Shown one piece after another: positions 1-45,931 of a stretch of DNA of 45,931 nucleotides. A program made the position numbers and the translations under genes. This DNA is from Nitrospiraceae bacterium (lineage in GTDB: Bacteria; Nitrospirota; Nitrospiria; Nitrospirales; Nitrospiraceae). Numbering within the stretch: the first letter of the stretch is position 1; every line of letters begins with the position of its first letter. Under the pieces are notes generated by a model, which did no database searches, was not told the DNA's origin, and saw only the letters and a list, made by a program, of their open reading frames with translations. The stretch lies in the NCBI GenBank assembly GCA_041491905.1, contig JBGPVY010000001.1, positions 1-45,931 of the forward strand, written 5' to 3'.

Positions 1-174
1 AAAGACGACTATCTAAAAAAAGCCGGTATTCATGCTCAGACCAATGCGGGCGTGGTCTCGCTGAGCGGCGAGGTTCAGGATTTCAAGACCAGTGCCCAAG
101 CGTCCTGGACTGCCTGGCAGGTCCCCGGCGTGAAATCGGTGAAGAACGATCTCACGGTGAAGGAGAAGGCCTAA
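1..174 (+). CDS. BON-domain stress protein, 3' fragment (start lies upstream of the window)
   Basis: Frame +1 reads KDDYLKKAGIHAQTNAGVVSLSGEVQDFKTSAQASWTAWQVPGVKSVKNDLTVKEKA*. The tail is almost identical to the BON paralogs at 10765-11340 and 17112-17670. Confidence 0.7.
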   Translation, partial: KDDYLKKAGIHAQTNAGVVSLSGEVQDFKTSAQASWTAWQVPGVKSVKNDLTVKEKA

Positions 175-297
175 GGTCTTACTCCCAAGACACGCGAGCT
201 CTACGTCCGTCGATATCCGACCACAGTGGTGTCGACGGACGACAGAGATTCTCGCTGAGTTAACTACTATGAACACGGCAGCGTGAGGAGGTGAACG

Positions 298-555
298 ATG
301 AGTAAGGAAACCACCGTCAATCGAGCCTCGCCGGCAAAGCCGGCCGCCACGTCTCATGCCGGTCCTGGCAGTGAGAAGACAACTCCCGGTGAACAGGCCG
401 TAAGGCGTGCTGAGGTTCATCAAGGTCGCGTTGCGCAACGCGCTTACGAACTGTATGAGCAACGGGGACGACAAGAAGGCCGGGCTCTAGAAGACTGGTT
501 GAACGCGGAATCGCAACTGCTTGGGCGCGGGATTCAAGGTCAGGCATGGGTATGA
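298..555 (+). CDS. DUF2934-like small protein
   Basis: 85-aa ORF with GAGGAGG a few nt upstream of the ATG. RAYELYEQRGRQEGRALEDWLNAE matches the DUF2934 signature as I recall it. Confidence 0.65.
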   Translation: MSKETTVNRASPAKPAATSHAGPGSEKTTPGEQAVRRAEVHQGRVAQRAYELYEQRGRQEGRALEDWLNAESQLLGRGIQGQAWV

Positions 556-860
556 CCTATAGGCGCCGGTCGTCTCGTTGTTTCCTGCCTTCCTCCAGGA
601 GGTGCCTCATGCGCGCTTCATTCTGGCGACGGTGCTGCCACTGCGACGCTTCATCCTCTCGCTCTGCACGGTCGTGCGCGTTCGGCCTGCGCACCGTGTT
701 CCGAGGCGTACACCTGCGTCGTCCTCACCTGTCTCATCGCGACGCTCATGAACAAGTCAGAACTCGTCCGAGCGTGACGGGCCAAACGAGGTGGGAACCC
801 AATCTGTCCACGTCGCGCCTTTCTCGCATGTTTCGCGCTTCACGCGCTACGGTCTGTGGC

Positions 861-885
861 GCTGGCGGACTTTTTCAGCATCCTG
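861..885 (-). repeat. Copy of the CAGG(A/C)TGC(T/G)GAAA repeat family, abutting the stop codon of the crp-like gene
   Basis: Minus strand reads gac-TAG-CAGGATGCTGAAAAAGTCCGCCAGC. The same core occurs at 3535, 18528 and 32191, and inverted at 16646, 18710 and 44114. Confidence 0.5.
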
Positions 886-1542
886 CTAGTCGTGGAGGAC
901 GATATTAAGGAGGGAGCTGTGCACGTACAACCCGCCGCCGTTGTAGTCAATGAAGCCCAGTTTGCGGAACTTATTCATGAAGAAACTGACGCGGGAGCGT
1001 GTGGTGCCGATCATCTCGGCGAGCATTTCCTGACTGACCTTCGCGACCACCGGCTCCGGCTTGCCTTCTTTCCCAAAGTGGGCCAGCAGCAGGAGGATCC
1101 GCGCCAGCCGCTTCTCGCTGGAATTGAAGAGTTGATCCACCAAATCCTCTTGGATGCGAATCGAGTGAGCCAGCAGATAGGACATAAACAGCTCGGCGAA
1201 CGAGGGCTCCTCGTGCAGCACACGGAGCATGGCGTCTTTGTCGATGCGCACGAGACTGGAGTCTTCCAGGGCGGTCGCCGTCGCCGTCCGAACAGTCTGT
1301 CCGGCAAGGCAGGATTCCCCCAAAAAGCTGCCCTGCTCCAGAATCGCGACGACGGCTTCTCTGCCCTGCTGCGAAACCACGGTCAACTTGACCTTGCCCC
1401 CCTGGATATAGAACACGGCGTCCGCCGCATCCCCTTGCGAATAGAGAACCTGCTTCTTGGGGGGCGTCAGACTCGTTTTGCCGCTCCCCACTTTGCTGAG
1501 GAACGTCTGGGGATTAAACGGCGTGGTTCGTTTGCGTGCCAT
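886..1542 (-). CDS. Crp/Fnr-family transcriptional regulator (cNMP-binding domain + C-terminal HTH), paralog group A
   Basis: 218 aa. Contains AVFYIQGGKVKLTVVSQQGREAVVAILEQGSFLGESCL (cNMP-binding beta-roll) and TTRSRVSFFMNKFRKLGFIDYNGG (HTH). Close paralogs at 25155-25889 and 44295-44948. Confidence 0.9.
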   Translation of the reverse strand: MARKRTTPFNPQTFLSKVGSGKTSLTPPKKQVLYSQGDAADAVFYIQGGKVKLTVVSQQGREAVVAILEQGSFLGESCLAGQTVRTATATALEDSSLVRIDKDAMLRVLHEEPSFAELFMSYLLAHSIRIQEDLVDQLFNSSEKRLARILLLLAHFGKEGKPEPVVAKVSQEMLAEMIGTTRSRVSFFMNKFRKLGFIDYNGGGLYVHSSLLNIVLHD

Positions 1543-1603
1543 GGGCTTCCTCTACATCAACGTCCTCCGCGCGAATACGACACTCCGTGCACCAAAAGTA
1601 CGC

Positions 1604-2395
1604 CTACAACAGGACGCGCGCAAATTCTTCTTTGATGATCCGATAGCAATCGCAGGAAGACGCTTCAAGTCCCTTCCAGTCGAGTACGGTGATCTGGTTA
1701 CGACCGTGCTTGATCAGGCCGGCTTTTTCGAGCGCTCCCGTGACAATGTTCACTCTGGCACGGCTCACGCCTAGCATTTCCGATAGGAACTCCTGCGTGA
1801 AGGCAAACACATCCCCATTCGTTCGGCCATGCATCATGAGCAGCCATCGGGCATATCGCTCTTGTACTGAATGTAAGCTGTTGCACCCCCCTGAAAGAGC
1901 GATTTGCATGAGAAGAGCGTGCGTGTAGCGACGCAGGATTGTGTCGAAGTGTTCGTCACTCTTCGCCGCCTGTTTAAAATCTTCGGCGCTCATCCGTCGG
2001 GCCTCACCGGAGACCTGCGTGATCCCAAGGGATACCGCCACATCTATTCCCAAAAAGGCCGGAATCCCAAGCACACCTTCATTCCCCACGGTGGCAATTT
2101 CGATGGTCGCTCCATTCTTCATCTCCGTCATCATGGAAATGACACACGTCAGCGGGAAATACACCGAGGTGATGGGGCCCCCTGGGTGATACAGAATGTC
2201 TTTCACTGAAAGCGAGACTCGTTGCGTTTTGGCGATGAGCCGCTCCCTGCTTGCCCCTGGCAACGCAGCGAGCAGCCCATTGGCGGGTGCATCGTCCACC
2301 CCACCCTTATGCAAAACCACCTCCGTTGTGGAAACGCTTATAAGCATGTCGCAACGACTCGCAATCAGATACGAGGAACTCTGGGAGGTATCCAC
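1604..2395 (-). CDS. Crp/Fnr-family transcriptional regulator (divergent type), in tandem with 886-1542
   Basis: Contains SVYFPLTCVISMMTEMKNGATIEIATVGNEGVLG and a C-terminal HTH (FTQEFLSEMLGVSRARVNIVTGALEKAGLI). The start could instead be the internal Met (MLISV...). Confidence 0.85.
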   Translation of the reverse strand: MDTSQSSSYLIASRCDMLISVSTTEVVLHKGGVDDAPANGLLAALPGASRERLIAKTQRVSLSVKDILYHPGGPITSVYFPLTCVISMMTEMKNGATIEIATVGNEGVLGIPAFLGIDVAVSLGITQVSGEARRMSAEDFKQAAKSDEHFDTILRRYTHALLMQIALSGGCNSLHSVQERYARWLLMMHGRTNGDVFAFTQEFLSEMLGVSRARVNIVTGALEKAGLIKHGRNQITVLDWKGLEASSCDCYRIIKEEFARVLL

Positions 2396-2792
2396 TCCAC
2401 CTGGACCGGTTCCTTGCTCGACGTAATCCTACACTAACACCCGCTCGTTTGTCTGTCATCAACGTTACACTCCGGGAGGCAACACGGTATACCGCGGAGT
2501 GCTGACCCGTGCGCGTACGAATGCCGTTGGCAGGAAACTTCATGTCGACTTGGTGACCTGCGACAGGACATCGTGCCATGAATCTTCGATGCCAGCAATG
2601 CTCTTGATAGATGATGACGCGACCTTTCTAAATGGGAAACTGGGGAGAGGACTAGATATGTATCTCTCCTTGTGAAGGAAATGAGTATGAAAAAACGGGT
2701 TGGTGTTGTCAATCGGGAGGCGACCACGCTGACATTTCTTGAGAACGAGCGTGTGCGGTGAGCGAGCCCCACCTATTCATCTCACGGACCCG

Positions 2793-3053
2793 TTATTTCT
2801 TCTGTGGGAGGACTTCATTTCCAATTTTACTCTTGTCTCTTTCAATCTCGCACGCACCGTTCTCGCAGACCTTCGCTTTTGCTTACTGTCTCTCCGTACA
2901 AGAATTCTTATCCTCTTGGCTAATGGCATTATCGAGGCATGGCTTCAGCTGTTCCTGAGCTGCCTTGAGACGGTCTACGCAAGGGCTATGTGCGTAGACA
3001 GGAGCGCCAAGAAACAGTAGTAAGAACAACGCGAACGCGAGTTTTACGTTCAT
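2793..3053 (-). pseudogene. Small Cys-rich secreted protein, truncated by a CAA->TAA nonsense codon at 2883-2885
   Basis: Reads MNVKLAFALFLLLFLGAPVYAHSPCVDRLKAAQEQLKPCLDNAISQEDKNSCTERQ-TAA-AKAKVCENGACEIERDKSK.. and continues in frame to 2793. The intact paralog at 5609-5869 has CAA at the same codon (gcttGctg vs gcttActg on the + strand). Confidence 0.6.
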
Positions 3054-3129
3054 AACAGTGCCTCCCGTGAGAAGTGCCGAGGAAACATCCACCGCGCACC
3101 GATGAATACTGCCCAATGGTTCATTGACA

Positions 3130-3450
3130 TATCGCTGACCGTGGCCGAGCGTTATTGGATTCAAGCGATTTGGTCGGTGAAGCGCGTTCACTTCTGCTTT
3201 GCTCGCGACATTGTGTCCGAGCGTGAACTCCTTGTCGCTCGGAGGCCCAAAGGAACGTTGGTCTCATGGACTACGTCTTTGCGAGCCCAAATGGCAAGTT
3301 TCAAGCCGTGCTGCATATCGAACAATGCGACAGCACCATAGCTTCAACCTCCGTGCCGATGATTCTTCGCATCGGCAGACCGAGTCCCTCTCGATAGAAC
3401 GTCAGCGATCGTTCTACATCGTCCACCCGATGGTGATGCGTGGTTTCACT
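3130..3450 (-). pseudogene. VOC / glyoxalase-family gene remnant with at least three frameshifts
   Basis: Three different minus-strand frames give ITIG / VDDVERSLTFYREGLGLPMRRIIGTEVE / GAVALFDMQHGLKLAIWARKDVVHETNVPLG / PPSDKEFTLGHNVASKAEVNAL. Each frame switch sits at a short homopolymer (ggg, t, ggg). Confidence 0.5.
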
Positions 3451-3534
3451 TTATCTCCACGGTCCCGCCCACGCGCATGAAGGAGAAGAAACTTGAGATC
3501 AGTACCTATACACAACATGATGCCTCGTCACTAG

Positions 3535-3652
3535 CAGGATGCTGAAAGAGTCTGCCAGCCTCTCACGTGGACGACGCGCAATCCCTGATTCCGAGTGTCT
3601 CGCCTTTCCCGCCAGTCTCGCGTGGCTCGTGCGGCTATCCTGCGCAGCCCGG
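3535..3652 (+). mobile_element. 118-bp MITE-like insertion flanked by a 9-bp direct repeat CGTCACTAG
   Basis: CGTCACTAG occurs at 3526-3534 and again at 3653-3661. The element ends are imperfect inverted repeats (CAGGATGCTG... / ...CCTGCGCAGCCCG). The right-hand repeat copy contains the stop codon of the gene at 3658. Confidence 0.5.
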
Positions 3653-3657
3653 CGTCA

Positions 3658-5301
3658 CTAGCGCCATTCGACGGCGCCGAACCCAGTGCTTCCAAGGAAG
3701 GTGTAGGCAAGGGTGACGGTTCCCACCGTCTGGTGCCTGTCGGGCAGGTCGGGATACTGCGCATCCCGCTGCGACGCGACGTACTTGAGCGCGATGGCAT
3801 GGCGGTCATACACACGCACGGTGAACGATGCCGTCCCGCGGGCGATGGTCTCCGATCCTCGATTCTCGGTGGAACCCACGCCGCTGACGTAGTACTCGTG
3901 CGCTGTCACGTTGACCATGGCCCTGTCGCCGAGAATGAGACGGAGCTCGAGGAGCGCCTGCGGGGTGGCCCCGTAGTGATAGTCGCGTTCACCCGAGCCG
4001 TGGATGGTGCCCGCCGCGCCGTAGCCGACGCCGCCGAGGGCCGTGCCCTGGAGCGCCACCGCCTGCGAGAGCCACCACTGGGCGGTGGTACCGAGGTTGA
4101 GGGCCGTGCTCGAGACGCGAAAGACCTGCGGCGAGATGTAGTCGTAGGTCCCGTAGAGGCCCCATACCCCGCGATAATAATCACCTACTCCGTACGGCGC
4201 TCCTACAAGGAGGCCCCGGATGACAATGTTCTCGAAGGTGTTGGCGGTGGAGGCGGTGAATTGGAAGTTAAAATAATCGAATGGACGTGTGTAGCTATAG
4301 CCGGGCTTCCCTGGCAGCCCGTAAGCCAGTTGGAAGTCTGCGGTCGCCTCATTCTCTCTGAAACGCGAAACGATGCCGTGGCCCCTCATGACTGTATTCA
4401 AGCTTGTGCCGAGCTGAAACCGCGTAGAGATGGCCGGATCGTGGCTTGGGAACACGGCGTCGAACCGATTGCCGAAGACGAGGCGGTTGAAGCCGGTGGG
4501 CGGCGAGAGCGCCGCCGCGCCCAGCTCTCGCCAGAACCCGGGCGGGCCGCCGTCATTCTCGAGCAACAGGCTGGCCATCCGGAAGAGCGGTTCTCCCAAG
4601 AAACTTCCCGCGATAGGAGTCGTGATCTGGTCGTTGATGGAGGGAGGCCCGGTCTCGCCCCCCAGCTCCCAGAGAACGCTGCCGGCGGTGGCATACCCGA
4701 ACGATTCCCAGAAGCTGAGGCCGGTCGATCGCGCTAATCCATAATAGATCGATCCCCCATAGGGATGCAGGAACTGGTTCGTACCGAACGGGTCCCTGTC
4801 GACCACCCACTTGGAATCGGTCAAGTTCTTCCAGAACGACTTGGTGCCGGTACGGTATATATCCTTCGGGTCGGTGAAGTGCCGGTCAAACTGATTCAAC
4901 AGGAAGAGGTATCCGATAAGCTCGACAGCCGGGATAACGTAGCTCTTCCCAGCCCCGGTCTCCCAGTTCAGGAGCTGTTTTGGCCCCTCGTCGGGGGTAG
5001 GCGGGCCGATGGGAGCAGCCTGTGGCGCTGTCGGCGATGTAAGCGCGTCGGAGGAGGTGCGCTCCTGTGCGAAGCCTACACCCGGCGTTACGAGGGCGAG
5101 GGCGAGGGCACCGGTGAGGAGCGCCCAAAGGAACTCACTAGCATGCGGGGATCTGCTCACCTCCAGCGCGTTGCCGAACCGGCCCTCGGGGACTGCGCGT
5201 GTCTCGATTACTGGGTGCGGCTGATCAACTGAATAGCTCCTCGGAATAAAACCGGACGAGACTGGCTCATGTTCATGCAAGCCCGTTCTCCCAATAGACA
5301 T
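3658..5301 (-). CDS. DUF3943-like outer-membrane protein (start uncertain: 5160 GTG, 5301 ATG or 5436 ATG)
   Basis: Signal-like FLWALLTGALALALVTPGVGFAQE. The block SYVIPAVELIGYLFLLNQFDRHF...FGTNQFLHPYGGSIYYGLARSTGLSFWESF resembles DUF3943. The C-terminal half is beta-rich with alternating aromatic residues. Confidence 0.7.
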   Translation of the reverse strand: MSIGRTGLHEHEPVSSGFIPRSYSVDQPHPVIETRAVPEGRFGNALEVSRSPHASEFLWALLTGALALALVTPGVGFAQERTSSDALTSPTAPQAAPIGPPTPDEGPKQLLNWETGAGKSYVIPAVELIGYLFLLNQFDRHFTDPKDIYRTGTKSFWKNLTDSKWVVDRDPFGTNQFLHPYGGSIYYGLARSTGLSFWESFGYATAGSVLWELGGETGPPSINDQITTPIAGSFLGEPLFRMASLLLENDGGPPGFWRELGAAALSPPTGFNRLVFGNRFDAVFPSHDPAISTRFQLGTSLNTVMRGHGIVSRFRENEATADFQLAYGLPGKPGYSYTRPFDYFNFQFTASTANTFENIVIRGLLVGAPYGVGDYYRGVWGLYGTYDYISPQVFRVSSTALNLGTTAQWWLSQAVALQGTALGGVGYGAAGTIHGSGERDYHYGATPQALLELRLILGDRAMVNVTAHEYYVSGVGSTENRGSETIARGTASFTVRVYDRHAIALKYVASQRDAQYPDLPDRHQTVGTVTLAYTFLGSTGFGAVEWR

Positions 5302-5572
5302 AGTTTGCACCGCTGTTTCTGAGCAAGACCTTGAGATGCGTGACGCTAGATCATGTGTGACCGCTTGTGACGGGTAGTCAGACTCAACCTGGTCCACCGC
5401 GAGAGGTTTATTCGAGTCTTGCACGTAACTGGCCATGTGTTCCCCAATCTCAACGTCCCCAATGGCACCGTGATCTCTTGATTCACGTCAGGAAAGGAGG
5501 TCTCGAGCGCGAGGTCACGATGCAGGGGGTGTCCCATCACCACGCTGACATTTCTTGAGAACGAGCGTATGC

Positions 5573-5589
5573 GGTGAGCGAGCCTCACC
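5573..5589 (-). terminator. Conserved hairpin 3' of the small Cys-rich protein gene (no U-tract)
   Basis: GGTGAG-gctcg-CTCACC. The duplicate at 2757-2773 keeps the stem only as a G-U pair on the minus-strand RNA. Confidence 0.3.
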
Positions 5590-5608
5590 TTCTCACCTCA
5601 AGGACCAG

Positions 5609-5869
5609 TTATTTCTTCTGTGCTAGGACGTCATCTGTATTTTGACTTTTGGCTCTTTCAATCTCGCACTCACCACTCTCGCAGGCCTTCGCTTTTGCTT
5701 GCTGTCTCTCCGCACAAGAATTCTTATCCTCTTGGCTAATGGCATTACCGAGGCATTGCTTCAGCTGTTCCTGAGCTGACTTGAGACAGTCTACGCAAGG
5801 GCTTTGTGCGAATACAGGAGCGCCAAACAAGAGGATTGGGAACAACGCGAACGCGAGTGTGACGTTCAT
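5609..5869 (-). CDS. Small Cys-rich secreted protein (intact paralog of 2793-3053)
   Basis: MNVTLAFALFPILLFGAPVFAQSPCVDCLKSAQEQLKQCLGNAISQEDKNSCAERQQAKAKACESGECEIERAKSQ... Has a signal peptide, and GGGAGG lies 7 nt upstream of the ATG at 5869. Confidence 0.65.
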   Translation of the reverse strand: MNVTLAFALFPILLFGAPVFAQSPCVDCLKSAQEQLKQCLGNAISQEDKNSCAERQQAKAKACESGECEIERAKSQNTDDVLAQKK

Positions 5870-5972
5870 GACAATACCTCCCGTGATAAATGCCGAGGAC
5901 ACATTCACAGCGTGCCAATTGATTCCTACGCAATGGATCCTTTGAATAACGCTGAACGTGTCTCTCCGCGTA

Positions 5973-6509
5973 TCAGCCGCGATTACCCAACTTGATGGCA
6001 GATTGGATTTCGGCGAGGACGCGCAACTTTTGTGTCATGTCTAGGCCCTGAGATTCCGCAAGATCATGGGCACAGAACTGCAGGAGGGGGATCAGCGTGC
6101 GGCACTCATCCCGCAGATGTTGATCGAAGGTGAAGCGCCGCAAGCTGGGGTCGACCATCTGACAGGCCTCACGTTCATACAGGGGATCGGCATGATCGAG
6201 CCGGCGCAGCGTCTCCACTTCCTTCTCCAACGAGGCCCTAAGTTGTTTGGTCAGCGCGAGAAGGAAGTCCAACCGTAGGCGGCCGTCAGTCCATTGGGTG
6301 GCGATGTGCTCATCGAGAGACGAATCGGGCACGACTGCCCTGCGGATCGTGCCGTTGGTGGCACGATTCCATTGTCTCAACCATTCACGGGCGATTCCGA
6401 GTGAATTATAGATCACGGCGACGCCGGCTACAGTGCCCAACAACAAGATGAGAACGAAGGTAATGTCCAGATTCTGCATAATGGCTGGCCCGTGACCGTT
6501 GCCGTTCAC
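5973..6509 (-). CDS. Hypothetical membrane-anchored protein (alternative start at 6479)
   Basis: One N-terminal TM segment (ITFVLILLLGTVAGVAVIY) followed by a helical soluble part. Sits 17 nt downstream of the OmpA-like gene on the same strand. I recognise no family. Confidence 0.5.
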   Translation of the reverse strand: MNGNGHGPAIMQNLDITFVLILLLGTVAGVAVIYNSLGIAREWLRQWNRATNGTIRRAVVPDSSLDEHIATQWTDGRLRLDFLLALTKQLRASLEKEVETLRRLDHADPLYEREACQMVDPSLRRFTFDQHLRDECRTLIPLLQFCAHDLAESQGLDMTQKLRVLAEIQSAIKLGNRG

Positions 6510-6525
6510 TCATGAGAGTGTCCGG

Positions 6526-7059
6526 TCAAATTCCTGCGTACAGAACAATTTCGACGCGTCGATTCAGTTGCCGCCCGTCTTCAGTCTCATTGCTCGCGAT
6601 CGGCCGGATGTCCCCATACCATTCGACAATAAAGCTCTGCGAATCCACTCCGTCCCCCTTCAGCGCACGTACTGTTTGAGTCGCTCGGGCTTTGGATAAG
6701 GCCAACTTCTCGAAATACTGGCTGGAGCCATCGGAGGCCGAGGCCTTGTCAGCGTGCCCTGCCACTCGGATTTCCTTGAAAGAAGCCGTCTTAAAGAGAA
6801 CTCCCATCTGCTTCAACACTTCGATGCCATCCGGCTTGAGCTCATAGCTTCCGGCATCGAAGAGCAGTCGTTCAGCAATCACGACGGTAAGATGGTCGCT
6901 GGCCCGTTGCATCGTGATGTCACCATCGCGCAATGCCGTTCGAAGGACTTGCTCCAACTCATTCTGCACCTGCCTCAGCCGTTGCTCAGCCCTGTCTGCA
7001 CAGCCGATCGCTAGAGTCAGGCTCATCAGAACACTCGCAAGGAACGTCACGGTTTTCAC
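6526..7059 (-). CDS. OmpA/MotB-domain lipoprotein
   Basis: Lipobox LTLAIGC. C-terminal part has LLFDAGSYELKPDG...IRVAGHAD...LSKARATQTVRAL...NRRVEIVL, typical of OmpA-like peptidoglycan-binding domains. Confidence 0.85.
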   Translation of the reverse strand: MKTVTFLASVLMSLTLAIGCADRAEQRLRQVQNELEQVLRTALRDGDITMQRASDHLTVVIAERLLFDAGSYELKPDGIEVLKQMGVLFKTASFKEIRVAGHADKASASDGSSQYFEKLALSKARATQTVRALKGDGVDSQSFIVEWYGDIRPIASNETEDGRQLNRRVEIVLYAGI

Positions 7060-7204
7060 GGTCTCTCTCCCTCTATCACACGCGTGTCACCGAACTGATC
7101 ATGCACCTCCACATCCATGACGAGAACCGGACACGTCCCGCTACGATGCCTTGTGTATGGAGACAGGTCCCATGATTTATACCATGAACGATGAGAAGAT
7201 CGGC

Positions 7205-7444
7205 GCATTGCTGCACTCTCTTGGTTCCACTGAACTGCAACGCTAAGCCGCCGACGAGTGCCAATTCCCCGACAAGGGGCAGTCAGCGGAATGGTCCCTT
7301 TCTTGTCGACCGTGTCTTGGAGAGGGCCGAGGTCGATCACCTTTTCGTTGGTTGTGTAGGGGATGCCTTGTAGGCGAACGCCACGACGCCGAGCATGATG
7401 AGCGCAATGATGAGCGCAATGCCGAGAATCGCTAGAGTTTTCAT
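7205..7444 (-). pseudogene. Small two-TM membrane protein (YTTxEKVIDLGP type) split over three frames
   Basis: Frame a: MKTLAILGIALIIALIMLGVVAFAYK. Frame b: GIPYTTNEKVIDLGPLQDTVDKKGTIPLTAP. Frame c: LVGELALVGGLALQFSGTKR. The switches occur at aagg/c and cccc runs. Confidence 0.4.
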
Positions 7445-7554
7445 AGTCATGTCCTTCGCATGAGGCCACACCGCCTGCTTCTTCCGCGCGACGCCAGTCC
7501 CTGACCACCGACCAGGGATGCCGCGCGAGGGCTCCAACAGTCGTCAACGGTCTC

Positions 7555-7719
7555 TCAGTGCGCCGGCCTATCGAGCCGACCGGTTAGGGCCAGGATGACC
7601 AGAACAGGAGAGTTAACTCAGCCCCCACTTGGGCAATATCCCCGGCTCGCGCTGTGCGGCCAAGTGGGCAGTACGCCAACGAGCAACAAAATCAGCACGA
7701 CGGTCACAATAATCGTCAT
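7555..7719 (-). pseudogene. DUF3309-like small membrane protein with an in-frame TGA at codon 34 (7618-7620)
   Basis: MTIIVTVVLILLLVGVLPTWPHSASRGYCPSGG-TGA-VNSPVLVILALTGRLDRPAH*. Compare the intact paralog at 18712-18864. Below the ORF-track size cutoff. Confidence 0.55.
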
Positions 7720-7782
7720 CTCGTGTCTCATTTTCTCACGCGTTCACCCGCGGCCTATCATCTGTGACTATGCACTACGCCG

Positions 7783-8103
7783 TCATGCCTTTTTCTCGCC
7801 AGACAGCCGTTCACGCTCCCACTGCATGGCCGTGCGCCCGGCCTCGACCGCCTCGGTGACCACCGCCTGCTTGTCTTTGATGAACTCGCGTCCATTGTCC
7901 ACCGCCTGGTCCATGACCTGGGTGGCCGTATCGGCCAACTCATGGACACGCTCTTCGGCTCGCCGCGCATACCCGCGCAACTGCTCCCGTGACTCACGAC
8001 CCGACTGCGGCACCACCAACAGCGCCACCGCAGCCCCCACCAACCCTCCACTCACAAACGCCAATCCCACCGCTCCCAGTGAACACCCTCTATCATCTGC
8101 CAT
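7783..8103 (-). CDS. YtxH-domain general stress protein
   Basis: MADDRGCSLGAVGLAFVSGGLVGAAVALLVVPQSGRESREQLRGYARRAEE... GGAGGG lies upstream of the ATG at 8103. Overlaps the stop of the DUF948-like gene by 11 nt. Confidence 0.75.
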   Translation of the reverse strand: MADDRGCSLGAVGLAFVSGGLVGAAVALLVVPQSGRESREQLRGYARRAEERVHELADTATQVMDQAVDNGREFIKDKQAVVTEAVEAGRTAMQWERERLSGEKKA

Positions 8104-8497
8104 TGACTGTCCCTCCTTCTCGATAAATGTGTGCCTTGACGACGCTCGTCGTGGCCCTGAACGCTGCCACCATGTTGGCCAGGTTGACCAGGAACGATCG
8201 GCTCGAACCCTGTACCGTCTCATGGACCCGTTGCACGGTGTCGCCCAGTGCCCCCGCCGCATGCAGCAGTACCGCCGCATGCTCGACCCCACCCCGCGCA
8301 TGCTCGACGAGCGCGTTCAGTTTCTCCGTCGTCGCCCGCATCTCCTTGAGCAACAACGGCAGCTCGGCGTTCATGCGGACCAATAGGTATTCCGATTCCG
8401 CCACCGGTTTCCTGAGTCGTATCAACAGCGGAACCAGTGAGCCGACCAGCACCGCCAACGCCCCCGCCCCCCCCCACAGGGCAATCTCGACAATCAT
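8093..8497 (-). CDS. DUF948-like membrane-anchored stress protein
   Basis: N-terminal TM segment followed by a long helical region (LLLKEMRATTEKLNALVEHARGGVEHAAVLLHAAGALGDTVQRV). Paired with YtxH, an arrangement I recall as common in stress operons. Confidence 0.65.
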   Translation of the reverse strand: MIVEIALWGGAGALAVLVGSLVPLLIRLRKPVAESEYLLVRMNAELPLLLKEMRATTEKLNALVEHARGGVEHAAVLLHAAGALGDTVQRVHETVQGSSRSFLVNLANMVAAFRATTSVVKAHIYREGGTVNGR

Positions 8498-8556
8498 AAG
8501 ACTCCTCCTCCGCTATCAGACTCCCGCTAGATCAGCAGGCCCCTCCACGTACCGTC

Positions 8557-8640
8557 TTATCGAAGGACACCGAGAAACCAAAGGGCGACGAGCAACGTGA
8601 ACGGAACTCCCAGCAGCCAGAGAATCAACCCTTTTCCCAT
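8557..8640 (-). CDS. 27-aa hydrophobic peptide (MGKGLILWLLGVPFTLLVALWFLGVLR)
   Basis: AAGGAGA lies 7 nt upstream of the ATG at 8640. Sits 24 nt downstream of the ferritin-like gene. Below the ORF-track cutoff. Confidence 0.4.
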   Translation of the reverse strand: MGKGLILWLLGVPFTLLVALWFLGVLR

Positions 8641-8664
8641 GATGGCATCTCCTTTCTTGCCCGG

Positions 8665-9297
8665 CTAACGACCGGGCTCATGCGCATGCGGGCCCAGCTC
8701 CTTCAGGAGGCTGGCCAGATCCTCTGCATGCTCTTCTTCCTGCGCAAGAATCCCCTCCAATACTTTACGAGTCGTGGGATCATCAGTGCCGACATAGGTG
8801 ACCATTTCACGATAGCTGTCGATCGCGATCCGTTCGGCAATCAGGTCTTCCGTGATCATCTCCACCAATGAATCCCCTTCAACATATTCCGAGTGGCTCC
8901 GGCTCAGAATCCCTTCCGGGGACAGATTTGGCTCACCCCCAAGTTGGACAATGCGTTCGGCCAATTGATCGGCATGGGCTTGTTCCTCTATGGCATGCTG
9001 GAGAAACTCGCCTTTCACGCTTAGGGAACTGATCCCGGTGGCCATGAAGTAATGGCGCTTATAGCGAAGGACGCAAACGATTTCTGTGGCGAGGGCTTCA
9101 TTCAGCAGCTTGATCACCGTCTCCGCTTTGGCCTTGTACCCCGCTGTCATGGCGCCGTCCTCAATCCCTTGTCGTGCTCGAGCCCGGAGCGTCTTCACAT
9201 CAGTCAGACCGATGGCTTCTTTTATGATTCCTTCTTTTTGCGGAGTGCGAGGCGCTCTTGTTCCAGGTTGCACCGTCATTGATGTGGGTTCTTTCAC
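8665..9297 (-). CDS. Ferritin-like / bacterioferritin-family protein
   Basis: LLNEALATEIVCVLRYKRHYFMATG...EFLQHAIEEQAHADQLAERIVQLGGEP...LIAERIAIDSYREM...ILAQEEEHAEDL (di-iron ExxH motifs). GTG start with AGGAGGA upstream. Confidence 0.8.
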   Translation of the reverse strand: MKEPTSMTVQPGTRAPRTPQKEGIIKEAIGLTDVKTLRARARQGIEDGAMTAGYKAKAETVIKLLNEALATEIVCVLRYKRHYFMATGISSLSVKGEFLQHAIEEQAHADQLAERIVQLGGEPNLSPEGILSRSHSEYVEGDSLVEMITEDLIAERIAIDSYREMVTYVGTDDPTTRKVLEGILAQEEEHAEDLASLLKELGPHAHEPGR

Positions 9298-9367
9298 AAT
9301 TTCCTCCTGTCGGGGAGTCCCCCCCCGTTTCTATTTTGTCCATCATGAGTCGCCCAAGGCGTTCCTT

Positions 9368-10012
9368 TCATCCTCGTGCGGTTTCCACCAAAGCCGGCTC
9401 GCAGAACTGCAGCCGCTTCTCCACTGACTTCCAATCGATGTTGGAGAAGAACGCCTCGATGTAGGACGCTCTCTCTGCAGGCTTGTAATCGAGCAGATAC
9501 GCGTGTTCCCACACATCCATGACGAGGATCGGAATGAACCCCGCCATATGCCCATGTTCATGAAGACTGATCCAATAGTTGGAAAGACGGCCGCTCGCTG
9601 GGTTCAAGGAGCACACCGCCCAGCCGACCCCGCGTAGCATGCCCACGCCACAAAAATCCGTCTTCCAGAGGTCAACGCTCCCATAACTGTTTTCTGCGGC
9701 TTGGGCAAACAGAGAGTGCCTGCCCGGATGATCCGCAGCCCCGTGCGTCAAATTACCGAAGTAATGCTCGTGAAGCACCATCCCGTTATATTCAAATCCC
9801 AGCCGCCTGGACAGTTCGGAATAGGCCGGCATTTCCTCATGATCCACCTTGCCATCCTTTAAAAGATCGAAAATATGTTCATTCAACTCATTGGTGGCGT
9901 TGACATACCCTTTATACAGGCCCATATGCATGTCCATCGTCCGGTCGGATATTCCTCTCAGTCCATGCAAATTAAACCCTTGGGGCTTATGCGTTTCGAG
10001 GGCCTTGATCAT
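9368..10012 (-). CDS. Fe/Mn-family superoxide dismutase
   Basis: Start MIKALETHK (GGAAGGAGA upstream). Contains NGMVLHEHYF and MDVWEHAYLLDY motifs. The 5' extension of the listed ORF is rejected. Confidence 0.8.
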   Translation of the reverse strand: MIKALETHKPQGFNLHGLRGISDRTMDMHMGLYKGYVNATNELNEHIFDLLKDGKVDHEEMPAYSELSRRLGFEYNGMVLHEHYFGNLTHGAADHPGRHSLFAQAAENSYGSVDLWKTDFCGVGMLRGVGWAVCSLNPASGRLSNYWISLHEHGHMAGFIPILVMDVWEHAYLLDYKPAERASYIEAFFSNIDWKSVEKRLQFCEPALVETARG

Positions 10013-10041
10013 GATGTCTCCTTCCTTGTCGTCCCTTTTGG

Positions 10042-10743
10042 CTATGCCTGTACTCGTTGGATCCGATCGTCGGTTGCGGGATGCGTCGCGAAGAAGCCTC
10101 CTGCCCCCGCACCTTCGACCTGCATCAGCCACGTCAGCGTGGTTGCCATGATCCGTTTGCCATCGCGCCCAGTACGCTGTAGGAGCTCGGCGCCATGGCG
10201 ATCAGCCGCGTATTCCGCGTCTCGCCCGTAAGGCCGCGCGATCAACAGATCCCCGGCGATCGGCACCAGCCCTGCGCCCGGCACACCGAACGCGTTGAGC
10301 AGGACGGCGGCAATATTCGTCCCGGTCCCGATGGTCTGCAGCTTGGTCACGTGTCCGAGATCCGCATGCGCGACCTCATGCGCAAGGATGCCTGCGAGCT
10401 GCTCATCGTTCGCCTTCATAAGAAGTCCGGTCGTCACATAGAATTCGCCGCCACCTGCATTGGCGGCATTGATGTGGGAATCATCCATCAGCCCGATGCG
10501 GACCTGATCCAGCGGGATCGGGTGATCCATCTTCTGCAGTAAGGGGGTCATCAGCGTTCTCAGCCGCTCGGCTTGTTGTGGATCTAATTGTCGCCCCTCC
10601 GGGGCCGATTGCTTGCCGGCAGTCGGCGCCGGTGACCCGGACGGCGCCTGCGAGGTGTGCATCGGACAACCTGACATCAAAAGGACCAAGCCAAACGCAG
10701 AGGCAATGGGGCGCCATGAAAAGGAGGGTCGGCTCAGGGGCAT
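10042..10743 (-). CDS. M48-family Zn-metallopeptidase lipoprotein
   Basis: Lipobox LLMSGC. HEVAHADLGH (HExxH) and downstream EYAADRHG. Confidence 0.8.
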   Translation of the reverse strand: MPLSRPSFSWRPIASAFGLVLLMSGCPMHTSQAPSGSPAPTAGKQSAPEGRQLDPQQAERLRTLMTPLLQKMDHPIPLDQVRIGLMDDSHINAANAGGGEFYVTTGLLMKANDEQLAGILAHEVAHADLGHVTKLQTIGTGTNIAAVLLNAFGVPGAGLVPIAGDLLIARPYGRDAEYAADRHGAELLQRTGRDGKRIMATTLTWLMQVEGAGAGGFFATHPATDDRIQRVQA

Positions 10744-10764
10744 GGTTACGCCTTTCTCAAGACC

Positions 10765-11340
10765 TTATGACTTCTCTTTCAACGTGAGATCGTTCTTCAC
10801 GGATTTCACACCGGGGACTTGCCGGGTCGTCCAGGACGCTTGGGCACTGGTCGTAATGTCTGGAACCTCACCGGTCAGCGAGACAACCCCCGCATTGGTC
10901 TGAACATTAATATCGGCGTCCTTGACACGCGAGTCCTTCATCAGTTGCGAATCCTTCGCGATGTGCTCTTTGACGCGTGCAGTAATGGCCTCATCCTTCT
11001 CCTCCACCGCGTCGCGTGTAGACAGGGCGATCACCTCTAGGTCGTTCTTCACGCTCTTGACGCCATCGAGCCCTGCGGTGATCCCCTCCGCCGCACGCTT
11101 CGCCATGTCGGAATCGACCTTACCGCGGAGCATCACCCGGCCCCCTGTGGTCTCGACCTCGATCTGTCTCCCTTTGACCCGGGAATCGGCAGCGAGGGCG
11201 ATCTTGGTTTTCGCCGTCAGCCATGAGTCGTTGACCAGTGCCTTCTCTTTGGATACGTCAACGGCGGTGGCCGGTGTCGCGATGAGCGCCGCGCCGACAA
11301 CCAGAGCGGTGCAGAGCGTGACCAAATAGTGTGTCTTCAT
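10765..11340 (-). CDS. BON-domain (OsmY-like) periplasmic stress protein
   Basis: Signal peptide plus two BON repeats (IEVETTGGRVMLRGKVDSDMAKRAAEGI..GVKSVKNDL; INVQTNAGVVSLTGEVPD...GVKSVKNDL). Confidence 0.85.
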   Translation of the reverse strand: MKTHYLVTLCTALVVGAALIATPATAVDVSKEKALVNDSWLTAKTKIALAADSRVKGRQIEVETTGGRVMLRGKVDSDMAKRAAEGITAGLDGVKSVKNDLEVIALSTRDAVEEKDEAITARVKEHIAKDSQLMKDSRVKDADINVQTNAGVVSLTGEVPDITTSAQASWTTRQVPGVKSVKNDLTLKEKS

Positions 11341-11403
11341 GATCTTCTCCTTAACTAAAATGTGAGCTTACTCAGTGATCCATCTCTTCTTGATGACTTT
11401 TCC

Positions 11404-11667
11404 TCAGCGCGTCTTTTCCTTCGTGGCTTCCGGCTGAAACCGCTGATGCCACTGATCTGCCCGCTTCATGAGTTCCTCTTTCTTCTCGCCGTAATATTCC
11501 TGAACTAAGGTGACACAGTTCTCACCGTACCGTTCCTGGAGCTGGCCGAGAATCATGTCGAAGCTTCCTTCGATCCGCTGCAAGTCATCATTGGTAAACT
11601 TGCCCCACTGCTGTTTCAGTTCGCCTCTGAATTGCATCCATATCCCCTTGAGTTGATCCGCATTCAT
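11404..11667 (-). CDS. CsbD-like general stress protein (extended C-terminus)
   Basis: MNADQLKGIWMQFRGELKQQWGKFTNDDLQRIEGSFDMILGQLQERYG... AGGAGGAGGA lies upstream of the ATG at 11667. Confidence 0.8.
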   Translation of the reverse strand: MNADQLKGIWMQFRGELKQQWGKFTNDDLQRIEGSFDMILGQLQERYGENCVTLVQEYYGEKKEELMKRADQWHQRFQPEATKEKTR

Positions 11668-11738
11668 GGTTTCCTCCTCCTGTGTGAGATGGCGCTGCCT
11701 CAGCAAACCAAAGAGTCGCGGCTTTGAAGGAGCGCGAG

Positions 11739-12695
11739 TCAGCGCTTAGCAATCGAGTCCACATGGACGGTAGACGATGAACCCGTGTCCGCGATGATTT
11801 TATCCCCCACACGAATGTTGTCGTTCCGAACGGTCGCAGAATTTGTTTGGAGGTGTACGTCCCTTCCCGTTAAGTCCCTGACGACGTACCCGTTCTCGTC
11901 AGTCCATACGACTTCTCCTTGGACGATGTGAGGACTGTCGAGTCTGTACATGGTCGTCACATACGGGGCATCGGAAGGCATCGGATTCGTAATCGCCACT
12001 ACCTTGTCTCCTACCGTGATGTTACGATCGAATCTGGTTGTGTTGTCCACCCGGAGACGCATGTCCCTGCCGCCTGACTCCCTGATGACGTATCCGTCCC
12101 CGTCAATCCGCACCACTTCTCCTTGAAGGACGTTAGGATTACCGAGTTTGTACATACTGTATATCGAGGCATCGGAAGGCATCGTACTCGTAATTACCAC
12201 CACCCTGTCTTGTGTTCGGATGTCCCGATCGAGTCTGGTCGTGTTGTCCACGTGGAGACGCACGTCCCTGCCGGAATTCTCTTTGACCACGTAATCGTTC
12301 CCGTCCTGCTGCTGGACAATACCTTCTACCGTTTGGATGCGAGGCGAGGCGTTGGCCGAGGGCTGAGCCGACTTACTTGTGCCGCGTGTGATTGAGGTAG
12401 CATAGGCACTTGAAGGCGGGCCATCGTATCGTGCCACTACGGTATCCCCAACTGCGATATTATCTCTCACGGTATTTCTGTCGGAAACGACGCGTATTTG
12501 TCGTCCGGATAGTTCCCTGATGACATAGGCGTTGCCTTCGTTCCGTACGACTTGACCCTCGATTACCGGCGATTGGGACTGAAATACTGGTCTCATAGGC
12601 GCGGTCGTGGAGGAAGGGGGGCTATCTGCCGCGCAACCCGTTAATCCAACAATCAACAGGGTGGCCAGTGCAAAGTGTGTCGTAGGTTGGTTCAT
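11739..12695 (-). CDS. Lipoprotein built from four tandem 60-65 aa beta-rich modules
   Basis: Lipobox LTGC. Four repeats of the pattern (I/V)xGxVVxxDGxxYV(I/V)R(E/D)xxGR(D/Q)(V/M/I)RLxVDNTTRxDRxIxxGDxVV. Confidence 0.75.
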   Translation of the reverse strand: MNQPTTHFALATLLIVGLTGCAADSPPSSTTAPMRPVFQSQSPVIEGQVVRNEGNAYVIRELSGRQIRVVSDRNTVRDNIAVGDTVVARYDGPPSSAYATSITRGTSKSAQPSANASPRIQTVEGIVQQQDGNDYVVKENSGRDVRLHVDNTTRLDRDIRTQDRVVVITSTMPSDASIYSMYKLGNPNVLQGEVVRIDGDGYVIRESGGRDMRLRVDNTTRFDRNITVGDKVVAITNPMPSDAPYVTTMYRLDSPHIVQGEVVWTDENGYVVRDLTGRDVHLQTNSATVRNDNIRVGDKIIADTGSSSTVHVDSIAKR

Positions 12696-12766
12696 GACAT
12701 TGCTCCTTTTCCAAGAGGTTTTATTGCCTATTGTCGACGCCTAAACTAACAGCTATTTCCTTGGTG

Positions 12767-12784
12767 ATCTGGTCACAATTGCTC
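12767..12784 (-). promoter_or_regulatory. Stress-promoter element copy 1 (GAGCAATTGTGACCAGAT), reads toward 12695
   Basis: -10-like TAGTTT at 12743-12748, starting 22 nt after GACC. Lies 71 nt upstream of the ATG at 12695. Confidence 0.6.
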
Positions 12785-12890
12785 ACAGTCTCTGAATGTA
12801 TTGAATGGTGAGACGGGTTACGTAGCCACCGGGTCCGCCCGTTATTCGCGTTTCCGATCTCAGCGTTGGCTGCCTTGCCCGGTGCTGCCG

Positions 12891-13154
12891 TCAGCACATC
12901 TTTTCCTTCGTGGCTTCCGGCTGAAACCGCTGCTGCCACTGATCTGCCCACTTCATGAGTTCCTCTTTCTTCTCGCCGTAGTGTTCCTGAACTAAGGTGA
13001 CACAGTTCTCACCGTACCGTTCCTGGAGCTGGCCGAGAATCATGTCGAAGCTTCCTTCGATCTGCTGCAAGTCATCATTGGTAAACTTGCCCCACTGCTG
13101 TTTCAGGTCGCCTTTGACCTGCATCCATTTCCCCTTGAGTTGATCCGCATTCAT
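12891..13154 (-). CDS. CsbD-like general stress protein, paralog
   Basis: Differs from 11404-11667 at 10 of 87 residues. AGGAGGGGGA lies upstream of the ATG at 13154. Confidence 0.8.
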   Translation of the reverse strand: MNADQLKGKWMQVKGDLKQQWGKFTNDDLQQIEGSFDMILGQLQERYGENCVTLVQEHYGEKKEELMKWADQWQQRFQPEATKEKMC

Positions 13155-13263
13155 GGTTTCCCCCTCCTGTGTGAGATGACGCTGCCTCACTGTTCGTATC
13201 GATCTGGCCCCGTCATCCATAGTCTTCCCGTTGCTGACCATTATGGCTAGAGGACCGGCAGCG

Positions 13264-13281
13264 GTCTGGTCTGAATTGCTC
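13264..13281 (-). promoter_or_regulatory. Stress-promoter element copy 2 (GAGCAATTCAGACCAGAC), reads toward 13154
   Basis: CATAAT at 13240-13245 at the fixed spacing. The whole leader is homologous to copy 4 (18041-18090). Confidence 0.6.
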
Positions 13282-13585
13282 AGATATAAAGAATTGTTCC
13301 GGTAGCAGCTTGACGCTGCACCCGCTTGTGCGACTGGAATTGGGTTTTGGGCCGAACTCTTTCAACAGGCTGGCGAGATCTTCTGTCGGAGAGTGTGAGT
13401 TGTGCGTGACGCTAGATCAGTGGGCCGCTTGTGTCGAATAGTCCATGAGACGTCATCACAATCGACGACAGCCGTTTCCCTGGATCAATAAAAGCTGGAC
13501 TCGCCTCTACATCGTCCGGGCGGGTACTCTCAAATACTTGAAATCAATAGACATTTTTATTTCGGTTTGATAGTGTGCAAAATCA

Positions 13586-15139
13586 ATGGCGCTCTTGATT
13601 CAGACAGTGCGCAGCGGGGACCCTCCTCCTCTCAAGTGTCAGTCGCTCACTCGCGTAGCCATTGCTTCCCGCGCCTCAGTGTTTTTCTTGGGTTCACTCC
13701 TGCTTCTGGTCTCAACTCCCGATATGGCGTGTTCTTATACCCAGGGCGATCTCTATCGCCAGGCCAAGGCGTCGACCGTTTTGATTGTGGGTATTAACGA
13801 TGAATCCAATGCCCTCTCGTTCGGCAGCGGTGTGTTCATCTCGGAGCAGGGCCTGGTCCTGACCAATGCCCACGTGGTGGAAGATTCCACCCGACTTTTT
13901 GTCTATATCCGCAATCAAGCAATCGATTCGGGGGCAACTGTACTTGCGATCGACTCCGATCTCGATCTCGCCGCACTCCGCATCCAAACAGACCGTCCGG
14001 TTCCGTTCCTTCGGTTGGCGGCGGACATTCCTGACGAAGGCACGCCGACGATCGCGGTCGGATATCCGCGTATATCAGATGTCTTACACATGGGATTGAC
14101 GCTGCATGCGTCGGTCATTCCGATGACGATTACCGGTGCGGCCATGGGACGGTCCAGAACGGCAGGGTTGCCGGTTCCCTTCGTGCAAACCGTGGGGATG
14201 TTGAACGCCGGGAGTAGCGGAGGGCCGCTGGTGGACAGCGAGACCGGTGAGCTCGCGGGGCTGGTCGTACATACCGTGCCCTATTTGGAGCAGGTCAAGA
14301 ATGATCGAGGCGAGCGGCTGGGCACGGCCATGATGCGAGCCGGCCTCAGTTATTCCATCCCTGTATCTCGGCTGCGCGACTGGTTACAGAAGAACCGCAT
14401 TCCCTTTCCGACGAAGCAGACGGGTGAGATTCCTTTCACACCACTAGAAAAGGAACGCCCAACTCGTGCATTTCTCACGACCGCGCACCTCCTTCATCTG
14501 ATGGCGGCGGTCCTGCACCAGGATCGCGATCTCCTGGATCTCGCCATTCAACATTATGAATCGGCCTTGCAACTCGAACCGGAACGGCCTGACGTCTTAC
14601 GGAATCTCGGGCTCGCGTTGGCGGCGACGGGAGAGACGGACCGGGCGCGAGTGACGTATGAGCGGGCCTTCGCCCACACACCGAACGATCCCGTGCTCTT
14701 AAAGAATATGGGCGAACTCCGGTATCGCCTGCGAGACCCTCAGGGAGCGGCGGAACTGTATCGAGCGGCCATTCGACAAGACGCCTGTTTGGTGAGCGCA
14801 TCCTTAGGGCTGGGCACGGTCCTACAGGCACAAGGTCAAGTGGAGGAAGCGAAGCAGGTCCTCAGGCGTGCAGCGGCCTGTCCGTCGTCTTCGTCCGATG
14901 CAGCCTATCACGTGGGCCTCGCGTTGGAGCAACAGGGGCTAGGACGCGATGCATTACAAGTATGGGAGGATGTTCTTGGGCAAACCCCTAGTGCCTCGGT
15001 CAACGAGCGGCCCATGCTCAATAAGATTCGGCAGCGAATCGCCCAACTTCGCGCCCAACTCACGGCCCAGGACCGAGGGGTCAATATGGTGCCGGTTGCC
15101 TCAAACGCACCATCCTCCGTGCCCAAAGACGCCCACTAA
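13586..15139 (+). CDS. Trypsin-like (S1C/DegP-type) serine protease fused to C-terminal TPR repeats
   Basis: LVLTNAHVV, DLDLAALRI and GSSGGPLVDSETGELAGLV give the His/Asp/Ser triad context. The C-terminal half has TPR-like AxxxYxxAL repeats. Confidence 0.85.
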   Translation: MALLIQTVRSGDPPPLKCQSLTRVAIASRASVFFLGSLLLLVSTPDMACSYTQGDLYRQAKASTVLIVGINDESNALSFGSGVFISEQGLVLTNAHVVEDSTRLFVYIRNQAIDSGATVLAIDSDLDLAALRIQTDRPVPFLRLAADIPDEGTPTIAVGYPRISDVLHMGLTLHASVIPMTITGAAMGRSRTAGLPVPFVQTVGMLNAGSSGGPLVDSETGELAGLVVHTVPYLEQVKNDRGERLGTAMMRAGLSYSIPVSRLRDWLQKNRIPFPTKQTGEIPFTPLEKERPTRAFLTTAHLLHLMAAVLHQDRDLLDLAIQHYESALQLEPERPDVLRNLGLALAATGETDRARVTYERAFAHTPNDPVLLKNMGELRYRLRDPQGAAELYRAAIRQDACLVSASLGLGTVLQAQGQVEEAKQVLRRAAACPSSSSDAAYHVGLALEQQGLGRDALQVWEDVLGQTPSASVNERPMLNKIRQRIAQLRAQLTAQDRGVNMVPVASNAPSSVPKDAH

Positions 15140-15209
15140 ATTCCAACTCACCCGCTCGTCTCGTTCCCAGCCTAGCGATTCGTCGTCAAAAAACTAGGCA
15201 ACTTCCGCG

Positions 15210-15229
15210 GTGTGGTCAAAATTGCTCAG
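15210..15229 (+). promoter_or_regulatory. Stress-promoter element copy 3, the only copy in inverted orientation relative to its nearest gene
   Basis: + strand reads gtGTGGTCAAAATTGCTCAG. Reading rightward, TATGGT (15251-15256) lies 21 nt after the dyad and precedes the ATG at 15297. Reading leftward there is no -10 (TTTTGA). Confidence 0.4.
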
Positions 15230-15296
15230 ATAGCGCGACTCTGGAGAGCGTATGGTTAGCGGTATGCGTGTTGTACATCTAACCGAGGAGGCTCCC

Positions 15297-15695
15297 ATGG
15301 TATCTATTTCCAAAATCGTCGGTGTCCTGTCGTGTGGTTTCTTGCTGTGCCTCGGGCTATCCAACGCGGCGCAGGCAGAGCATGCACCTGCGCCCTCAGA
15401 CCTTATGAAAACTGACTCCGTAACTGATCGGCAAGGTTTTCAATCTGATGATGACAAGCAAAAGAATGTGAACAATGAGAAGGGAAGTAACCGGGCAGAA
15501 GGCGCCAAAACGATCGAGGGCGAACTGTTCCGCGTCGAAGACGGGAACTATTTCGTCAAGGTGAAGGACGGGAAGGAAGTACGTTTGCATACAGATAAAA
15601 CTACCCAGATGATGGGAGAAATCAAGAAGGGTGATCGTATTGAGGCGAAGGTGAACGATCAGAATCACGCGCTGTCGATTCGCTCGGCCCGATGA
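15297..15695 (+). CDS. Secreted single-module protein (same module as 11739-12695)
   Basis: GAGGAGG lies upstream of the ATG at 15297, followed by a signal peptide. C-terminal IEGELFRVEDGNYFVKVKDGKEVRLHTDKTTQMMGEIKKGDRIEAKV. Confidence 0.7.
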   Translation: MVSISKIVGVLSCGFLLCLGLSNAAQAEHAPAPSDLMKTDSVTDRQGFQSDDDKQKNVNNEKGSNRAEGAKTIEGELFRVEDGNYFVKVKDGKEVRLHTDKTTQMMGEIKKGDRIEAKVNDQNHALSIRSAR

Positions 15696-15917
15696 ACTGA
15701 TGCCGGTCACGGACATGAAGCTGGTCGTACGACTGACTCCACTCTCGAATCAAGCAAGACCGGTTTGATGGGACAGTAGTAATTGTCTCAGTGAATGCCT
15801 GCAGGTCGCTACGTCATAGGGTAGCGACCTGCCGACTCTTTGAGCGATGCCGTGGGAACGAATCGCACAAAAAGTCTCTATCCCGCCATGACAAGACAAG
15901 GGGAGCGGAGAGTACCC

Positions 15918-16433
15918 ATGACCGGTCTAACGAAGGCTCCTGACTGCTTATGGTCGATCGTCTTGACAGGGGTTGGGGGGTATGCCCCTCTCCTTCTCGC
16001 CTGCGTATTGCTCGCAGCAGCTTGCACCAATCCGGCGGTGCATCGGGCTACTCCCATGGATTCCCTTCCTCCATCGATGACGTCCCAGCCCGGTGACCGC
16101 CATGGCCTCGCCGGTGAATGGGAATATGTAGACGTCGCCGCTGTCCTGCTGACACTCGACGAGCAGGGCAACGGTCACTATGGTTGGAAAGGCGGGCGAT
16201 TCGAGACACACACGCTCAACGATCATACATGGCATGGCATGTGGTTTCAGAAGGAGAATGACCGAGATGGGGGATTTATGGCCGAGTTGTCACCAGATTT
16301 CTCAGAAGGGGAGGGACGCTGGTGGTACAGCCGCATCGGAGCCGACCATGCACCCATGCAAAAGGGCGGAACGTTTCATCTCTCCAAGAAGACTGCTATT
16401 CTAAACCACAGCGATACTTCACCGACACCGTGA
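15918..16433 (+). CDS. Hypothetical lipoprotein
   Basis: GGAGAG lies upstream of the ATG at 15918. Lipobox LLAAAC. Trp/Gly-rich soluble part. I recognise no family. Confidence 0.5.
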   Translation: MTGLTKAPDCLWSIVLTGVGGYAPLLLACVLLAAACTNPAVHRATPMDSLPPSMTSQPGDRHGLAGEWEYVDVAAVLLTLDEQGNGHYGWKGGRFETHTLNDHTWHGMWFQKENDRDGGFMAELSPDFSEGEGRWWYSRIGADHAPMQKGGTFHLSKKTAILNHSDTSPTP

Positions 16434-16612
16434 GAGCTTCTCACGCCTTAGCCGATGATCGGCAGGGAACCACATGGAAGGAGTGTCAGGCCGTTTATTC
16501 AGCGCTGGCTGGGCCGCCCTAGGCCGATTGAATAACAACATGGTTACACCTCCTGTGGAGTAGAAATCACATTTGACTAGGAACAGACACTCACTCATGC
16601 CAAGGGTCGACG

Positions 16613-16646
16613 TTCTGCTGTGCCGAAATAGTTTATCCGCAGCCTG
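16613..16646 (-). repeat. Copy of the CAGGCTGCGGA.AA...TTTCGGCACAGCAGAA repeat
   Basis: Minus strand reads CAGGCTGCGGATAAACTATTTCGGCACAGCAGAA. Matches 18527-18560 and 32191-32225. Confidence 0.5.
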
Positions 16647-16656
16647 CCAGGTACAG

Positions 16657-16685
16657 ATTGGGCCAGCCTTGCGGACTGGCCCAAT
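16657..16685. terminator. Perfect 10-bp stem hairpin between convergent genes
   Basis: ATTGGGCCAG-ccttgcgga-CTGGCCCAAT. No clear U-tract on either strand. Confidence 0.35.
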
Positions 16686-16721
16686 CTCTGGGCCTGAACT
16701 TCTCCGTTCGTATCTCCGAAC

Positions 16722-17018
16722 CTACATCTTCGGCTTTGCTTGTTTAATGGACGATGCATGGCCCTTATCCGTGGCCTGGGCCTCGATCTTGTCACCCGCT
16801 TTGAAGGTGCCGTCCAGCTGAGAGGTCTTGTCCACATGCAGACGGACTTCCTTGCCGGCCGTATCCTTCACCACGTAAAACTCCCCGTCGATCTTCAGCA
16901 GGTCCCCTTTGATCGTCTGGGTGCTTGGCTCGGCCATGTCACCAGCCGCGAATGAAAGGGATGCCATCCCGACACCGAGGATCATTGCGAACATGAACGG
17001 AACGATGAGCTTCTTCAT
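16722..17018 (-). CDS. Secreted single-module protein (same module family)
   Basis: AAGGAGG lies upstream of the ATG at 17018, followed by a signal peptide. IKGDLLKIDGEFYVVKDTAGKEVRLHVDKTSQLDGTFKAGDKIEAQA. Confidence 0.75.
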   Translation of the reverse strand: MKKLIVPFMFAMILGVGMASLSFAAGDMAEPSTQTIKGDLLKIDGEFYVVKDTAGKEVRLHVDKTSQLDGTFKAGDKIEAQATDKGHASSIKQAKPKM

Positions 17019-17111
17019 GACGGAACCTCCTTGTAAATGATTGCGTTGCATGCAATTGCGTTGACTCAGTCGTTTCGAACCGACACGAGCGATGCGCTTC
17101 CCAAGGCCTCC

Positions 17112-17670
17112 TCAGGCCTTCTCCTTCACCGTGAGATCGTGCTTCACAGACTTCACACCGGGGGATCTGCCGGGTGGTCCAGGACGCATTGGCACTGGCC
17201 ATGATGTCCCTTACCTCTCCGGTCAGCGAGACCACCCCCGCATTAGTCTGAACAGCAATATCGGCTTGCTTCAGATGTGCGTCCTTCGCGATGTGTTCCT
17301 TCACGCGTGTCGTGATGGCCTCATCCTTGTCCTCCACCGCGTCGCGAGTAGACGGGGCAACCACCTCAAGGTCGTTCTTCACCGTCTTGACGCCGTCGAG
17401 CATTTTGGTGATCTCCTCCGCCGCCTGCTTGGCCGCGTCGGAATCGACCTTCCCTCGGAGCATCACCCGTCCCTCTGTGGTCTCGACATCGATCTGTCGC
17501 CCTTTGACCCGGCCATCGGCAGCGAGGGCAATCTTGGTTTTCGCCGTCAGCCACGAGTCGTTGACCAGTGCCTTCTCTTTGGATACGTCAACGGCGGTGG
17601 CTGGCACCGCGATGAGTGCCGCCCCGACAACCAGAGCGGTGCAGAGCGTGACCAAATAGTGTGTCTTCAT
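17112..17670 (-). pseudogene. BON-domain protein with a +1 frameshift in a homopolymer 16 codons before the expected stop
   Basis: G5 run at 17160-17164 versus G4 in the paralog at 10813-10816. As written the ORF runs on to 16939 and overlaps the next gene. Removing one G restores ...WTTRQIPGVKSVKHDLTVKEKA* with a stop at 17112. Confidence 0.7.
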
Positions 17671-17734
17671 GATCTTCTACTTAACCGAAATGTGAACTTG
17701 CTCGGTGATCCAGCTCTCTCTTCATTACTTCCCG

Positions 17735-17962
17735 TCAGTGCGTCTTTTGTTTTGTGGCTTCCGGCTGAGACCGCTGATGCCACTGGTCCGCCCACTTCAT
17801 GAGCTCATCCTTTCTATCGCCATACCGTTCCTGGGCTTTGCCGACAAACTTGTCGTAGTTGCCTTCGATCTGCTGCAGGTCGTCATCGGTAAACTTGCCA
17901 TACTGCTGTTTCAGTTCACCTTTGAACTGCATCCATTTCCCCTTGAGTTGATCCGCATTCAT
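17735..17962 (-). CDS. CsbD-like general stress protein, third paralog
   Basis: MNADQLKGKWMQFKGELKQQYGKFTDDDLQQIEGNYDKFVGKAQERYG... Confidence 0.8.
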   Translation of the reverse strand: MNADQLKGKWMQFKGELKQQYGKFTDDDLQQIEGNYDKFVGKAQERYGDRKDELMKWADQWHQRSQPEATKQKTH

Positions 17963-18072
17963 AATATCTCCCTCCTGTGTGAGATCGCGATGTCTCCATG
18001 TTCGTTTCGATCTGTCACTGTCATCTCCAAACCTCCTCTCTTACGGCCATTATGGCGAGAAGACCGGCAGCG

Positions 18073-18090
18073 GTCTGGTCAAAATTGCTC
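18073..18090 (-). promoter_or_regulatory. Stress-promoter element copy 4 (GAGCAATTTTGACCAGAC), reads toward 17962
   Basis: CATAAT at 18049-18054 at the fixed spacing. Directly preceded by a crp 3' remnant. Confidence 0.6.
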
Positions 18091-18109
18091 AAGGGGAAAA
18101 AGTGATGCA

Positions 18110-18277
18110 GTTGCAACTCGCGGTTGTAGTCAATGAAGCCCGGTTTGCGGAACTTATTCATGAAGAAACCTACGCGAGCGCGCGTGGCCCCGACCATATC
18201 GGCCAGCGTGTCCTGACTGATCTTTGGAATGACCATCTCCGGCTTGCCTTCTTTCCCGAGGTGGGCAGCAACAGATC
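18110..18277 (-). pseudogene. 3'-terminal (HTH) remnant of a group-A crp paralog
   Basis: ..LLL(A)HLGKEGKPEMVIPKISQDTLADMVGATRARVGFFMNKFRKPGFIDYN.. with a 1-nt deletion at ctg(g)cccac. The N-terminal cNMP domain is absent. The ORF 18021-18236 is its residue. Confidence 0.6.
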
Positions 18278-18515
18278 ACATGCTCCTGCTGAATCGCCCG
18301 GGCAATGATTCGGTAGGATTCCAGCAGCACGCGGCCGTTTTCCAGAACACGCGGGTGAGTAAAGGATACAGTCTCGGTTCGGAGAAGACGACTTGCGCAG
18401 CCGCAAGACTTTCAGCATGCGGCTTGAGGCGTTCGACGCCGAAGAGCTCGGCGCGGATGGGCTCTTCCAAGTCAGGAACGATGCAACGGGTGGTCGGACT
18501 GTATTGATCGAGTGC
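18278..18515 (-). pseudogene. 5'-terminal remnant of a cyclic beta-1,2-glucan synthase / GH94-like (NdvB-type) gene
   Basis: DLEEPIRAELFGVERLKPHAESLAAAQ...LTRV / LENGRVLLESYRIIARAIQQEHVI (one frameshift). Resembles the N-termini of that family as I recall them. Breaks off at the junction with the crp remnant. Confidence 0.35.
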
Positions 18516-18527
18516 AGAGTGACTAGC

Positions 18528-18710
18528 AGGCTGCGGAAAAATCATTTCGGCACAGCAGAAATTCGATGGCCTGCACGTATGGGACAAGAGGAGAAAACCC
18601 CCGCCAGTCTCGCACATCTCGCGCGGCTATCCTGCGGGAGTGTTCTCCTGTTGTGCCACACGTGAGAGCCATCGAGGCTCTCGCGAGCCAGCAAAGTTTT
18701 TCCGCAGCCT
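18528..18710. mobile_element. 183-bp MITE-like / structured element with perfect 14-bp terminal inverted repeats
   Basis: AGGCTGCGGAAAAA at 18528-18541 and TTTTTCCGCAGCCT at 18697-18710. Internal hairpin GAGAGCC-atcga-GGCTCTC. Starts 1 nt after the DUF3309 stop codon. Confidence 0.5.
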
Positions 18711-18711
18711 T

Positions 18712-18864
18712 TTAAATCCGACCAGTCAGCAACAGCACGACCAAGACCAAGAGGACCAAGCTTAGCCCGCCGCTGGGGCCGTAACCCCAGCTCGCGCTGT
18801 AAGGCCAAGTAGGCAACGCGCCAACAAGGAATAGGATCAGGATAATGAGGAGTATGGTGCTCAT
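18712..18864 (-). CDS. DUF3309-family small membrane protein (50 aa)
   Basis: GGAGGTG lies 4 nt upstream of the ATG at 18864. MSTILLIILILFLVGALPTWPYSASWGYGPSGGLSLVLLVLVVLLLTGRI*. Not in the ORF track. Confidence 0.75.
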   Translation of the reverse strand: MSTILLIILILFLVGALPTWPYSASWGYGPSGGLSLVLLVLVVLLLTGRI

Positions 18865-19049
18865 ATATCACCTCCGTTTAAGAATGTTTTTGACCTAGTA
18901 TAATGCATTCAACCACCGGCCATGCTCTAACCTGACAGCCACATCTCTTGTAGTCTGTTCATAGTTCCTCGCAGTACGGAGTCAGGATCCTGGGGCCATC
19001 GGCTTCACCGAAAGGCGTTCTGACACTCGGGCATCAGACGACGTCAGGA

Positions 19050-19838
19050 TTGAGGCTGGATCTATTCTGCACCGAGCACGACTCGCAATCTGGTCAAAAT
19101 TGCTCGAATCGGAAGAATTACCAGGACCCATCAGGCGGTACCGTTCACTTGTTGGGACCTTTCAAAACGTGGCGAGGCTACCTGTTTTCGATCCTGATCA
19201 CGAGCGCGTGCGCGTGGGTCGAAGGTCTTGATATGGCAACGGGGCTGGTATTTTCTCTCGCGGCCTTGCTGGGAGATAGCGTGACGAGCTTCATCAAGCG
19301 GCGTTTTGGACTGGTCTCGGGAGGGCACGCTCCAGGTCTCGACCAGGTCCTTGAAAGCCTGCTCCCGATCCTCGTGGTGCAACACGGGTTTGATCTTGCC
19401 CAGTCGGGTATGCTCGGCGTCGTGATAACCTTCATCATCATCGGCCTCATCTTTTGGCGCTATTACCGCCCGTGTCCCTCGCCGACTAACCGTCCAGTAT
19501 GCCTTGCTGCGCATCTTCCGCATAAATTTTTCAACATGTGCAATTGTGAACAGATTGCAATCTATCTTTTCGGCATACTGCCGTTGACACTCACCGTCTG
19601 TCCAAGACCAGAAGGAGGCGACATCGTGACTTGCCGAGTGGCTCGGTTGTCCCACGACCTCTTCCGTATGGATCTGGCCTTCTGCTGTGAATGTGGTTCA
19701 GCGGATCTGGAGGCGTGCTACACCTCGAAAGCCCTGGGGCCGCATCTGTGCCCGATCTGCGCCCAGTCCAAGGTCGAGTGCGGAACGTGGATGGAAACCC
19801 GGACGCGATTGTCGATGAGGGAGCAGCCTGTCGCCTGA
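19050..19838 (+). CDS. CDP-archaeol-synthase-like (DUF46/CarS-type) membrane fragment continuing in frame into a Cys-rich tail; the N-terminus is probably missing
   Basis: KTWRGYLFSILITS...AALLGDSVTSFIKRRFGLVSGGHAPGLDQVLESLLP resembles the CarS C-terminal half. A GAAGGAGG-GTG at 19626 could start a separate 70-aa CxxC...CxxC protein. The listed 5' end overlaps promoter element 5. Confidence 0.35.
   Translation: MRLDLFCTEHDSQSGQNCSNRKNYQDPSGGTVHLLGPFKTWRGYLFSILITSACAWVEGLDMATGLVFSLAALLGDSVTSFIKRRFGLVSGGHAPGLDQVLESLLPILVVQHGFDLAQSGMLGVVITFIIIGLIFWRYYRPCPSPTNRPVCLAAHLPHKFFNMCNCEQIAIYLFGILPLTLTVCPRPEGGDIVTCRVARLSHDLFRMDLAFCCECGSADLEACYTSKALGPHLCPICAQSKVECGTWMETRTRLSMREQPVA
19088..19105 (-). promoter_or_regulatory. 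Stress-promoter element copy 5 (GAGCAATTTTGACCAGAT), reads toward the DUF3309 gene
   Basis: CAGAAT at 19064-19069 at the fixed spacing. About 200-nt leader to the ATG at 18864. Confidence 0.55.
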
Positions 19839-19902
19839 ACCGGCGCCGCTGCACCCAAGTGAACCTCAGATATGAGCGGAAAAGAAAAAAGAAGGAGGAC
19901 CT

Positions 19903-20142
19903 ATGATCTGTCAACGCTGCAGGGGACTGCTCGTCCGCGAAACCTTCGGTGACCTGAGAGAGGAAACAGGCTGCATGTGCCCGGCAACTCGATGCATCAA
20001 TTGTGGATATATCGAGGATTCCGTGGTTCGTGCCAATCGCCTCCGCCCTCCTGCGGCAAAACGGGCGGTGTCTCGTGGGATGGTCAAGAAGGAAGGAGTT
20101 GTACTCATAAAATCTCACGCTGAAGAGTATGCATCCATCTGA
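19903..20142 (+). CDS. Small zinc-ribbon-like protein
   Basis: GAAGGAGG lies upstream of the ATG. MICQRCRGLLVRE...CPATRCINCGYIED (CxxC...CxxC). Confidence 0.55.
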   Translation: MICQRCRGLLVRETFGDLREETGCMCPATRCINCGYIEDSVVRANRLRPPAAKRAVSRGMVKKEGVVLIKSHAEEYASI

Positions 20143-20331
20143 CGAGCGGAAGATCTTGCGGAGGGTGTATCTCCCGCCGATTTCATCCTGCGTCCTCACG
20201 CAGTCTCGACCTGTGGATCATGCATTGGCAGAGCCTACAGCGAGTGCTCATCTCACAGGCAACAATGACATGGGGTCATTGCGACGTGCAATGACCTCCG
20301 CAACCCTTTTTCCGATCTATGGAGGCATTCG

Positions 20332-20799
20332 ATGATGAACGACGGAACCGTGATACGAGGTGGCCATGAATCACACGTGCGGCGCGAACAGGGATCGTCC
20401 TTTTCTGAGCCGAGCGCAAAGGGTGCATCTGCGCGCTCGCGACCGGGTATTCTGATCTTTTCGCGTAGGCAGCAGTTGCTGCATATGAACAGCCGGGCCT
20501 TGGAATTGACCGGTCACCTCAATCAGGCGGAGATCAAATCAGTCCTCGATATCCGTTCGGCGCCGGTGCGCGTACTCAGTGCTCAGATCCAAGAGACGCT
20601 GGACCACCGCAGAGAAGCCAACATCTGGGAGATCTTCGAATTGAACCGCGTCATCTTTGAAACTGAGCGCAAGATCCTGGTTCGCGGATTCGGGCTGGCG
20701 GATCGGAATTCACGCGACGCCTCACGAGTCGTGATCGTGCTGGAGGAGCTTGGCCGTCGGCAGGAACACAAGGCTCAGCCGACGTACGCCGTCCCCTAG
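20332..20799 (+). CDS. Hypothetical protein, possibly PAS-like sensor fold
   Basis: GGAGG lies upstream. GILIFSRRQQLLHMNSRALELTGH...KILVRGFGL is reminiscent of PAS cores. No output domain. Confidence 0.45.
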   Translation: MMNDGTVIRGGHESHVRREQGSSFSEPSAKGASARSRPGILIFSRRQQLLHMNSRALELTGHLNQAEIKSVLDIRSAPVRVLSAQIQETLDHRREANIWEIFELNRVIFETERKILVRGFGLADRNSRDASRVVIVLEELGRRQEHKAQPTYAVP

Positions 20800-20918
20800 A
20801 AATAAGCAGGACGTCGATCCAAAAGACGTGGTAGCTGAAGTGTGGAAATGGGAGTGTCCGGTCCTTCACCATCTTTGGATCGGATGGGAGGGGTAAGAAA
20901 CTCGGGAAGGAAATTCCC

Positions 20919-21290
20919 ATGATGAGGAAACACATTCTCGTGATCGACGACGATGCGGCTCTCCGGAGCTTGCTGAAGATGCGCCTAAAGAGTACTGGGC
21001 ACACCGTGGACACTGCCGAGACTGGCTGGGACGGTCTGAGCAAGCTCGAGCACGCAGACTATGACGTCGTGCTGCTCGACTATATGATGCCTGGGATTAC
21101 CGGCTTGACGGTCTTGCAGCACATCCAAGCGCGTCGTCCATCAGTACCAGTGGTCATGATGACAGGTCATACAAGCAGCCAGGTAGTGGCCCAGGCTCTC
21201 GCGGGAGGGGCGCGGGCTTGCCTGGTCAAACCTGTGGACCCTGTGGAGTTGGAGCAGGCCCTGCAGTGCTGTGCCGGAACGGCTGCGTAA
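20919..21290 (+). CDS. Single-domain response regulator (CheY-like receiver)
   Basis: ILVIDDD...DVVLLDYMMPGITGL...PVVMMTGH...ACLVKP. Confidence 0.85.
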   Translation: MMRKHILVIDDDAALRSLLKMRLKSTGHTVDTAETGWDGLSKLEHADYDVVLLDYMMPGITGLTVLQHIQARRPSVPVVMMTGHTSSQVVAQALAGGARACLVKPVDPVELEQALQCCAGTAA

Positions 21291-21827
21291 AAGCGGTCGT
21301 AGCAGGCTACACGAACGAAATCGAGGGAGACGCGACAGGTGATGAACCGATGAACATTTCTTTCGCGAACCGCCCGTGGGGCGAAAACAAATCAGGAGTT
21401 GAGGAGGAGTCAATGATGGAATCAGAGGAAGGCCAGCAGATATTTCACTTGAGGCCGGTCGGGCTCACGATTCCGGTTGAGGTGAGCAGATCGATCGCGT
21501 TCTGGCAGACGTCCAAACACAGATCGAGACTCTTCGGCAGAATAGGATAAATCTGAGGCCGGTGAGGGGGCAATTGGCCGGCATTGAAGCAAAGTGGAGA
21601 GGCGAATGAACGACGCCACCGTATCTGCATAATGGCCGTCGCGTCATACCTGCTTGGTTCTGGATTGGGAAAGGTATGACGGCACAAGGCCTCAATCCAA
21701 GCACACTGTGAACGCACCGCGTGACGATTGTCCTGCACGAGAAATAGCACGTTATGACGCGTCAGTGCGTTCGATCAGGCGAGGTGATATGACCTCCCAT
21801 GAACTACTATGAAAATATTTAAAAAGT

Positions 21828-21845
21828 GAGCAATTTTGAACAGAC
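21828..21845 (+). promoter_or_regulatory. Stress-promoter element copy 7 (GAGCAATTTTGAACAGAC), reads toward 21917
   Basis: CAAAAT at 21864-21869. Shares the leader ATCCTACAGGCA(A/G)AATG with copy 13. Confidence 0.6.
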
Positions 21846-21916
21846 GGCCAGTGATCCTACAGGCAAAATGGAATTGTATTTTTTGATGTCTTGTTTCTCA
21901 CCAGGAGGGATTAAAC

Positions 21917-22333
21917 ATGAGTACCCATATCCATGTCGGTGGGCTGTCCTACTTTTGTACCGATGACAAGCTCCGTCAGGCCTTCACCTCGTTTGGAACG
22001 GTGGTGTTCGCGCAAGTTCTGAGGGATGAGTGGGGCCATTCTCTCGGTCTCGGGATCGTGCACATGGCCTGTTCAGAGGACGTAGAGAGGGTCTTCAATG
22101 CGCGCCAGCGCTTTGAAGTATTGGGTTCGCGTGTAGATCTCTGGGAACCCGCAGAACCAGAGGCCTCCCAAGCTGAGCGGATGGTGGCCTATAATCTGCG
22201 AGAGATGCGAGATGTACAGGCGGGCCAAAACACGGGACATGAGAAGAGCCAGAGGGCGCTCCAACCCTTGGCGGCATTCATTCGTCGTCTCGTCCAGCCG
22301 CTGGTGTCCTCTTCCCGGACCGCCAAACAATAA
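21917..22333 (+). CDS. RRM-domain RNA-binding protein
   Basis: IHVGGLSYFCTDDKLRQAFTSFGTVVFAQVLRDEWGHSLGLGIVHM gives the RNP2/RNP1 pattern. AGGAGGG lies upstream. Confidence 0.8.
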   Translation: MSTHIHVGGLSYFCTDDKLRQAFTSFGTVVFAQVLRDEWGHSLGLGIVHMACSEDVERVFNARQRFEVLGSRVDLWEPAEPEASQAERMVAYNLREMRDVQAGQNTGHEKSQRALQPLAAFIRRLVQPLVSSSRTAKQ

Positions 22334-22555
22334 CATCCCTACAGCGTCGCCAGCAATCTTTCCCCACGTTCGAAATACTGGCCCCCTACTAGATTGCGTG
22401 TATTCTCACAGCCACGCGCACGATTCTCATATTGGTCGGCTACGTTCTCTCTTGCAAGGGAATGACTGGTTGGAACGGCATTAGGTTCACTCCTTCTCGC
22501 GGATCTTCACGCAGGGTCAGTGTCACGTGGCCAGCCTCATCAATTCTTCCAATCT

Positions 22556-22573
22556 GAGCACTTTTGACCAGAC
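22556..22573 (+). promoter_or_regulatory. Stress-promoter element copy 13 (GAGCACTTTTGACCAGAC), reads toward 22673
   Basis: CAGAAT at 22592-22597. AATTCTTC lies 14 nt upstream. Confidence 0.6.
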
Positions 22574-22672
22574 CTCCATTAATCCTACAGGCAGAATGTC
22601 GCGAATTCTCTGTGAGGCACGCCCTCGCCGTCAGTCTGAACCCAGAAGAGTGCTTTCCAAGGACCATACGCT

Positions 22673-23878
22673 GTGAACGGTATCACCGTAAATCCTGAAC
22701 CGCGGAGTATGCCGGCTAGCTCAGCAGGAGAATACCCTGCCATAGAGAGGACGCCGTTGCCGGACCCTGCTCATCTCTCCGACCGCGTGTCGATCGACAT
22801 GCAAGGCCTGGCATTGGCCATTGTGACGACAGTCGTCGTGGTCTTTGCGCTGCAGTGGGCAGAGAAGTTTTTTATACCGCTCCTGCTCGGAATCATCATT
22901 GCGTACACCCTCAATCCTCTCGTGGTGTGGCTGGAGCGGATTAAGATCCCTCGGGTGGTGGGTACCAGCATTGTAATGCTGGTTGTCCTGTGTGGGGGCG
23001 CCTTTGTGACGACCCCGCTGCGCGGCCAGATACAGACCATCCTCGATCAGTTGCCCGCAGCGGCCAGCAAATTGTCTGCCGCGCTCCTTAGCATGCGAGA
23101 GGGGCAGCCCAACACCATGCAGAAAGTGCAAGCCGCCGCGCGCGAGCTCGATAAGGCTACCAGCCAGGCGGCGGATATCCACTCGGAACCCAAGCCGCCT
23201 GCGACCCACATCGTCATTGACCAGCCCACATTCAAGCTGGGCGACTTCTTGATGGCAGGTTCCATGGGAATGTTTGGATTTATCAGCCAAGCGGCCATGG
23301 TGGTTATTTTGGTCTTCTTTCTGTTACTAGCCGGCGACACGTTCAAACGTAAGCTGGTGCGTTTGACTGGCCCATCGCTGTCGAACAAAAAAATTACGGT
23401 GCACATCTTGGACGACATCAACGTGTCCATCCAGAGCTACATGTTCACGCTGTTGGTGGCCAACGTGCTTCTGGCACTCCTGACCTGGACCGCGTTCCGG
23501 TGGATCGGCTTGGACAATGCCGGCGGATGGGCGATCGCTGCGGGCGTCCTTCACGTTATTCCATACTTAGGGCCCGCACTGGTCGCGGGCGCGACGGGAA
23601 TGGTAGGCTTCATGCAATTTGACTCTTTCTGGATGGCGTTGGTGGTGTCGGGCAGCTCGCTGGCGATCGCCACCTTCGTTGGCATATTTGTCGTCACTTG
23701 GATGACCGGCAAAATCGCGAAAATGAATCCAGTGGCGGTATTTATTTCGTTGCTCTTCTGGGGATGGCTATGGGGGGTATGGGGGCTGCTGCTCGCGATT
23801 CCCATCGTTGGCATTGTGAAGGTGGTCTCCCAGCACATAGAAGAACTCCATCCCGTGGCTGAGTTACTAAAAAAATGA
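22673..23878 (+). CDS. AI-2E family transporter (PerM/UPF0118)
   Basis: Multi-TM protein. ...AAGVLHVIPYLGPALV...NPVAVFISLLFWGWLWGVWGLLLAIPIVGIVKVV is the family signature. GTG start, or the Met at 22709. Confidence 0.85.
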   Translation: MNGITVNPEPRSMPASSAGEYPAIERTPLPDPAHLSDRVSIDMQGLALAIVTTVVVVFALQWAEKFFIPLLLGIIIAYTLNPLVVWLERIKIPRVVGTSIVMLVVLCGGAFVTTPLRGQIQTILDQLPAAASKLSAALLSMREGQPNTMQKVQAAARELDKATSQAADIHSEPKPPATHIVIDQPTFKLGDFLMAGSMGMFGFISQAAMVVILVFFLLLAGDTFKRKLVRLTGPSLSNKKITVHILDDINVSIQSYMFTLLVANVLLALLTWTAFRWIGLDNAGGWAIAAGVLHVIPYLGPALVAGATGMVGFMQFDSFWMALVVSGSSLAIATFVGIFVVTWMTGKIAKMNPVAVFISLLFWGWLWGVWGLLLAIPIVGIVKVVSQHIEELHPVAELLKK

Positions 23879-24750
23879 AGGCGTCCCTCCATACGATGTC
23901 GTGTCATCTGCATACCGTGGCGGGCCGTCGTGGGGCCTGCACCGGCCTCGCGGTCCTCATGGCGCTCACCGCGCTCGTGTCCGCGCCTGCAGATGCCACT
24001 CCTGTCGTGGTGCGGTTTCCGGAGGGCATGGCGCACGGCTTTCTTCTCGTGCGGTCGCTTGCCGGGGAGATCATTGGCCAAGGTGAGATGACCCAAGTCG
24101 TCAAAGAGGGCGATCTGGTCGAAAGCCATTTGGTCTTTGAATTCAAGGACGGCTCTCTACACGATGAGAAAGTGACCTTCTCGCAACAGCGTGTGTTTAC
24201 AATGCTCCGCTATCACCTGGTCCAGCACGGCCCGTCGTTTCCGGACCAGATCGAGGTCTCGATAGACCGCAGTACGGCGGAATACAAGGTTCGATCAAGT
24301 ACGGAGGAGGATGGGAAGGAGGAGGTGCTGACCGGAGCGTTTGCTCTGCCCAAGGATGTGTACAACGGCATCTTTGTCACGATGTTGCTGAACCTGCCGA
24401 AAGGCGCCAGTGAAACGGTGAACTTTCTCGCCTTCACGCCGAAGCCAGAGGTCATCAAACTGGAACTGCTTCTGATGGGTGAGCAGACCGTCCGCATAGG
24501 CGACCTGTCACGTAAGGTGCTGCAGTACGTCTTCAAGCCGGACATCGGAACGATTCGGGAGTTGATCGGCAAGGCCACCGGCCAGATCCCGGCCCAGTTT
24601 CACTATGACTGTTGGATCCTGGCCGATGAGGTGCCGAGTTTCGTGCAATTTGAAGGGCCCTTGCAACTCATGGGGCCGATCATACGAATTGAACTTGTGA
24701 GCCCGCGCTTGCTGACAAAGCCCGAAGACAAGAAAATTTCTTCAAAATAA
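23875..24750 (+). CDS. Hypothetical secreted protein, translationally coupled (ATGA) to the AI-2E transporter
   Basis: Signal-like LAVLMALTALVSAPADA. I recognise no family. Confidence 0.55.
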   Translation: MKASLHTMSCHLHTVAGRRGACTGLAVLMALTALVSAPADATPVVVRFPEGMAHGFLLVRSLAGEIIGQGEMTQVVKEGDLVESHLVFEFKDGSLHDEKVTFSQQRVFTMLRYHLVQHGPSFPDQIEVSIDRSTAEYKVRSSTEEDGKEEVLTGAFALPKDVYNGIFVTMLLNLPKGASETVNFLAFTPKPEVIKLELLLMGEQTVRIGDLSRKVLQYVFKPDIGTIRELIGKATGQIPAQFHYDCWILADEVPSFVQFEGPLQLMGPIIRIELVSPRLLTKPEDKKISSK

Positions 24751-24787
24751 CGTTGGCTCGGTCATTTCCGATCATTCCGAACATCAG

Positions 24788-24935
24788 CCATACAACGTTG
24801 GCTGGCATGAATAGGCACGAGATGCTCATGCTGCAGTTTCTTCACGAACAGGTCCTGAAAGTCGGGCCTCATTGACTACTACCGTGGCTTGCACACAGGT
24901 TTCCGTATTTGTGCGGATCGTCGTGCAAGGGCAGA
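24788..24935 (+). pseudogene. Heavily decayed 3' remnant of a group-A crp paralog
   Basis: Nucleotide similarity to 44800-44945. Reads FFTNRS*KSGLIDYYRGLH.. versus FFMNRFRKLGFIYYNGGLH.. Lies immediately upstream of element copy 8. Confidence 0.4.
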
Positions 24936-24966
24936 GATAAGCGGCCTGCCTCTTCCCTTCCGAACT

Positions 24967-24984
24967 GAGCAATTTTGACCAGAC
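24967..24984 (+). promoter_or_regulatory. Stress-promoter element copy 8 (GAGCAATTTTGACCAGAC), reads toward crp paralog 25155
   Basis: TATCCT at 25003-25008 at the fixed spacing. Confidence 0.6.
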
Positions 24985-25154
24985 TACACATGATGGAACC
25001 CTTATCCTGGCCAAGGATCAACATTTTGAGGCCGTGAACGGCCGAGGTTCGGGACCTCATGACCAGTACCCAAGCGGCCTGGACCAACTGGCATGCGACG
25101 GAATTGTGTTGCTGACCGTGTGGGCGAAGACTGCGTAGAGGACTTGGAGCAAAT

Positions 25155-25889
25155 ATGAACAGAATGCGAACGACATCGCGAACAGAAACATGCACTGTCG
25201 TCGGACTCCTTCCTGACAAGAAAATAAGAAGGCCCGCGGCTGGAACACTAGCCACACCGTTCAATCCCCAGACCTTTCTTGCCAAAGTTGGCCACGGCAA
25301 GACGACGTTGCAGGCCCTCAAGGAGCAGCTGATTTTTTCGCAAGGGGATGCGGCCGATGCCGTGTTTTATGTGCAGGCGGGCCGGGTCAAGCTCACCGTG
25401 CTCTCGCAGCAGGGTAAAGAAGCGGTCGTCGGGATTCTCGAGCAGGGCAGCTTCTTTGGTGAAGGCTGCCTCGTCGGGCAGCTGGCATGCATGGCGACCG
25501 CCACCGCACTGGACGCATCCACGATCGTGCGCATTGGGAAGGCGGCCATGATCCGTGTGCTCCACGATGAGTCCAGCTTCTCCGAGCTGTTTATGGCCTA
25601 TCTGCTGTCTCGCAATGTGCGTATCCAAGCGGACTTAGTTGATCATCTCTTCAATTCGGCCGAGAAGCGGCTGGCGCGGATCCTCCTGTTGCTGGCCCAT
25701 TATGGGAAAGAAGGCAAGCCGGAGCCGGTCATTCCGAAGATCAGCCAGGACACGCTGGCCGACATGATCGGCACCACGCGCTCCCGCGTCAGTTTATTTC
25801 TGAATAAGTTCAGAAAGCTGGGCTTCATTCACTACAACGGCAGAATGGAAGTGCACAGTTCACTCCTTAACATTGTCCTCCACGACTAG
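25155..25889 (+). CDS. Crp/Fnr-family transcriptional regulator, paralog group A
   Basis: TPFNPQTFLAKVGHGKTTL..AVFYVQAGRVKLTVLSQQGKEAVVGILEQGSFFGEGCL..TTRSRVSLFLNKFRKLGFIHYNG. The N-terminal extension is uncertain. Confidence 0.9.
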   Translation: MNRMRTTSRTETCTVVGLLPDKKIRRPAAGTLATPFNPQTFLAKVGHGKTTLQALKEQLIFSQGDAADAVFYVQAGRVKLTVLSQQGKEAVVGILEQGSFFGEGCLVGQLACMATATALDASTIVRIGKAAMIRVLHDESSFSELFMAYLLSRNVRIQADLVDHLFNSAEKRLARILLLLAHYGKEGKPEPVIPKISQDTLADMIGTTRSRVSLFLNKFRKLGFIHYNGRMEVHSSLLNIVLHD

Positions 25890-25964
25890 TTCCCCTTGAT
25901 GAGGCTTCGTTGATTTCGCGCAGGGGCACAGCTAAGCGGTCTTCCATATTAATTCCTCACACAT

Positions 25965-25982
25965 GAGCTATTTTGACCAGAT
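25965..25982 (+). promoter_or_regulatory. Stress-promoter element copy 9 (GAGCTATTTTGACCAGAT), about 75 nt after the crp stop, reads toward 26244
   Basis: TAGCTT at 26002-26007 (1-nt offset). About 260-nt leader. Confidence 0.5.
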
Positions 25983-26243
25983 TCCCGTCCCTCCAGGGGC
26001 GTAGCTTTGAACCTGTAATGGGTCATCAAGTCCTCGCGAATTTATCACGGTAGTAGAGTGAAGGATTGTGATCGTCAGGATGGAACCGATGGAAATTCAG
26101 TTCGTTGTATTGCAGATGATCTTCGTGACGAGGCAGCTTGTTGTGCTTAGTGACTGATGCAGGGCCGGGATGAATTCGTACAGGCCGCCAAACGTCTCAC
26201 GGCGGCAATCAGGAAGGTGTTAACTTAACACGAGAGGCTTGCC

Positions 26244-27014
26244 ATGCAATCACATCTTACTTCATGGATTGTTGTTCTCGGAATGGCTACCGTAGTGACT
26301 GGATGCGCCTCGATGAAGTCCTCAGGCGGGGCGATGATGGTTGATCAGGCGGGCCATCATCAGCTGAAAAGTCCACCGGTGATTATCGCCACCGTGGATG
26401 ACGTCACACGAGTGGGGCTATCCGAATACTCCCCCACTGAATCGGTGAAAAACACGATCACCGATGTACTCTCCATCCTCGGGAATGAGGCACTGAGGGA
26501 GCCGGGCCGGTCTGAGGAACGCCGCCAACAAATTGAGCAAGTCATCAGACAACGCGTCAACGTTTTGCAAATGGCCCAACGCTCTCTGGGGTCTCCTTGG
26601 ACAAGACTCAATGACGCGGAGCGACTGGAGTTTGTGAGCCTTTTCGTCGAGTTGATACGAGACACGGTTGCCAACAAGATTGACCAATATTACGACGAAC
26701 AGGTTTTCTATCTCGTTGAACAACGTGAGGGCAGCTTTGCCCAGGTCAGAACCAATTTGACTGGCCCGAAGGTTGATACCTCGGTAGATTTCCGCTTAGA
26801 GAACCAATCCGGCGAATGGCTCGTGTACGACGTAGTCATTGACGGCGCCAGCATCGTGAGGAACTACCGGACACAGTTTAGTCGAATTATCCGCGATAGC
26901 GCCTACGCGGGACTAACGGAGAAGATGAAGCAGAGGGCACACACCGTGAAATGGTTTGAAAAGACCGCACCCGCCATAGCGCTGTTGCCGACGGACACAT
27001 CCGACTCTCGATAA
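26244..27014 (+). CDS. MlaC/Ttg2D-like phospholipid-binding periplasmic lipoprotein
   Basis: Lipobox VVTGC. FVSLFVELIRDTVANKIDQYYDEQVFYLVEQREGSFAQVRTNL...WLVYDVVIDGASIVRNYRTQF. Confidence 0.75.
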   Translation: MQSHLTSWIVVLGMATVVTGCASMKSSGGAMMVDQAGHHQLKSPPVIIATVDDVTRVGLSEYSPTESVKNTITDVLSILGNEALREPGRSEERRQQIEQVIRQRVNVLQMAQRSLGSPWTRLNDAERLEFVSLFVELIRDTVANKIDQYYDEQVFYLVEQREGSFAQVRTNLTGPKVDTSVDFRLENQSGEWLVYDVVIDGASIVRNYRTQFSRIIRDSAYAGLTEKMKQRAHTVKWFEKTAPAIALLPTDTSDSR

Positions 27015-27062
27015 GTGAGGATGCAATTTCGTCTACGGAAGGTGACGATCACGATTCGTCCT

Positions 27063-27797
27063 CTAGTACTTGTCCCTGTTATGCCACATCAGCCCAAAGA
27101 CGAACAGTTGGCTGTCGTAATTCCCTCGGATATCACTAAACGTGATCGTCGCACGGTTGAATTTGAATTCGCCAAAGAACGCCCATTGCGGCGACAACGC
27201 GTACCGGGCGCCTGCGATGAGATTAAAGCCAGGACTGATATGGGCGTTCGATAGCCCATCCTTGGAACTGGTGGCAAAGAACAATCCGTATCCCATTCCG
27301 CCATAGGGTTGAAATACCTCGGACAGGGACGGGGACCGGATGATGAGATCGACCGCCCACGTCGTGAGCTGAAGGGGGATGGGCCCGATATTTTCGGCAA
27401 ATACTGTCCGTGATGACGTGCCTCCTACAATCGTCTGTGCTTTCACGGTTGGTTTCAGTGTGTACACATCTGTTTCAAGTCCCAGCCAGGGACGCCCCTC
27501 AAAGAAATAGCCCGCCTTTGCACCCCCGACGAGAGTACTCTTGAGTTCGAGATCATTCAGGCGGGCGTCGGTCACAACACTCCCTCCCACGGTCAGATTG
27601 GACACCGTGACATTCGAGAACGCCCCGGGATTGGCAATCCCTCCATACCCACCGAGATACCACTCCGCTTGAGTCTTGGTTGCGAGAAGACCACTCACCG
27701 TGACACTCCACGCCAGGAGCAGCCCACCAGTGATCCAAGGCCTTGCGGATCTCAAACGGATTGTGTTCATGATGCCTCTTCGGTGAAGGCTCACCAC
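27063..27797 (-). CDS. Outer-membrane beta-barrel protein (OmpW/porin-like small barrel)
   Basis: Signal peptide, alternating beta pattern, glycine/aromatic girdles. Ends ..LFVFGLMWHNRDKY. Confidence 0.7.
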   Translation of the reverse strand: MVSLHRRGIMNTIRLRSARPWITGGLLLAWSVTVSGLLATKTQAEWYLGGYGGIANPGAFSNVTVSNLTVGGSVVTDARLNDLELKSTLVGGAKAGYFFEGRPWLGLETDVYTLKPTVKAQTIVGGTSSRTVFAENIGPIPLQLTTWAVDLIIRSPSLSEVFQPYGGMGYGLFFATSSKDGLSNAHISPGFNLIAGARYALSPQWAFFGEFKFNRATITFSDIRGNYDSQLFVFGLMWHNRDKY

Positions 27798-27877
27798 AAA
27801 TCCGCAAACATTTAGTAGCTAACGTAGCGTAGGCCTTATTATAAAATCAAGGATCGGAAGACCTAAGAAACCGACTA

Positions 27878-28120
27878 CTCTTTAACTCTAGCGAGAAGCG
27901 GCTGGCGCAGGTGCAGCTGGTAATGGCCCACTTTGGGGAAGAAGGTAGGCCGGAGGCGGTCATTGCGAAGATCAGTTCGGACAAGCTGGCTAAGATGATC
28001 GACACCAGGCGCTCACGGGTGAGCTTCTTCCTGAATAAGTTCCGGAAGATGGGCTTCATTGACTACAACGACGGGGTGTACGTATACAGATCCGTCCTCA
28101 CTATCGTCCTGCACGGCTAG
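27878..28120 (+). pseudogene. HTH-only 3' remnant of a crp paralog, still an open frame (GTG 27911, 69 aa)
   Basis: LFNSSEKRLAQVQLVMAHFGEEGRPEAVIAKISSDKLAKMIDTRRSRVSFFLNKFRKMGFIDYNDGVYVYRSVLTIVLHG*. Homology begins abruptly at about 27878. The cNMP domain is absent. Confidence 0.65.
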
Positions 28121-28165
28121 TCCCCTTATTACCGCCAATCTTGGCGTCATCAATACTTGCCACCT

Positions 28166-28183
28166 GAGCAATTTTGACCAGAC
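28166..28183 (+). promoter_or_regulatory. Stress-promoter element copy 10 (GAGCAATTTTGACCAGAC), reads toward 28239
   Basis: ATAGAT at 28202-28207. The leader is homologous to copy 11. Confidence 0.6.
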
Positions 28184-28238
28184 AGGAATCTGTCTTGTCG
28201 GATAGATGTAACCGCAATACTCGCACGATTGGTCTTTC

Positions 28239-28955
28239 ATGCCTAACCGTAGGGTACTGGTCCACCGTACCGCCGTCTTAGGGCTTCTGCTTCTCGCAGC
28301 CATGGCCATGCAGGGCTGCCTAGCCATTGTGTGGCTGGGCGCTGTTGGGATTGATGTGACCCGGACCAGTGACATTGAGTTCCAGTCATTCGAGAACTCG
28401 TGGGTGGTTGGACCGCAAGAGCGGCAGCACCTGGCATAGGTGAAGAGCATCGCGGTGACGCCGTTCGTCGGAGATCCGGTGATGGCTTAGCGGTGGACCG
28501 CTGTTTTTCGAGAAACGACTGATCTTCGCGTGGTGAGCCCGTCCGACGCGACCCTGGATGAGATATCCGACTACGGGCAGATAGGGCTGGCACAGCGGAT
28601 GGGCGCGGAGCTTCATGTGGATTGTGTGCTGTTCGGGAGTGTGGCCGGTCAAGAGCCACAGAAAGGCTTTATGGGATTAAAGGAGAGTTCCTCGCGGAGG
28701 CTGTACCTGCATCTGGTGAGTGCAGAAGGGACCCTCATGTGGAAGACTGAGCTGCCCTATACGATTGTCAAGGGGGCCAAGGATCTGGATGAAGAAATCG
28801 TGACGAAGGCTCTCCTGACTCATGTAAGAGCACACGCGAACGAGCTTGAGTTGGCTGAACTGGGAGCAACAACCATGCAGGCTGCGTCAGGATCCTTGCG
28901 TGATGCGTCCGATTATCAAATGGCACGTCCTTTACCGGGGTTCGAGCGTCCATGA
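28239..28955 (+). pseudogene. Lipoprotein reading frame interrupted by two in-frame TAG codons (28437, 28488)
   Basis: A single frame reads MPNRR..LLLAAMAMQGC...QERQHLA-TAG-VKSIAVTPFVGDPVMA-TAG-RWTAVFRETTDLRVVSPSDATLDEISDYG... The inter-stop peptide looks like a genuine KSIAVxPF beta-strand motif. Confidence 0.55.
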
Positions 28956-29054
28956 TGGCCATATCAATCTATGCACCGTCTGCCTTGAATGAAGCATCGT
29001 TGATTTCGCGCTGAGCGAGCGTCAAGCTGTCTCTCGGAAAAATTCTTCAAATGT

Positions 29055-29072
29055 GAGCAGTTTTGAACAGAT
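29055..29072 (+). promoter_or_regulatory. Stress-promoter element copy 11 (GAGCAGTTTTGAACAGAT), reads toward 29145
   Basis: ATAAAT at 29091-29096. AATTCTTC lies 14 nt upstream. Confidence 0.6.
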
Positions 29073-29144
29073 TGCAGTCTGTCTAGTTGGATAAATTTAA
29101 CCTGAATATACACACGAATGGGCGTGTGTCCAAAGGAGGAAACC

Positions 29145-29495
29145 ATGAGATATTCCGCTATGACGATGCTCGTGTTAGTCATGGGAGTTGCCACCGGCTG
29201 CTCAATATCCAGCATAGGGACGGATTTTAGTGGCTTGAAAGGATTGGACGGCGACAAGGTGACGCACATTAACACGAGGAACTACGCGGTCCACCTATTC
29301 TTAACCAAACCGCTCTTCGGAGACGCCACCCTGCAGAACACCGTCAAGAGTTTCACCGAAGAGGCGAAGAAAACCGGTGCGACGAAGGTGAGAATCGTAC
29401 AGTCGGACGAGTGGACCTTGTGGTATCTCCTTCCCCCCTTGACACTGCTTTTCACCCCGGTGACCGTGGACGTCGCAGGAGATGCAATTCAGTAG
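29145..29495 (+). CDS. Hypothetical lipoprotein
   Basis: AAAGGAGGA lies upstream of the ATG at 29145. Lipobox VATGC. Hydrophobic C-terminal segment. Confidence 0.6.
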   Translation: MRYSAMTMLVLVMGVATGCSISSIGTDFSGLKGLDGDKVTHINTRNYAVHLFLTKPLFGDATLQNTVKSFTEEAKKTGATKVRIVQSDEWTLWYLLPPLTLLFTPVTVDVAGDAIQ

Positions 29496-29644
29496 CGTAA
29501 GGGATACTTCGGTAAGTCTCCATTACCGCGTGCCTCCATCTTCTTATTCGCGGTGGCTTATGACCTCAAAATACCCCTTTCAGTGGCGGCCGAGGTTAAG
29601 GATTACATAATGAACTCGATGGCTTAGTCCAGCGGCGACCACAA

Positions 29645-30844
29645 ATGGAGATCGACGACGTGAGCCAAGCGAAGTCAAATCGGTGGGTCGTGGATCCGGG
29701 GGTCTGGCCCCCGGTGACGTCCGCTCATCGTATCCTGCGGTCCAATGCCCATGCTCTCCGCACGGAGTACGTGGAAACTGCAAGGCTCGAATCACTTCTG
29801 AAAACCTCGCCATTTAACTTCCTGGGTATCGTCCGTCATGACCGGAGTCCCAGGGAGCCTAGAGGCTTAGATGCCTGTCCGGTTGTCTTCCTCGATTTGC
29901 CGCAATTCAACGGGCCTCCGTTGGCCGAGGTGTGGACGAGCACCTTGGCGGTTACCTATCACCAGGCCGGGGAAATCCACTGCGCAATGAACGATGAGGT
30001 GCTCTTTGGCGCGTTGCAATTGGAAGAAAGCCGGGGCACGCTGCTGGATATCATGACCTACAACGCCTATCGACGCCTGCTCGTCCAGGCTCGTGCCCTG
30101 GGCTACCCTCATCTGTTGCGGGTGTGGAATTACTTCCCCCAGATCAACCGTGAATCCGATGGGCTGGAACGGTACCAGCGCTTTTGCGCCGGCCGATACC
30201 AGGCTCTGGCCGAGAACCTTTCGAACTTCCCTCGAACCCTGCCTGCGGGGACTGCCGTTGGGACGATGTCTGGCCCGCTGAAAATCCATTTCCTGGCGGC
30301 TAGGCATCCTGGAACGCATATCGAGAATCCCCGGCAGGTGAGCGCGTACGAGTATCCTTCTGTCTATGGTCCGCGCAGCCCGTCGTTCGCGAGAGCCACC
30401 CTGCGGCCATCCATCTCCGGATCCCACCTGCTCATCGCCGGTACGGCGAGCGTGGTCGGTCATGTGAGTGAGCACATCGGCGAGCCGCATAAACAGACCC
30501 TGGAAATCATCCACAACCTGAATGTTCTGATCACACATACTGAGCAGCTCCACGGGATCACTCGTGGACAGTGGCATGGGCAGGCCCTCTTCAAGATCTA
30601 TATTCGACACCCGGAACACTTCGCGACGGTCCGCGACATTCTCAAGGAGCAGCTGCCTTCCCATACTCAGGTGCTCTACCTTCAAGGAGAGATGTGCCGC
30701 AGCGAGTTATTACTTGAGGTCGAAGGCATCCTGAGCCAAGAAAAGACCATTGACGTGAGACAAACGCTGTCGCCACCCCCTGTTCGTCTCCAACAACCTG
30801 CGGCATTCCACCAAGCGCAGCCGGGTAGCTTCAAGACCGTGTAG
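29645..30844 (+). CDS. FkbO/Hyg5/XanB2-family chorismatase (hydroxybenzoate-forming)
   Basis: LLRVWNYFPQINRESDGLERYQRFCAGRYQAL...IENPRQVSAYEYPSVYGPRSPSFARAT...LLIAGTASVVGHVSEHIGEPHKQTLEII matches the family signature. The start is uncertain. Confidence 0.75.
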   Translation: MEIDDVSQAKSNRWVVDPGVWPPVTSAHRILRSNAHALRTEYVETARLESLLKTSPFNFLGIVRHDRSPREPRGLDACPVVFLDLPQFNGPPLAEVWTSTLAVTYHQAGEIHCAMNDEVLFGALQLEESRGTLLDIMTYNAYRRLLVQARALGYPHLLRVWNYFPQINRESDGLERYQRFCAGRYQALAENLSNFPRTLPAGTAVGTMSGPLKIHFLAARHPGTHIENPRQVSAYEYPSVYGPRSPSFARATLRPSISGSHLLIAGTASVVGHVSEHIGEPHKQTLEIIHNLNVLITHTEQLHGITRGQWHGQALFKIYIRHPEHFATVRDILKEQLPSHTQVLYLQGEMCRSELLLEVEGILSQEKTIDVRQTLSPPPVRLQQPAAFHQAQPGSFKTV

Positions 30845-30905
30845 GCACCGGGCTCCGTCCCAACTACTGCCTGTGTTTCTGGATTGACTTCAACATCGAG
30901 ATCAC

Positions 30906-31748
30906 ATGCGTCCACATACTCCCATGCCATGGCACTTCACCATCGATGCAGACTGGGTACCTGGGTCCGAGATCGGGCTGGAAGGCTTGCTGGATTTCAG
31001 TGATCGATGGAAGCTCAAGGCCACGATTTTTGTTGCCGGGCGGTTTGCGGAGACCTATCCGGATCTGATCAGAGATTGTCGGCGGCGAGGGCACGAACTC
31101 GGCACGCATGGGTGGGAGCACGGTGGCCTCGAGAAAGACGAGGATTTCAGGTCAGCCAACTATGACCAGCAGCGAGCATGGATCCGGCTGGCCACGGAGG
31201 CCGTGGAGAAAGCCTCAGGGGTTCGCCCCGTCGTCTTCCGCGCACCGAGCTTGTGGATCAGCGAAACGACCTTGCGCGCGCTCGAAGATGAGGGATACCG
31301 CTACGATTCATCTGTTCCGGCGCGGCGATTTGATTGCGGCTTTGGCCGGGTGCACTACCTGAAATACTTTCGTGCGCCGAGCGAACCGTACCGCCTCTCG
31401 TCATCCCACCTGCGCCTGCCGGGACACAGCTCGCTCATCGAGATGGCCCCCTCCGCGTTTCTGTTCCCCATCAACATGGCTACACTCCGGGTACTCGGCC
31501 TGCCGGTGATGAAGTGGATGGTACGCCGGATCTCTCGGCGTGCCTCGCGGCTGGTGTTCTATTGCCACCCGCACGAATTTGTGCATGCCCATCGGCAATC
31601 CTTCCCGCGCAATATGTCCAAATGGAATATGCAGGGCATGACACCGGAAAATATCTCCCTCCTTGACGGATTTGTTGAACACATGATGCGGCAAGGATAT
31701 TCTCCTACTCTTTTTGCAAACTCGTTTAGTCATGCGTTTGCTTCATAG
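30906..31748 (+). CDS. Polysaccharide deacetylase (NodB-homology / CE4) family protein
   Basis: KATIFVAGRFAETYPDLIRDCRRRGHELGTHGWEHG; ...VFRAPSLWISETTLRALEDEGYRYDSS. Confidence 0.75.
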   Translation: MRPHTPMPWHFTIDADWVPGSEIGLEGLLDFSDRWKLKATIFVAGRFAETYPDLIRDCRRRGHELGTHGWEHGGLEKDEDFRSANYDQQRAWIRLATEAVEKASGVRPVVFRAPSLWISETTLRALEDEGYRYDSSVPARRFDCGFGRVHYLKYFRAPSEPYRLSSSHLRLPGHSSLIEMAPSAFLFPINMATLRVLGLPVMKWMVRRISRRASRLVFYCHPHEFVHAHRQSFPRNMSKWNMQGMTPENISLLDGFVEHMMRQGYSPTLFANSFSHAFAS

Positions 31749-31885
31749 CATGAAGCGAGCGCCAGTACGCGAATTCCGTCCGCTGCGATCGATGATGTCA
31801 ATGCGCACGCGACTGACCTCGCTGGCAGCCATCGGCGAGACAGTCACAACGCTCACCTCAGACCTTCAATTCATTCGCACATTGT

Positions 31886-31903
31886 GTGCAATTCTGACCA
31901 GTC
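31886..31903 (+). promoter_or_regulatory. Stress-promoter element copy 12, most divergent (GTGCAATTCTGACCAGTC), reads toward 32023
   Basis: CATACT at 31922-31927 at the fixed spacing. Confidence 0.45.
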
Positions 31904-32022
31904 TGAACCCGATCCGAGAGGCATACTGTAGCCATGATCCGCAGTCGTTCATAGGAACTTGCTCCTGCGCTCATGTGCCAAGGCTCGTACAATAAAACGG
32001 GGGATAGAGAAAGGAGTTTCTC

Positions 32023-32190
32023 ATGTTGTACTACGCGTTGATGTTCTTGCTGCTCGGCTTTGTGGCGGCCGCTCTGGGTCTGTCAGGAATCGCTGCGGTC
32101 GCGACGCAGATTTCCTGGGTGTTATTCGTGGTTGGAATTGTGCTCCTGATCATTCACGTGGCGAAAGGCCGCACGCCTCGAGTGACCTAG
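32023..32190 (+). CDS. DUF1328 (YtjA-like) small membrane protein, 55 aa
   Basis: AAAGGAG lies 6 nt upstream of the ATG. MLYYALMFLLLGFVAAALGLSGIAAVATQISWVLFVVGIVLLIIHVAKGRTPRVT*. Not in the ORF track. Confidence 0.75.
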   Translation: MLYYALMFLLLGFVAAALGLSGIAAVATQISWVLFVVGIVLLIIHVAKGRTPRVT

Positions 32191-32412
32191 CAGGCTGCGG
32201 AAACCTATTTCGGCACAGCAGAAAATCGAGGGTCGGCACGTCCGGGACAAGACCCCCCCTGCCGGATAGCCGCGCTCGACAGGCAAGACCGGCGGAACAG
32301 GCGAGACACTCAGTCGAGGCTTGGGCCTGTTCAGATGCTCGCGGCTCCCCGAAGCGATGCTCCTCACGAGAACCTCACTCTCGCCAGCCTTATCTCAATC
32401 CCGCAGCGGGAC
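32191..32412 (+). repeat. Composite copy of the repeat family, starting at the base after the DUF1328 stop codon
   Basis: 32191-32253 matches 18527-18593. 32258-32312 matches the reverse complement of 3590-3645. Possible degenerate right end aatCCCGCAGCggg at about 32398. Confidence 0.4.
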
Positions 32413-32444
32413 CACTGCCTCTGTAACGTGAGGGAGATTGTGTA

Positions 32445-33602
32445 ATGATGGTAACTCTTGGCGCACACGATTCCGTGCGCGCCCACCGGTTCTCCATTTG
32501 GAGCAACGTGAAAATCGCGACGAGTGGAGTGGTCTTCGTATTCTGTCTCGTCTTGGGGATCGTGTCGGCAACGATCGCGGTTGACGATTCCTACATCGCC
32601 GGCTACGCCGCCGCTGTCCTCAGACACGAATTTGACGCAACCAAGGCGTCTCTGCAGGTGCAGGGGGGGGTCGTGATTGTTGATGCCGGGTCGCTCGGTA
32701 CGGTCGACCGAACAAAAGTCACGACAGCGTTGGAAAGCATTCCCGGTGTTGTGCGAGTGGAGATCCGAGAAGGCCAGGCTCACGCCGATGTCCGTGAATC
32801 GCCGCCCATTCAGCAAGAACCCACCAAGCCCGAGTCAAAATTCCTTCCTCGCGGTCTCCTCGTAGCTCCTTTCCATGCCGACCCGCGCTGGCCTCATTTC
32901 TCCGGCGCCTACCGTCACGTCACGTACGGCCAAGAGCCGACGAAGACCTTCGCGGCCAATTTCGGTGAAACGTTCGCGCTCTACCGCAATGCGGCTCCTC
33001 TTGACGGCCAATGGGAAATCGTCATCCAGGCTGGGGTCTTCAGTACTTTCAATGTGGGGTCCTCATCGATAGACCTCCAGAACGCCGATTATACCGTCGG
33101 GCTTCTCACCAGCTACCGAACCGGCCCCTTCTCCGGTTTCCTCCGTCTGCATCACCAGAGCTCACATCTGGGGGATGAATTCATCCTCAACAGACAGCCT
33201 CCGATTAACAGAATCAATTTGAGCTTTGAAGAACTCGACCTGAAATTGTCCTATGAGCTGGCCTCCTGGTTGCGGATCTATGGCGGCGGCGGGATGCTGG
33301 TGGACCAATACCCGAAGGATCTGAAAGGCGGCACGAGCCAATTTGGGGTTGAACTCACCAGCCCCTGGACCTTGTGGGGCGGCAAGGTTCGTCCGGTGGC
33401 CTATGCAGATTTCCAGGCCAACGCGAGAAGTAATTGGAGGGTCGCCAACTCCGCCATGGCGGGACTTCAATTCGAGAATGCGAGAATCGGAGATCGCAGA
33501 CTACAGGTATTGGCGGAGTATTTCAGCGGCCCCTCGCCCAACGGACAATTTTATAATCAAAATACGGAGTGGATCGGAGTCAGCGTCCACCTGTATTACT
33601 GA
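32445..33602 (+). CDS. BON domain fused to a DUF1207-like outer-membrane domain
   Basis: N-terminal YIAGYAAAVLRHEF...LQVQGGVVIVDAGSLG...IPGVVRVEI (BON). Then FLPRGLLVAPFHADPRWPHFSGAY...HQSSHLGDEF, which matches DUF1207 as I recall it. Confidence 0.7.
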   Translation: MMVTLGAHDSVRAHRFSIWSNVKIATSGVVFVFCLVLGIVSATIAVDDSYIAGYAAAVLRHEFDATKASLQVQGGVVIVDAGSLGTVDRTKVTTALESIPGVVRVEIREGQAHADVRESPPIQQEPTKPESKFLPRGLLVAPFHADPRWPHFSGAYRHVTYGQEPTKTFAANFGETFALYRNAAPLDGQWEIVIQAGVFSTFNVGSSSIDLQNADYTVGLLTSYRTGPFSGFLRLHHQSSHLGDEFILNRQPPINRINLSFEELDLKLSYELASWLRIYGGGGMLVDQYPKDLKGGTSQFGVELTSPWTLWGGKVRPVAYADFQANARSNWRVANSAMAGLQFENARIGDRRLQVLAEYFSGPSPNGQFYNQNTEWIGVSVHLYY

Positions 33603-33803
33603 TCTACCCCCACGTCCGCTTCATCATCTTCGTCACGCCGACTTCACACGCCAATACTCCATCGGCATAGCGCAACATCCTCAGTACGAGGATTGCTCAG
33701 ACCGGCATCAGCACAGACTCCGACGTAAGACGAGGTCACCAGGGCGAGTGTAGCGGGGAGGGTACTGGGCTGAAGTGGGTGATGGCTGTTTCGAAGCGGG
33801 ACC

Positions 33804-34703
33804 TCAGCCGCATTTTATTCTCTGCAGGAGAGCCGCTTCGTGCTCCTCAACCTGGCTTCGGATCCCGCAACTCAGAGGCGCAGGTTGTGCGCATCGTGCC
33901 GACGCGCCCTCCTCAACGCCGTGATACGCGCCCGACAGGCATACGGTCTGTCCAAAGAGCGAGCGGTAGAGTCCGATCGGGTACATGCCTCTGGACATGA
34001 GTTTCCACCCCACCATGCAGGTGATGCGGACGATGTCGAGCACCGGCCGAAAATAACTGGGTCGCGCTCCGGGACGGCGCAGGGCTTCAATGGGAACCGC
34101 CAGGCTTCGATGTCCTGAACGAGTAGCCTCGATCAGAATTTCGCTTTCGAAGACGAAGCTTCTGACTTTTCCATGTTTGATCTTCACACGACTCAACAGT
34201 GATGCGGGATAGACACGAAAGCCTGACTGACTATCTGCAAATGAATAGCCCGCGGCCCAGGAGACCCAGAAATCAGCCACACGGTTTGCGACATAGCGCC
34301 AGAAGGCCGCACGTCGCTGACCTCCACGGCGCGCTCCGATGATCACATGATCTGGATAGAAGGCAGCTTCAGCGAGCAATCGTGGAATGTCTTCCGGCGC
34401 ATGCTGGCCATCGCCGTCCAGAGTCACAACGCCGGAGGATCCAGCTGCCAATGCCTGCTGAAAGCCACGCCACAGGCTGGCGGCCTTCCCGCAGTTCGTG
34501 GAATTTCGCAATAGTGCGACGGGCAATCCAACCAGAGCTTCTGCCGTGCCATCGGTAGACCCATCGTCCACAACGATCACATGCTCGATCTGTCGGATCG
34601 CCCGCGATGCCACGTCCCTAATCGTGGAGGCTTCGTTATAGGCGGGGATCACAACCCAGTACCCGGCCAGGACGTTGACCTCCGAATGTGAATGGGCGTT
34701 CAC
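33804..34703 (-). CDS. Family-2 glycosyltransferase
   Basis: GTG at 34703 overlaps the KR stop (GTGA). VVIPAYNEASTI...VVDDGSTDGT...LDGDGQH. The 5' part of the listed ORF 33804-35117 is rejected because it overlaps the KR gene. Confidence 0.8.
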   Translation of the reverse strand: MNAHSHSEVNVLAGYWVVIPAYNEASTIRDVASRAIRQIEHVIVVDDGSTDGTAEALVGLPVALLRNSTNCGKAASLWRGFQQALAAGSSGVVTLDGDGQHAPEDIPRLLAEAAFYPDHVIIGARRGGQRRAAFWRYVANRVADFWVSWAAGYSFADSQSGFRVYPASLLSRVKIKHGKVRSFVFESEILIEATRSGHRSLAVPIEALRRPGARPSYFRPVLDIVRITCMVGWKLMSRGMYPIGLYRSLFGQTVCLSGAYHGVEEGASARCAQPAPLSCGIRSQVEEHEAALLQRIKCG

Positions 34704-35419
34704 GCTATCCCCCCATTGAGACCGATCACTTGGCCGGAGATATAGTCGGCCTTCTCGGAGGCCAGGAATCCAACTAGGTACGCCACCTCTTGAGGCGTGC
34801 CGGCTCGCTTCATCGGCACCAAAGCCTCGATCTTTTCCGGTTTGCAACTCTGCTCGACCATCCGCGATTCGATAAAGCCCAGCGCAACCACATTGACGGT
34901 CACGCCTCGGGAGGCGACCTCCCGGGCAAGCGATTTGGAGGCGCCGTGGATCCCCGCTTTGGCCGCTGCGTAATTCGTCTGACCTCGATTGCCGAGCTGG
35001 GCCGAGATCGACGAAATCGTGATGATCCGTCCCCACCGAGTGCCGATCATCGGAAGGAGCAACGGCTGAGTCACGTTGAAAAATCCGCCCAGCGAGACAG
35101 CGATCACGTGGCTCCATTGGTCCGCCCGCATGCCCGCCATCGGGGCATCGTCATAGACGCCTGCATTGTTCACGAGCACCTGGATGGGACCGGCTTCCAG
35201 AATCTGCGTCAGGGCCCGTCGAGTGGCCTCGGCATCGCTGACATCGAAGCAGGCTACGCCGGCCGACCCGCCTGTTCCGATGATCTGCTTGGTTACCTCC
35301 TCGGCCGCAGCGCGATTGCGATGCGCATGGACAATGACGTGCAGGCGCTCCTGCGCCAGCTGTCGGCTGATCGCGGCGCCGATTTGACCGCTGCCGCCTG
35401 TGACCAAGGCTCGTTTCAT
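34700..35419 (-). CDS. 3-oxoacyl-ACP reductase (SDR, FabG-like)
   Basis: TGGSGQIGAAI; NNAGV; SSISAQLGNRGQTNYAAAKAG (Ser-Tyr-Lys). Confidence 0.9.
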   Translation of the reverse strand: MKRALVTGGSGQIGAAISRQLAQERLHVIVHAHRNRAAAEEVTKQIIGTGGSAGVACFDVSDAEATRRALTQILEAGPIQVLVNNAGVYDDAPMAGMRADQWSHVIAVSLGGFFNVTQPLLLPMIGTRWGRIITISSISAQLGNRGQTNYAAAKAGIHGASKSLAREVASRGVTVNVVALGFIESRMVEQSCKPEKIEALVPMKRAGTPQEVAYLVGFLASEKADYISGQVIGLNGGIA

Positions 35420-35421
35420 GA

Positions 35422-35865
35422 TTAGTGGTCGGGGTGCTTGAGGAATATGGATGCGCGCCCATCCAGCAACTCTTGTCGCTCAACCGACACTCGAAAGGCA
35501 TAGATGAAGCTGCCGGTCTCGCCGACTAAACGGGTCGCTTGAACCGTCAAGTCTCCCTTCACGTCGTCCAGACGAGCGGCCCGAAGCATCAGATCCTTTA
35601 CGGCTCCCAGATATCCCACGGCGAGTCGACGCGTCTTCCCCTGCTCCAGAAGCCCGACATGCACCGCCATCGCCTGTGCCGCATACTCCAGTCCGCAGAT
35701 CGCCTCCAATTGGTTGTCTCGCCGAAGAGGATTCGTCGCGTCACGATGCGACGCAGTCGTACACGTAATGCTGGTGTCATCCCACCGCTCGACCGTATCC
35801 AACAGGCACATCGCGCCATGATGCGGAATCAATCTGCAAAGAGCAGCTTTGCCGATGATCAGCAT
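35422..35865 (-). CDS. Hotdog-fold dehydratase (APE-cluster type)
   Basis: 147 aa. LIPHHGAMCLLD...EAICGLEYAAQAMAVH. The position between the CLF-like and KR genes matches APE clusters. Confidence 0.65.
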   Translation of the reverse strand: MLIIGKAALCRLIPHHGAMCLLDTVERWDDTSITCTTASHRDATNPLRRDNQLEAICGLEYAAQAMAVHVGLLEQGKTRRLAVGYLGAVKDLMLRAARLDDVKGDLTVQATRLVGETGSFIYAFRVSVERQELLDGRASIFLKHPDH

Positions 35866-36656
35866 GGTATGACCCGGATCAAAAGTTGTTGGTCTTCTAG
35901 ATACTCAAGGCGGACCAGTGTGCCGCACTGCCTCGCGATGGCGGCCAGAAGCGGTAACGACCGTGCGGCTTGATTCCCGCTCCGAAGAGCTTCCAGTCGT
36001 GCATCGTCCATGCTCGTCGATTCCTCAGAGAGGTCATTGGAAAGAGTGAGATCGAGCTGAGCGAGGTTGCGCGGCGCAGGAGTTCGCGTCAACAACAGAG
36101 CGGCTGCGAATCCTCCTCGCAGGGGTCGCGCAGCATAGAGAGGAGGGGGTGGCGGAAGATCATAGGCCACCAGGAGTACAGGCCTATCCTCGATTTGCGT
36201 ATAGGCGGCCGCCTCCAGCAAGGCGGCGCAGAAGGAAGAATCATAACAAGCCAGCACGGTTGACGATTGCTGTGAGCCAGTGCCGATGCCCCAGTAGCCG
36301 GACGCGGCATTATGGACGGAGTGGTGGAACAGCGTGGGCGAAATCAACCGTTGCGGCTCGGCGAGCGCCGTGCAGAGACGATCCAGGACATCGGTTTCGC
36401 CGTCGGAGGACGCGAAGACCGACGCCACCTCGCGCGCATCGGCCTCCGCCTGCTGCATGGCCTCCTGTGCCACATGGACAGCCCAGCGCACCGTCTCGCT
36501 GCTGCGCCTCCGTTCGTTCGGCGGAAGCACGCTTGCGCTCGGCTCCGGCGGGGCGGCTTCATACGAAGGGCTCTCGCCTCCCAGCACGGCCCGGCTTCCC
36601 GCCCAACCTGCGAGCCCCGGTCCCAACGTGCCGATCCCATTTACATACAATGTCAT
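35859..36656 (-). CDS. Beta-ketoacyl synthase-like protein lacking the full KS fold (chain-length-factor-like)
   Basis: ATGA overlap with the KS gene. GIGTLGPGLAGW...FHHSVHNAASGYWGI... Shortened to 265 aa. Confidence 0.7.
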   Translation of the reverse strand: MTLYVNGIGTLGPGLAGWAGSRAVLGGESPSYEAAPPEPSASVLPPNERRRSSETVRWAVHVAQEAMQQAEADAREVASVFASSDGETDVLDRLCTALAEPQRLISPTLFHHSVHNAASGYWGIGTGSQQSSTVLACYDSSFCAALLEAAAYTQIEDRPVLLVAYDLPPPPPLYAARPLRGGFAAALLLTRTPAPRNLAQLDLTLSNDLSEESTSMDDARLEALRSGNQAARSLPLLAAIARQCGTLVRLEYLEDQQLLIRVIPC

Positions 36657-38020
36657 CAGACTGTCCCGAAAATCAGGCTGCAGTTATTACCGCCAAACCC
36701 AAAGCTATTGCTCAACACCCGCCGAACCGGCTGCTCCCGATTCTCCAACAGCACGTGACCGCTCAAGCTGGGATCGATTCGAGTCGTGTTCAGTGTCCCG
36801 GGAACAAAACTGCGCGTGAGACACAACGCGGCAATCACCGCTCCCGTGACTCCCGCTCCCCCTAATGTATGTCCCGTCCACCCTTTGGTCGAGCTGCAGG
36901 GGGTCGAGGGACCAAACACCGAGTGGACAGCTTTATCTTCAATGCTGTCGTTCGCCCTGGTCGCGGTGCCGTGCAGATGAATGTAGTCGATGTCCCAGGA
37001 GGTGAGCTTACTCCGCAGCAAAGCCGCTTGCATCGCCCTGATCGCCCCGGTCCCTTCCGGATGGGGATGCGACATGTGATACCCGTCGCAACTCTCCCCG
37101 TAGCCCAATAACGCCACCGCCCCAGGCCGACCCGCATGCTCGGATTTTTCCAGTAACGCAAAGCCGGCCGATTCACCCAACGTCAGTCCGTCGCGATTCT
37201 CGTCAGATGGACGGCAGGGACCGGTCGACATCAGCCCCAACGAAGCGAATCCATACAGAATCGTCAGACAAAGACTATCCACGCCGCCGACCACCGCCGC
37301 GTCGCAGAATCCGGCCTCGATGAATCGTGCCGCCGTCGCAAACGCCTTCGCGCTGGACGAACAGGCCGTGGAGATGACCATTGCCGGTCCCCGCAGCCCC
37401 AGGTATGTGCGCACGAAATGCGCGGACGAAAACATGTTATGGGTATATCGATGGGACGTCAGGTACGACGACGGCAAAGCGCCGGTTGCCCGGTCACGGT
37501 GGCAGTACGCATGTTCCGTCTCCAGGATGCCCGATGTGCTCGAACCAAGGATCACCGCCACGCGGTGAGCACCGTAGCGCTCGCGGGCCTTTATTGCGGC
37601 TTGGATGAACCCGTCCTGCTGAAGCCCGAGGAGCGCGAGCCGATTGTTCCGGCAGTCGAACTGCTCCAATTCCGTTGACGCTGAACCACTGCCGACGAAC
37701 ACGTCTTCCACATCATCGACCCGGCCGATGTGGGTGGTGATCCCCACGTCTTCGAAGTCGCAGGGCCGCAACCCTGAACGCCGATTCCGCAATGCCCGAT
37801 AGGTCTCATTGAGGCCTTTCCCCAGCGCTGAGACGATGGTATAGCGGCTGAGAATGAGCGGGGCCATCCCTCGCGCGCCCCCAACATGTGGATTGTGTGA
37901 AACGCGCCAGCAGCCCTGAAGATCGTAAGGGATATCCTCGGCAACTTTATCCGGGCGGTGCCCCTCAGCGAGGTGGGATCCGTCTTCTTCTGTCGGTTCA
38001 TCAACCAGACCCTGTGCCAT
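36656..38020 (-). CDS. Beta-ketoacyl-ACP synthase (KAS I/II-like); alternative start at 37867
   Basis: ISTACSSSAKAF (active-site Cys), HLHGTATRANDSIE, GHTLGGAG, NSFGFGGNN. GGAGGAG lies about 10 nt upstream of the ATG at 38020. Confidence 0.85.
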   Translation of the reverse strand: MAQGLVDEPTEEDGSHLAEGHRPDKVAEDIPYDLQGCWRVSHNPHVGGARGMAPLILSRYTIVSALGKGLNETYRALRNRRSGLRPCDFEDVGITTHIGRVDDVEDVFVGSGSASTELEQFDCRNNRLALLGLQQDGFIQAAIKARERYGAHRVAVILGSSTSGILETEHAYCHRDRATGALPSSYLTSHRYTHNMFSSAHFVRTYLGLRGPAMVISTACSSSAKAFATAARFIEAGFCDAAVVGGVDSLCLTILYGFASLGLMSTGPCRPSDENRDGLTLGESAGFALLEKSEHAGRPGAVALLGYGESCDGYHMSHPHPEGTGAIRAMQAALLRSKLTSWDIDYIHLHGTATRANDSIEDKAVHSVFGPSTPCSSTKGWTGHTLGGAGVTGAVIAALCLTRSFVPGTLNTTRIDPSLSGHVLLENREQPVRRVLSNSFGFGGNNCSLIFGTV

Positions 38021-38089
38021 TGAAGACGCTCTCCTCCACGCTGTCGATCAAGCCTGCGGGGAAGAAAAGTACCAGGTTGCGGAGAGGCC

Positions 38090-38107
38090 AACTGGTCAAA
38101 ATTGCTC
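38090..38107 (-). promoter_or_regulatory. Stress-promoter element copy 6 (GAGCAATTTTGACCAGTT) inside the pigment cluster, overlapping the MMPL stop codon
   Basis: Minus strand reads a-TGA-GCAATTTTGACCAGTT, with the MMPL stop TGA at 38106-38108. TACTTT at 38066-38071 at the fixed spacing. Reads toward the KS gene. Confidence 0.55.
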
Positions 38108-40460
38108 ATTTTTGGAAAGTCTCGGCGGAAAGAGGTGGTTTCTCAGGCGACTCAGCTAGGAACGCGGCAAAGACCAGACAGGCCAGCGATCCCAATGCCG
38201 TGGTTAATCCGATGGCTCGCAGCACAGGGATCTGTGAGACGGCCAGCACTCCGAATACCAAGATCGTGGTCGTGCTGCATACGACCAGGCCATAGACGGT
38301 GCGTCCTCGCTCCGCCGGGGTCCCATGTCTTCGGTTGAAGAACAAGGCATAGTCCAACCCGAGGCCAATGACCAGAAGGAAAGACGCTAGGTGGAACAGC
38401 GAAAACCGTTCACCTAGTGCGTGCAGCAAGGCAGCCACAACCACAATGGCGCTTCCGATTGGAAGCATCACTCGCAGGACGGTGACGGGAGCGCGGAGCC
38501 CGACAAGCAGCACGAGACCGATAGACAGGACCCCCCAGCCCAAGAGTCGCAGCGTCTCATCCCGGTACACGCTGACCATTCGGTTTGATTCTTCCTTCAG
38601 ATCCAAATAGGTAATCTGGAGTTCACCCCACGGCGTCAGAAGCTCCCGGAACTTCTGTCTGTCAGTGACGCCACGCAACGGCACGACCGCAGCCCAGCGT
38701 CCCTCATGCATAAACAACAGCGAGTCCAGTTTGAGCCCCAGCGCCGTCCCGCGGAACGTCTGGATGTCGACCGGCTCCTGCGTCCTGGCTTTCCCTGCTG
38801 CGTCCAGGAATGGCTGAAACAGGCTGGGCTTGAAAGGCAAGCCCTTCATGGCTGATGTGAGATTCCGCTCCAAGGTTTCGCGATCAGGCAACGATGCCTG
38901 GTGCGCCTGTTGCGTCTTGCGGCTGGGCAGATAGCGAGCAGCGAGATCGTATCCTACCAGTTCCCCTTTTCTCATGAGTGGGTCCAACGCCAGCGCCAAC
39001 GCTTCACTCCGTTGGAGGGCCTCTTCTTCGCTTGAGCTCTCCACCACGATGAGGTCCCGGACATCCGGCACCCCGAGTTCATTGCGAAGGGCTTGATCCC
39101 GCTCTTTCTTCTCAGTCGAGATCGGGCTCAGATTGGCAATGTCCTGCTCCCACAGCGGCGTATCCGACCAGATGAAGGAGCCGATGGCAAGGACCACTGC
39201 CAGCGGGACTACAAGTCGTGCCCTTGTCAGCGCATCGACCCACTGTGCGACATGCAGCCCTTCGCGTCTTGTGTGAAATCCTATGGGTACGACGTAGGGA
39301 AGAACCCAACGGGTCACGCATGCGGCCGTGAACAAGCCGACCATCGCGAACAGCCCCAGTTGCGACAGGCCAGGGAACCCGCTCAGGAGTAATGCAGAGA
39401 ACCCAAGAGCCGTCGCCACGACTCCGAGGCGCATCGTCGGCCAGATCTCTTTCATCACGGTCGGCGCCCGGCTCTCCTTGGTGAGATGGCTGAAAAGATG
39501 GATGGGATAATCGTCCACGACGCCTAGCAACGTAATTCCAAACGCCAAGGTCATGCCGTGAATGAACCCGAACACAAGACCCACGGCTACGATCCCGGCC
39601 AGGATCGCGCTCGTCAAGGGAAGGAGGCTGAGAGCAAGAATAGAGATGGAGCCATAGCTGACGAAGAGAAACGTTGTGACCAGCAACGTCGCGCACAAGG
39701 ACAACCGCCACACATCATCTTGGATGGTTTGCCGCATCTCAACGGCAATGACGCTGGGTCCCGTCATCACCAACTGAATGGGAGCTGCACCAGTGGAAGT
39801 TCCGGCGACCGGTCTGAAGGCCTCTCTAATTTTCCCTTGCAGTTGTTCCTGGGATTCCATATCAAAACCGGCCGCATGTGTCTCCGCCACGAGCAACGCG
39901 CGCCGCAGGTCCGACGAGAACCACACTCCTTGGTGTCTCGCCGGAGCCGTCCAGGTCATCCAGGTATGAAGGATCTTCATGAACTCGCCGGTGGGATCGC
40001 CCGGGATCAGTTCCTTGACCATAGGTGACAGTGGAGAGGTGAGGTCGCTCAGCCGCAGCTCAAGGGAGTCGCGGAGATGATCTCGACTGAACGTGGACTC
40101 CTGCACGCCTGGACTGAGCACGTACCGATTCTGAAAGAGGCGTTCCCGCTCCTCCTTTGTCCAGGCTTGCTCCCCATTACCGACATATTGGAAGGCACCA
40201 CTTCCGCGCATCCAGGTCGCCAACTGTTTGCTGGCTCCTGCCAGCAGATCGGCATCCTCTCCCTCCAAAGCTATAAGGATGAGCCGCCCAGTCGCGCCTG
40301 TTCGCAGTTCCGTGAGTAGCAGGCGTTCTGTTGGTGTGGCACCCTCCGGCATTAAGCGGGAGAGTTCGGTCTCCACGTGTGCACGCGTGGCCACGAACCA
40401 CGCTGCGAACCCCAGCACCATGCACCAGATCAAAAGTGTGACCCAGGATCTTCTCGTCAC
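38106..40460 (-). CDS. MMPL/RND-superfamily exporter
   Basis: 784 aa. Two blocks of 5-6 TM helices separated by large periplasmic loops. Typical APE/xanthomonadin exporter position. Confidence 0.8.
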   Translation of the reverse strand: MTRRSWVTLLIWCMVLGFAAWFVATRAHVETELSRLMPEGATPTERLLLTELRTGATGRLILIALEGEDADLLAGASKQLATWMRGSGAFQYVGNGEQAWTKEERERLFQNRYVLSPGVQESTFSRDHLRDSLELRLSDLTSPLSPMVKELIPGDPTGEFMKILHTWMTWTAPARHQGVWFSSDLRRALLVAETHAAGFDMESQEQLQGKIREAFRPVAGTSTGAAPIQLVMTGPSVIAVEMRQTIQDDVWRLSLCATLLVTTFLFVSYGSISILALSLLPLTSAILAGIVAVGLVFGFIHGMTLAFGITLLGVVDDYPIHLFSHLTKESRAPTVMKEIWPTMRLGVVATALGFSALLLSGFPGLSQLGLFAMVGLFTAACVTRWVLPYVVPIGFHTRREGLHVAQWVDALTRARLVVPLAVVLAIGSFIWSDTPLWEQDIANLSPISTEKKERDQALRNELGVPDVRDLIVVESSSEEEALQRSEALALALDPLMRKGELVGYDLAARYLPSRKTQQAHQASLPDRETLERNLTSAMKGLPFKPSLFQPFLDAAGKARTQEPVDIQTFRGTALGLKLDSLLFMHEGRWAAVVPLRGVTDRQKFRELLTPWGELQITYLDLKEESNRMVSVYRDETLRLLGWGVLSIGLVLLVGLRAPVTVLRVMLPIGSAIVVVAALLHALGERFSLFHLASFLLVIGLGLDYALFFNRRHGTPAERGRTVYGLVVCSTTTILVFGVLAVSQIPVLRAIGLTTALGSLACLVFAAFLAESPEKPPLSAETFQK

Positions 40461-41107
40461 TGCGCGCCCGTTGTGATGACCATGACAGACCGATCTCCGT
40501 CTGGGGCTTTGATTTCAATGCTACCGACGTGTTCCCTTTCTCCGGAGATCCGTATGGACTCCACCAGTTCCTGCACGGCTTTGTCCAGTGGACGCAGAAT
40601 CAAGACCCATCGTTGTGGCTCACCCTGCAGCGTCACGCTATAGAAACGCTTCAGGGTGATGACATCATTGGCGAGCGTTGACCGAAAGCCCTCTGTAAAT
40701 GCCCGCAGCGCAGGGTAGTCGTGCAATGAAAGGGTCCTGTTCGTATCCTTTGTCTTGCTCTCGAAGAGGACCGTATCGCCCTCAACGAGGTAGCGTTCGT
40801 CATGAGGAGCGGTGATATGTTTCTCGAGCCCCGTCGGAGGAGTGAAACGCAAGATGCCTTGGGTCTTCAACGGTTGGGTGAGCAGGTTCGAAAATGCGGT
40901 CTCTTCAAACCGTACTTCCGCTTGCCGGTTCTTGGCCAGGCTCTCAATGAGCTGTTCCACATTCCAGCCAGTTGATCCTGCCTCGCGCACAGACTGTGGC
41001 GACGTCTGGGCCAGAGACATCGGCGCAGGACCCGGCAAGAACAACCAGATGAGGAACAGGGCTGGCAGTCTCAACAGCCAGCTACCGTTGCTCTTCCCAA
41101 AAGTCAT
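40457..41107 (-). CDS. LolA-like outer-membrane lipoprotein carrier family protein
   Basis: Signal peptide. ..FEETAFSNLLTQPLKTQGILRFTPPTGLEKHI... 4-nt overlap with the MMPL start. Confidence 0.6.
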   Translation of the reverse strand: MTFGKSNGSWLLRLPALFLIWLFLPGPAPMSLAQTSPQSVREAGSTGWNVEQLIESLAKNRQAEVRFEETAFSNLLTQPLKTQGILRFTPPTGLEKHITAPHDERYLVEGDTVLFESKTKDTNRTLSLHDYPALRAFTEGFRSTLANDVITLKRFYSVTLQGEPQRWVLILRPLDKAVQELVESIRISGEREHVGSIEIKAPDGDRSVMVITTGAQ

Positions 41108-41978
41108 AAAAGTTGAACCAGTTGTCGGCCGCCAGGCGGCAGTGGTGTTCTAGGCGGTCGGCGTAGCGCTGGGTCCATTGCTGGACCTCCTGGTCTCGAT
41201 GCTGTCGGTCGATCGTGATCTCCTCGGCGAACAACTCGAAATGGACCTTGTAGCGGTTGCCTCCGCGGTAGAGCCCGAAGAAGAGAATGACCGGCACCTT
41301 TAAGATGCTCGCGAGCCACATGGTTCCGGCAGGGAATCGTGCAAGCTTGCCGAAAAACGTGCAGGGCGTGGCCTGATCCTGCTTCAGGAGACGATCCGCG
41401 AGAATGCCCACCACCCCTCCGCGGTCCAGACATTCCTTGACTCGCAGCATCGTGTTCGGCGAGCCAGTCCGTATCACCGCGTCGGCGACCGCAGGATTCA
41501 AGTCACGGAAGAGGTCACGGATCATCGGTGTATTCTGCTCGTACATCAGGACCTTGATTTCGACATCCCGCTGGGCCAGCCCGATGGCACGCACGATCTC
41601 GAAGCTCCCCAGATGCGAACCGAGCAGGATACATCCTTGGCCACGAGCCAAGCGGTCCTTGAGCAAGTCGAGTCCCCGTATATCGATGTCGAAGTGGCTG
41701 CATGGTCCGGCTAGAAGATAGACACGATCAAGGAGCGTCGAGGCGAAACAATGATACTGCCTATACAGGTCACGCCGGCTGATCGGGCGTCCCAGCGCTC
41801 GAATCAAGTAGGGTCGGATGGCACGACATGCGTGCCTCGAAAATATTAGGTAATAGGCGCAGATCGGGTAGAGCAAGGCGCGCGCGGCAGGACGTCCGAC
41901 GGATAACGCCATCCAGATCATGAATCGCCCCGCGATTCGACTGCCGCGTTCGCGTTGTCGCAACCACCCTACACTCAC
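41082..41978 (-). CDS. Lysophospholipid / lipid A-type acyltransferase (LpxL/HtrB family)
   Basis: CILLGSHLGSFEI...GGVVGILADR pattern. About 300 aa with an N-terminal TM segment. Confidence 0.75.
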   Translation of the reverse strand: MSVGWLRQRERGSRIAGRFMIWMALSVGRPAARALLYPICAYYLIFSRHACRAIRPYLIRALGRPISRRDLYRQYHCFASTLLDRVYLLAGPCSHFDIDIRGLDLLKDRLARGQGCILLGSHLGSFEIVRAIGLAQRDVEIKVLMYEQNTPMIRDLFRDLNPAVADAVIRTGSPNTMLRVKECLDRGGVVGILADRLLKQDQATPCTFFGKLARFPAGTMWLASILKVPVILFFGLYRGGNRYKVHFELFAEEITIDRQHRDQEVQQWTQRYADRLEHHCRLAADNWFNFYDFWEEQR

Positions 41979-42301
41979 ACGTCACCCGTGGAATCATCGG
42001 CGACGATGCGATAGCGCAGGCAGCCGCTCGCAATGAGTCGAGACCCGGTGGTGCATGTGAACTCCGTTGCCCCGTCGCCCTGTTGCTCCAAGTTGATAGT
42101 GAGAGGCTCTCCCGGGTTCAGAGGTGACATGAACTTCGCCGACGGCATGCCCACAAACTCGATGTTCACTTTGGCCATTTCGCGAATGGCGTTCATGATT
42201 TCTCCCAGCATCACAACGCCAGGGACCACAGGATAGCCGGGAAAGTGCCCAGCTAATGATGGATGGTCCGCACCGATTGTGACAATGCGCTCAGGTCCCA
42301 T
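41975..42301 (-). CDS. FabZ/hotdog-like dehydratase (108 aa)
   Basis: Start MGPERIV at 42301. HPSLAGHFPGYPVVPGVVMLGEI. The upstream part of the listed ORF overlaps the ligase gene and is rejected. Confidence 0.7.
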   Translation of the reverse strand: MGPERIVTIGADHPSLAGHFPGYPVVPGVVMLGEIMNAIREMAKVNIEFVGMPSAKFMSPLNPGEPLTINLEQQGDGATEFTCTTGSRLIASGCLRYRIVADDSTGDV

Positions 42302-43637
42302 GCCGCTCCTCTTTGTGAAGCTCTTGCAGCAGTCCGAGCAAGGCCTCTCTCGTGAGTTTGCCGGTCTCGTTACGGGGAAGGTGGGGAACCAGGTGAAGCG
42401 GTCGGGGGAGAAACACAGGATCAATGACTGTTCGAAGCGCCGACAGAATGTGCTCGGCAGCCTTTCCAGGCGCAACAGCGAAAGCGATCAGACGTGTCAC
42501 TGAGGTTTCCGTTTCATCCGGGAGGAAGAACGCTCCATCCTGCACACCCTCGATCTCGTTCAGTTTCTGGTTCAGGTCACTCAACGAACCCCGGTGCCCA
42601 CCGATGTTCACCAGATCCGTGCCGCGTCCATGCAACACGAACCGATGCGGCCCTTGCAGCGACACCAGATCGGGGAAAGGGATCGGCTCACGCAAGTAGG
42701 GGGCTTGCAGGGAACACCCGGCTGATTCCTGATGCAGCGTAATACCATCCAACACGTGCCAGGTGTTCTCGGCGACAGTCCGCCTTGTCGCGAGACTCCC
42801 GGCCTCCGTGAACCCGTACACCTCATAGACTCTGGTTTGGAATAGGGTCTCGGCTTGTTTCGCCAACGAGCTGGGAAGAGGCGCGGTCGCAGAGAGAACG
42901 CACTCCACGTGAGGCAGCCGCGAGCGAGCGGTGACACAAGCCCGGATATGCAAGGGCGTGGTGACAAGCATGCGCGGTGATGGCACGTCCGCCAACACTA
43001 ACCGTACATCTTCAGGGAACAGTGGCCGTCCCACATGGAACGCCATCCCATGTTGAATGGGAAGCATCATGGAGGCTTCGAGCCCGTACATGTGCTGGTG
43101 AGGAACTGTCGCCACCACGGTCATCTGACCGGAAGTCTTGAGCCCCAGCCGGGCTCCCGTGCTCCGAGCGACTGCGACTAGGGAGCCCCAGGTTTTTGAA
43201 TGTGGATGAGGGCGCCCCGTGCTGCCTGACGTAAAGGCCACTACGGCCGGGTGGTCAATGGGGATCTGGGGAACCTTTGCCGTATCGGTCGGACTCCCTG
43301 TACCCTTTGGGATCTGATAGGAGGGAAGTGGTTCAACTTGTTCAGTGCCATTTACCAGGCAATAGCTGCTGCCATATTCTCGAGCTAACTGGGCCAAGGC
43401 ACCCGGCGCGCGACTCGGAGGAAGCAGCGTGGTCTGTCCTCGTACCAATGCAGCGGCAAACCCGACCAGAAACCGATAGCGGTCATCAGCCAGGTTAATG
43501 ACCGTGGGTTTTTCAGGAAGCAGGTCAGCCAGGGCTCCCACATCTGAAAGAAAGTGGCCATAGGTAATCGAGAGACCGTTCTCCCAGGCCAACACTCTGT
43601 CAGCGTGGTAGGGGCCGAGCAACGCGGCGGTGTTCAT
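42291..43637 (-). CDS. AMP-dependent synthetase/ligase (aryl-acid activating, XanA2-like position)
   Basis: AFTSGSTGRPHPHSKTW (AMP-binding core). YGFTEAG; GKLTRE near the C-terminus. Confidence 0.85.
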   Translation of the reverse strand: MNTAALLGPYHADRVLAWENGLSITYGHFLSDVGALADLLPEKPTVINLADDRYRFLVGFAAALVRGQTTLLPPSRAPGALAQLAREYGSSYCLVNGTEQVEPLPSYQIPKGTGSPTDTAKVPQIPIDHPAVVAFTSGSTGRPHPHSKTWGSLVAVARSTGARLGLKTSGQMTVVATVPHQHMYGLEASMMLPIQHGMAFHVGRPLFPEDVRLVLADVPSPRMLVTTPLHIRACVTARSRLPHVECVLSATAPLPSSLAKQAETLFQTRVYEVYGFTEAGSLATRRTVAENTWHVLDGITLHQESAGCSLQAPYLREPIPFPDLVSLQGPHRFVLHGRGTDLVNIGGHRGSLSDLNQKLNEIEGVQDGAFFLPDETETSVTRLIAFAVAPGKAAEHILSALRTVIDPVFLPRPLHLVPHLPRNETGKLTREALLGLLQELHKEERHGT

Positions 43638-43651
43638 AGAGCCACATGCTG

Positions 43652-43918
43652 CTATTTCGTGCGATGTTTATCGATCGACTGACAGAGCGAACGGAGTGAG
43701 GCGAAGGTGGCGACAGTGTCTGGATCATCGGAACGTATCTGATGCCCATAGAATTGAGAGATCGCGAGAGACAGTTCGAGTGCGTCAATCGAATCAAGGC
43801 CCAAGCCGTCACCGAAGAGAGGTTCCTCCGGCTGAATCTGTGCAGGGTCAACTTTTAGTGTGAGCGTCCGCACAATGAGTTTCGCAACTTCCGCTTCCAG
43901 AGGTGATACATCAGACAC
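43652..43918 (-). CDS. Acyl carrier protein
   Basis: 88 aa. LGLDSIDALEL (phosphopantetheine Ser). Confidence 0.85.
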   Translation of the reverse strand: MSDVSPLEAEVAKLIVRTLTLKVDPAQIQPEEPLFGDGLGLDSIDALELSLAISQFYGHQIRSDDPDTVATFASLRSLCQSIDKHRTK

Positions 43919-44096
43919 GGATCGGTTCCTCCCGTGCGGGCCGGACCCGCTCGCACCCTTGCGTCGAGTCCTTCTACCAACTCCCTCTCTGTTCTGTCAA
44001 GGAAAGGAGCCTTGCAAAATGACAGCCATGGCTCGGAATCTTATAGAAACCGTTTTGTAGTCGTCGAGGAAACTGCTGAATAGATGGCCGCCACAG

Positions 44097-44114
44097 TAGT
44101 TTTTCCGCAGCCTG
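44097..44114 (-). repeat. Short copy of the CAGGCTGCGGAAAAAC repeat core in the ACP-crp intergenic region
   Basis: Minus strand reads CAGGCTGCGGAAAAACTA. Confidence 0.4.
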
Positions 44115-44294
44115 TTAGTGCTGCTGGTCGTGGAAGCCAGGAGATCCTCGCGGAGCGTCGCTTCATGGCCGTAGAACAGATATTGACACCCGCCGTCGCG
44201 CACGAGTATATTTTCACCCGGAATCAGCATTGTTACGCGTTCACCGCCATTACTGACACAAAACTTTGCCCAGAGTTCTCGGGAGGGTCTGGCC

Positions 44295-44948
44295 ATGAAA
44301 GGCAAGCAAATCGCACCGTTTAATCCCCAGACGTTCCTCAAACAGGTCGGCAGCGGCAAAACGAATCTGACGTATCCTAAGAAGCAGATTCTCTTTTCGC
44401 AAGGGGATGAGGCGGATGCCGTGTTCTATATCCAGGCGGGCAGAGTCAAGCTTAGCGTGGTCTCGCAGCAGGGCAAAGAAGCCATCATCGTAGTACTGGA
44501 GCAGGGCAGCTTTTTTGGGGAATCCTGCCTCGCCGGGCAGCTGGTGCGCATGGTCACGGCGACCACCGCGGAAGACTCCACTATCGTGCGCATAGACAAA
44601 CAGGCGATGATCGAGACACTCCACAACGAGCCCACTTTTTCCGAGCTGTTCCTCACGTATCTCCTGGCTCGCAACATTCGTATCCAAGAAGACTTGGTGG
44701 ATCACCTCTTCAATTCCAGCGAGAAACGGCTGGCGCGGGTGCTGCTGTTACTGGCCCATTTTGGGAAAGAAGGCAAGCCGGAGCCGGTCGTTCCGAAGGT
44801 CAGTCAGGAAACGCTCGCCGAGATGATCGGCACCACGCGCTCCCGCGTCAGTTTCTTCATGAATAGGTTCCGCAAACTGGGCTTCATATACTACAACGGC
44901 GGGTTGCACGTGCACAGTTCCCTCCTCAATATCGTCCTCCACGACTGA
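44295..44948 (+). CDS. Crp/Fnr-family transcriptional regulator, paralog group A, divergent from the pigment-cluster ACP operon
   Basis: MKGKQIAPFNPQTFLKQVGSGKTNL..AVFYIQAGRVKLSVVSQQGKEAIIVVLEQGSFFGESCL..TTRSRVSFFMNRFRKLGFIYYNGG. Confidence 0.9.
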   Translation: MKGKQIAPFNPQTFLKQVGSGKTNLTYPKKQILFSQGDEADAVFYIQAGRVKLSVVSQQGKEAIIVVLEQGSFFGESCLAGQLVRMVTATTAEDSTIVRIDKQAMIETLHNEPTFSELFLTYLLARNIRIQEDLVDHLFNSSEKRLARVLLLLAHFGKEGKPEPVVPKVSQETLAEMIGTTRSRVSFFMNRFRKLGFIYYNGGLHVHSSLLNIVLHD

Positions 44949-44999
44949 CGCCCGCCGGCACTCCGCACTCTTTCATTTCATCTCGATGTTCCTGATTTG

Positions 45000-45692
45000 T
45001 TATCTGTATTTCCTGGTAGATTTCGGCTCGTCCCTCGCTAGGCTCCCGCGCTGCAGTGCATAGCTGATCAAGTCTTCGGAGAGGTTCAGGCCCAACTTCC
45101 GCATACAGTTGGCTCGATGGAATCCGACCGTGCTGGAACTGATCTTGAGTCGGGAACCAATATCTGAACTGCTCGCCCCCTCCACGACTAGCTGCAGCAC
45201 CTTTCGCTCGCGGACGGTCAGTTTGTCATGGACCTCCAGCAAACCAGTCTGTGTCTTTTGCAGAATTGTTCCCATAGCAGAAAATGAGCCAATGGAAGCC
45301 TCGGAAACCGCCGGACTCAGGTAACGCCGACCGGCAACGACTTCGCGTATGGCTTGGAAGAGCTCGGCTCCGCAGGACTCTTTGAGAACATAACCCGCCG
45401 CACCACTTTTTAGCGCTGTCAATACATATGCCTGATCCCCGTACATCGAAAGGAGGATCACGCGCGTATCTGATTTCAGGCGAGAGAGCTTTCGTGTGGT
45501 TGCTAGCCCGTCCAGGCCGGGCATCATGAGGTCGGTGATTAATACCGCGGGCTTCCGGTGCTTGACCAATTCGACAGCCTCGTGCCCGTCAGCCGCTTCG
45601 CCCACAACGACAAAGCTTGGATCCGATTCCAGCAGGGCGCGCAGCCCCTGCCTCACGACAACATGATCATCCGCTAGCACAACGGTCACCAT
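45000..45692 (-). CDS. NarL/FixJ-type response regulator (receiver + LuxR HTH)
   Basis: VVLADDHVVVRQGL...VLITDLMMPGLDGL...LTVRERKVLQLVVEGASSSDIGSRLKISSSTVGFHRANCMRKLG. Confidence 0.9.
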   Translation of the reverse strand: MVTVVLADDHVVVRQGLRALLESDPSFVVVGEAADGHEAVELVKHRKPAVLITDLMMPGLDGLATTRKLSRLKSDTRVILLSMYGDQAYVLTALKSGAAGYVLKESCGAELFQAIREVVAGRRYLSPAVSEASIGSFSAMGTILQKTQTGLLEVHDKLTVRERKVLQLVVEGASSSDIGSRLKISSSTVGFHRANCMRKLGLNLSEDLISYALQRGSLARDEPKSTRKYR

Positions 45693-45931
45693 GAAGCTTC
45701 CCTCCAGGAATCTGTGTCATATTTCATTGACAATTCACGAAGCAGCTTTAGGCAGTGCTCGTTACCGAGGCTACCATCCCACACCAAGGAAAGGAGCCGT
45801 TTGATAAGAATAGTAGTCTGGACTCCACGAGGAAGCAAGGTGAAAGATGGCGGCCGCGCGCCCTGGCCACCGTGCCGGCTGCCGCAGAGGTTGTCGGGTG
45901 GCCCTGACCCACGCGCTGATCCGAAGCATCG

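What the first reader, a model, noticed from the sequence alone, without database searches (positions are those of the whole stretch)
12767..38107. Thirteen dispersed copies of a near-invariant 18-19 bp element (c/g)TGAGCAATTTTGACCAGAC, phased to a -10-like hexamer: candidate class-II Crp/Fnr-type stress promoter family
SEEN IN SEQUENCE
- The element occurs at 12767, 13264, 15210, 18073, 19088 and 38090 (reading on the minus strand), and at 21828, 22556, 24967, 25965, 28166, 29055 and 31886 (plus strand).
- All copies are intergenic. One overlaps a stop codon.
- Twelve of the 13 point the same way toward the next start codon, which lies 55-260 nt away.
- In those 12, exactly 22 nt after ...GACC, come CATAAT, CATAAT, CAAAAT, CAGAAT, CAGAAT, CATACT, TATCCT, ATAGAT, ATAAAT, GTAGCT, TAGTTT and TACTTT. 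The last base is T in 12 of 12 and the second base is A in 9 of 12.
- The intervening 22 nt are not conserved between most copies.
- An A/T-rich block (AATTCTTC or a close variant) starts 14 nt upstream of GAGC in most copies.
- The core is an imperfect dyad, TGAGC-N6-GACCA, with the same 5-6-5 geometry as CRP sites.

INFERENCE
If the hexamer is the -10 (positions -12 to -7), the dyad centre falls at -41.5. That is the textbook position of class-II CRP/FNR activator sites. The window encodes four intact Crp/Fnr-family proteins.

DOWNSTREAM GENES
The genes that follow these elements form a coherent envelope and oxidative stress set:
- the 4-module lipoprotein, CsbD, BON, M48, SOD, ferritin string
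- CsbD
- CsbD, BON, module protein
- DUF3309
- RRM protein
- AI-2E transporter
- a crp paralog
- MlaC-like protein
- two lipoproteins
- DUF1328
- the KS-CLF-DH-KR-GT arm of the pigment cluster
Basis: partly seen in the sequence, partly recalled or inferred. Interest (0 to 1): 0.9.

Follow-up and report, generated by a model that had tools for sequence, protein, structure and literature searches.

The report
Crp-family stress regulon promoter boxes
Fourteen promoters in a Nitrospira-like stress-gene island carry the same binding box for an uncharacterised but very widespread Crp-type regulator, and the box, the regulator and the same kind of target genes also occur together in Acidobacteria and several other soil phyla, pointing to a shared, undescribed stress-response switch.

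Summary
The window has 13 copies of TGAGCAATTTTGACCAGAC at up to 3 mismatches (0.03 expected), plus a 14th, weaker copy at 19537. All lie between genes. A -10-like hexamer (nAtaaT) starts exactly 18 nt after the 19-mer.

Related sequences show that the element is composite. It is a 16-bp two-fold-symmetric operator, TGnnCAAwwTTGnnCA, overlapping a weak -35 (cAGACn) that sits 17 bp from the -10. That puts the dyad axis at -41.5.

The cognate factor is very probably a distinct Crp/Fnr subfamily with an invariant recognition helix, GTTRSRVSFFMNKFRKLGFI. The window has three paralogs.
- Loci picked by the motif alone carry this gene in Nitrospirota, Acidobacteriota, Alphaproteobacteria, Methylomirabilota and Binataceae.
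- Loci picked by the gene alone carry the operator in 44 of 80 cases, against 0-1 after shuffling.
- Targets in all these groups are small stress and envelope proteins.

The "odd" 13th copy points the other way, towards a secreted-protein gene. Start sites, activation rather than repression, and the effector are untested. I found no prior description. It is a new member of a known kind, and moderately to highly interesting.

The parts
12767..12785 (-). Operator plus -35 box TGAGCAATTGTGACCAGAT. -10 TAGTTT at 12743-12748. Drives BOF-lipoprotein 11739-12695, CsbD 11404-11706, BON 10765-11340, M48 10042-10743, SOD 9368-10132 and ferritin-like 8665-9297.
13264..13282 (-). Box TGAGCAATTCAGACCAGAC. 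-10 CATAAT at 13240-13245. Drives CsbD (start about 13151).
15210..15228 (+). Box whose palindromic core is 15213-15228. Read on the + strand it gives TGGTCAAAATTGCTCA-gat-N18-TATGGT (15251-15256), then SD GAGGAGG and ATG 15297 of a secreted 132-aa protein. On the - strand the same DNA reads TTGACC-N17-TAGTTT (15191-15196), so it may be a divergent promoter.
18073..18091 (-). Perfect box. -10 CATAAT at 18049-18054. Drives CsbD 17735-17962 and BON 16939-17670.
19088..19106 (-). Box CGAGCAATTTTGACCAGAT. -10 CAGAAT at 19064-19069. Drives DUF3309 18712-18864.
19537..19555 (+). Upstream of small Cys-rich ORFs. Conserved in L009 and L065.
21827..21845 (+). Box TGAGCAATTTTGAACAGAC. -10 CAAAAT at 21864-21869. 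Drives RRM protein 21917-22333.
22555..22573 (+). Box TGAGCACTTTTGACCAGAC. -10 CAGAAT at 22592-22597. Drives AI-2E transporter 22673-23878 and 23875-24750.
24966..24984 (+). Perfect box. -10 TATCCT at 25003-25008. Drives the Crp paralog 25155-25889, so probable autoregulation.
25964..25982 (+). Box TGAGCTATTTTGACCAGAT, 75 nt after the crp stop codon. -10 GTAGCT at 26001-26006. Drives MlaC-like 26244-27014. The crp-stop, box, next-gene arrangement recurs in other phyla.
28165..28183 (+). Perfect box. -10 ATAGAT at 28202-28207. Drives a lipoprotein gene 28239-28955, interrupted here by an in-frame TAG.
29054..29072 (+). Box TGAGCAGTTTTGAACAGAT. -10 ATAAAT at 29091-29096. Drives lipoprotein 29118-29495.
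31885..31903 (+). Box TGTGCAATTCTGACCAGTC. -10 CATACT at 31922-31927. Drives DUF1328 32023-32190.
38090..38108 (-). Box TGAGCAATTTTGACCAGTT overlapping the stop codon of MMPL gene 38106-40460. -10 TACTTT at 38066-38071. Internal promoter for KS 36656-38020, KS-like 35859-36656, ApeP-like dehydratase 35422-35865 and GT2 33804-35117 of an aryl-polyene-like cluster.
25155..25889 (+). Candidate cognate regulator, paralog B (244 aa). Has a cNMP-binding-like domain and HTH_Crp_2, with recognition helix GTTRSRVSLFLNKFRKLGFI. The Arg of the phosphate-binding cassette is replaced by Cys.
44295..44948 (+). Candidate cognate regulator, paralog C (217 aa), recognition helix GTTRSRVSFFMNRFRKLGFI. Lies next to NarL-type response regulator 45000-45692.
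886..1542 (-). Candidate cognate regulator, paralog A (218 aa), recognition helix GTTRSRVSFFMNKFRKLGFI. The neighbouring 1604-2395(-) is a different Crp/Fnr subfamily with a different helix.

Best explanation
Each element is the operator-plus-promoter module of one regulon.

**Proposed mechanism**
- A dimer of a distinct Crp/Fnr-subfamily regulator binds the 16-bp pseudo-palindrome TGAGCAATTTTGACCA. The window has three paralogs, at 886-1542, 25155-25889 and 44295-44948. All carry the recognition helix TTRSRVSFFMNKF. The family-wide operator consensus is TGnnCAAwwTTGnnCA.
- The next bases (cAGACn) are a weak -35 hexamer, 17 bp upstream of a sigma-70-type -10 (nAtaaT, with G at -14).
- The dyad axis therefore sits at -41.5, overlapping the -35. 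This is the class II geometry, in which a bound Crp-type dimer contacts RNA polymerase directly and compensates for a poor -35.
- The A/T-rich aTTCTT block at about -61 to -56 is where an alpha C-terminal domain would sit upstream of the activator.
- When an unknown signal is sensed by the N-terminal cNMP-binding-like domain, the regulator switches on about 14 transcription units. These encode envelope, oxidative-stress and dormancy-type proteins: CsbD, BON, DUF3309, DUF1328, MlaC, lipoproteins, M48, SOD, ferritin, RRM, AI-2E and an aryl-polyene arm. One of the regulator's own genes is also a target.

**Shown here**
- The motif, its symmetry and its phasing to the -10.
- Its intergenic location.
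- Its two-way linkage to this Crp subfamily across phyla.

**Inferred**
- Binding itself, start-site positions, activation rather than repression, and the signal.
For: **Motif and phasing**
- 13 copies against 0.03 expected, plus a 14th.
- The -10 is phased at offset 37 in 54-69% of sites, against about 0-10% at most other offsets.
- Core identity between copies is 0.86 against 0.25-0.27 in the flanks.
- Sites are depleted in ORFs, P about 2e-22.

**Symmetry**
- Relaxed hits in other phyla include fully symmetric versions.
- The strict pattern TG..CAWWWWTG..CA occurs 44 times in 323 kb, against 0.35 in shuffles.

**Link to the regulator**
- 8-kb loci chosen only by the 17-mer contain homologs 50-92% identical to the window's paralog B (50-64% in the loci outside Nitrospirota). 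They occur in Nitrospirota, Acidobacteriota (L008, L010, L070, L083, L117), Alphaproteobacteria (L021, L088, L095, L112), Methylomirabilota (L101) and Binataceae (L015).
- The HTH is invariant in all 16 aligned proteins.
- Conversely, 80 metagenome loci were chosen only by the gene. 30 carry the 19-mer at up to 3 mismatches. 44 carry a site by the broader definition, against 0-1 when shuffled.
- Sites sit directly upstream of crp, or 11-180 nt after its stop codon.

**Geometry**
- There are 22 bp between the core and the second -10 base. A review cites this as exclusive to class II (PMC10187061).
- A consensus sigma-70 scan finds none of these promoters, so the -35 is poor.
- When non-Nitrospira sites are oriented by the GA flank alone, they show TAnnnT at offset 37/38.

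**Recognition-helix logic**
- The Arg equivalent to CAP R180, which reads G2 of TGTGA, is kept, and the TG of the box is kept.
- E181 and R185, which read position 4, are replaced by Ser and Phe, and position 4 of the half-site is free (alignment; PMC10187061).

**Regulon content in other phyla**
- Also small stress proteins: DUF3309, DUF5670, PRC-barrel, CMD/AhpD-like, MlaC.
Against: - No transcription start site, binding assay or expression data exist, so -41.5 rests on the inferred -10.
- The Nitrospira sites are invariantly asymmetric at the inner dinucleotides (AG on the left, AC rather than CT on the right). A symmetric homodimer does not obviously explain this.
- A site overlapping the -35 can also repress.
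- Three paralogs share the helix, so which one acts, or whether all do, is open. One of them lacks the cassette Arg.
- About half of the gene-selected loci show no site. Many are short contigs.
- Sites from orthologous and paralogous promoters are not independent, which inflates some logo positions.
- The crp genes could be regulon members rather than the regulator.
Confidence: 0.7

Rival explanations
1. The same Crp-subfamily protein binds the box but acts mainly as a repressor, or as a dual regulator. By occupying the -35 region it keeps the stress genes off until a signal releases it.
For: The operator overlaps the -35 region. In the 15210-type site the right half-site TTGACC is itself a near-consensus -35, 17 bp from TAGTTT on the minus strand. 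Binding would occlude that promoter.
Against: In 13 of 14 sites the only -35-like sequence is cAGACn (3 of 6 matches), and no canonical sigma-70 promoter is detected. Such promoters normally need an activator. The strict 22-bp spacing to the -10 and the upstream A/T block are features of class II activation. Simple occlusion does not need them.
Confidence: 0.15
2. A different transcription factor recognises the 19-mer, and the linked crp genes are only conserved members of the regulon. Candidates are a monomeric two-HTH AraC/MarA-type activator (the 19-mer fits the marbox pattern AYnGCACnnWnnRYYAAAY at 11 of 14 positions) or an OmpR-type dimer on the direct repeat GAsCA-N5-GAsCA.
For: The Nitrospira consensus is asymmetric and orientation-specific. 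It can be read as a 10-bp direct repeat (sequence inspection). The marbox resemblance comes from memory of the consensus and was not tested.
Against: Other phyla carry perfectly symmetric versions of the box, which monomeric or head-to-tail binders do not require. No AraC-type or OmpR-type gene was seen in the window genes scanned with Pfam, and none was looked for in the other loci. The Crp subfamily is the recurrently linked regulator and has an invariant helix.
Confidence: 0.07
3. The 19-mer is the extended -35 element of an alternative sigma factor (a general-stress sigma) rather than an activator site.
For: Fixed distance and orientation relative to a -10, and a stress-gene regulon.
Against: 19 bp is far longer than a sigma region-4 site. 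The core is two-fold symmetric in other phyla. The -10 is an ordinary sigma-70-type nAtaaT with G at -14. No sigma factor gene was found in the window or linked to the motif.
Confidence: 0.05
4. The copies are a dispersed repeat (a REP/MITE-like element or recently duplicated promoter cassettes) with no selection on the 19-mer itself.
For: A subset of sites shares about 50 nt of extra upstream similarity resembling the crp 3' region. The 15210-type unit is tandemly duplicated in L079.
Against: Far flanks are at random identity (0.25-0.27) while the core is at 0.86. The box is conserved upstream of orthologous genes across phyla with unrelated flanks. There are no terminal repeats or structure, and no Rfam match.
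Confidence: 0.03

Closest known systems
E. coli CRP (CAP) at class II promoters (e.g. galP1)
   Same: - Protein architecture: cNMP-binding-like domain plus C-terminal wHTH.
- A 16-bp two-fold operator in the TG-N12-CA frame.
- Operator overlapping a weak -35, with 22 bp to the second base of the -10, so centred at -41.5.
- The Arg equivalent to R180, which reads the G of TG, is kept.
   Different: - Not an ortholog: NCBIfam CRP gives 55 bits against a cut-off of 266.
- The recognition helix is RSRVSF rather than RETVGR.
- The half-site is TGnnCAA rather than TGTGA.
- The effector is unknown.
- The regulon covers stress and envelope functions, not carbon catabolism.
Mycobacterium tuberculosis Crp (Rv3676), the closest solved structure by sequence
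   Same: Best PDB match (E = 1.5e-17). Per the review PMC10187061, its predicted targets relate to starvation, hypoxia and persistence.
   Different: Only distant similarity. Rv3676 keeps RETVNK and binds a CAP-like TGTGA-N6-TCACA site.
Sinorhizobium meliloti Clr (cAMP/cGMP receptor; box HGTYHC-N4-GRWACA)
   Same: A Crp-family member that keeps the outer G/CA frame but has moved its specificity towards inner positions and shortened the free spacer to 4 bp (PMC10187061). The present box also has only a short A/T spacer between the CAA and TTG.
   Different: Different conserved positions (C6/G11 in Clr; C5-A6-A7 here). Different helix (RPKVNR). PDB hit 7pza is only E = 8.5e-11.
Thermus thermophilus TAP/TTHB099 and SdrP (effector-independent Crp-family class II activators; SdrP is stationary-phase induced)
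   Same: A Crp-family class II activator of stress and stationary-phase genes is an established precedent. For SdrP this rests on my own knowledge. TAP is covered in PMC10187061.
   Different: Weak sequence similarity (5i2d E = 1.2e-6). Different boxes. This subfamily keeps a full-length sensor domain.
General stress regulons of sigma-S (gamma-proteobacteria), sigma-B (Firmicutes) and EcfG (Alphaproteobacteria)
   Same: The same kinds of target genes: CsbD, BON/OsmY-like, DUF3309, DUF1328, PRC-barrel, SOD, Dps/ferritin-like. The comparison with those regulons rests on established knowledge.
   Different: Those systems use an alternative sigma factor with its own -35/-10. Here an ordinary -10 is combined with a Crp-type activator box.

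Membership tests
Crp/Fnr family transcription factor (the proposed regulator) | N-terminal cNMP-binding-like beta-barrel domain (PF00027) | tested here: met
   PF00027 E = 3e-20 for 44295-44948 and 3e-18 for 25155-25889. 886-1542 is a close paralog.
Crp/Fnr family transcription factor (the proposed regulator) | C-terminal Crp-type winged helix-turn-helix (PF13545) | tested here: met
   PF13545 E = 1e-10 to 9e-12. Aligns with the HTH of M. tuberculosis Crp.
Crp/Fnr family transcription factor (the proposed regulator) | Binds as a dimer to a two-fold symmetric site of about 16-22 bp | tested here: inconclusive
   The site is two-fold symmetric in the CRP frame: TGnnCAAwwTTGnnCA, with perfect palindromes in other phyla. 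It is linked to the gene in both directions. Binding itself was not tested.
Crp/Fnr family transcription factor (the proposed regulator) | Allosteric effector (cAMP, cGMP, haem, Fe-S cluster, etc.) in the sensor domain | not testable with these tools
   The FGE...R-x-A-T cassette is present in two paralogs. The Arg is replaced by Cys in 25155-25889. No N-terminal Cys cluster is visible in the sequences.
CRP proper (cAMP receptor protein equivalog) | Score above the NCBIfam equivalog cut-off; RETVGR recognition helix; TGTGA half-site | tested here: not met
   55 bits against a cut-off of 266. The helix is RSRVSF. The half-site is TGnnCAA.
FNR / FixK / NnrR / NtcA | Score above the family cut-off; TTGAT-N4-ATCAA box or GTA-N8-TAC box | tested here: not met
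   FNR 33 bits against 228, FixK 30 against 300, NtcA 48 against 245. The box differs.
Class II activator-dependent promoter | Activator site centred near -41.5 relative to the transcription start | not testable with these tools
   Inferred only. The dyad axis lies between positions 7 and 8 of the 19-mer and the -10 is at positions 37-42, giving -41.5 if the start is 7 nt after the hexamer.
Class II activator-dependent promoter | [quoted passage not shown] | tested here: met
   The core ends at position 15 and the A of the hexamer is at position 38.
Class II activator-dependent promoter | Poor -35 hexamer overlapped by the activator site | tested here: met
   The -35 position reads cAGACn, 3 of 6 matches to the consensus. 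The consensus scan detects none of the 14 promoters.
Class II activator-dependent promoter | Transcription depends on the activator | not testable with these tools
   Needs genetics or in vitro transcription.
MarA/SoxS/Rob marbox (considered) | Asymmetric 20-bp site for a monomer with two HTH motifs; an AraC-family gene present | tested here: not met
   Symmetric variants of the box exist. No AraC-family gene was found in the window genes scanned.
Structured RNA / Rfam family (considered) | Match to a covariance model | tested here: not met
   No Rfam match in the window at gathering thresholds.

The most novel reading that the evidence does not exclude
This Crp-subfamily protein and its TGnnCAAwwTTGnnCA box may be the master switch of the general stress or dormancy response in Nitrospirota, Acidobacteriota, Methylomirabilota/Rokubacteria, Binatota and some soil Alphaproteobacteria. 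That would be a fourth, sigma-factor-independent paradigm of general-stress control, alongside sigma-S, sigma-B and EcfG. It would run on a small-molecule-sensing Crp-type activator conserved almost residue-for-residue in its DNA-reading helix across phyla.
Probability: 0.3. Interest if true: 0.8.

Novelty: new member of a known kind. Interest (0 to 1): 0.6.

Why it matters
Nitrospira (nitrite oxidisers and comammox) and Acidobacteria are among the most abundant soil and wastewater bacteria. They are hard to grow, and I am not aware of any description of how they control stress survival.

This work gives three things:
- A sharply defined operator.
- A named candidate regulator family, with at least 8,000 sequence clusters in public data, all generically annotated.
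- A coherent target set.

Together these make the question directly testable by DAP-seq, EMSA and metatranscriptome start-site mapping. They also allow the regulon to be predicted in any genome of these phyla by a simple motif scan. In addition, this would add a new DNA-recognition code (helix RSRVSF to half-site TGnnCAA) to the Crp/Fnr family.

Tried and rejected
- **TTGACC as the -35.** It lies 22 bp from the -10, which is too far. Nothing is conserved at a 17-bp spacing, except in the 15210-type site.
- **MerR-type long-spacer promoter with a dyad in the spacer.** The weak CAGAC...GTCTG symmetry is limited to Nitrospira paralog groups and absent in other phyla.
- **CtsR-like heptad repeat (GGTCAAA-N3-GCTCA), OmpR-type direct repeat GAsCA-N5-GAsCA and marbox.** All were superseded once symmetric variants were seen.
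- **Sigma-54 -24/-12.** No GG/GC frame is present (sequence inspection).
- **IHF.** The pattern does not fit (sequence inspection).
- **Rfam.** No match.
- **Literature searches** with the sequence itself, with Crp/CsbD/Nitrospira and with the DUF names returned nothing relevant. The one paper on Crp/Fnr regulons in a Nitrospira MAG used known FNR/NnrR matrices and does not describe this box.
- **Alphaproteobacterial hairpin.** I looked for an RNA-like hairpin downstream of the alphaproteobacterial copies. It was inconsistent and I dropped it.
- **orf72 (14908-15126, minus strand).** I considered it as the target of the 15210 site. Its translation is not protein-like and the conservation is at the DNA level.

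Full report
**1. Observation**

The 19-mer TGAGCAATTTTGACCAGAC occurs 13 times at up to 3 mismatches, against 0.03 expected. The minus-strand coordinates are as given.

A relaxed scan adds a 14th copy at 19537-19555(+), TGTGCAATTGTGAACAGAT. It has the same downstream hexamer, CATACT.

Each starts 18 nt after the 19-mer, which is 22 nt after GACC.

The pattern nAnnnT is found at that offset in 69% of window copies and 54% of 98 further, non-identical Nitrospiraceae copies. Other offsets mostly give about 0-10%, apart from minor peaks such as offset 38 at 17%. A G two bases upstream of the hexamer is present in 11 of 13.

Pairwise identity between copies is 0.86 in the core and 0.25-0.27 in the far flanks. 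The copies are therefore not recent duplications.

All copies lie between genes that Pfam supports, apart from M48, which is identified by its HExxH signature. Over 430 kb of related DNA, only 21% of sites fall in long ORFs that cover 65% of the sequence.

- BOF-type lipoprotein, CsbD, BON, M48 (HEVAH), SOD and ferritin-like, in one string.
- Two further CsbD genes, a second BON, DUF3309 and RRM.
- AI-2E, a Crp paralog and MlaC.
- Two lipoproteins and DUF1328.
- The KS / KS-like / ApeP-like dehydratase / GT2 arm of an aryl-polyene-like cluster.

**2. What organism**

A scan of one genome per species with GAGCAATTTTGACCAGA returned at least 118 loci, where about 69 would be expected by chance in 596 Gb (my arithmetic). 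The hits are strongly concentrated in Nitrospiraceae and Nitrospirota MAGs, often with several copies per 8 kb.

Proteins of the window are 92-96% identical to those of a soil Nitrospirota MAG (L065). The window is therefore from a Nitrospira-like bacterium.

**3. The element is wider than Nitrospira, and symmetric**

The same 17-mer, in clearly non-random contexts, occurs in Acidobacteriota, Alphaproteobacteria, Rokubacteria/Methylomirabilota and Binataceae.

A tblastn of the window's regulators against these motif-selected 8-kb loci gave the key result.
- Homologs of paralog B (25155-25889), 50-64% identical, lie next to the motif in all these groups: L008, L010 (two copies), L015, L021, L070, L083, L088, L095, L101, L112 and L117.
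- The same regions match paralog C (44295-44948) at a similar level.
- They are also present in about half of the Nitrospira loci, at up to 92% identity.
- The + strand ORF 856-1635 turned out to be the antisense of a third paralog, 886-1542(-).
- In an alignment of 16 such proteins from five phyla or classes, the DNA-reading region GTTRSRVSFFMNKFRKLGFI is essentially invariant. This matches the near-invariance of the DNA box.
- The fourth Crp-like gene, 1604-2395, has a different helix and is not linked.

**4. The reverse test**

I then selected loci by the gene alone. This gave 80 metagenome contigs (323 kb) encoding this subfamily.
- 30 carry the 19-mer at up to 3 mismatches, where about 0.2 would be expected.
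- 44 carry a site by the broader definition, against 0-1 after shuffling.
- Many sites sit 11-180 nt after the crp stop codon. That is the arrangement seen at 25964 in the window. Others sit within 400 nt upstream of crp, as at 24966.

The relaxed hits reveal the operator proper. Perfectly symmetric versions occur: TGAGCAAATTTGCTCA, TGTTCAATTTTGAACA, TGTGCAATTTTGCACA and TGATCAATTTTGATCA.

The pattern TG..CAWWWWTG..CA occurs 44 times against 0.35 expected. The consensus is TGnnCAAwwTTGnnCA, a 16-bp dyad in the TG-N12-CA frame of CRP sites.

**5. The promoter**

The three bases that follow the dyad (GAC, sometimes GAT) are conserved on one side only. Together with the last CA of the dyad they form cAGACn. 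This matches the GAC core of TTGACA and lies 17 bp from the hexamer.

Non-Nitrospira sites oriented by that flank alone show TAnnnT at offset 37/38. The architecture is therefore conserved independently of Nitrospira paralogy.

With the hexamer at -12..-7, the dyad axis is at -41.5. The 22 bp between the core site and the second -10 base is the spacing that a review cites as exclusive to class II CAP promoters (PMC10187061).

A consensus sigma-70 scan finds none of the 14 promoters. This fits a promoter that needs an activator. The aTTCTT block at about -61..-56 is where an alpha C-terminal domain binds upstream of a class II activator. That last point rests on established knowledge (Busby and Ebright), and the link to this block is inference.

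**6. Recognition logic (inference)**

In CAP, R180 and R185 read G2 and G4 of TGTGA, and E181 reads the partner of G4 (PMC10187061). In the alignment to M. tuberculosis Crp, the new helix RSRVSF corresponds to RETVNK.
- The first Arg is kept, and so is the TG of the box.
- The Glu and the last basic residue are lost, and position 4 of the half-site is free.
- New specificity (CAA) has moved inward, as it has in Clr.

**7. The odd copy**

The 15210 site belongs to a conserved family. Read on the + strand, its core is followed by gat-N18-TATGGT, a GAGGAGG Shine-Dalgarno sequence and the ATG (15297) of a secreted 132-aa protein. The same holds in 14 homologous loci. All 14 sites therefore face a gene.

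On the minus strand the same DNA reads TTGACC-N17-TAGTTT. This could be a divergent or antisense promoter that the regulator would occlude.

**8. Regulon in other phyla**

Downstream genes include DUF3309, DUF5670, PRC-barrel, a peptidoglycan-binding protein, a CMD/AhpD-like protein, MlaC-like proteins, response regulators, multihaem cytochromes, and the crp genes themselves. These are again small stress and envelope proteins.

Acidobacterial promoters often carry a perfect box 22 bp upstream of a degenerate one, followed by TATAAA. This is a tandem arrangement at about -63.5 and -41.5.

**9. What it is not**
- Not CRP, FNR, FixK or NtcA proper. All NCBIfam scores are far below cut-off, and the best PDB match is only E = 1.5e-17.
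- Not an Rfam RNA.
- Not a repeat element.
- A marbox-like or direct-repeat reading fits the Nitrospira consensus but not the symmetric variants.

**10. Known or new**

All carry generic names.

Searches with the sequence itself and with keywords found no description. The one study of Crp/Fnr regulons that includes a Nitrospira MAG used existing matrices.

I therefore rate it a new member of a known kind: a new Crp/Fnr subfamily with a new box and a general-stress-type regulon.

**11. Verdict**

- Confidence that the box is the operator of this Crp subfamily: about 0.8.
- Confidence that it works as a class II activator site: about 0.65-0.7.
- Interest: 0.6.

Still unexplained:
- The invariant asymmetric inner dinucleotides (AG/AC) in Nitrospira.
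- A semi-conserved c.gTC in the Nitrospira spacer.
- The effector.

Noticed in passing
It lies inside the long ORF 19050-19838. In close relatives (L009, L065) that stretch is two conserved ORFs in different frames. The downstream one is a small Cys-rich, zinc-ribbon-like protein.
   Followed up: partly
window 15191-15299: The 15210 box can be read both ways. On the + strand it is a class II-type promoter for a secreted 132-aa protein (ATG 15297). On the - strand it gives a near-canonical TTGACC-N17-TAGTTT promoter pointing antisense into the 3' end of the trypsin-TPR gene 13586-15139. The whole unit is conserved at 80-90% DNA identity in other Nitrospira and is tandemly triplicated (period 1159 bp) in L079.
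   Followed up: partly
window 28239-28955: The lipoprotein gene downstream of the 28165 box is interrupted by an in-frame TAG at 28437-28439. Relatives (L007, L094, L116) have one continuous 202-238 aa ORF. This could be a pseudogene or a sequencing error.
   Followed up: no
L003, L030, L035, L046, L063, L083, L117 (Acidobacteriota); also L013, L068: A perfect box is followed 22 bp later by a degenerate second box (TGAGCcgyayTGAACtGAC) and then TATAAA. This is a tandem arrangement at about -63.5/-41.5, upstream of DUF5670, DUF3309, PRC-barrel and peptidoglycan-binding genes.
   Followed up: partly
window 25890-25963, 28990-29053, 22495-22554, 13283-13340: A non-coding stretch of about 50 nt (..catcgttgatttcgcgc.g.g.gagcg.caagctg.c..) lies between a crp stop codon and the next box. 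It also occurs upstream of boxes with no crp gene in front (66% identity between 25964 and 29054). It may be a remnant of module duplication or a further regulatory element.
   Followed up: no
L144, L148, L155, L160, L162, L174, L178 (metagenome, Acidobacteria-like): The box variant TGAGCAATTCAGACCAGCT precedes a highly conserved leader of about 110 nt (..gagacgagcacttcttctctctctttcaggt..ctaagtcagcc.atctgaagt..). The leader sits upstream of a conserved, unannotated lipoprotein gene that by eye resembles the SYLF/Ysc84 family (Pfam found no match). The leader could be a structured RNA.
   Followed up: no
L005, L021, L031, L095, L099, L111 (Alphaproteobacteria and Casimicrobiaceae): The box appears as GGTGAGCAATTTTGACCAGAC followed by a conserved ..CC.CT..C..AGGAG.GCA.. 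stretch. In L021 and L111 it lies upstream of a small unannotated protein (MPxxxxDQFWQYAxEAxLSA...). The best -10-like hexamer is 24-25 nt after the box rather than 18.
   Followed up: no
window 33804-43637: An aryl-polyene-like lipid or pigment cluster: AMP-ligase, lipid A-type acyltransferase, LolA_3, MMPL, KS, KS-like, ApeP-like dehydratase and GT2. The box sits as an internal promoter at the MMPL/KS junction, so part of the cluster may be stress-induced.
   Followed up: no
window 44295-45692; L036, L087: Crp paralog C is adjacent to a NarL/LuxR-type response regulator (45000-45692). The pairing is conserved in two other Nitrospira loci.
   Followed up: no
window positions 25-29 after each box start (Nitrospira sites generally): A semi-conserved c.gTC sits in the -35/-10 spacer (about -24 to -20). 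The inner dinucleotides of the two half-sites are invariantly asymmetric (AG/AC). Neither is seen in other phyla and neither is explained.
   Followed up: partly

Follow-up and report, generated by a model that had tools for sequence, protein, structure and literature searches.

The window analysed here (45,931 nt, the whole stretch of DNA under study, from a Nitrospira genome) carries a dispersed 18-nt element, and three copies of it lie just downstream of the 3' end of a crp gene of which the rest is missing. The question raised by this locus is whether the promoters were propagated by duplication of a unit composed of a crp tail, an intergenic promoter and a new target, as proposed in the first-pass annotation, or whether the tails were left by crp genes that decayed in place. 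The proposal was partly supported: shared descent of the promoters was upheld and the spread of an already truncated unit was not, and the crp tails are better described as eroding pseudogenes than as a travelling tail-plus-promoter cassette. The finding is real and largely ordinary.

The element and the stress-gene island

Genes for csbD, BON, Dps/ferritin, SOD, OmpA, RRM, MlaC and others were recognized by Pfam in the window, and no integrase or transposase was found in its Pfam content. The best explanation is a stress-gene island whose genes would be transcribed from some 14 promoters of a single type. The element TGAGCAATTTTGACCAGA (18 nt) was matched 14 times in the window at up to 3 mismatches, against 0.03 matches expected; all of the 13 copies counted earlier were present and one on the minus strand had been missed (Table 1). 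Elements are kept at orthologous sites in relatives, which were Nitrospira sequences retrieved with an AI-2E transporter query (all MAG or metagenome contigs, designated by L numbers below), and, of 66 full-length crp homologues, 13 are preceded by an element at a distance of no more than 300 nt.

The consensus of 59 element copies was aattcttccaA.cTGAGCAATTTTGAcCAGAC...GgcAnaaTg. It contains an imperfect palindrome of 16 bp (TGAGCAA-TT-TTGACCA), immediately preceded by an A/T-rich stretch, and a -10-like hexamer (CAnAAT) whose distance from the palindrome is fixed; in 32 of the 59 copies the first base of the hexamer is +37 relative to the start of the core. Because this spacing is fixed, the palindrome centre would lie at about -41.5, and the element, as judged from its sequence, is laid out like a class II Crp/FNR-type promoter with its site centred there. 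In class II CRP/FNR-dependent promoters the activator site lies near -41.5 and overlaps the -35 region. The element resembles them in its imperfect 16-bp palindrome, in the fixed 29.5 bp from palindrome centre to -10-like hexamer, in a promoter-proximal half-site (TTGACC) similar to a -35 hexamer, and in the Crp-family genes that adjoin elements, some of which have an element upstream of themselves. Unlike the FNR box (TTGAT-N4-ATCAA) or the CRP box (TGTGA-N6-TCACA), its half-site is TTG(A/C)(C/T)CA, and the NCBIfam equivalog cut-off was reached by none of the island regulators. The crp paralogues encoded in the island are the likely activators.

Table 1. Coordinates of the crp genes, crp fragments, spacers and element copies in the window.
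Feature	Position	Strand	Evidence or remark
crpA, intact paralogue	886-1542	-	convergent with neighbour; no element downstream
Copy 2 core (13265-13282) and spacer remnant (13300-13325)	13265-13325	-	nhmmer E 0.5; position and orientation correct
Copy 4 core, putative promoter of csbD paralogue (17735-17962)	18074-18091	-	element match
Fragment 4, crp relic (crpB aa 142-234)	18105-18386	-	blastn, tblastn; in-frame stop
Possible spacer trace (22506-22535) and copy 13 core (22555-22572)	22506-22572	+	nhmmer E 0.8; correct offset
Fragment 8, heavily decayed crp 3' relic (crp nt 571 to ~697)	24768-24894	+	blastn E 2e-11
Spacer remnant sp8	24915-24950	+	nhmmer spacer profile E 1.3e-4
Copy 8 core, 172 nt upstream of crpB start	24966-24983	+	element match
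crpB, intact Crp/FNR-family regulator, 244 aa	25155-25889	+	Pfam cNMP_binding and HTH_Crp_2
Spacer sp9, post-stop, reference member of the spacer family	25890-25963	+	spacer comparison, nhmmer profile
Copy 9 core, putative promoter of mlaC (26244-27014)	25964-25981	+	element match
Fragment 10, crp 3' relic (crp nt ~472-735 including stop)	27857-28120	+	blastn E 5e-51; tblastn E 1e-33
Spacer sp10, shortened	28121-28164	+	starts TCCCCTT as sp9; internal deletion
Copy 10 core	28165-28182	+	element match
Copy 10 target gene, split here into 66-aa and 141-aa ORFs	28239-28955	+	
Spacer sp11, post-crp type, no crp upstream in this genome	28979-29053	+	nhmmer E 3.5e-10
Copy 11 core	29054-29071	+	element match
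Additional element copy	38091-38108	-	match at up to 3 mismatches
crpC, intact paralogue	44295-44948	+	followed by convergent gene; no element downstream

The crp fragments and the post-crp spacer

Three crp 3' fragments (blastn E 5e-51 to 2e-11), before copies 10, 8 and 4, all end 14-72 nt upstream of an element core and in the same orientation, a placement with a chance of about 14x50/(2x45931) = 0.008 per fragment; the fragments, as first reported, are real. They do not start at the same point of the gene (crp nt ~424, ~472 and 571 for fragments 4, 10 and 8, respectively), and they are nearer to the intact crp genes (75-78% identity for fragment 10, 65-70% for fragments 4 and 8) than to each other (62-66%), which argues against one truncated cassette as their source.

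Fragment 10 was aligned by blastn at 27878-28127 with crpB nt 493-743 (77%, E 5e-51) and was extended to 27857 at the protein level (tblastn). Its frame is open for 80-88 codons to a normal stop, with 65% amino acid identity in the protein alignment, and the N-terminal domain and a convincing start codon are absent. On its branch dN was ~0.15, dS ~0.32 and dN/dS ~0.47 (80 codons, shared internal branch included); the substitutions fit a functional period followed by neutral decay, in view of the non-coding divergence of ~24% between the window and L006. Homologues of the split copy 10 target are single 238-aa proteins. The translation of fragment 8 is out of register and contains a stop codon, in agreement with its earlier description as decayed, and copy 8 is likely crpB's own promoter. 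Fragment 4 was found at 18274-18106 on the minus strand (E 1e-42 to 1e-46) and extended by tblastn to 18386 (E 7e-23); it abuts copy 4 because the spacer and ~35 nt at the crp 3' end have been deleted.

Copy 9 begins 74 nt past the stop codon of crpB, which is intact as stated, with ~75 nt given previously. Remains of this spacer were found at copies 9, 11, 8, 2 and 13, at copy 10 in shortened form and, in L044, at copy 4. At least five to seven promoters hence have a common post-crp spacer, so that their common descent is real and they do not represent 13 independent inventions; together with the crp coding sequence at three copies, the spacer remains point to a progenitor crp-spacer-promoter arrangement that multiplied. 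The recurrence claimed before copy 11 was confirmed (28983-29079, 72% over 97 nt, E 4e-8; z 9.8, 0/200 shuffles), and the spacer 14-mer is present twice, at 25908-25921 and 28998-29011, 1-2 nt away from where it had been placed. The 5' half of the spacer forms a direct repeat (25899-25923 and 28988-29012). The spacer-profile hits at copies 2 and 13 are weak; the remnant at copy 2 matched the el4 spacer of L044 at 27/31 positions (0/1000 shuffles), and an alignment of copies 13 and 8 spans -56 to +18 (E 2e-9).

The three fragments and the copy 11 spacer therefore stood above background, and the two weaker traces that had been put forward did not. IVLHEK* before copy 7 (21727-21747, plus strand) reached z 3.3, equal to unrelated pairs in the same 50-test table (el6/frag8 and el3/frag10, z 3.6 each), the region of the 11-mer before copy 13 reached z 2.1, and neither gave a tblastn match. 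The 11-mer occurs exactly twice, an event estimated at ~0.06 when any word in any flank is allowed.

The upstream and downstream flanks of the elements have separate histories, which switch at the element core. A crp tail precedes copy 4, but the sequence that follows, between core position 0 and +394, is a paralogue of the copy 2 (csbD) region. Copy 11 is homologous to copy 9 in the DNA before its core and to copy 10 in the DNA after it.

The same sites in relatives

Lineage-specific insertion, which synteny had been expected to reveal, was contradicted by shared junctions: that of fragment 8 with copy 8 is common to the window, L001, L002, L003, L006, L164 and L166, and the 5' junction of fragment 10 with the OMP promoter is common to the window and L006. 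As these junctions are common to distant Nitrospira relatives, the tails are old; crpB dS between L006 and the window was ~0.7.

Erosion is graded at individual sites. Fragment 10 measures 264 nt in the window, 84 nt in L168 (80% identical; the OMP gene is lost there) and ~30 nt in L006, and is absent in L001, L044 and L164. At the el4 site crp nt 424-700 are retained in the window with the spacer deleted, the last ~110 nt of crp including the stop and a 75-nt spacer in L044, and no crp remains in L001. In L044 and L039 crpB is reduced to its last ~95 nt, with the full gene in the window, L001, L002, L006 and L164-L168; their tail-spacer-element stretch is 84% identical to the crpB equivalent of L001, with 88% for the flanking gene and 88% for the spacer alone. 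L166 also carries a crp tail relic with no element following it, so crp decay is general and independent of the promoters.

Full-length crp genes at orthologous sites, named in the first-pass annotation as a sign of independent decay, were found at crpB, at copy 10 (directly upstream of its promoter in L164-L167, with crp tails 95-97% identical to crpB) and at copy 11 (directly upstream of the spacer orthologous to sp11 in L001 and L087); none of the relatives compared yielded a full-length ancestor of fragment 4, 8 or 10 in the place where that fragment lies. From 28164 onward the window is again syntenic with L044, L039 and L169, and the copy-10 promoter-plus-gene module has four upstream contexts depending on the genome (full crpB, crpB tail, fragment 10 or no crp), which identifies the promoter and its downstream gene as the conserved unit. 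Either the window lineage gained the block of mlaC, OMP and fragment 10 by insertion, or L164, L166 and L044 lost it by deletion. Full-length crp genes stand in tandem in L085, L119 and L098, and tandem crp-element-crp arrays are still found in related metagenomic contigs.

Origin of the crp tails

We favour, with some reserve, an account of crp duplication, erosion in place and a promoter-plus-gene unit as the stable module. The ancestral order would have been crp, a spacer of ~74 nt, the promoter and the next gene; crp and its downstream promoters would have multiplied through whole-gene or segmental duplication, and deletions would later have eroded the redundant crp copies. The survivor would always be the 3' tail abutting the promoter, and tail and spacer would persist because deletions reaching a needed promoter were selected against. 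Deletions, insertions and recombination at or just upstream of the core would have re-assorted upstream flanks and downstream genes. Fragments 4, 8 and 10 may have been partial-gene duplications at birth.

It is unlikely that what was copied to new sites, in front of new targets, was a unit truncated beforehand (150-250 bp from the crp 3' end with spacer and promoter), so that no full crp ever stood there. Such copying would account for the fact that each of the three window crp fragments is a 3' end lying against an element of like orientation, for a spacer family reaching copies that have no tail, for the want of full-length ancestors noted above and for the spacer repeats 25899-25923/28988-29012, which flank a 3.1-kb block absent from L001, L164 and L166. 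Against it are the differing 5' boundaries, fragments that are not mutual closest relatives, ancient junctions common to distant relatives, progressive erosion at the same sites, a crpB tail in L044/L039 made by deletion of a gene intact elsewhere, upstream and downstream homologies that follow different partners, and a dN/dS of ~0.47 rather than ~1 on the fragment 10 branch (80 codons, shared internal branch included). A possible, if rather doubtful, alternative is that cores with adjacent spacers and tails are substrates on which crossovers or slipped deletions insert, delete and swap promoter-first modules, crp tails and spacers being by-products that lengthen the available homology. For copies 2/4 (398 nt), 10/11 and 7/13, paralogous homology indeed begins precisely with core position 0; the points where synteny with relatives is lost lie 1-70 nt before cores (copy 10 at -1 in L044, L039 and L169 and at -15 in L164; copy 7 at -8, -5 and -30; copy 4 at -15 and -26; copy 11 at -32 to -71); indels are bounded by element or spacer repeats, as where L001 is without 25982-28982 and where a 7.9-kb insert in L002 is flanked by duplicated copy-8 sequence; and the window has no integrase or transposase. 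The same pattern would however arise passively if selection keeps the promoter and gene and leaves upstream DNA free, and most island intergenic regions hold an element, so that intergenic breakpoints fall near one anyway. Moreover, the identical stretches of 18-28 nt are marginal for RecA-dependent recombination, and no recent event was seen whose junction repeats are still identical.

That the tails are retained for a function, fragment 10 as a stand-alone winged-helix competitor of 65-69 aa or the tails as upstream promoter or terminator sequence, is very improbable. The frame of fragment 10 is open over its 80-88 codons to the normal stop, with possible starts at GTG (27911) and ATG (27923), and the tails have persisted over considerable divergence; recognizability over dS ~0.7 is long for bacterial pseudogenes and could hint at some function. 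Fragments 4 and 8, however, contain stop codons, and fragment 10 has no dimerisation helix or clear ribosome-binding site, is changed from GTTRSR to DTRRSR in an otherwise invariant recognition region, scores 23.8 bits for Pfam HTH_Crp_2 (cut-off 27), and has lost most of its length in L168 and L006 and is missing altogether from L001, L044 and L164.

The tails resemble pseudogene relics of bacterial paralogues in being truncated, stop-containing copies of an intact multi-copy gene, with lineage-specific deletions at orthologous sites and, in one case (L044, L039), an intact orthologue seen elsewhere. They differ in that all window relics are 3' ends adjoining a promoter apparently still used by the next gene, and in that they persist across species-level divergence (dS ~0.7). 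With 'putative mobile promoters' (Matus-Garcia, Nijveen, van Passel 2012; summarised in PMC3575422) the element shares similar upstream sequences before non-homologous genes in one genome, which indicates spread by duplication and not convergence. The best element pairs (79.6% over 54 nt, 84% over 44 nt) fall below the published criterion (at least 80% over at least 50 nt), and the element copies are old, with no sign of autonomous movement. As in Correia, ERIC, REPIN and integron cassettes, a dispersed short repeat bounds variable gene modules; unlike them, the element showed neither terminal inverted repeats nor target duplications, the window is without integrase or transposase, and the element is gained or lost only together with genes.

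A separate, genuinely MITE-like repeat, the TTTTCCGCAGCCTGCTAG family, is also present in the window.

The repeated element and its promoter geometry

The 18-nt core of the element, TGAGCAATTTTGACCAGA, was matched 14 times in the window at three mismatches or fewer, against 0.03 matches expected. Nine related Nitrospira loci keep the element at orthologous positions, and in metagenomic contigs it was also found near crp homologues (related loci from Nitrospira MAGs or metagenome contigs are denoted by L and a number). The consensus of 59 copies, from the window and its relatives, was aattcttccaA.cTGAGCAATTTTGAcCAGAC...GgcAnaaTg. As read from the sequence, the first 16 nt form an imperfect palindrome, TGAGCAA-TT-TTGACCA, symmetric at 11 of the 16 positions, which is a dyad-symmetric site of the kind (about 14-22 bp) present in class II CRP/FNR-type promoters. 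Of the 59 copies, 32 have a -10-like hexamer whose first base is at +37 relative to the core start, and the palindrome centre lies 29.5 bp upstream of this hexamer, equivalent to -41.5 if the hexamer spans -12 to -7. In class II CRP/FNR-activated promoters, the activator site is centred about -41.5 from the transcription start. By geometry, the element is predicted to be a class II CRP/FNR-type promoter, with putative promoter activity and a putative regulator. The box itself differs from the FNR and CRP consensus sequences of such promoters.

The three intact Crp/FNR-family paralogues of the island (crpA, crpB and crpC) have near-identical recognition helices. A Crp/FNR-family protein is the putative activator on circumstantial grounds, namely the presence of these paralogues and the occurrence of the element upstream of 13/66 crp homologues. 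The latter homologues are from diverse soil and peat metagenomes (L085, L097, L103, L129, L131, L162 and others), and in these 13 the element is located 58-300 nt upstream of the start, an arrangement suggestive of common auto-regulation in this Crp subfamily, also far outside Nitrospira. In the same set, the element was found 70-143 nt after the stop in only 8/69. The comparison of these 8/69 full-length genes with the 6/6 tails followed by an element is biased by the choice of loci and carries no weight, and the metagenome scan for crp tails returned only full-length-scoring matches from diverse taxa, so that truncated tails are under-sampled. Specific names for the Crp regulators were rejected because only sub-threshold matches to CRP, NtcA, FtrB and Fnr were obtained and no NCBIfam equivalog cut-off was reached. 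A known RNA or riboswitch was rejected as the identity of the element, no Rfam match being obtained in the window.

Three copies deserve separate description. The fourteenth (38091-38108), absent from the list of 13 in the first-pass annotation, falls outside the stress island and precedes a beta-ketoacyl synthase operon, and the surrounding lipid or aryl-polyene-like cluster includes MMPL, LolA-like, glycosyltransferase and AMP-ligase genes. Because of this position, the regulon may extend to envelope lipid synthesis. Copy 3 (15211-15228) lies in a 112-nt gap between two plus-strand genes, antisense into a trypsin-TPR gene (13586-15139); it lacks a -10-like hexamer at the usual distance, and no target ORF is obvious. 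The target gene of copy 10 is split by in-frame stops into a 66-aa ORF (28239-28439) and a 141-aa ORF (28530-28955). Among the matches listed, most homologues in other Nitrospira are single 238-aa proteins, and the closest database cluster, at 94% identity, is likewise of 141 aa. In the lineage of the window, this target is probably a pseudogene or a gene needing read-through.

Coordinates of the element copies, crp-derived sequences, spacers and second repeat family in the window
Feature	Position	Strand	Corresponding sequence	Support
Element copies (match starts)	12768, 13265, 15211, 18074, 19089, 38091	-	core	three mismatches or fewer
Element copies (match starts)	19537, 21827, 22555, 24966, 25964, 28165, 29054, 31885	+	core	three mismatches or fewer
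crpA	886-1542	-		
crpB	25155-25889			
crpC	44295-44948	+		
Fragment 10	27878-28127		crpB nt 493-743	blastn E 5e-51
Fragment 4	18274-18106	-	crpB nt 532 to ~700	blastn E 1e-42 to 1e-46
Fragment 8	24768-24894		crpB nt 571 to ~697	blastn E 2e-11
sp9 (spacer before copy 9)	25890-25946		among sequences used to build the profile	nhmmer E 8.2e-14
sp11 (spacer)	before copy 11			nhmmer E 3.5e-10
sp8 (spacer)	before copy 8			nhmmer E 1.3e-4
Copy 2 flank	13300-13325			nhmmer E 0.5
Copy 13 flank	22506-22535			nhmmer E 0.8
TTTTCCGCAGCCTGCTAG family, first four	872-889, 3531-3548, 16633-16650, 18523-18540			
TTTTCCGCAGCCTGCTAG family, last three	18698-18715, 32187-32204, 44101-44118			

Origin of the crp tails and spacers

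Fragments were searched for by blastn of crpA, crpB and crpC against the window. The gene crpB is intact, and copy 9 starts 74 nt past its stop codon. The crp 3' tails that had been reported before copies 4, 8 and 10 (fragments 4, 8 and 10, respectively) proved to be real, at E values from 5e-51 to 2e-11, and protein-level comparison extended fragment 10 to 27857 and fragment 4 to 18386. All three have the character of pseudogene relics, combining homology to an intact paralogue with lost coding integrity: fragment 4 contains an in-frame stop and its 5' part is badly decayed, fragment 8 contains a stop and is itself out of register, and fragment 10, with an uninterrupted frame to the normal stop and 65% amino acid identity to crpB, is without about 157 N-terminal codons. 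At the 3' side, fragment 10 is complete through the stop, fragment 8 is without ~40 nt, and fragment 4 is without the last ~35 nt of crp and the whole spacer. The identity to crpA, crpB and crpC was 75-78% for fragment 10 (dS 0.60 to crpB and 0.39 to crpC) and 65-70% for fragments 4 and 8, and none of the tails is a recent copy of the neighbouring crpB.

According to the first-pass annotation, a truncated crp tail, the promoter and a new target had spread as one cassette. Such tails would have one 5' boundary and would group apart from the intact genes. Their 5' ends were located at crp nt ~424, ~472 and 571, and the fragments were 62-66% identical to one another, against up to 78% to the intact genes. 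They are not lineage-specific insertions either, since the junctions of fragments 8 and 10 are common to L006, which of the syntenic relatives is the most distant one (crpB dS of ~0.7 from the window). Nor is the crp tail linked to the target. On these sequence comparisons, the tails are not copies of one truncated cassette.

The relatives indicate old junctions and continuing erosion. The junction of fragment 8 with the upstream gene X (23875-24750), together with copy 8, is common to L001, L002, L003, L164 and L166, besides the occurrence of fragment 8 in L006. The junction of fragment 10 with the divergent OMP promoter region is also found in L006, where the remaining tail is deleted; lengths of 264, 84 and about 30 nt were found for the fragment in the window, L168 and L006, respectively. 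The 84-nt piece of L168, where the OMP gene is lost, is 80% identical to fragment 10 of the window and 64-70% identical to other crp tails. At the copy-4 site, crp nt 424-700 are joined directly to the element in the window, the last ~110 nt of crp, a stop codon and a 75-nt spacer are present in L044, and in L001 crp sequence is absent, with phosphodiesterase and PepSY genes in its place. Lineage-specific further erosion at orthologous sites, as is characteristic of pseudogene relics, was therefore found at the fragment 10 and copy-4 sites, and close relatives differ by losses, not by empty sites.

Full-length crp genes at the orthologous loci of relatives, meaning independent decay at each site, had been named as refuting the spread, and one such case was found. 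In L044 and L039, the order is gene X, the last ~95 nt of crp, spacer, element and copy-10 target gene, and a full crpB occupies the place of this tail in the window, L001, L002, L006 and L164-L168. The tail, spacer and element of L044/L039 are 84% identical to those of crpB in L001, with 88% for the flanking gene and 88% for the spacer alone. At this place, truncation of crpB can be seen. No full-length crp was found at the sites of fragments 4, 8 and 10 themselves. A chimeric crpB/fragment 10 gene in L164 and L166 was considered and rejected, the tails there being 95-97% identical to crpB and 77-78% to fragment 10.

In this crp family, duplication of whole genes with later decay is habitual, as shown by a relic without an element in L166 and tandem full-length crp-element-crp arrays in L085, L119 and L098. 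The relic of L166 (11261-11432) comprises the last ~36 codons, follows a histidine-kinase gene and contains an interrupting insert of ~64 nt that could form a hairpin; within the next 270 nt, no element was found at up to 6 mismatches. A crp relic upstream of crpC, suggested by the arrays of L085, was looked for and none was found. Upstream of fragment 4, the translation of 18395-18520 (minus strand), ...EEPIRAELFGVERLKPHAESLAAAQ, looks like the N-terminal stub of an unrelated gene, and no paralogue of it was found in the window or the related loci compared.

For fragment 10, dN of ~0.15, dS of ~0.32 and omega of ~0.47 were obtained on its own branch (three-taxon estimate from Nei-Gojobori distances, 80 codons), and the window and L006 differ by ~24% in the non-coding junction region. 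These only indicative values fit a period in a working gene and then roughly neutral decay since about the L006 split. Substitutions are present in the otherwise invariant GTTRSR recognition stretch, the Pfam HTH_Crp_2 score is under the cut-off, and fragment 10 is unlikely to be functional. Gene conversion keeping it fresh was considered, and the longest-identical-run test gave no signal for it (P 0.24-1.0); the signals of fragment 4 in the same test reflect uneven decay.

The post-stop spacer of crpB, reported to recur before copy 11, was confirmed there (28983-29079, E 4e-8, z 9.8), and by blastn it was also found, shortened, before copy 8. An nhmmer profile of the post-crp spacer was built from the window and relatives without the core and the 15 nt preceding it, and each of its top five matches in the window was directly upstream of an element, correctly oriented. 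At 27/31 positions, the copy 2 flank is identical to the post-tail spacer at the copy-4 site of L044 (0/1000 shuffles), and before copy 10 the initial 7-8 nt of the spacer are retained. Because spacer remnants stand upstream of these copies, at least five to seven of the 14 promoters descend from a crp-spacer-promoter progenitor. Of the proposed common origin, descent from a crp-adjacent promoter is thus retained and spread as a truncated cassette is not. The weak crp traces claimed before copies 7 and 13 did not exceed background: in 50 flank-versus-tail local alignments with dinucleotide shuffles, z values were 3.3 and 2.1, respectively, and unrelated pairs reached 3.6. No crp similarity was detected by tblastn at either trace site, and the 11-mer before copy 13 occurs twice in the window, a ~0.06 event allowing for freedom of choice.

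Promoter-plus-gene modules

The copy-10 promoter and gene have four different upstream contexts: full-length crpB in L164-L167, a crpB stub in L044 and L039, fragment 10 in the window and L168, and the spacer alone after unrelated sequence in L169. In L001 and L087, copy 11 stands behind a full-length crp, and in the window behind the spacer only; it has -70 to +25 in common with copy 9 and positions 0 to +67 in common with copy 10. Copy 4, with a crp tail upstream, is paralogous to copy 2 (csbD gene) from core position 0 to +394. Since the upstream contexts vary, the flanks are mosaic and synteny with relatives breaks 1-70 nt upstream of the cores, the promoter and the gene downstream of it form the conserved module, and the variation is in the crp-derived flank upstream.

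This pattern could result from active recombination between repeated cores and spacers, or from selection merely keeping promoter and gene together while the upstream DNA changes. In the former direction, cores and crp-derived spacers and tails might act as portable recombination junctions through which the island gains, loses and swaps promoter-first gene modules without a dedicated recombinase; we consider this rather unlikely. If true, it would amount to an analogue of a cassette system that works by homologous recombination, the leftover tails of regulator genes adding to the length of homology and so promoting more shuffling. A mobile element or integron site was rejected as the nature of the element, with no recombinase in the window and changes of position only together with genes. 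No integrase, transposase or recombinase Pfam domain was detected in any sizeable ORF of the window, and the window repeat search gave no terminal inverted repeats around the elements. In L002 (Nitrospira sp. RCB), a 7.9-kb insertion (2577-10470) separates copy 8 from crpB. Its flanks are formed by a duplication (~135 nt) of the copy-8 region, and its content includes a group II intron reverse transcriptase/maturase and other element regions in inverted orientation.

Promoter spread by duplication resembles the "promoter reuse" and "putative mobile promoters" defined by at least 80% identity over at least 50 nt upstream of non-paralogous genes (PMC3575422). The copies here are old and fall below that threshold, the best pairs being 79.6% over 54 nt (copies 2/11), 84% over 44 nt (7/13) and 76.5% over 68 nt (10/11). 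The tails of the window are ordinary gene relics, unusual in that all are promoter-adjacent 3' ends and have persisted long. In one CRP/FNR regulon study that covers a Nitrospira MAG, the NnrR/FNR matrices came from other organisms (PMC8510549), and no description of this motif or regulon in Nitrospira was found in the literature searched. As far as that literature shows, the motif and candidate regulon had not been described; a Crp-type regulon, gene relics and promoter reuse are known kinds. The island offers a worked example of bacterial regulon growth, with promoters copied together with the adjoining regulator gene, redundant regulators decaying to stubs and closely related genomes re-assorting promoter-plus-gene modules. 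It also provides a strong promoter/operator motif, together with a candidate Crp-controlled stress regulon, for Nitrospira, a nitrifier of environmental importance in which genetic work is difficult.

Island content and a second repeat family

The closest relatives of the AI-2E transporter (22673-23878), in a scan of species-representative genomes, were Nitrospira/Nitrospirota MAGs at 73-89% amino acid identity, with no identical genome among them; an exact-protein look-up for strain-level variants gave only short contigs identical to the window. By Pfam content, the left two thirds of the window are a stress-type island with csbD (three copies), BON-domain proteins, Dps/ferritin, Fe/Mn-SOD, OmpA-like proteins, an RRM RNA-binding protein, a response regulator, MlaC, an OMP beta-barrel and several Crp/FNR-family genes, and the right third is a lipid or aryl-polyene-like biosynthesis cluster. 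Internal paralogy was abundant within the island in the repeat search. Pairs of csbD and BON genes are repeated at 10765-11706, 12891-13241 and 16939-17997 with 75-95% nucleotide identity, and the window start (1-180) cuts through a further BON gene belonging to these repeats. A stand-alone response-regulator receiver gene (20919-21290) is present in the window and L164-L167 and missing from the close relative L001, where its flanks are contiguous.

A second dispersed repeat family, TTTTCCGCAGCCTGCTAG, was matched 7 times in the window against 0.02 expected. Two of its copies form a ~183-nt palindromic unit with 77-nt arms (18528-18710), and another overlaps the crpA stop codon. A complete copy of ~180 nt (6667-6845) is located directly after the crpB stop in L164, a place taken by the plain spacer in other genomes; such presence and absence at crpB is as expected of a MITE or REPIN-like element.

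Follow-up and report, generated by a model that had tools for sequence, protein, structure and literature searches.

The question raised by this locus, in a window of 45,931 nucleotides (the whole stretch of DNA analysed) from a Nitrospiraceae bacterium, is whether its genes form an aryl-polyene pigment cluster and, if so, of which type. Judged from sequence, it is probably a xanthomonadin-type aryl-polyene lipid cluster of a Nitrospira-like bacterium. The gene set appears complete for a yellow aryl-polyene (xanthomonadin) membrane pigment in a Nitrospira-like nitrite oxidiser, and this predicted product is thought to protect against oxidative damage. The cluster family is already well known and very widespread, with antiSMASH aryl-polyene calls already made in N. 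inopinata, N. lenta and N. japonica (PMC9765116), and the window holds another member.

Gene content and junctions

The original prediction had recognised aryl-polyene/xanthomonadin gene content, and all 15 genes that it named were found in place with significant family matches (Pfam, NCBIfam). Eleven closely packed genes lie on the minus strand and four lie opposite them on the plus strand; a small lipoprotein gene and a regulatory gene flank the set.

43652..43918, minus: dedicated ACP (XanC/arcV/ApeE counterpart); PP-binding PF00550, Ser in LGLDSID
42291..43637, minus: adenylate-forming aryl-acid ligase (XanA2/ArcT/ApeH counterpart); PF00501 (E 5e-24), PF13193
41975..42301, minus: FabZ/ApeI-like hotdog dehydratase subunit (DH1), 108 aa; FabA-like domain
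41082..41978, minus: LpxL-type lysophospholipid/lipid A family acyltransferase (ApeD/arcR counterpart); PF03279 (E 2.5e-13), HLGSFE motif
40457..41107, minus: LolA-like lipid carrier (ApeL/arcQ counterpart); PF19574 (LolA_3), E 5e-19
38106..40460, minus: MMPL/RND-family exporter (ApeM/arcP counterpart); PF03176, E 1.7e-8
36656..37867 (ORF to 38020), minus: ketosynthase KS (ApeO/arcK counterpart), probably 403 aa; PF00109, PF02801
35859..36656, minus: CLF-like short KS (ApeC/arcJ counterpart); Ketoacyl-synt_2 PF13723, E 3e-31
35422..35865, minus: ApeP-like hotdog dehydratase subunit (DH2); PF22817 (ApeP-like), E 6e-4
34700..35419, minus: FabG-type 3-oxoacyl-ACP reductase KR (ApeQ/XanH-FabG3/arcH counterpart); adh_short, E 4e-47
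33804..34703, minus: GT2 glycosyltransferase, lipid-phosphate sugar transferase type (ApeJ/arcE counterpart), 299 aa; PF00535, E 6e-23
29118..29495, plus: small predicted lipoprotein, 125 aa; MRYSAMTMLVLVMGVATGC lipobox, 149 nt upstream of the chorismatase
29645..30844, plus: FkbO/Hyg5/XanB2-family chorismatase, 399 aa; predicted hydroxybenzoate starter-unit supplier
30906..31748, plus: CE4 (polysaccharide deacetylase family) enzyme; PF01522, E 2.7e-19
32023..32190, plus: DUF1328 small membrane protein, 55 aa; NCBIfam PRK13682.1-4, 53.8 bits (cut-off 52)
32445..33602, plus: DUF1207 protein with an N-terminal membrane anchor or signal, 385 aa; PF06727, E 8.5e-84
44295..44948, plus: Crp/Fnr-family regulator, divergent from the ACP operon; cNMP_binding, HTH_Crp_2

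The junctions of the minus-strand arm mostly overlap or abut, as had been noted. Overlaps range from 1 to 26 nt: ligase/DH1 (11 nt), DH1/LpxL (4 nt, GTGA), LpxL/LolA (26 nt), LolA/MMPL (4 nt, GTGA), KS/CLF (1 nt, TGATG), CLF/DH2 (7 nt) and KR/GT2 (4 nt, GTGA), with gaps of 14 nt at ACP/ligase and 2 nt at DH2/KR. The first 51 residues of the KS ORF, an N-terminal extension, show substitutions without codon-position bias and are replaced in one related strain. This stretch is probably non-coding, so that ATG 37867 is the likely start of the KS, with a spacer of 238 nt between the MMPL gene and the KS. The first dehydratase (ORF 41975-42475) most likely starts at ATG 42301, which is preceded by an AGAGGAG ribosome-binding site; GGGAGGA precedes GTG 43918 of the ACP gene, and the GT2 starts at GTG 34703 and not at the ORF start, 35117.

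Predicted polyene-building enzymes and starter supply

Intact catalytic motifs were read in the sequences of the KS, KR, DH1, ligase, ACP, GT2 and CE4 enzyme. A KS and ligase belonging to ordinary fatty-acid or lipid A metabolism had been named as one finding that would overturn the assignment; the top match of the KS is instead ApeO (6QSP_A, E 1.4e-72, 248 bits), ahead of the best fatty-acid FabF at 190 bits. The KS also scores 505 bits against NCBIfam PRK09185 (cut-off 407) in an alignment that begins at residue 52, and its Cys220, His350 and His384 (ORF numbering) sit in TACSSS, HLHGTAT and GHTLGGAG. The short KS-like gene proved CLF-like, as proposed: its top PDB matches are the ApeC chains 7F28_A (E 2e-8) and 6QSP_B (E 4e-5), and the active-site cysteine motif is absent from its sequence.

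Both dehydratase assignments rest on sub-threshold scores, and the two proteins are predicted subunits. DH1 carries the catalytic motif HFPGYPVVPG and matches the FabA-like domain under the gathering score (E 1.6e-4), with FabZ structures (E 1e-5) ahead of ApeI (6QSR_A, E 9e-5). DH2 matches PF22817 weakly (19.9 bits, cut-off 27), its best PDB match is ApeP (6QSR_B, E 0.012), and its place between CLF and KR is kept across the compared loci. The KS/CLF and dehydratase pairs recover the solved ApeO:ApeC and ApeI:ApeP complexes, with ApeO, ApeC and ApeP as top PDB matches and ApeI behind FabZ. The KR (motifs TGGSGQIG and YAAAK) scores 329 bits against NCBIfam PRK05653.1-5 (cut-off 273) and 256 bits against flexirubin FlxB. 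The ACP, with the motif LGLDSIDAL, reaches 106 bits against NCBIfam PRK09184 (cut-off 70). The top NCBIfam match of the ligase is the 4-coumarate ligase TIGR02372 (100 bits, under cut-off); the motifs TSGSTG, YGFTEAG and GK are present, and an aryl-acid substrate is predicted.

The proposed identity of the chorismatase is borne out by alignment over its full length with Hyg5 (5AG3, E 2e-48) and FkbO (4BPS, E 3e-45). It matches PF21168 (E 2e-36) and, under the cut-off of 325, TIGR04444 (230.6 bits), and a 99%-identical protein was named 'chorismate lyase/3-hydroxybenzoate synthase' by JGI. The residues at Hyg5 G173/G240/C327/E334, whose roles are taken from PMC7170507, are A/G/C/E, so that G240, C327 and the equivalent of the catalytic Glu334 are kept. 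Because Ala replaces the Gly173 of Hyg5-type enzymes, the product (3-HBA, 4-HBA or both) is not callable from sequence, a limitation on separating 3-HBA from 4-HBA makers that was stated by Schoener et al. themselves (PMC3949708).

The CE4 enzyme shows TIDAD, HGWEH and RAPS motifs and matches polysaccharide, chitin and peptidoglycan deacetylases in the PDB with scores down to E 1e-12. Its gene adjoins the chorismatase in 7/7 clade-A and 12/13 clade-B Nitrospira loci. CE4 deacetylases are already known from such clusters (arcN).

Neighbouring genes and distribution

The exporter matches HAE3 and HpnN-like NCBIfam models under cut-off, and the LolA-like protein also matches flexirubin LolA2 (E 1.5e-6). 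For the GT2, the top NCBIfam matches are PpgS, AglJ and ArnC, all under cut-off, and the top PDB matches are ArnC (E 3e-11) and dolichol-P-mannose synthase. The 125-aa lipoprotein, whose signal and lipobox were read from the translation, has no Pfam match; its gene is kept upstream of the chorismatase in 7/7 informative closest loci, and in a second lineage of Nitrospira clusters (L058, L067, L075, L077) a homologue (64-66% identity) is located ~3 kb away from the GT2. It may be an accessory gene or no more than a conserved neighbour.

Two stress-type genes, DUF1328 and BON-DUF1207, had been described as insertions; both are present and are confined to the closest clade, but no BON domain was found in the DUF1207 protein by Pfam even at E <= 1. 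Residues ~48-110 were modelled as alpha-beta-beta-alpha-beta with pLDDT > 90 in a single-sequence model (the remainder of which is unusable), and the weak Foldseek matches of the model, OsmY and DolP, give a weak hint of a BON-like module. The DUF1207 gene is restricted to clade A, where 7/7 informative loci carry it, and fills the slot held by a 136-aa lipoprotein in related clusters. The DUF1328 gene occurs at the same place only in L002 and L007 among the compared loci and is probably an unrelated insertion. The crp paralog noted at the flank is indeed there, but it is one of four full paralogues in the window (with two fragments), and this flank is variable, with crp at this position only in L006-L009, four of the closest loci. 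A sigma-70-like site lies at 44183-44212 (11/12 positions matching), and the Crp/Fnr protein is only a candidate regulator.

The window KS is 84-89% identical to those of Nitrospiraceae MAGs. Loci of Nitrospirota, Nitrospinota and Proteobacteria share the order of the 11 genes, which is collinear wherever loci have enough sequence. Among Nitrospirota loci with enough flank, the chorismatase lies beside the arm in 7/7 of clade A, 13/13 of clade B and 5/5 of clade C, and this linkage is also seen in Nitrospinota and some Proteobacteria. In clades B and C the chorismatase has a flavin halogenase as its neighbour, an arrangement that links the chorismatase with chemistry on the aryl ring. Among other Nitrospira loci this adjacency holds in 13/13, and these loci carry the 136-aa lipoprotein as well. 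Neither gene is found in the window or in its seven closest informative relatives, where DUF1207 is present instead. Halogenases of related loci used as tblastn queries against the window gave nothing better than E 0.3, and the original observation that no thioesterase, methyltransferase or halogenase was visible holds among the window ORFs scanned. The absence of the halogenase that relatives carry is a real, lineage-specific difference, a loss in this lineage, and the only unusual point of the cluster. With neither a halogenase nor a methyltransferase in the window, this lineage is predicted to make a non-halogenated product; by analogy with the split cluster of Azoarcus, genes for a methyltransferase, a halogenase or dialkylresorcinol could be sited in another part of the genome.

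Predicted pathway and comparison with known clusters

The analysis shows gene families, catalytic motifs, synteny and distribution, while substrates, product structure, head-group chemistry and physiological role are inferred. In the proposed pathway the chorismatase would convert chorismate to 3-hydroxybenzoate, and possibly 4-hydroxybenzoate too, which the ligase would load onto the dedicated ACP. The KS/CLF heterodimer would then add malonyl units, every round being processed by the FabG-type reductase and the two-subunit hotdog dehydratase. The window ORFs scanned include neither an enoyl reductase nor a second KS, and because of the absence of the former a conjugated polyene is the predicted product. 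The LpxL-type acyltransferase and the GT2 would make a glycerolipid-phosphate-hexosamine anchor and join it to the chromophore, as in the aryl-polyene lipids of Xenorhabdus; by analogy, de-N-acetylation of the sugar may fall to the CE4 enzyme. Transport to the outer membrane would be the task of the LolA-like protein together with the MMPL pump, and once there the lipid would quench reactive oxygen and light damage.

An Escherichia/Vibrio-type aryl polyene, primed with 4-hydroxybenzoate instead of the 3-hydroxybenzoate of a xanthomonadin-like chromophore, is unlikely. The top solved-structure matches are Xenorhabdus and Acinetobacter Ape proteins, XanB2-type enzymes make both 4-HBA and 3-HBA (PMC3949708), and ArcT accepts several benzoates; however, ApeR (second KS), a second ACP, the ApeK thioesterase, the ApeB methyltransferase, ApeG and ApeN were not found among the window ORFs scanned, the window KS clusters with loci bearing chorismatase and halogenase, and the parts and their split, including chorismatase and deacetylase, fit the Azoarcus/Xanthomonas type (PMC3949708). 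It is very unlikely that the polyene is half of a product esterified to a dialkylresorcinol, as in arcuflavin and flexirubin, with dar genes elsewhere in the genome: no DarA/DarB-like gene was present among the window ORFs scanned and none was noticed in two annotated related loci, although unlinked dar clusters accompany xanthomonadin-like ones in Azoarcus, Dechloromonas, Variovorax and Sideroxydans (PMC3949708).

The chorismatase might also mainly feed 4-hydroxybenzoate to methyl-plastoquinone and adjoin the arm by chance, the minus-strand genes making a non-aryl conjugated or hydroxy fatty-acyl lipid. Methyl-plastoquinone is built from 4-HB in Nitrospirota (PMC12998194), XanB2 supplies ubiquinone in Xanthomonas (PMC3949708), and the machinery behind the aryl-polyene lipids of Xenorhabdus also makes a conjugated, non-aryl fatty acyl chain that these lipids contain (bioRxiv 10.1101/2020.12.19.423268). 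This is extremely improbable given that the linkage of chorismatase and cluster, together with the halogenase, spans three Nitrospirota clades, Nitrospinota and Proteobacteria, that Nitrospirota have a separate UbiC-like MpqC (PMC12998194), and that a dedicated aryl-acid-type ligase adjoins the ACP.

The xanthomonadin-type reading agrees with characterised systems. Lipid-phosphate transferases of the ArnC, PpgS and DPM types are the nearest matches of the GT2, and aryl-polyene lipids bear GalNAc-phosphate-glycerol (bioRxiv 10.1101/2020.12.19.423268). The set had been thought to stand out as minimal; it does hold one ACP and one KS/CLF pair, but this is normal for Azoarcus xanthomonadin-type clusters (PMC3949708, Table 1), and a single ApeO-ApeC pair is sufficient for full-length polyene in vitro (PMC8358021). 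The two arc loci of Azoarcus (arcuflavin) share the parts list of the window, including a polysaccharide deacetylase, arcN, the counterpart of the CE4 enzyme; they are split between exporter and KS, where the window has the matching MMPL/KS break (PMC3949708), and their arcA-arcB pair shows the same halogenase-chorismatase adjacency as clades B and C (PMC3949708, Table 1).

Gene content, junctions and start sites

Every gene named in the original prediction was present in the ORF listing and in profile searches. The features of the two arms are listed below, where KS is the ketosynthase, CLF-like denotes a truncated KS, KR is the FabG-type reductase and CE4 is a polysaccharide deacetylase.

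43918-43652, minus strand: ACP, LGLDSID serine motif
43637-42291, minus strand: adenylate-forming ligase, PF00501 and PF13193
start ATG 42301, minus strand: FabZ/ApeI-like hotdog dehydratase (DH1), HFPGYPVVPG motif
41978-41082, minus strand: LpxL-type acyltransferase, PF03279, above gathering score
41107-40457, minus strand: LolA_3 protein, PF19574, above gathering score
40460-38106, minus strand: MMPL/RND pump, PF03176, above gathering score
ORF start 38020, probable start ATG 37867, minus strand: KS, PRK09185
36656-35859, minus strand: Ketoacyl-synt_2 (CLF-like) protein, PF13723 at E 3e-31
35865-35422, minus strand: ApeP-like hotdog dehydratase (DH2), PF22817, below gathering threshold
35419-34700, minus strand: FabG-type reductase (KR), 329 bits, cut-off 273
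34703-33804, minus strand: GT2 glycosyltransferase, PF00535, above gathering score
29645-30844, plus strand: FkbO/Hyg5-family chorismatase, profile search
30906-31748, plus strand: CE4 deacetylase, profile search
32023-32190, plus strand: DUF1328, profile search
32445-33602, plus strand: DUF1207, profile search

The claimed tight gene packing holds, with start-codon analysis placing nine junctions between a 14-nt gap and a 26-nt overlap. The ligase gene lies 14 nt downstream of the ACP gene and overlaps DH1 by 11 nt; GTGA overlaps of 4 nt join DH1 to the LpxL-type gene, the LolA gene to the MMPL gene and the KR gene to GT2. The LpxL-type and LolA genes overlap by 26 nt, the CLF-like gene and DH2 by 7 nt and the KS and CLF-like genes by 1 nt (TGATG), while DH2 and the KR gene are separated by 2 nt. 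Read from its first start codon, the DH1 ORF has a 185-nt overlap with the ligase gene; from ATG 42301, with AGAGGAG in front, it encodes 108 aa and starts just ahead of the HFPGYPVVPG catalytic motif. The GT2 ORF extends back to 35117, with the domain found only from residue 155; with GTG 34703 as its start, the overlap with the reductase gene is the usual 4 nt.

A lineage-specific 51-residue N-terminal extension of the KS (start 38020) was considered and rejected on four lines of evidence. The alignments to family models and to all relatives beyond the closest clade begin at residue 52. The first 51 codons of the ORF contain gaps, and substitutions that are even across the three codon positions (e.g. 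17/13/11 compared with the closely related locus L001), and their identity is ~72% compared with ~82% in the adjoining coding sequence. The stretch 37872-38145, in the region of the MMPL-KS spacer, is hypervariable, with 235 unrelated bases in its place in a related strain (run X43), and is also skipped in run X27. Because these observations speak against 38020, the probable start of the KS is ATG 37867, which puts a 238-nt spacer behind the MMPL gene. A promoter and terminator scan gave sites no more numerous than in shuffled sequence and the operon boundaries are therefore putative. Scanning the full window for Rfam families and tRNAs gave no matches.

The putative polyene-making core and the chorismatase

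The KS matched the NCBIfam model PRK09185 at 505 bits (curated cut-off 407) and keeps the Cys-His-His triad. An exact-protein look-up of the KS returned no record. In the PDB, the truncated KS matched solely ApeC chains (7F28_A and 6QSP_B), and a discrete KS with a CLF-like partner, the ApeO:ApeC-type feature, is present. Placement in ordinary fatty-acid or lipid A metabolism, the outcome that the original prediction had named as counting against it, was not borne out, the best solved structures for the KS being ApeO of Xenorhabdus (6QSP_A, E 1.4e-72, 248 bits) and of Acinetobacter (7F28_B), above its best FabF match (190 bits); it is ruled out by the KS/CLF affinity, cluster composition and synteny.

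The dedicated ACP (PRK09184, 106 bits, cut-off 70) adjoins the adenylate-forming ligase (PF00501 and PF13193), the putative activator of the aryl starter; the top family match of the ligase is a 4-coumarate ligase model, far under its cut-off. DH1 matched FabZ and ApeI (6QSR_A, E 9e-5), with a FabA score of 21.7 against a gathering threshold of 23, while the one PDB match of DH2 near significance was ApeP (6QSR_B, E 0.012), its PF22817 score being 19.9 against a threshold of 27. The two occupy the canonical positions with scores under thresholds, which hints weakly at an ApeI/ApeP-like hotdog pair. The window ORFs scanned included no enoyl reductase.

The chorismatase aligned over its whole length with Hyg5 (E 2e-48) and FkbO (E 3e-45), and membership of the FkbO/Hyg5/XanB2 family, as originally proposed, stands; its TIGR04444 score of 230.6 bits is, however, below the cut-off of 325. 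The signature of the CH-Hyg5 type (3-hydroxybenzoate synthase) is Gly173, Gly240, Cys327 and the catalytic Glu334 in Hyg5 numbering (PMC7170507). At these positions the window protein has A/G/C/E, keeping three of the four residues with Ala for Gly173, and the 31 cluster-linked homologues that were aligned all show this pattern. JGI gives the name 'chorismate lyase/3-hydroxybenzoate synthase' to a metagenomic protein 99% identical to that of the window. The XanB2 type is defined by its products (3- and 4-hydroxybenzoate) and is unreadable from sequence (PMC3949708). A search of the plasmid collection for annotated XanB2 references gave nothing but FkbO/Hyg5 genes of actinobacteria and a single Caballeronia gene without polyene context.

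Distribution in Nitrospirota and genomic surroundings

The closest KS relatives are from Nitrospira, Nitrospiraceae and other Nitrospirota MAGs, with more distant ones in Nitrospinota, Burkholderiales, Gallionella, Sulfuricella and Thiodiazotropha. Near-identical sequence was found in sediment and soil metagenomes. In tblastn searches of all window proteins against 80 fetched loci, the 11-gene order was collinear wherever sequence sufficed, and the chorismatase is cluster-linked in three Nitrospirota clades. In a neighbour-joining KS tree the window lies within the closest of these, clade A.

Gene content of three Nitrospirota clades. Only loci with enough flank beyond GT2 were counted and extra genes were typed by Pfam; halogenase is the gene by the chorismatase and 136-aa lipoprotein the gene after GT2.
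Clade; KS identity; loci; chorismatase; CE4; halogenase; 136-aa lipoprotein; DUF1207
A (closest; L001, L004-L009); 84-89%; 7; 7; 7; 0; 0; 7
B (other Nitrospira); 62-69%; 13; 13; 12; 13; 13; 0
C (Nitrospirales); 58-60%; 5; 5; 0; 5; 5; 0

In clade C, one or two further halogenase-like genes lie between pump and KS. Five Nitrospirales loci (L039, L041, L042, L044 and L062) carry three flavin-halogenase-like genes, two of them ~520-aa paralogues between MMPL and KS and one adjoining the chorismatase (in L041, 6644-8200, 8426-9991 and 15746-17047), which suggests, from gene content, that these clusters may make multiply halogenated products.

In the same tree a second Nitrospira lineage, without the chorismatase, groups with Burkholderiales. 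Its loci (L057, L058, L060, L063, L067, L075 and L077) have the same 11-gene cluster with KS 55-58% identical, and neither chorismatase nor halogenase in the flanks; four carry, ~3 kb past GT2, a homologue (64-66% identical) of the small lipoprotein encoded at 29118-29495 in the window, which is also present in 7/7 clade A loci. In three MAGs labelled Chromatiales USCg or Gammaproteobacteria (L025, L031 and L033) the KS is 66-69% identical and branches beside the window's Nitrospira clade, and the LolA and MMPL genes are absent between the acyltransferase and the KS. This KS placement could reflect horizontal transfer or mis-binning.

That no halogenase or methyltransferase is visible, as first noted, holds for the window, where tblastn gave a best halogenase E of 0.3 and the ORFs scanned had no methyltransferase domain. 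A decayed halogenase in the 1.6 kb upstream of the chorismatase was considered and rejected, there being no tblastn signal; this stretch contains two lipoprotein genes, a small intact one and one with two in-frame stops, together with a crp fragment. The interrupted gene (28239-28955, plus strand) encodes a 238-aa lipoprotein with a signal peptide and an AMQGC lipobox and has stops after codons 66 and 84; its orthologue in the clade A locus L004 (12915-12202, 74% identity) is intact. The two stops make the window gene a pseudogene, unless they are a sequencing error. A halogenase-free member of the xanthomonadin type has a precedent, as Lysobacter enzymogenes is cited in PMC3949708 as making a non-brominated xanthomonadin-like pigment.

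Another gene that separates the clades encodes a ~136-aa lipoprotein without a Pfam family (MKQMAAAIIFAALLVGGMLGC...; L010 14013-14423 and 14485-14895). It has homologues in about 35 loci and is conserved directly past GT2 in Nitrospirota, Nitrospinota and Proteobacteria, at times in two copies. The gene, which the window and its clade lack, is a candidate for an uncharacterised part of such clusters. In clade A its place is taken by DUF1207, at the position of the Azoarcus outer-membrane protein. The BON domain that had been assigned to the DUF1207 protein was not recovered by Pfam, even at E <= 1. A single-sequence AlphaFold model (mean pLDDT 40.6) is confident only at residues ~48-110, an alpha-beta-beta-alpha-beta unit, and a fold search with it gave no match at E <= 0.001, the best, non-significant ones being the BON proteins OsmY and DolP; the model thus offers at most a weak structural hint of a BON-like fold.

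The window is a stress-gene neighbourhood. It also holds two BON proteins, CsbD-like repeats, ferritin-like, Fe/Mn-SOD-like, M48 peptidase, OmpA, MlaC and beta-barrel proteins. The stretch 8665-18000 contains internal duplications, with BON genes at 10765-11340 and 16939-17670 (87% identical over 300 nt) and CsbD-like repeats at 11404-11702 and 12891-13189 (95% identical). The ferritin-like gene is at 8665-9297, a gene for an Fe/Mn-SOD C-terminal domain at 9368-10132, the M48 peptidase gene at 10042-10743 and the OmpA-family gene at 6526-7059. Just past the plus-strand arm are genes for an outer-membrane beta-barrel protein (27063-27797) and an MlaC-family lipid-binding protein (26244-27014, weak HpnM match); as the latter is 83% conserved in L001, it may belong to the same neighbourhood of envelope-lipid genes.

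The crp gene reported to flank the cluster does adjoin the ACP gene and has a good sigma-70-like site, but it is one of four Crp/Fnr paralogues in 46 kb (886-1542 and 1604-2395, minus strand; 25155-25889 and 44295-44948, plus strand). Regulation of the cluster by this Crp is offered as a hypothesis only, because the gene is at that place in only four of the closest loci. Two crp 3'-end fragments are also present (27878-28125, plus strand; 18106-18266, minus strand), several copies are 75-85% identical at the DNA level, and a 98-nt segment after the 25155-25889 copy has a second copy at 28989-29086, ahead of the small lipoprotein gene. These repeats point to repeated duplication of putative regulator-plus-target modules. 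At 90-99% identity, contigs of RNA-type libraries from soil and sediment give even coverage of the cluster, genes and intergenic parts alike; as the libraries are ambiguous and the contigs unstranded, this is not counted as proof of transcription.

Proposed pathway and comparison with known systems

The KS/CLF affinities, the cluster make-up and a parts list shared with the Azoarcus arcuflavin (arc) genes support the original reading of an aryl-polyene or xanthomonadin pathway, and a xanthomonadin-type aryl-polyene lipid cluster in Nitrospirota is thus supported. From family knowledge, the chorismatase would form 3-hydroxybenzoate, and possibly also 4-hydroxybenzoate, which the ligase would put on the ACP, a loading step demonstrated for XanA2/XanC and ArcT (PMC6859482, PMC3949708). 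The KS/CLF pair, the reductase and the heterodimeric dehydratase would then cycle without enoyl reduction to give a polyene. The acyltransferase and GT2 would assemble the anchor, CE4 would de-N-acetylate its sugar, and the LolA-like protein and MMPL pump would carry the lipid to the outer membrane.

By family, the set for lipid anchoring and export is complete (LpxL-type acyltransferase, GT2, LolA-like protein and MMPL/RND pump, all above gathering score). GT2 is nearest to transferases of sugars onto lipid phosphates (PpgS, AglJ, ArnC and dolichol-P-mannose synthase). In the aryl-polyene lipids of Xenorhabdus, the chromophore is esterified to the sugar of a glycerol-phosphate-GalNAc backbone, and ApeJ has been put forward as the enzyme that adds this sugar to the phosphate (bioRxiv 10.1101/2020.12.19.423268), a proposal that fits a GT2 of this type in the window. 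By analogy with the ArnC/ArnD pair, CE4 next to GT2 suggests de-N-acetylation of the anchor sugar. Since the arc loci include a polysaccharide deacetylase, CE4 is a known cluster component and not a stress-gene insertion.

An Escherichia-type product primed with 4-hydroxybenzoate is unlikely: the window ORFs scanned include no ApeR, second ACP, ApeK thioesterase, ApeB methyltransferase, ApeG or ApeN. A dialkylresorcinol hybrid, that is a flexirubin- or arcuflavin-like polyene, is also unlikely, with no darA or darB (dialkylresorcinol genes) in the 46-kb window. Quinone synthesis is another possible outlet of the chorismatase, as Nitrospirota make methyl-plastoquinone from 4-hydroxybenzoate; against this, they possess their own UbiC-like MpqC (PMC12998194), and the linkage of chorismatase, halogenase and cluster speaks for a pigment.

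Within the xanthomonadin-type reading, the cluster has a modest lineage-specific twist, with the halogenase and 136-aa lipoprotein lost and DUF1207 gained. A fuller scenario is doubtful: a soil and sediment Nitrospira lineage would have remodelled a halogenated, xanthomonadin-like ancestral pathway by losing the halogenase and 136-aa lipoprotein, gaining the BON-like DUF1207 and keeping CE4, giving a non-halogenated aryl-polyene lipid with a de-N-acetylated (cationic) hexosamine head. Encoded in a stress island rich in Crp/Fnr genes, the pigment would act in this nitrite oxidiser as an inducible antioxidant of the outer membrane.

Aryl-polyene products protect against reactive oxygen, and Nitrospira are key nitrifiers of soil, sediment and wastewater, the secondary metabolism of which is, to our knowledge, almost unstudied. 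A compact, apparently complete cluster is a target for asking if nitrite oxidisers use pigments against oxidative or light stress, and sister lineages with and without a halogenase provide a natural comparison. The way in which the sugar-phosphate anchor of aryl-polyene lipids is built could also become clearer from the conserved pairing of GT2 with CE4. Current understanding is unchanged: a known system is extended to another phylum, one already flagged by antiSMASH surveys, which list clusters of the aryl-polyene class for N. inopinata, N. lenta, N. japonica and a further, unnamed species (PMC9765116).

The closest likeness in parts list and order is to the arc genes of Azoarcus sp. BH72 (Schoener et al. 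2014, PMC3949708, Table 1). There, locus 1 comprises an ACP, a hypothetical protein, AMP ligase, dehydratase, acyltransferase, LolA, exporter, a second hypothetical protein, polysaccharide deacetylase and methyltransferase; locus 2 comprises a KS, a protein with an N-terminal KS domain, dehydratase, reductase, two unrelated genes, glycosyltransferase, acyltransferase, MipA-type outer-membrane protein, XanB2-type chorismatase and halogenase. The break between exporter and KS that splits the two loci falls where the window has its MMPL-KS spacer, and in the window both halves are joined in one 14.8-kb cluster. Unlike arc, it is without the halogenase (arcA), methyltransferase (arcM), second acyltransferase (arcD) and MipA-type protein (arcC), has DUF1207 and DUF1328 instead, shows no dar genes in view and lies in a Nitrospirota host. 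The set had been called minimal; it does have one ACP and one KS/CLF pair, but this is not unusual, since a single pair, a single ACP and a polysaccharide deacetylase are the xanthomonadin-type pattern.

The pig/xan cluster of Xanthomonas campestris (XanB2, XanA2, XanC, XanH/FabG3; PMC6859482), compared by description, is likewise type II PKS-like. Shared with Xanthomonas and Lysobacter are a dedicated ACP, a single KS with a CLF-like partner and, by prediction, a hydroxybenzoate primer derived from a chorismatase and loaded by an ATP-dependent ligase; their product is an outer-membrane pigment, that of Lysobacter being, in the cited account, non-brominated as predicted for the window. The Xanthomonas cluster has ~22 ORFs in seven transcription units, compared with 15-16 genes in two arms.

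Compared with the ape clusters of E. coli, Xenorhabdus doucetiae and Acinetobacter baumannii (ApeA-R), the window has counterparts of ApeO:ApeC, ApeQ, ApeH, ApeD, ApeJ, ApeL and ApeM and putative ones of ApeI:ApeP. In Acinetobacter, ApeO-ApeC alone gives the fully elongated polyene and ApeR merely raises throughput (PMC8358021). The logic of lipid anchoring and export is likely similar, and the window differs in that its starter would come from an in-cluster chorismatase and in its additional CE4 deacetylase. The chorismatase itself has full-length homology to the Hyg5/FkbO/XanB2 group and keeps the catalytic Glu and the Gly240 and Cys327 equivalents of the 3-hydroxybenzoate-forming enzymes, and it is longer, with N- and C-terminal extensions (399 aa compared with 340 aa).
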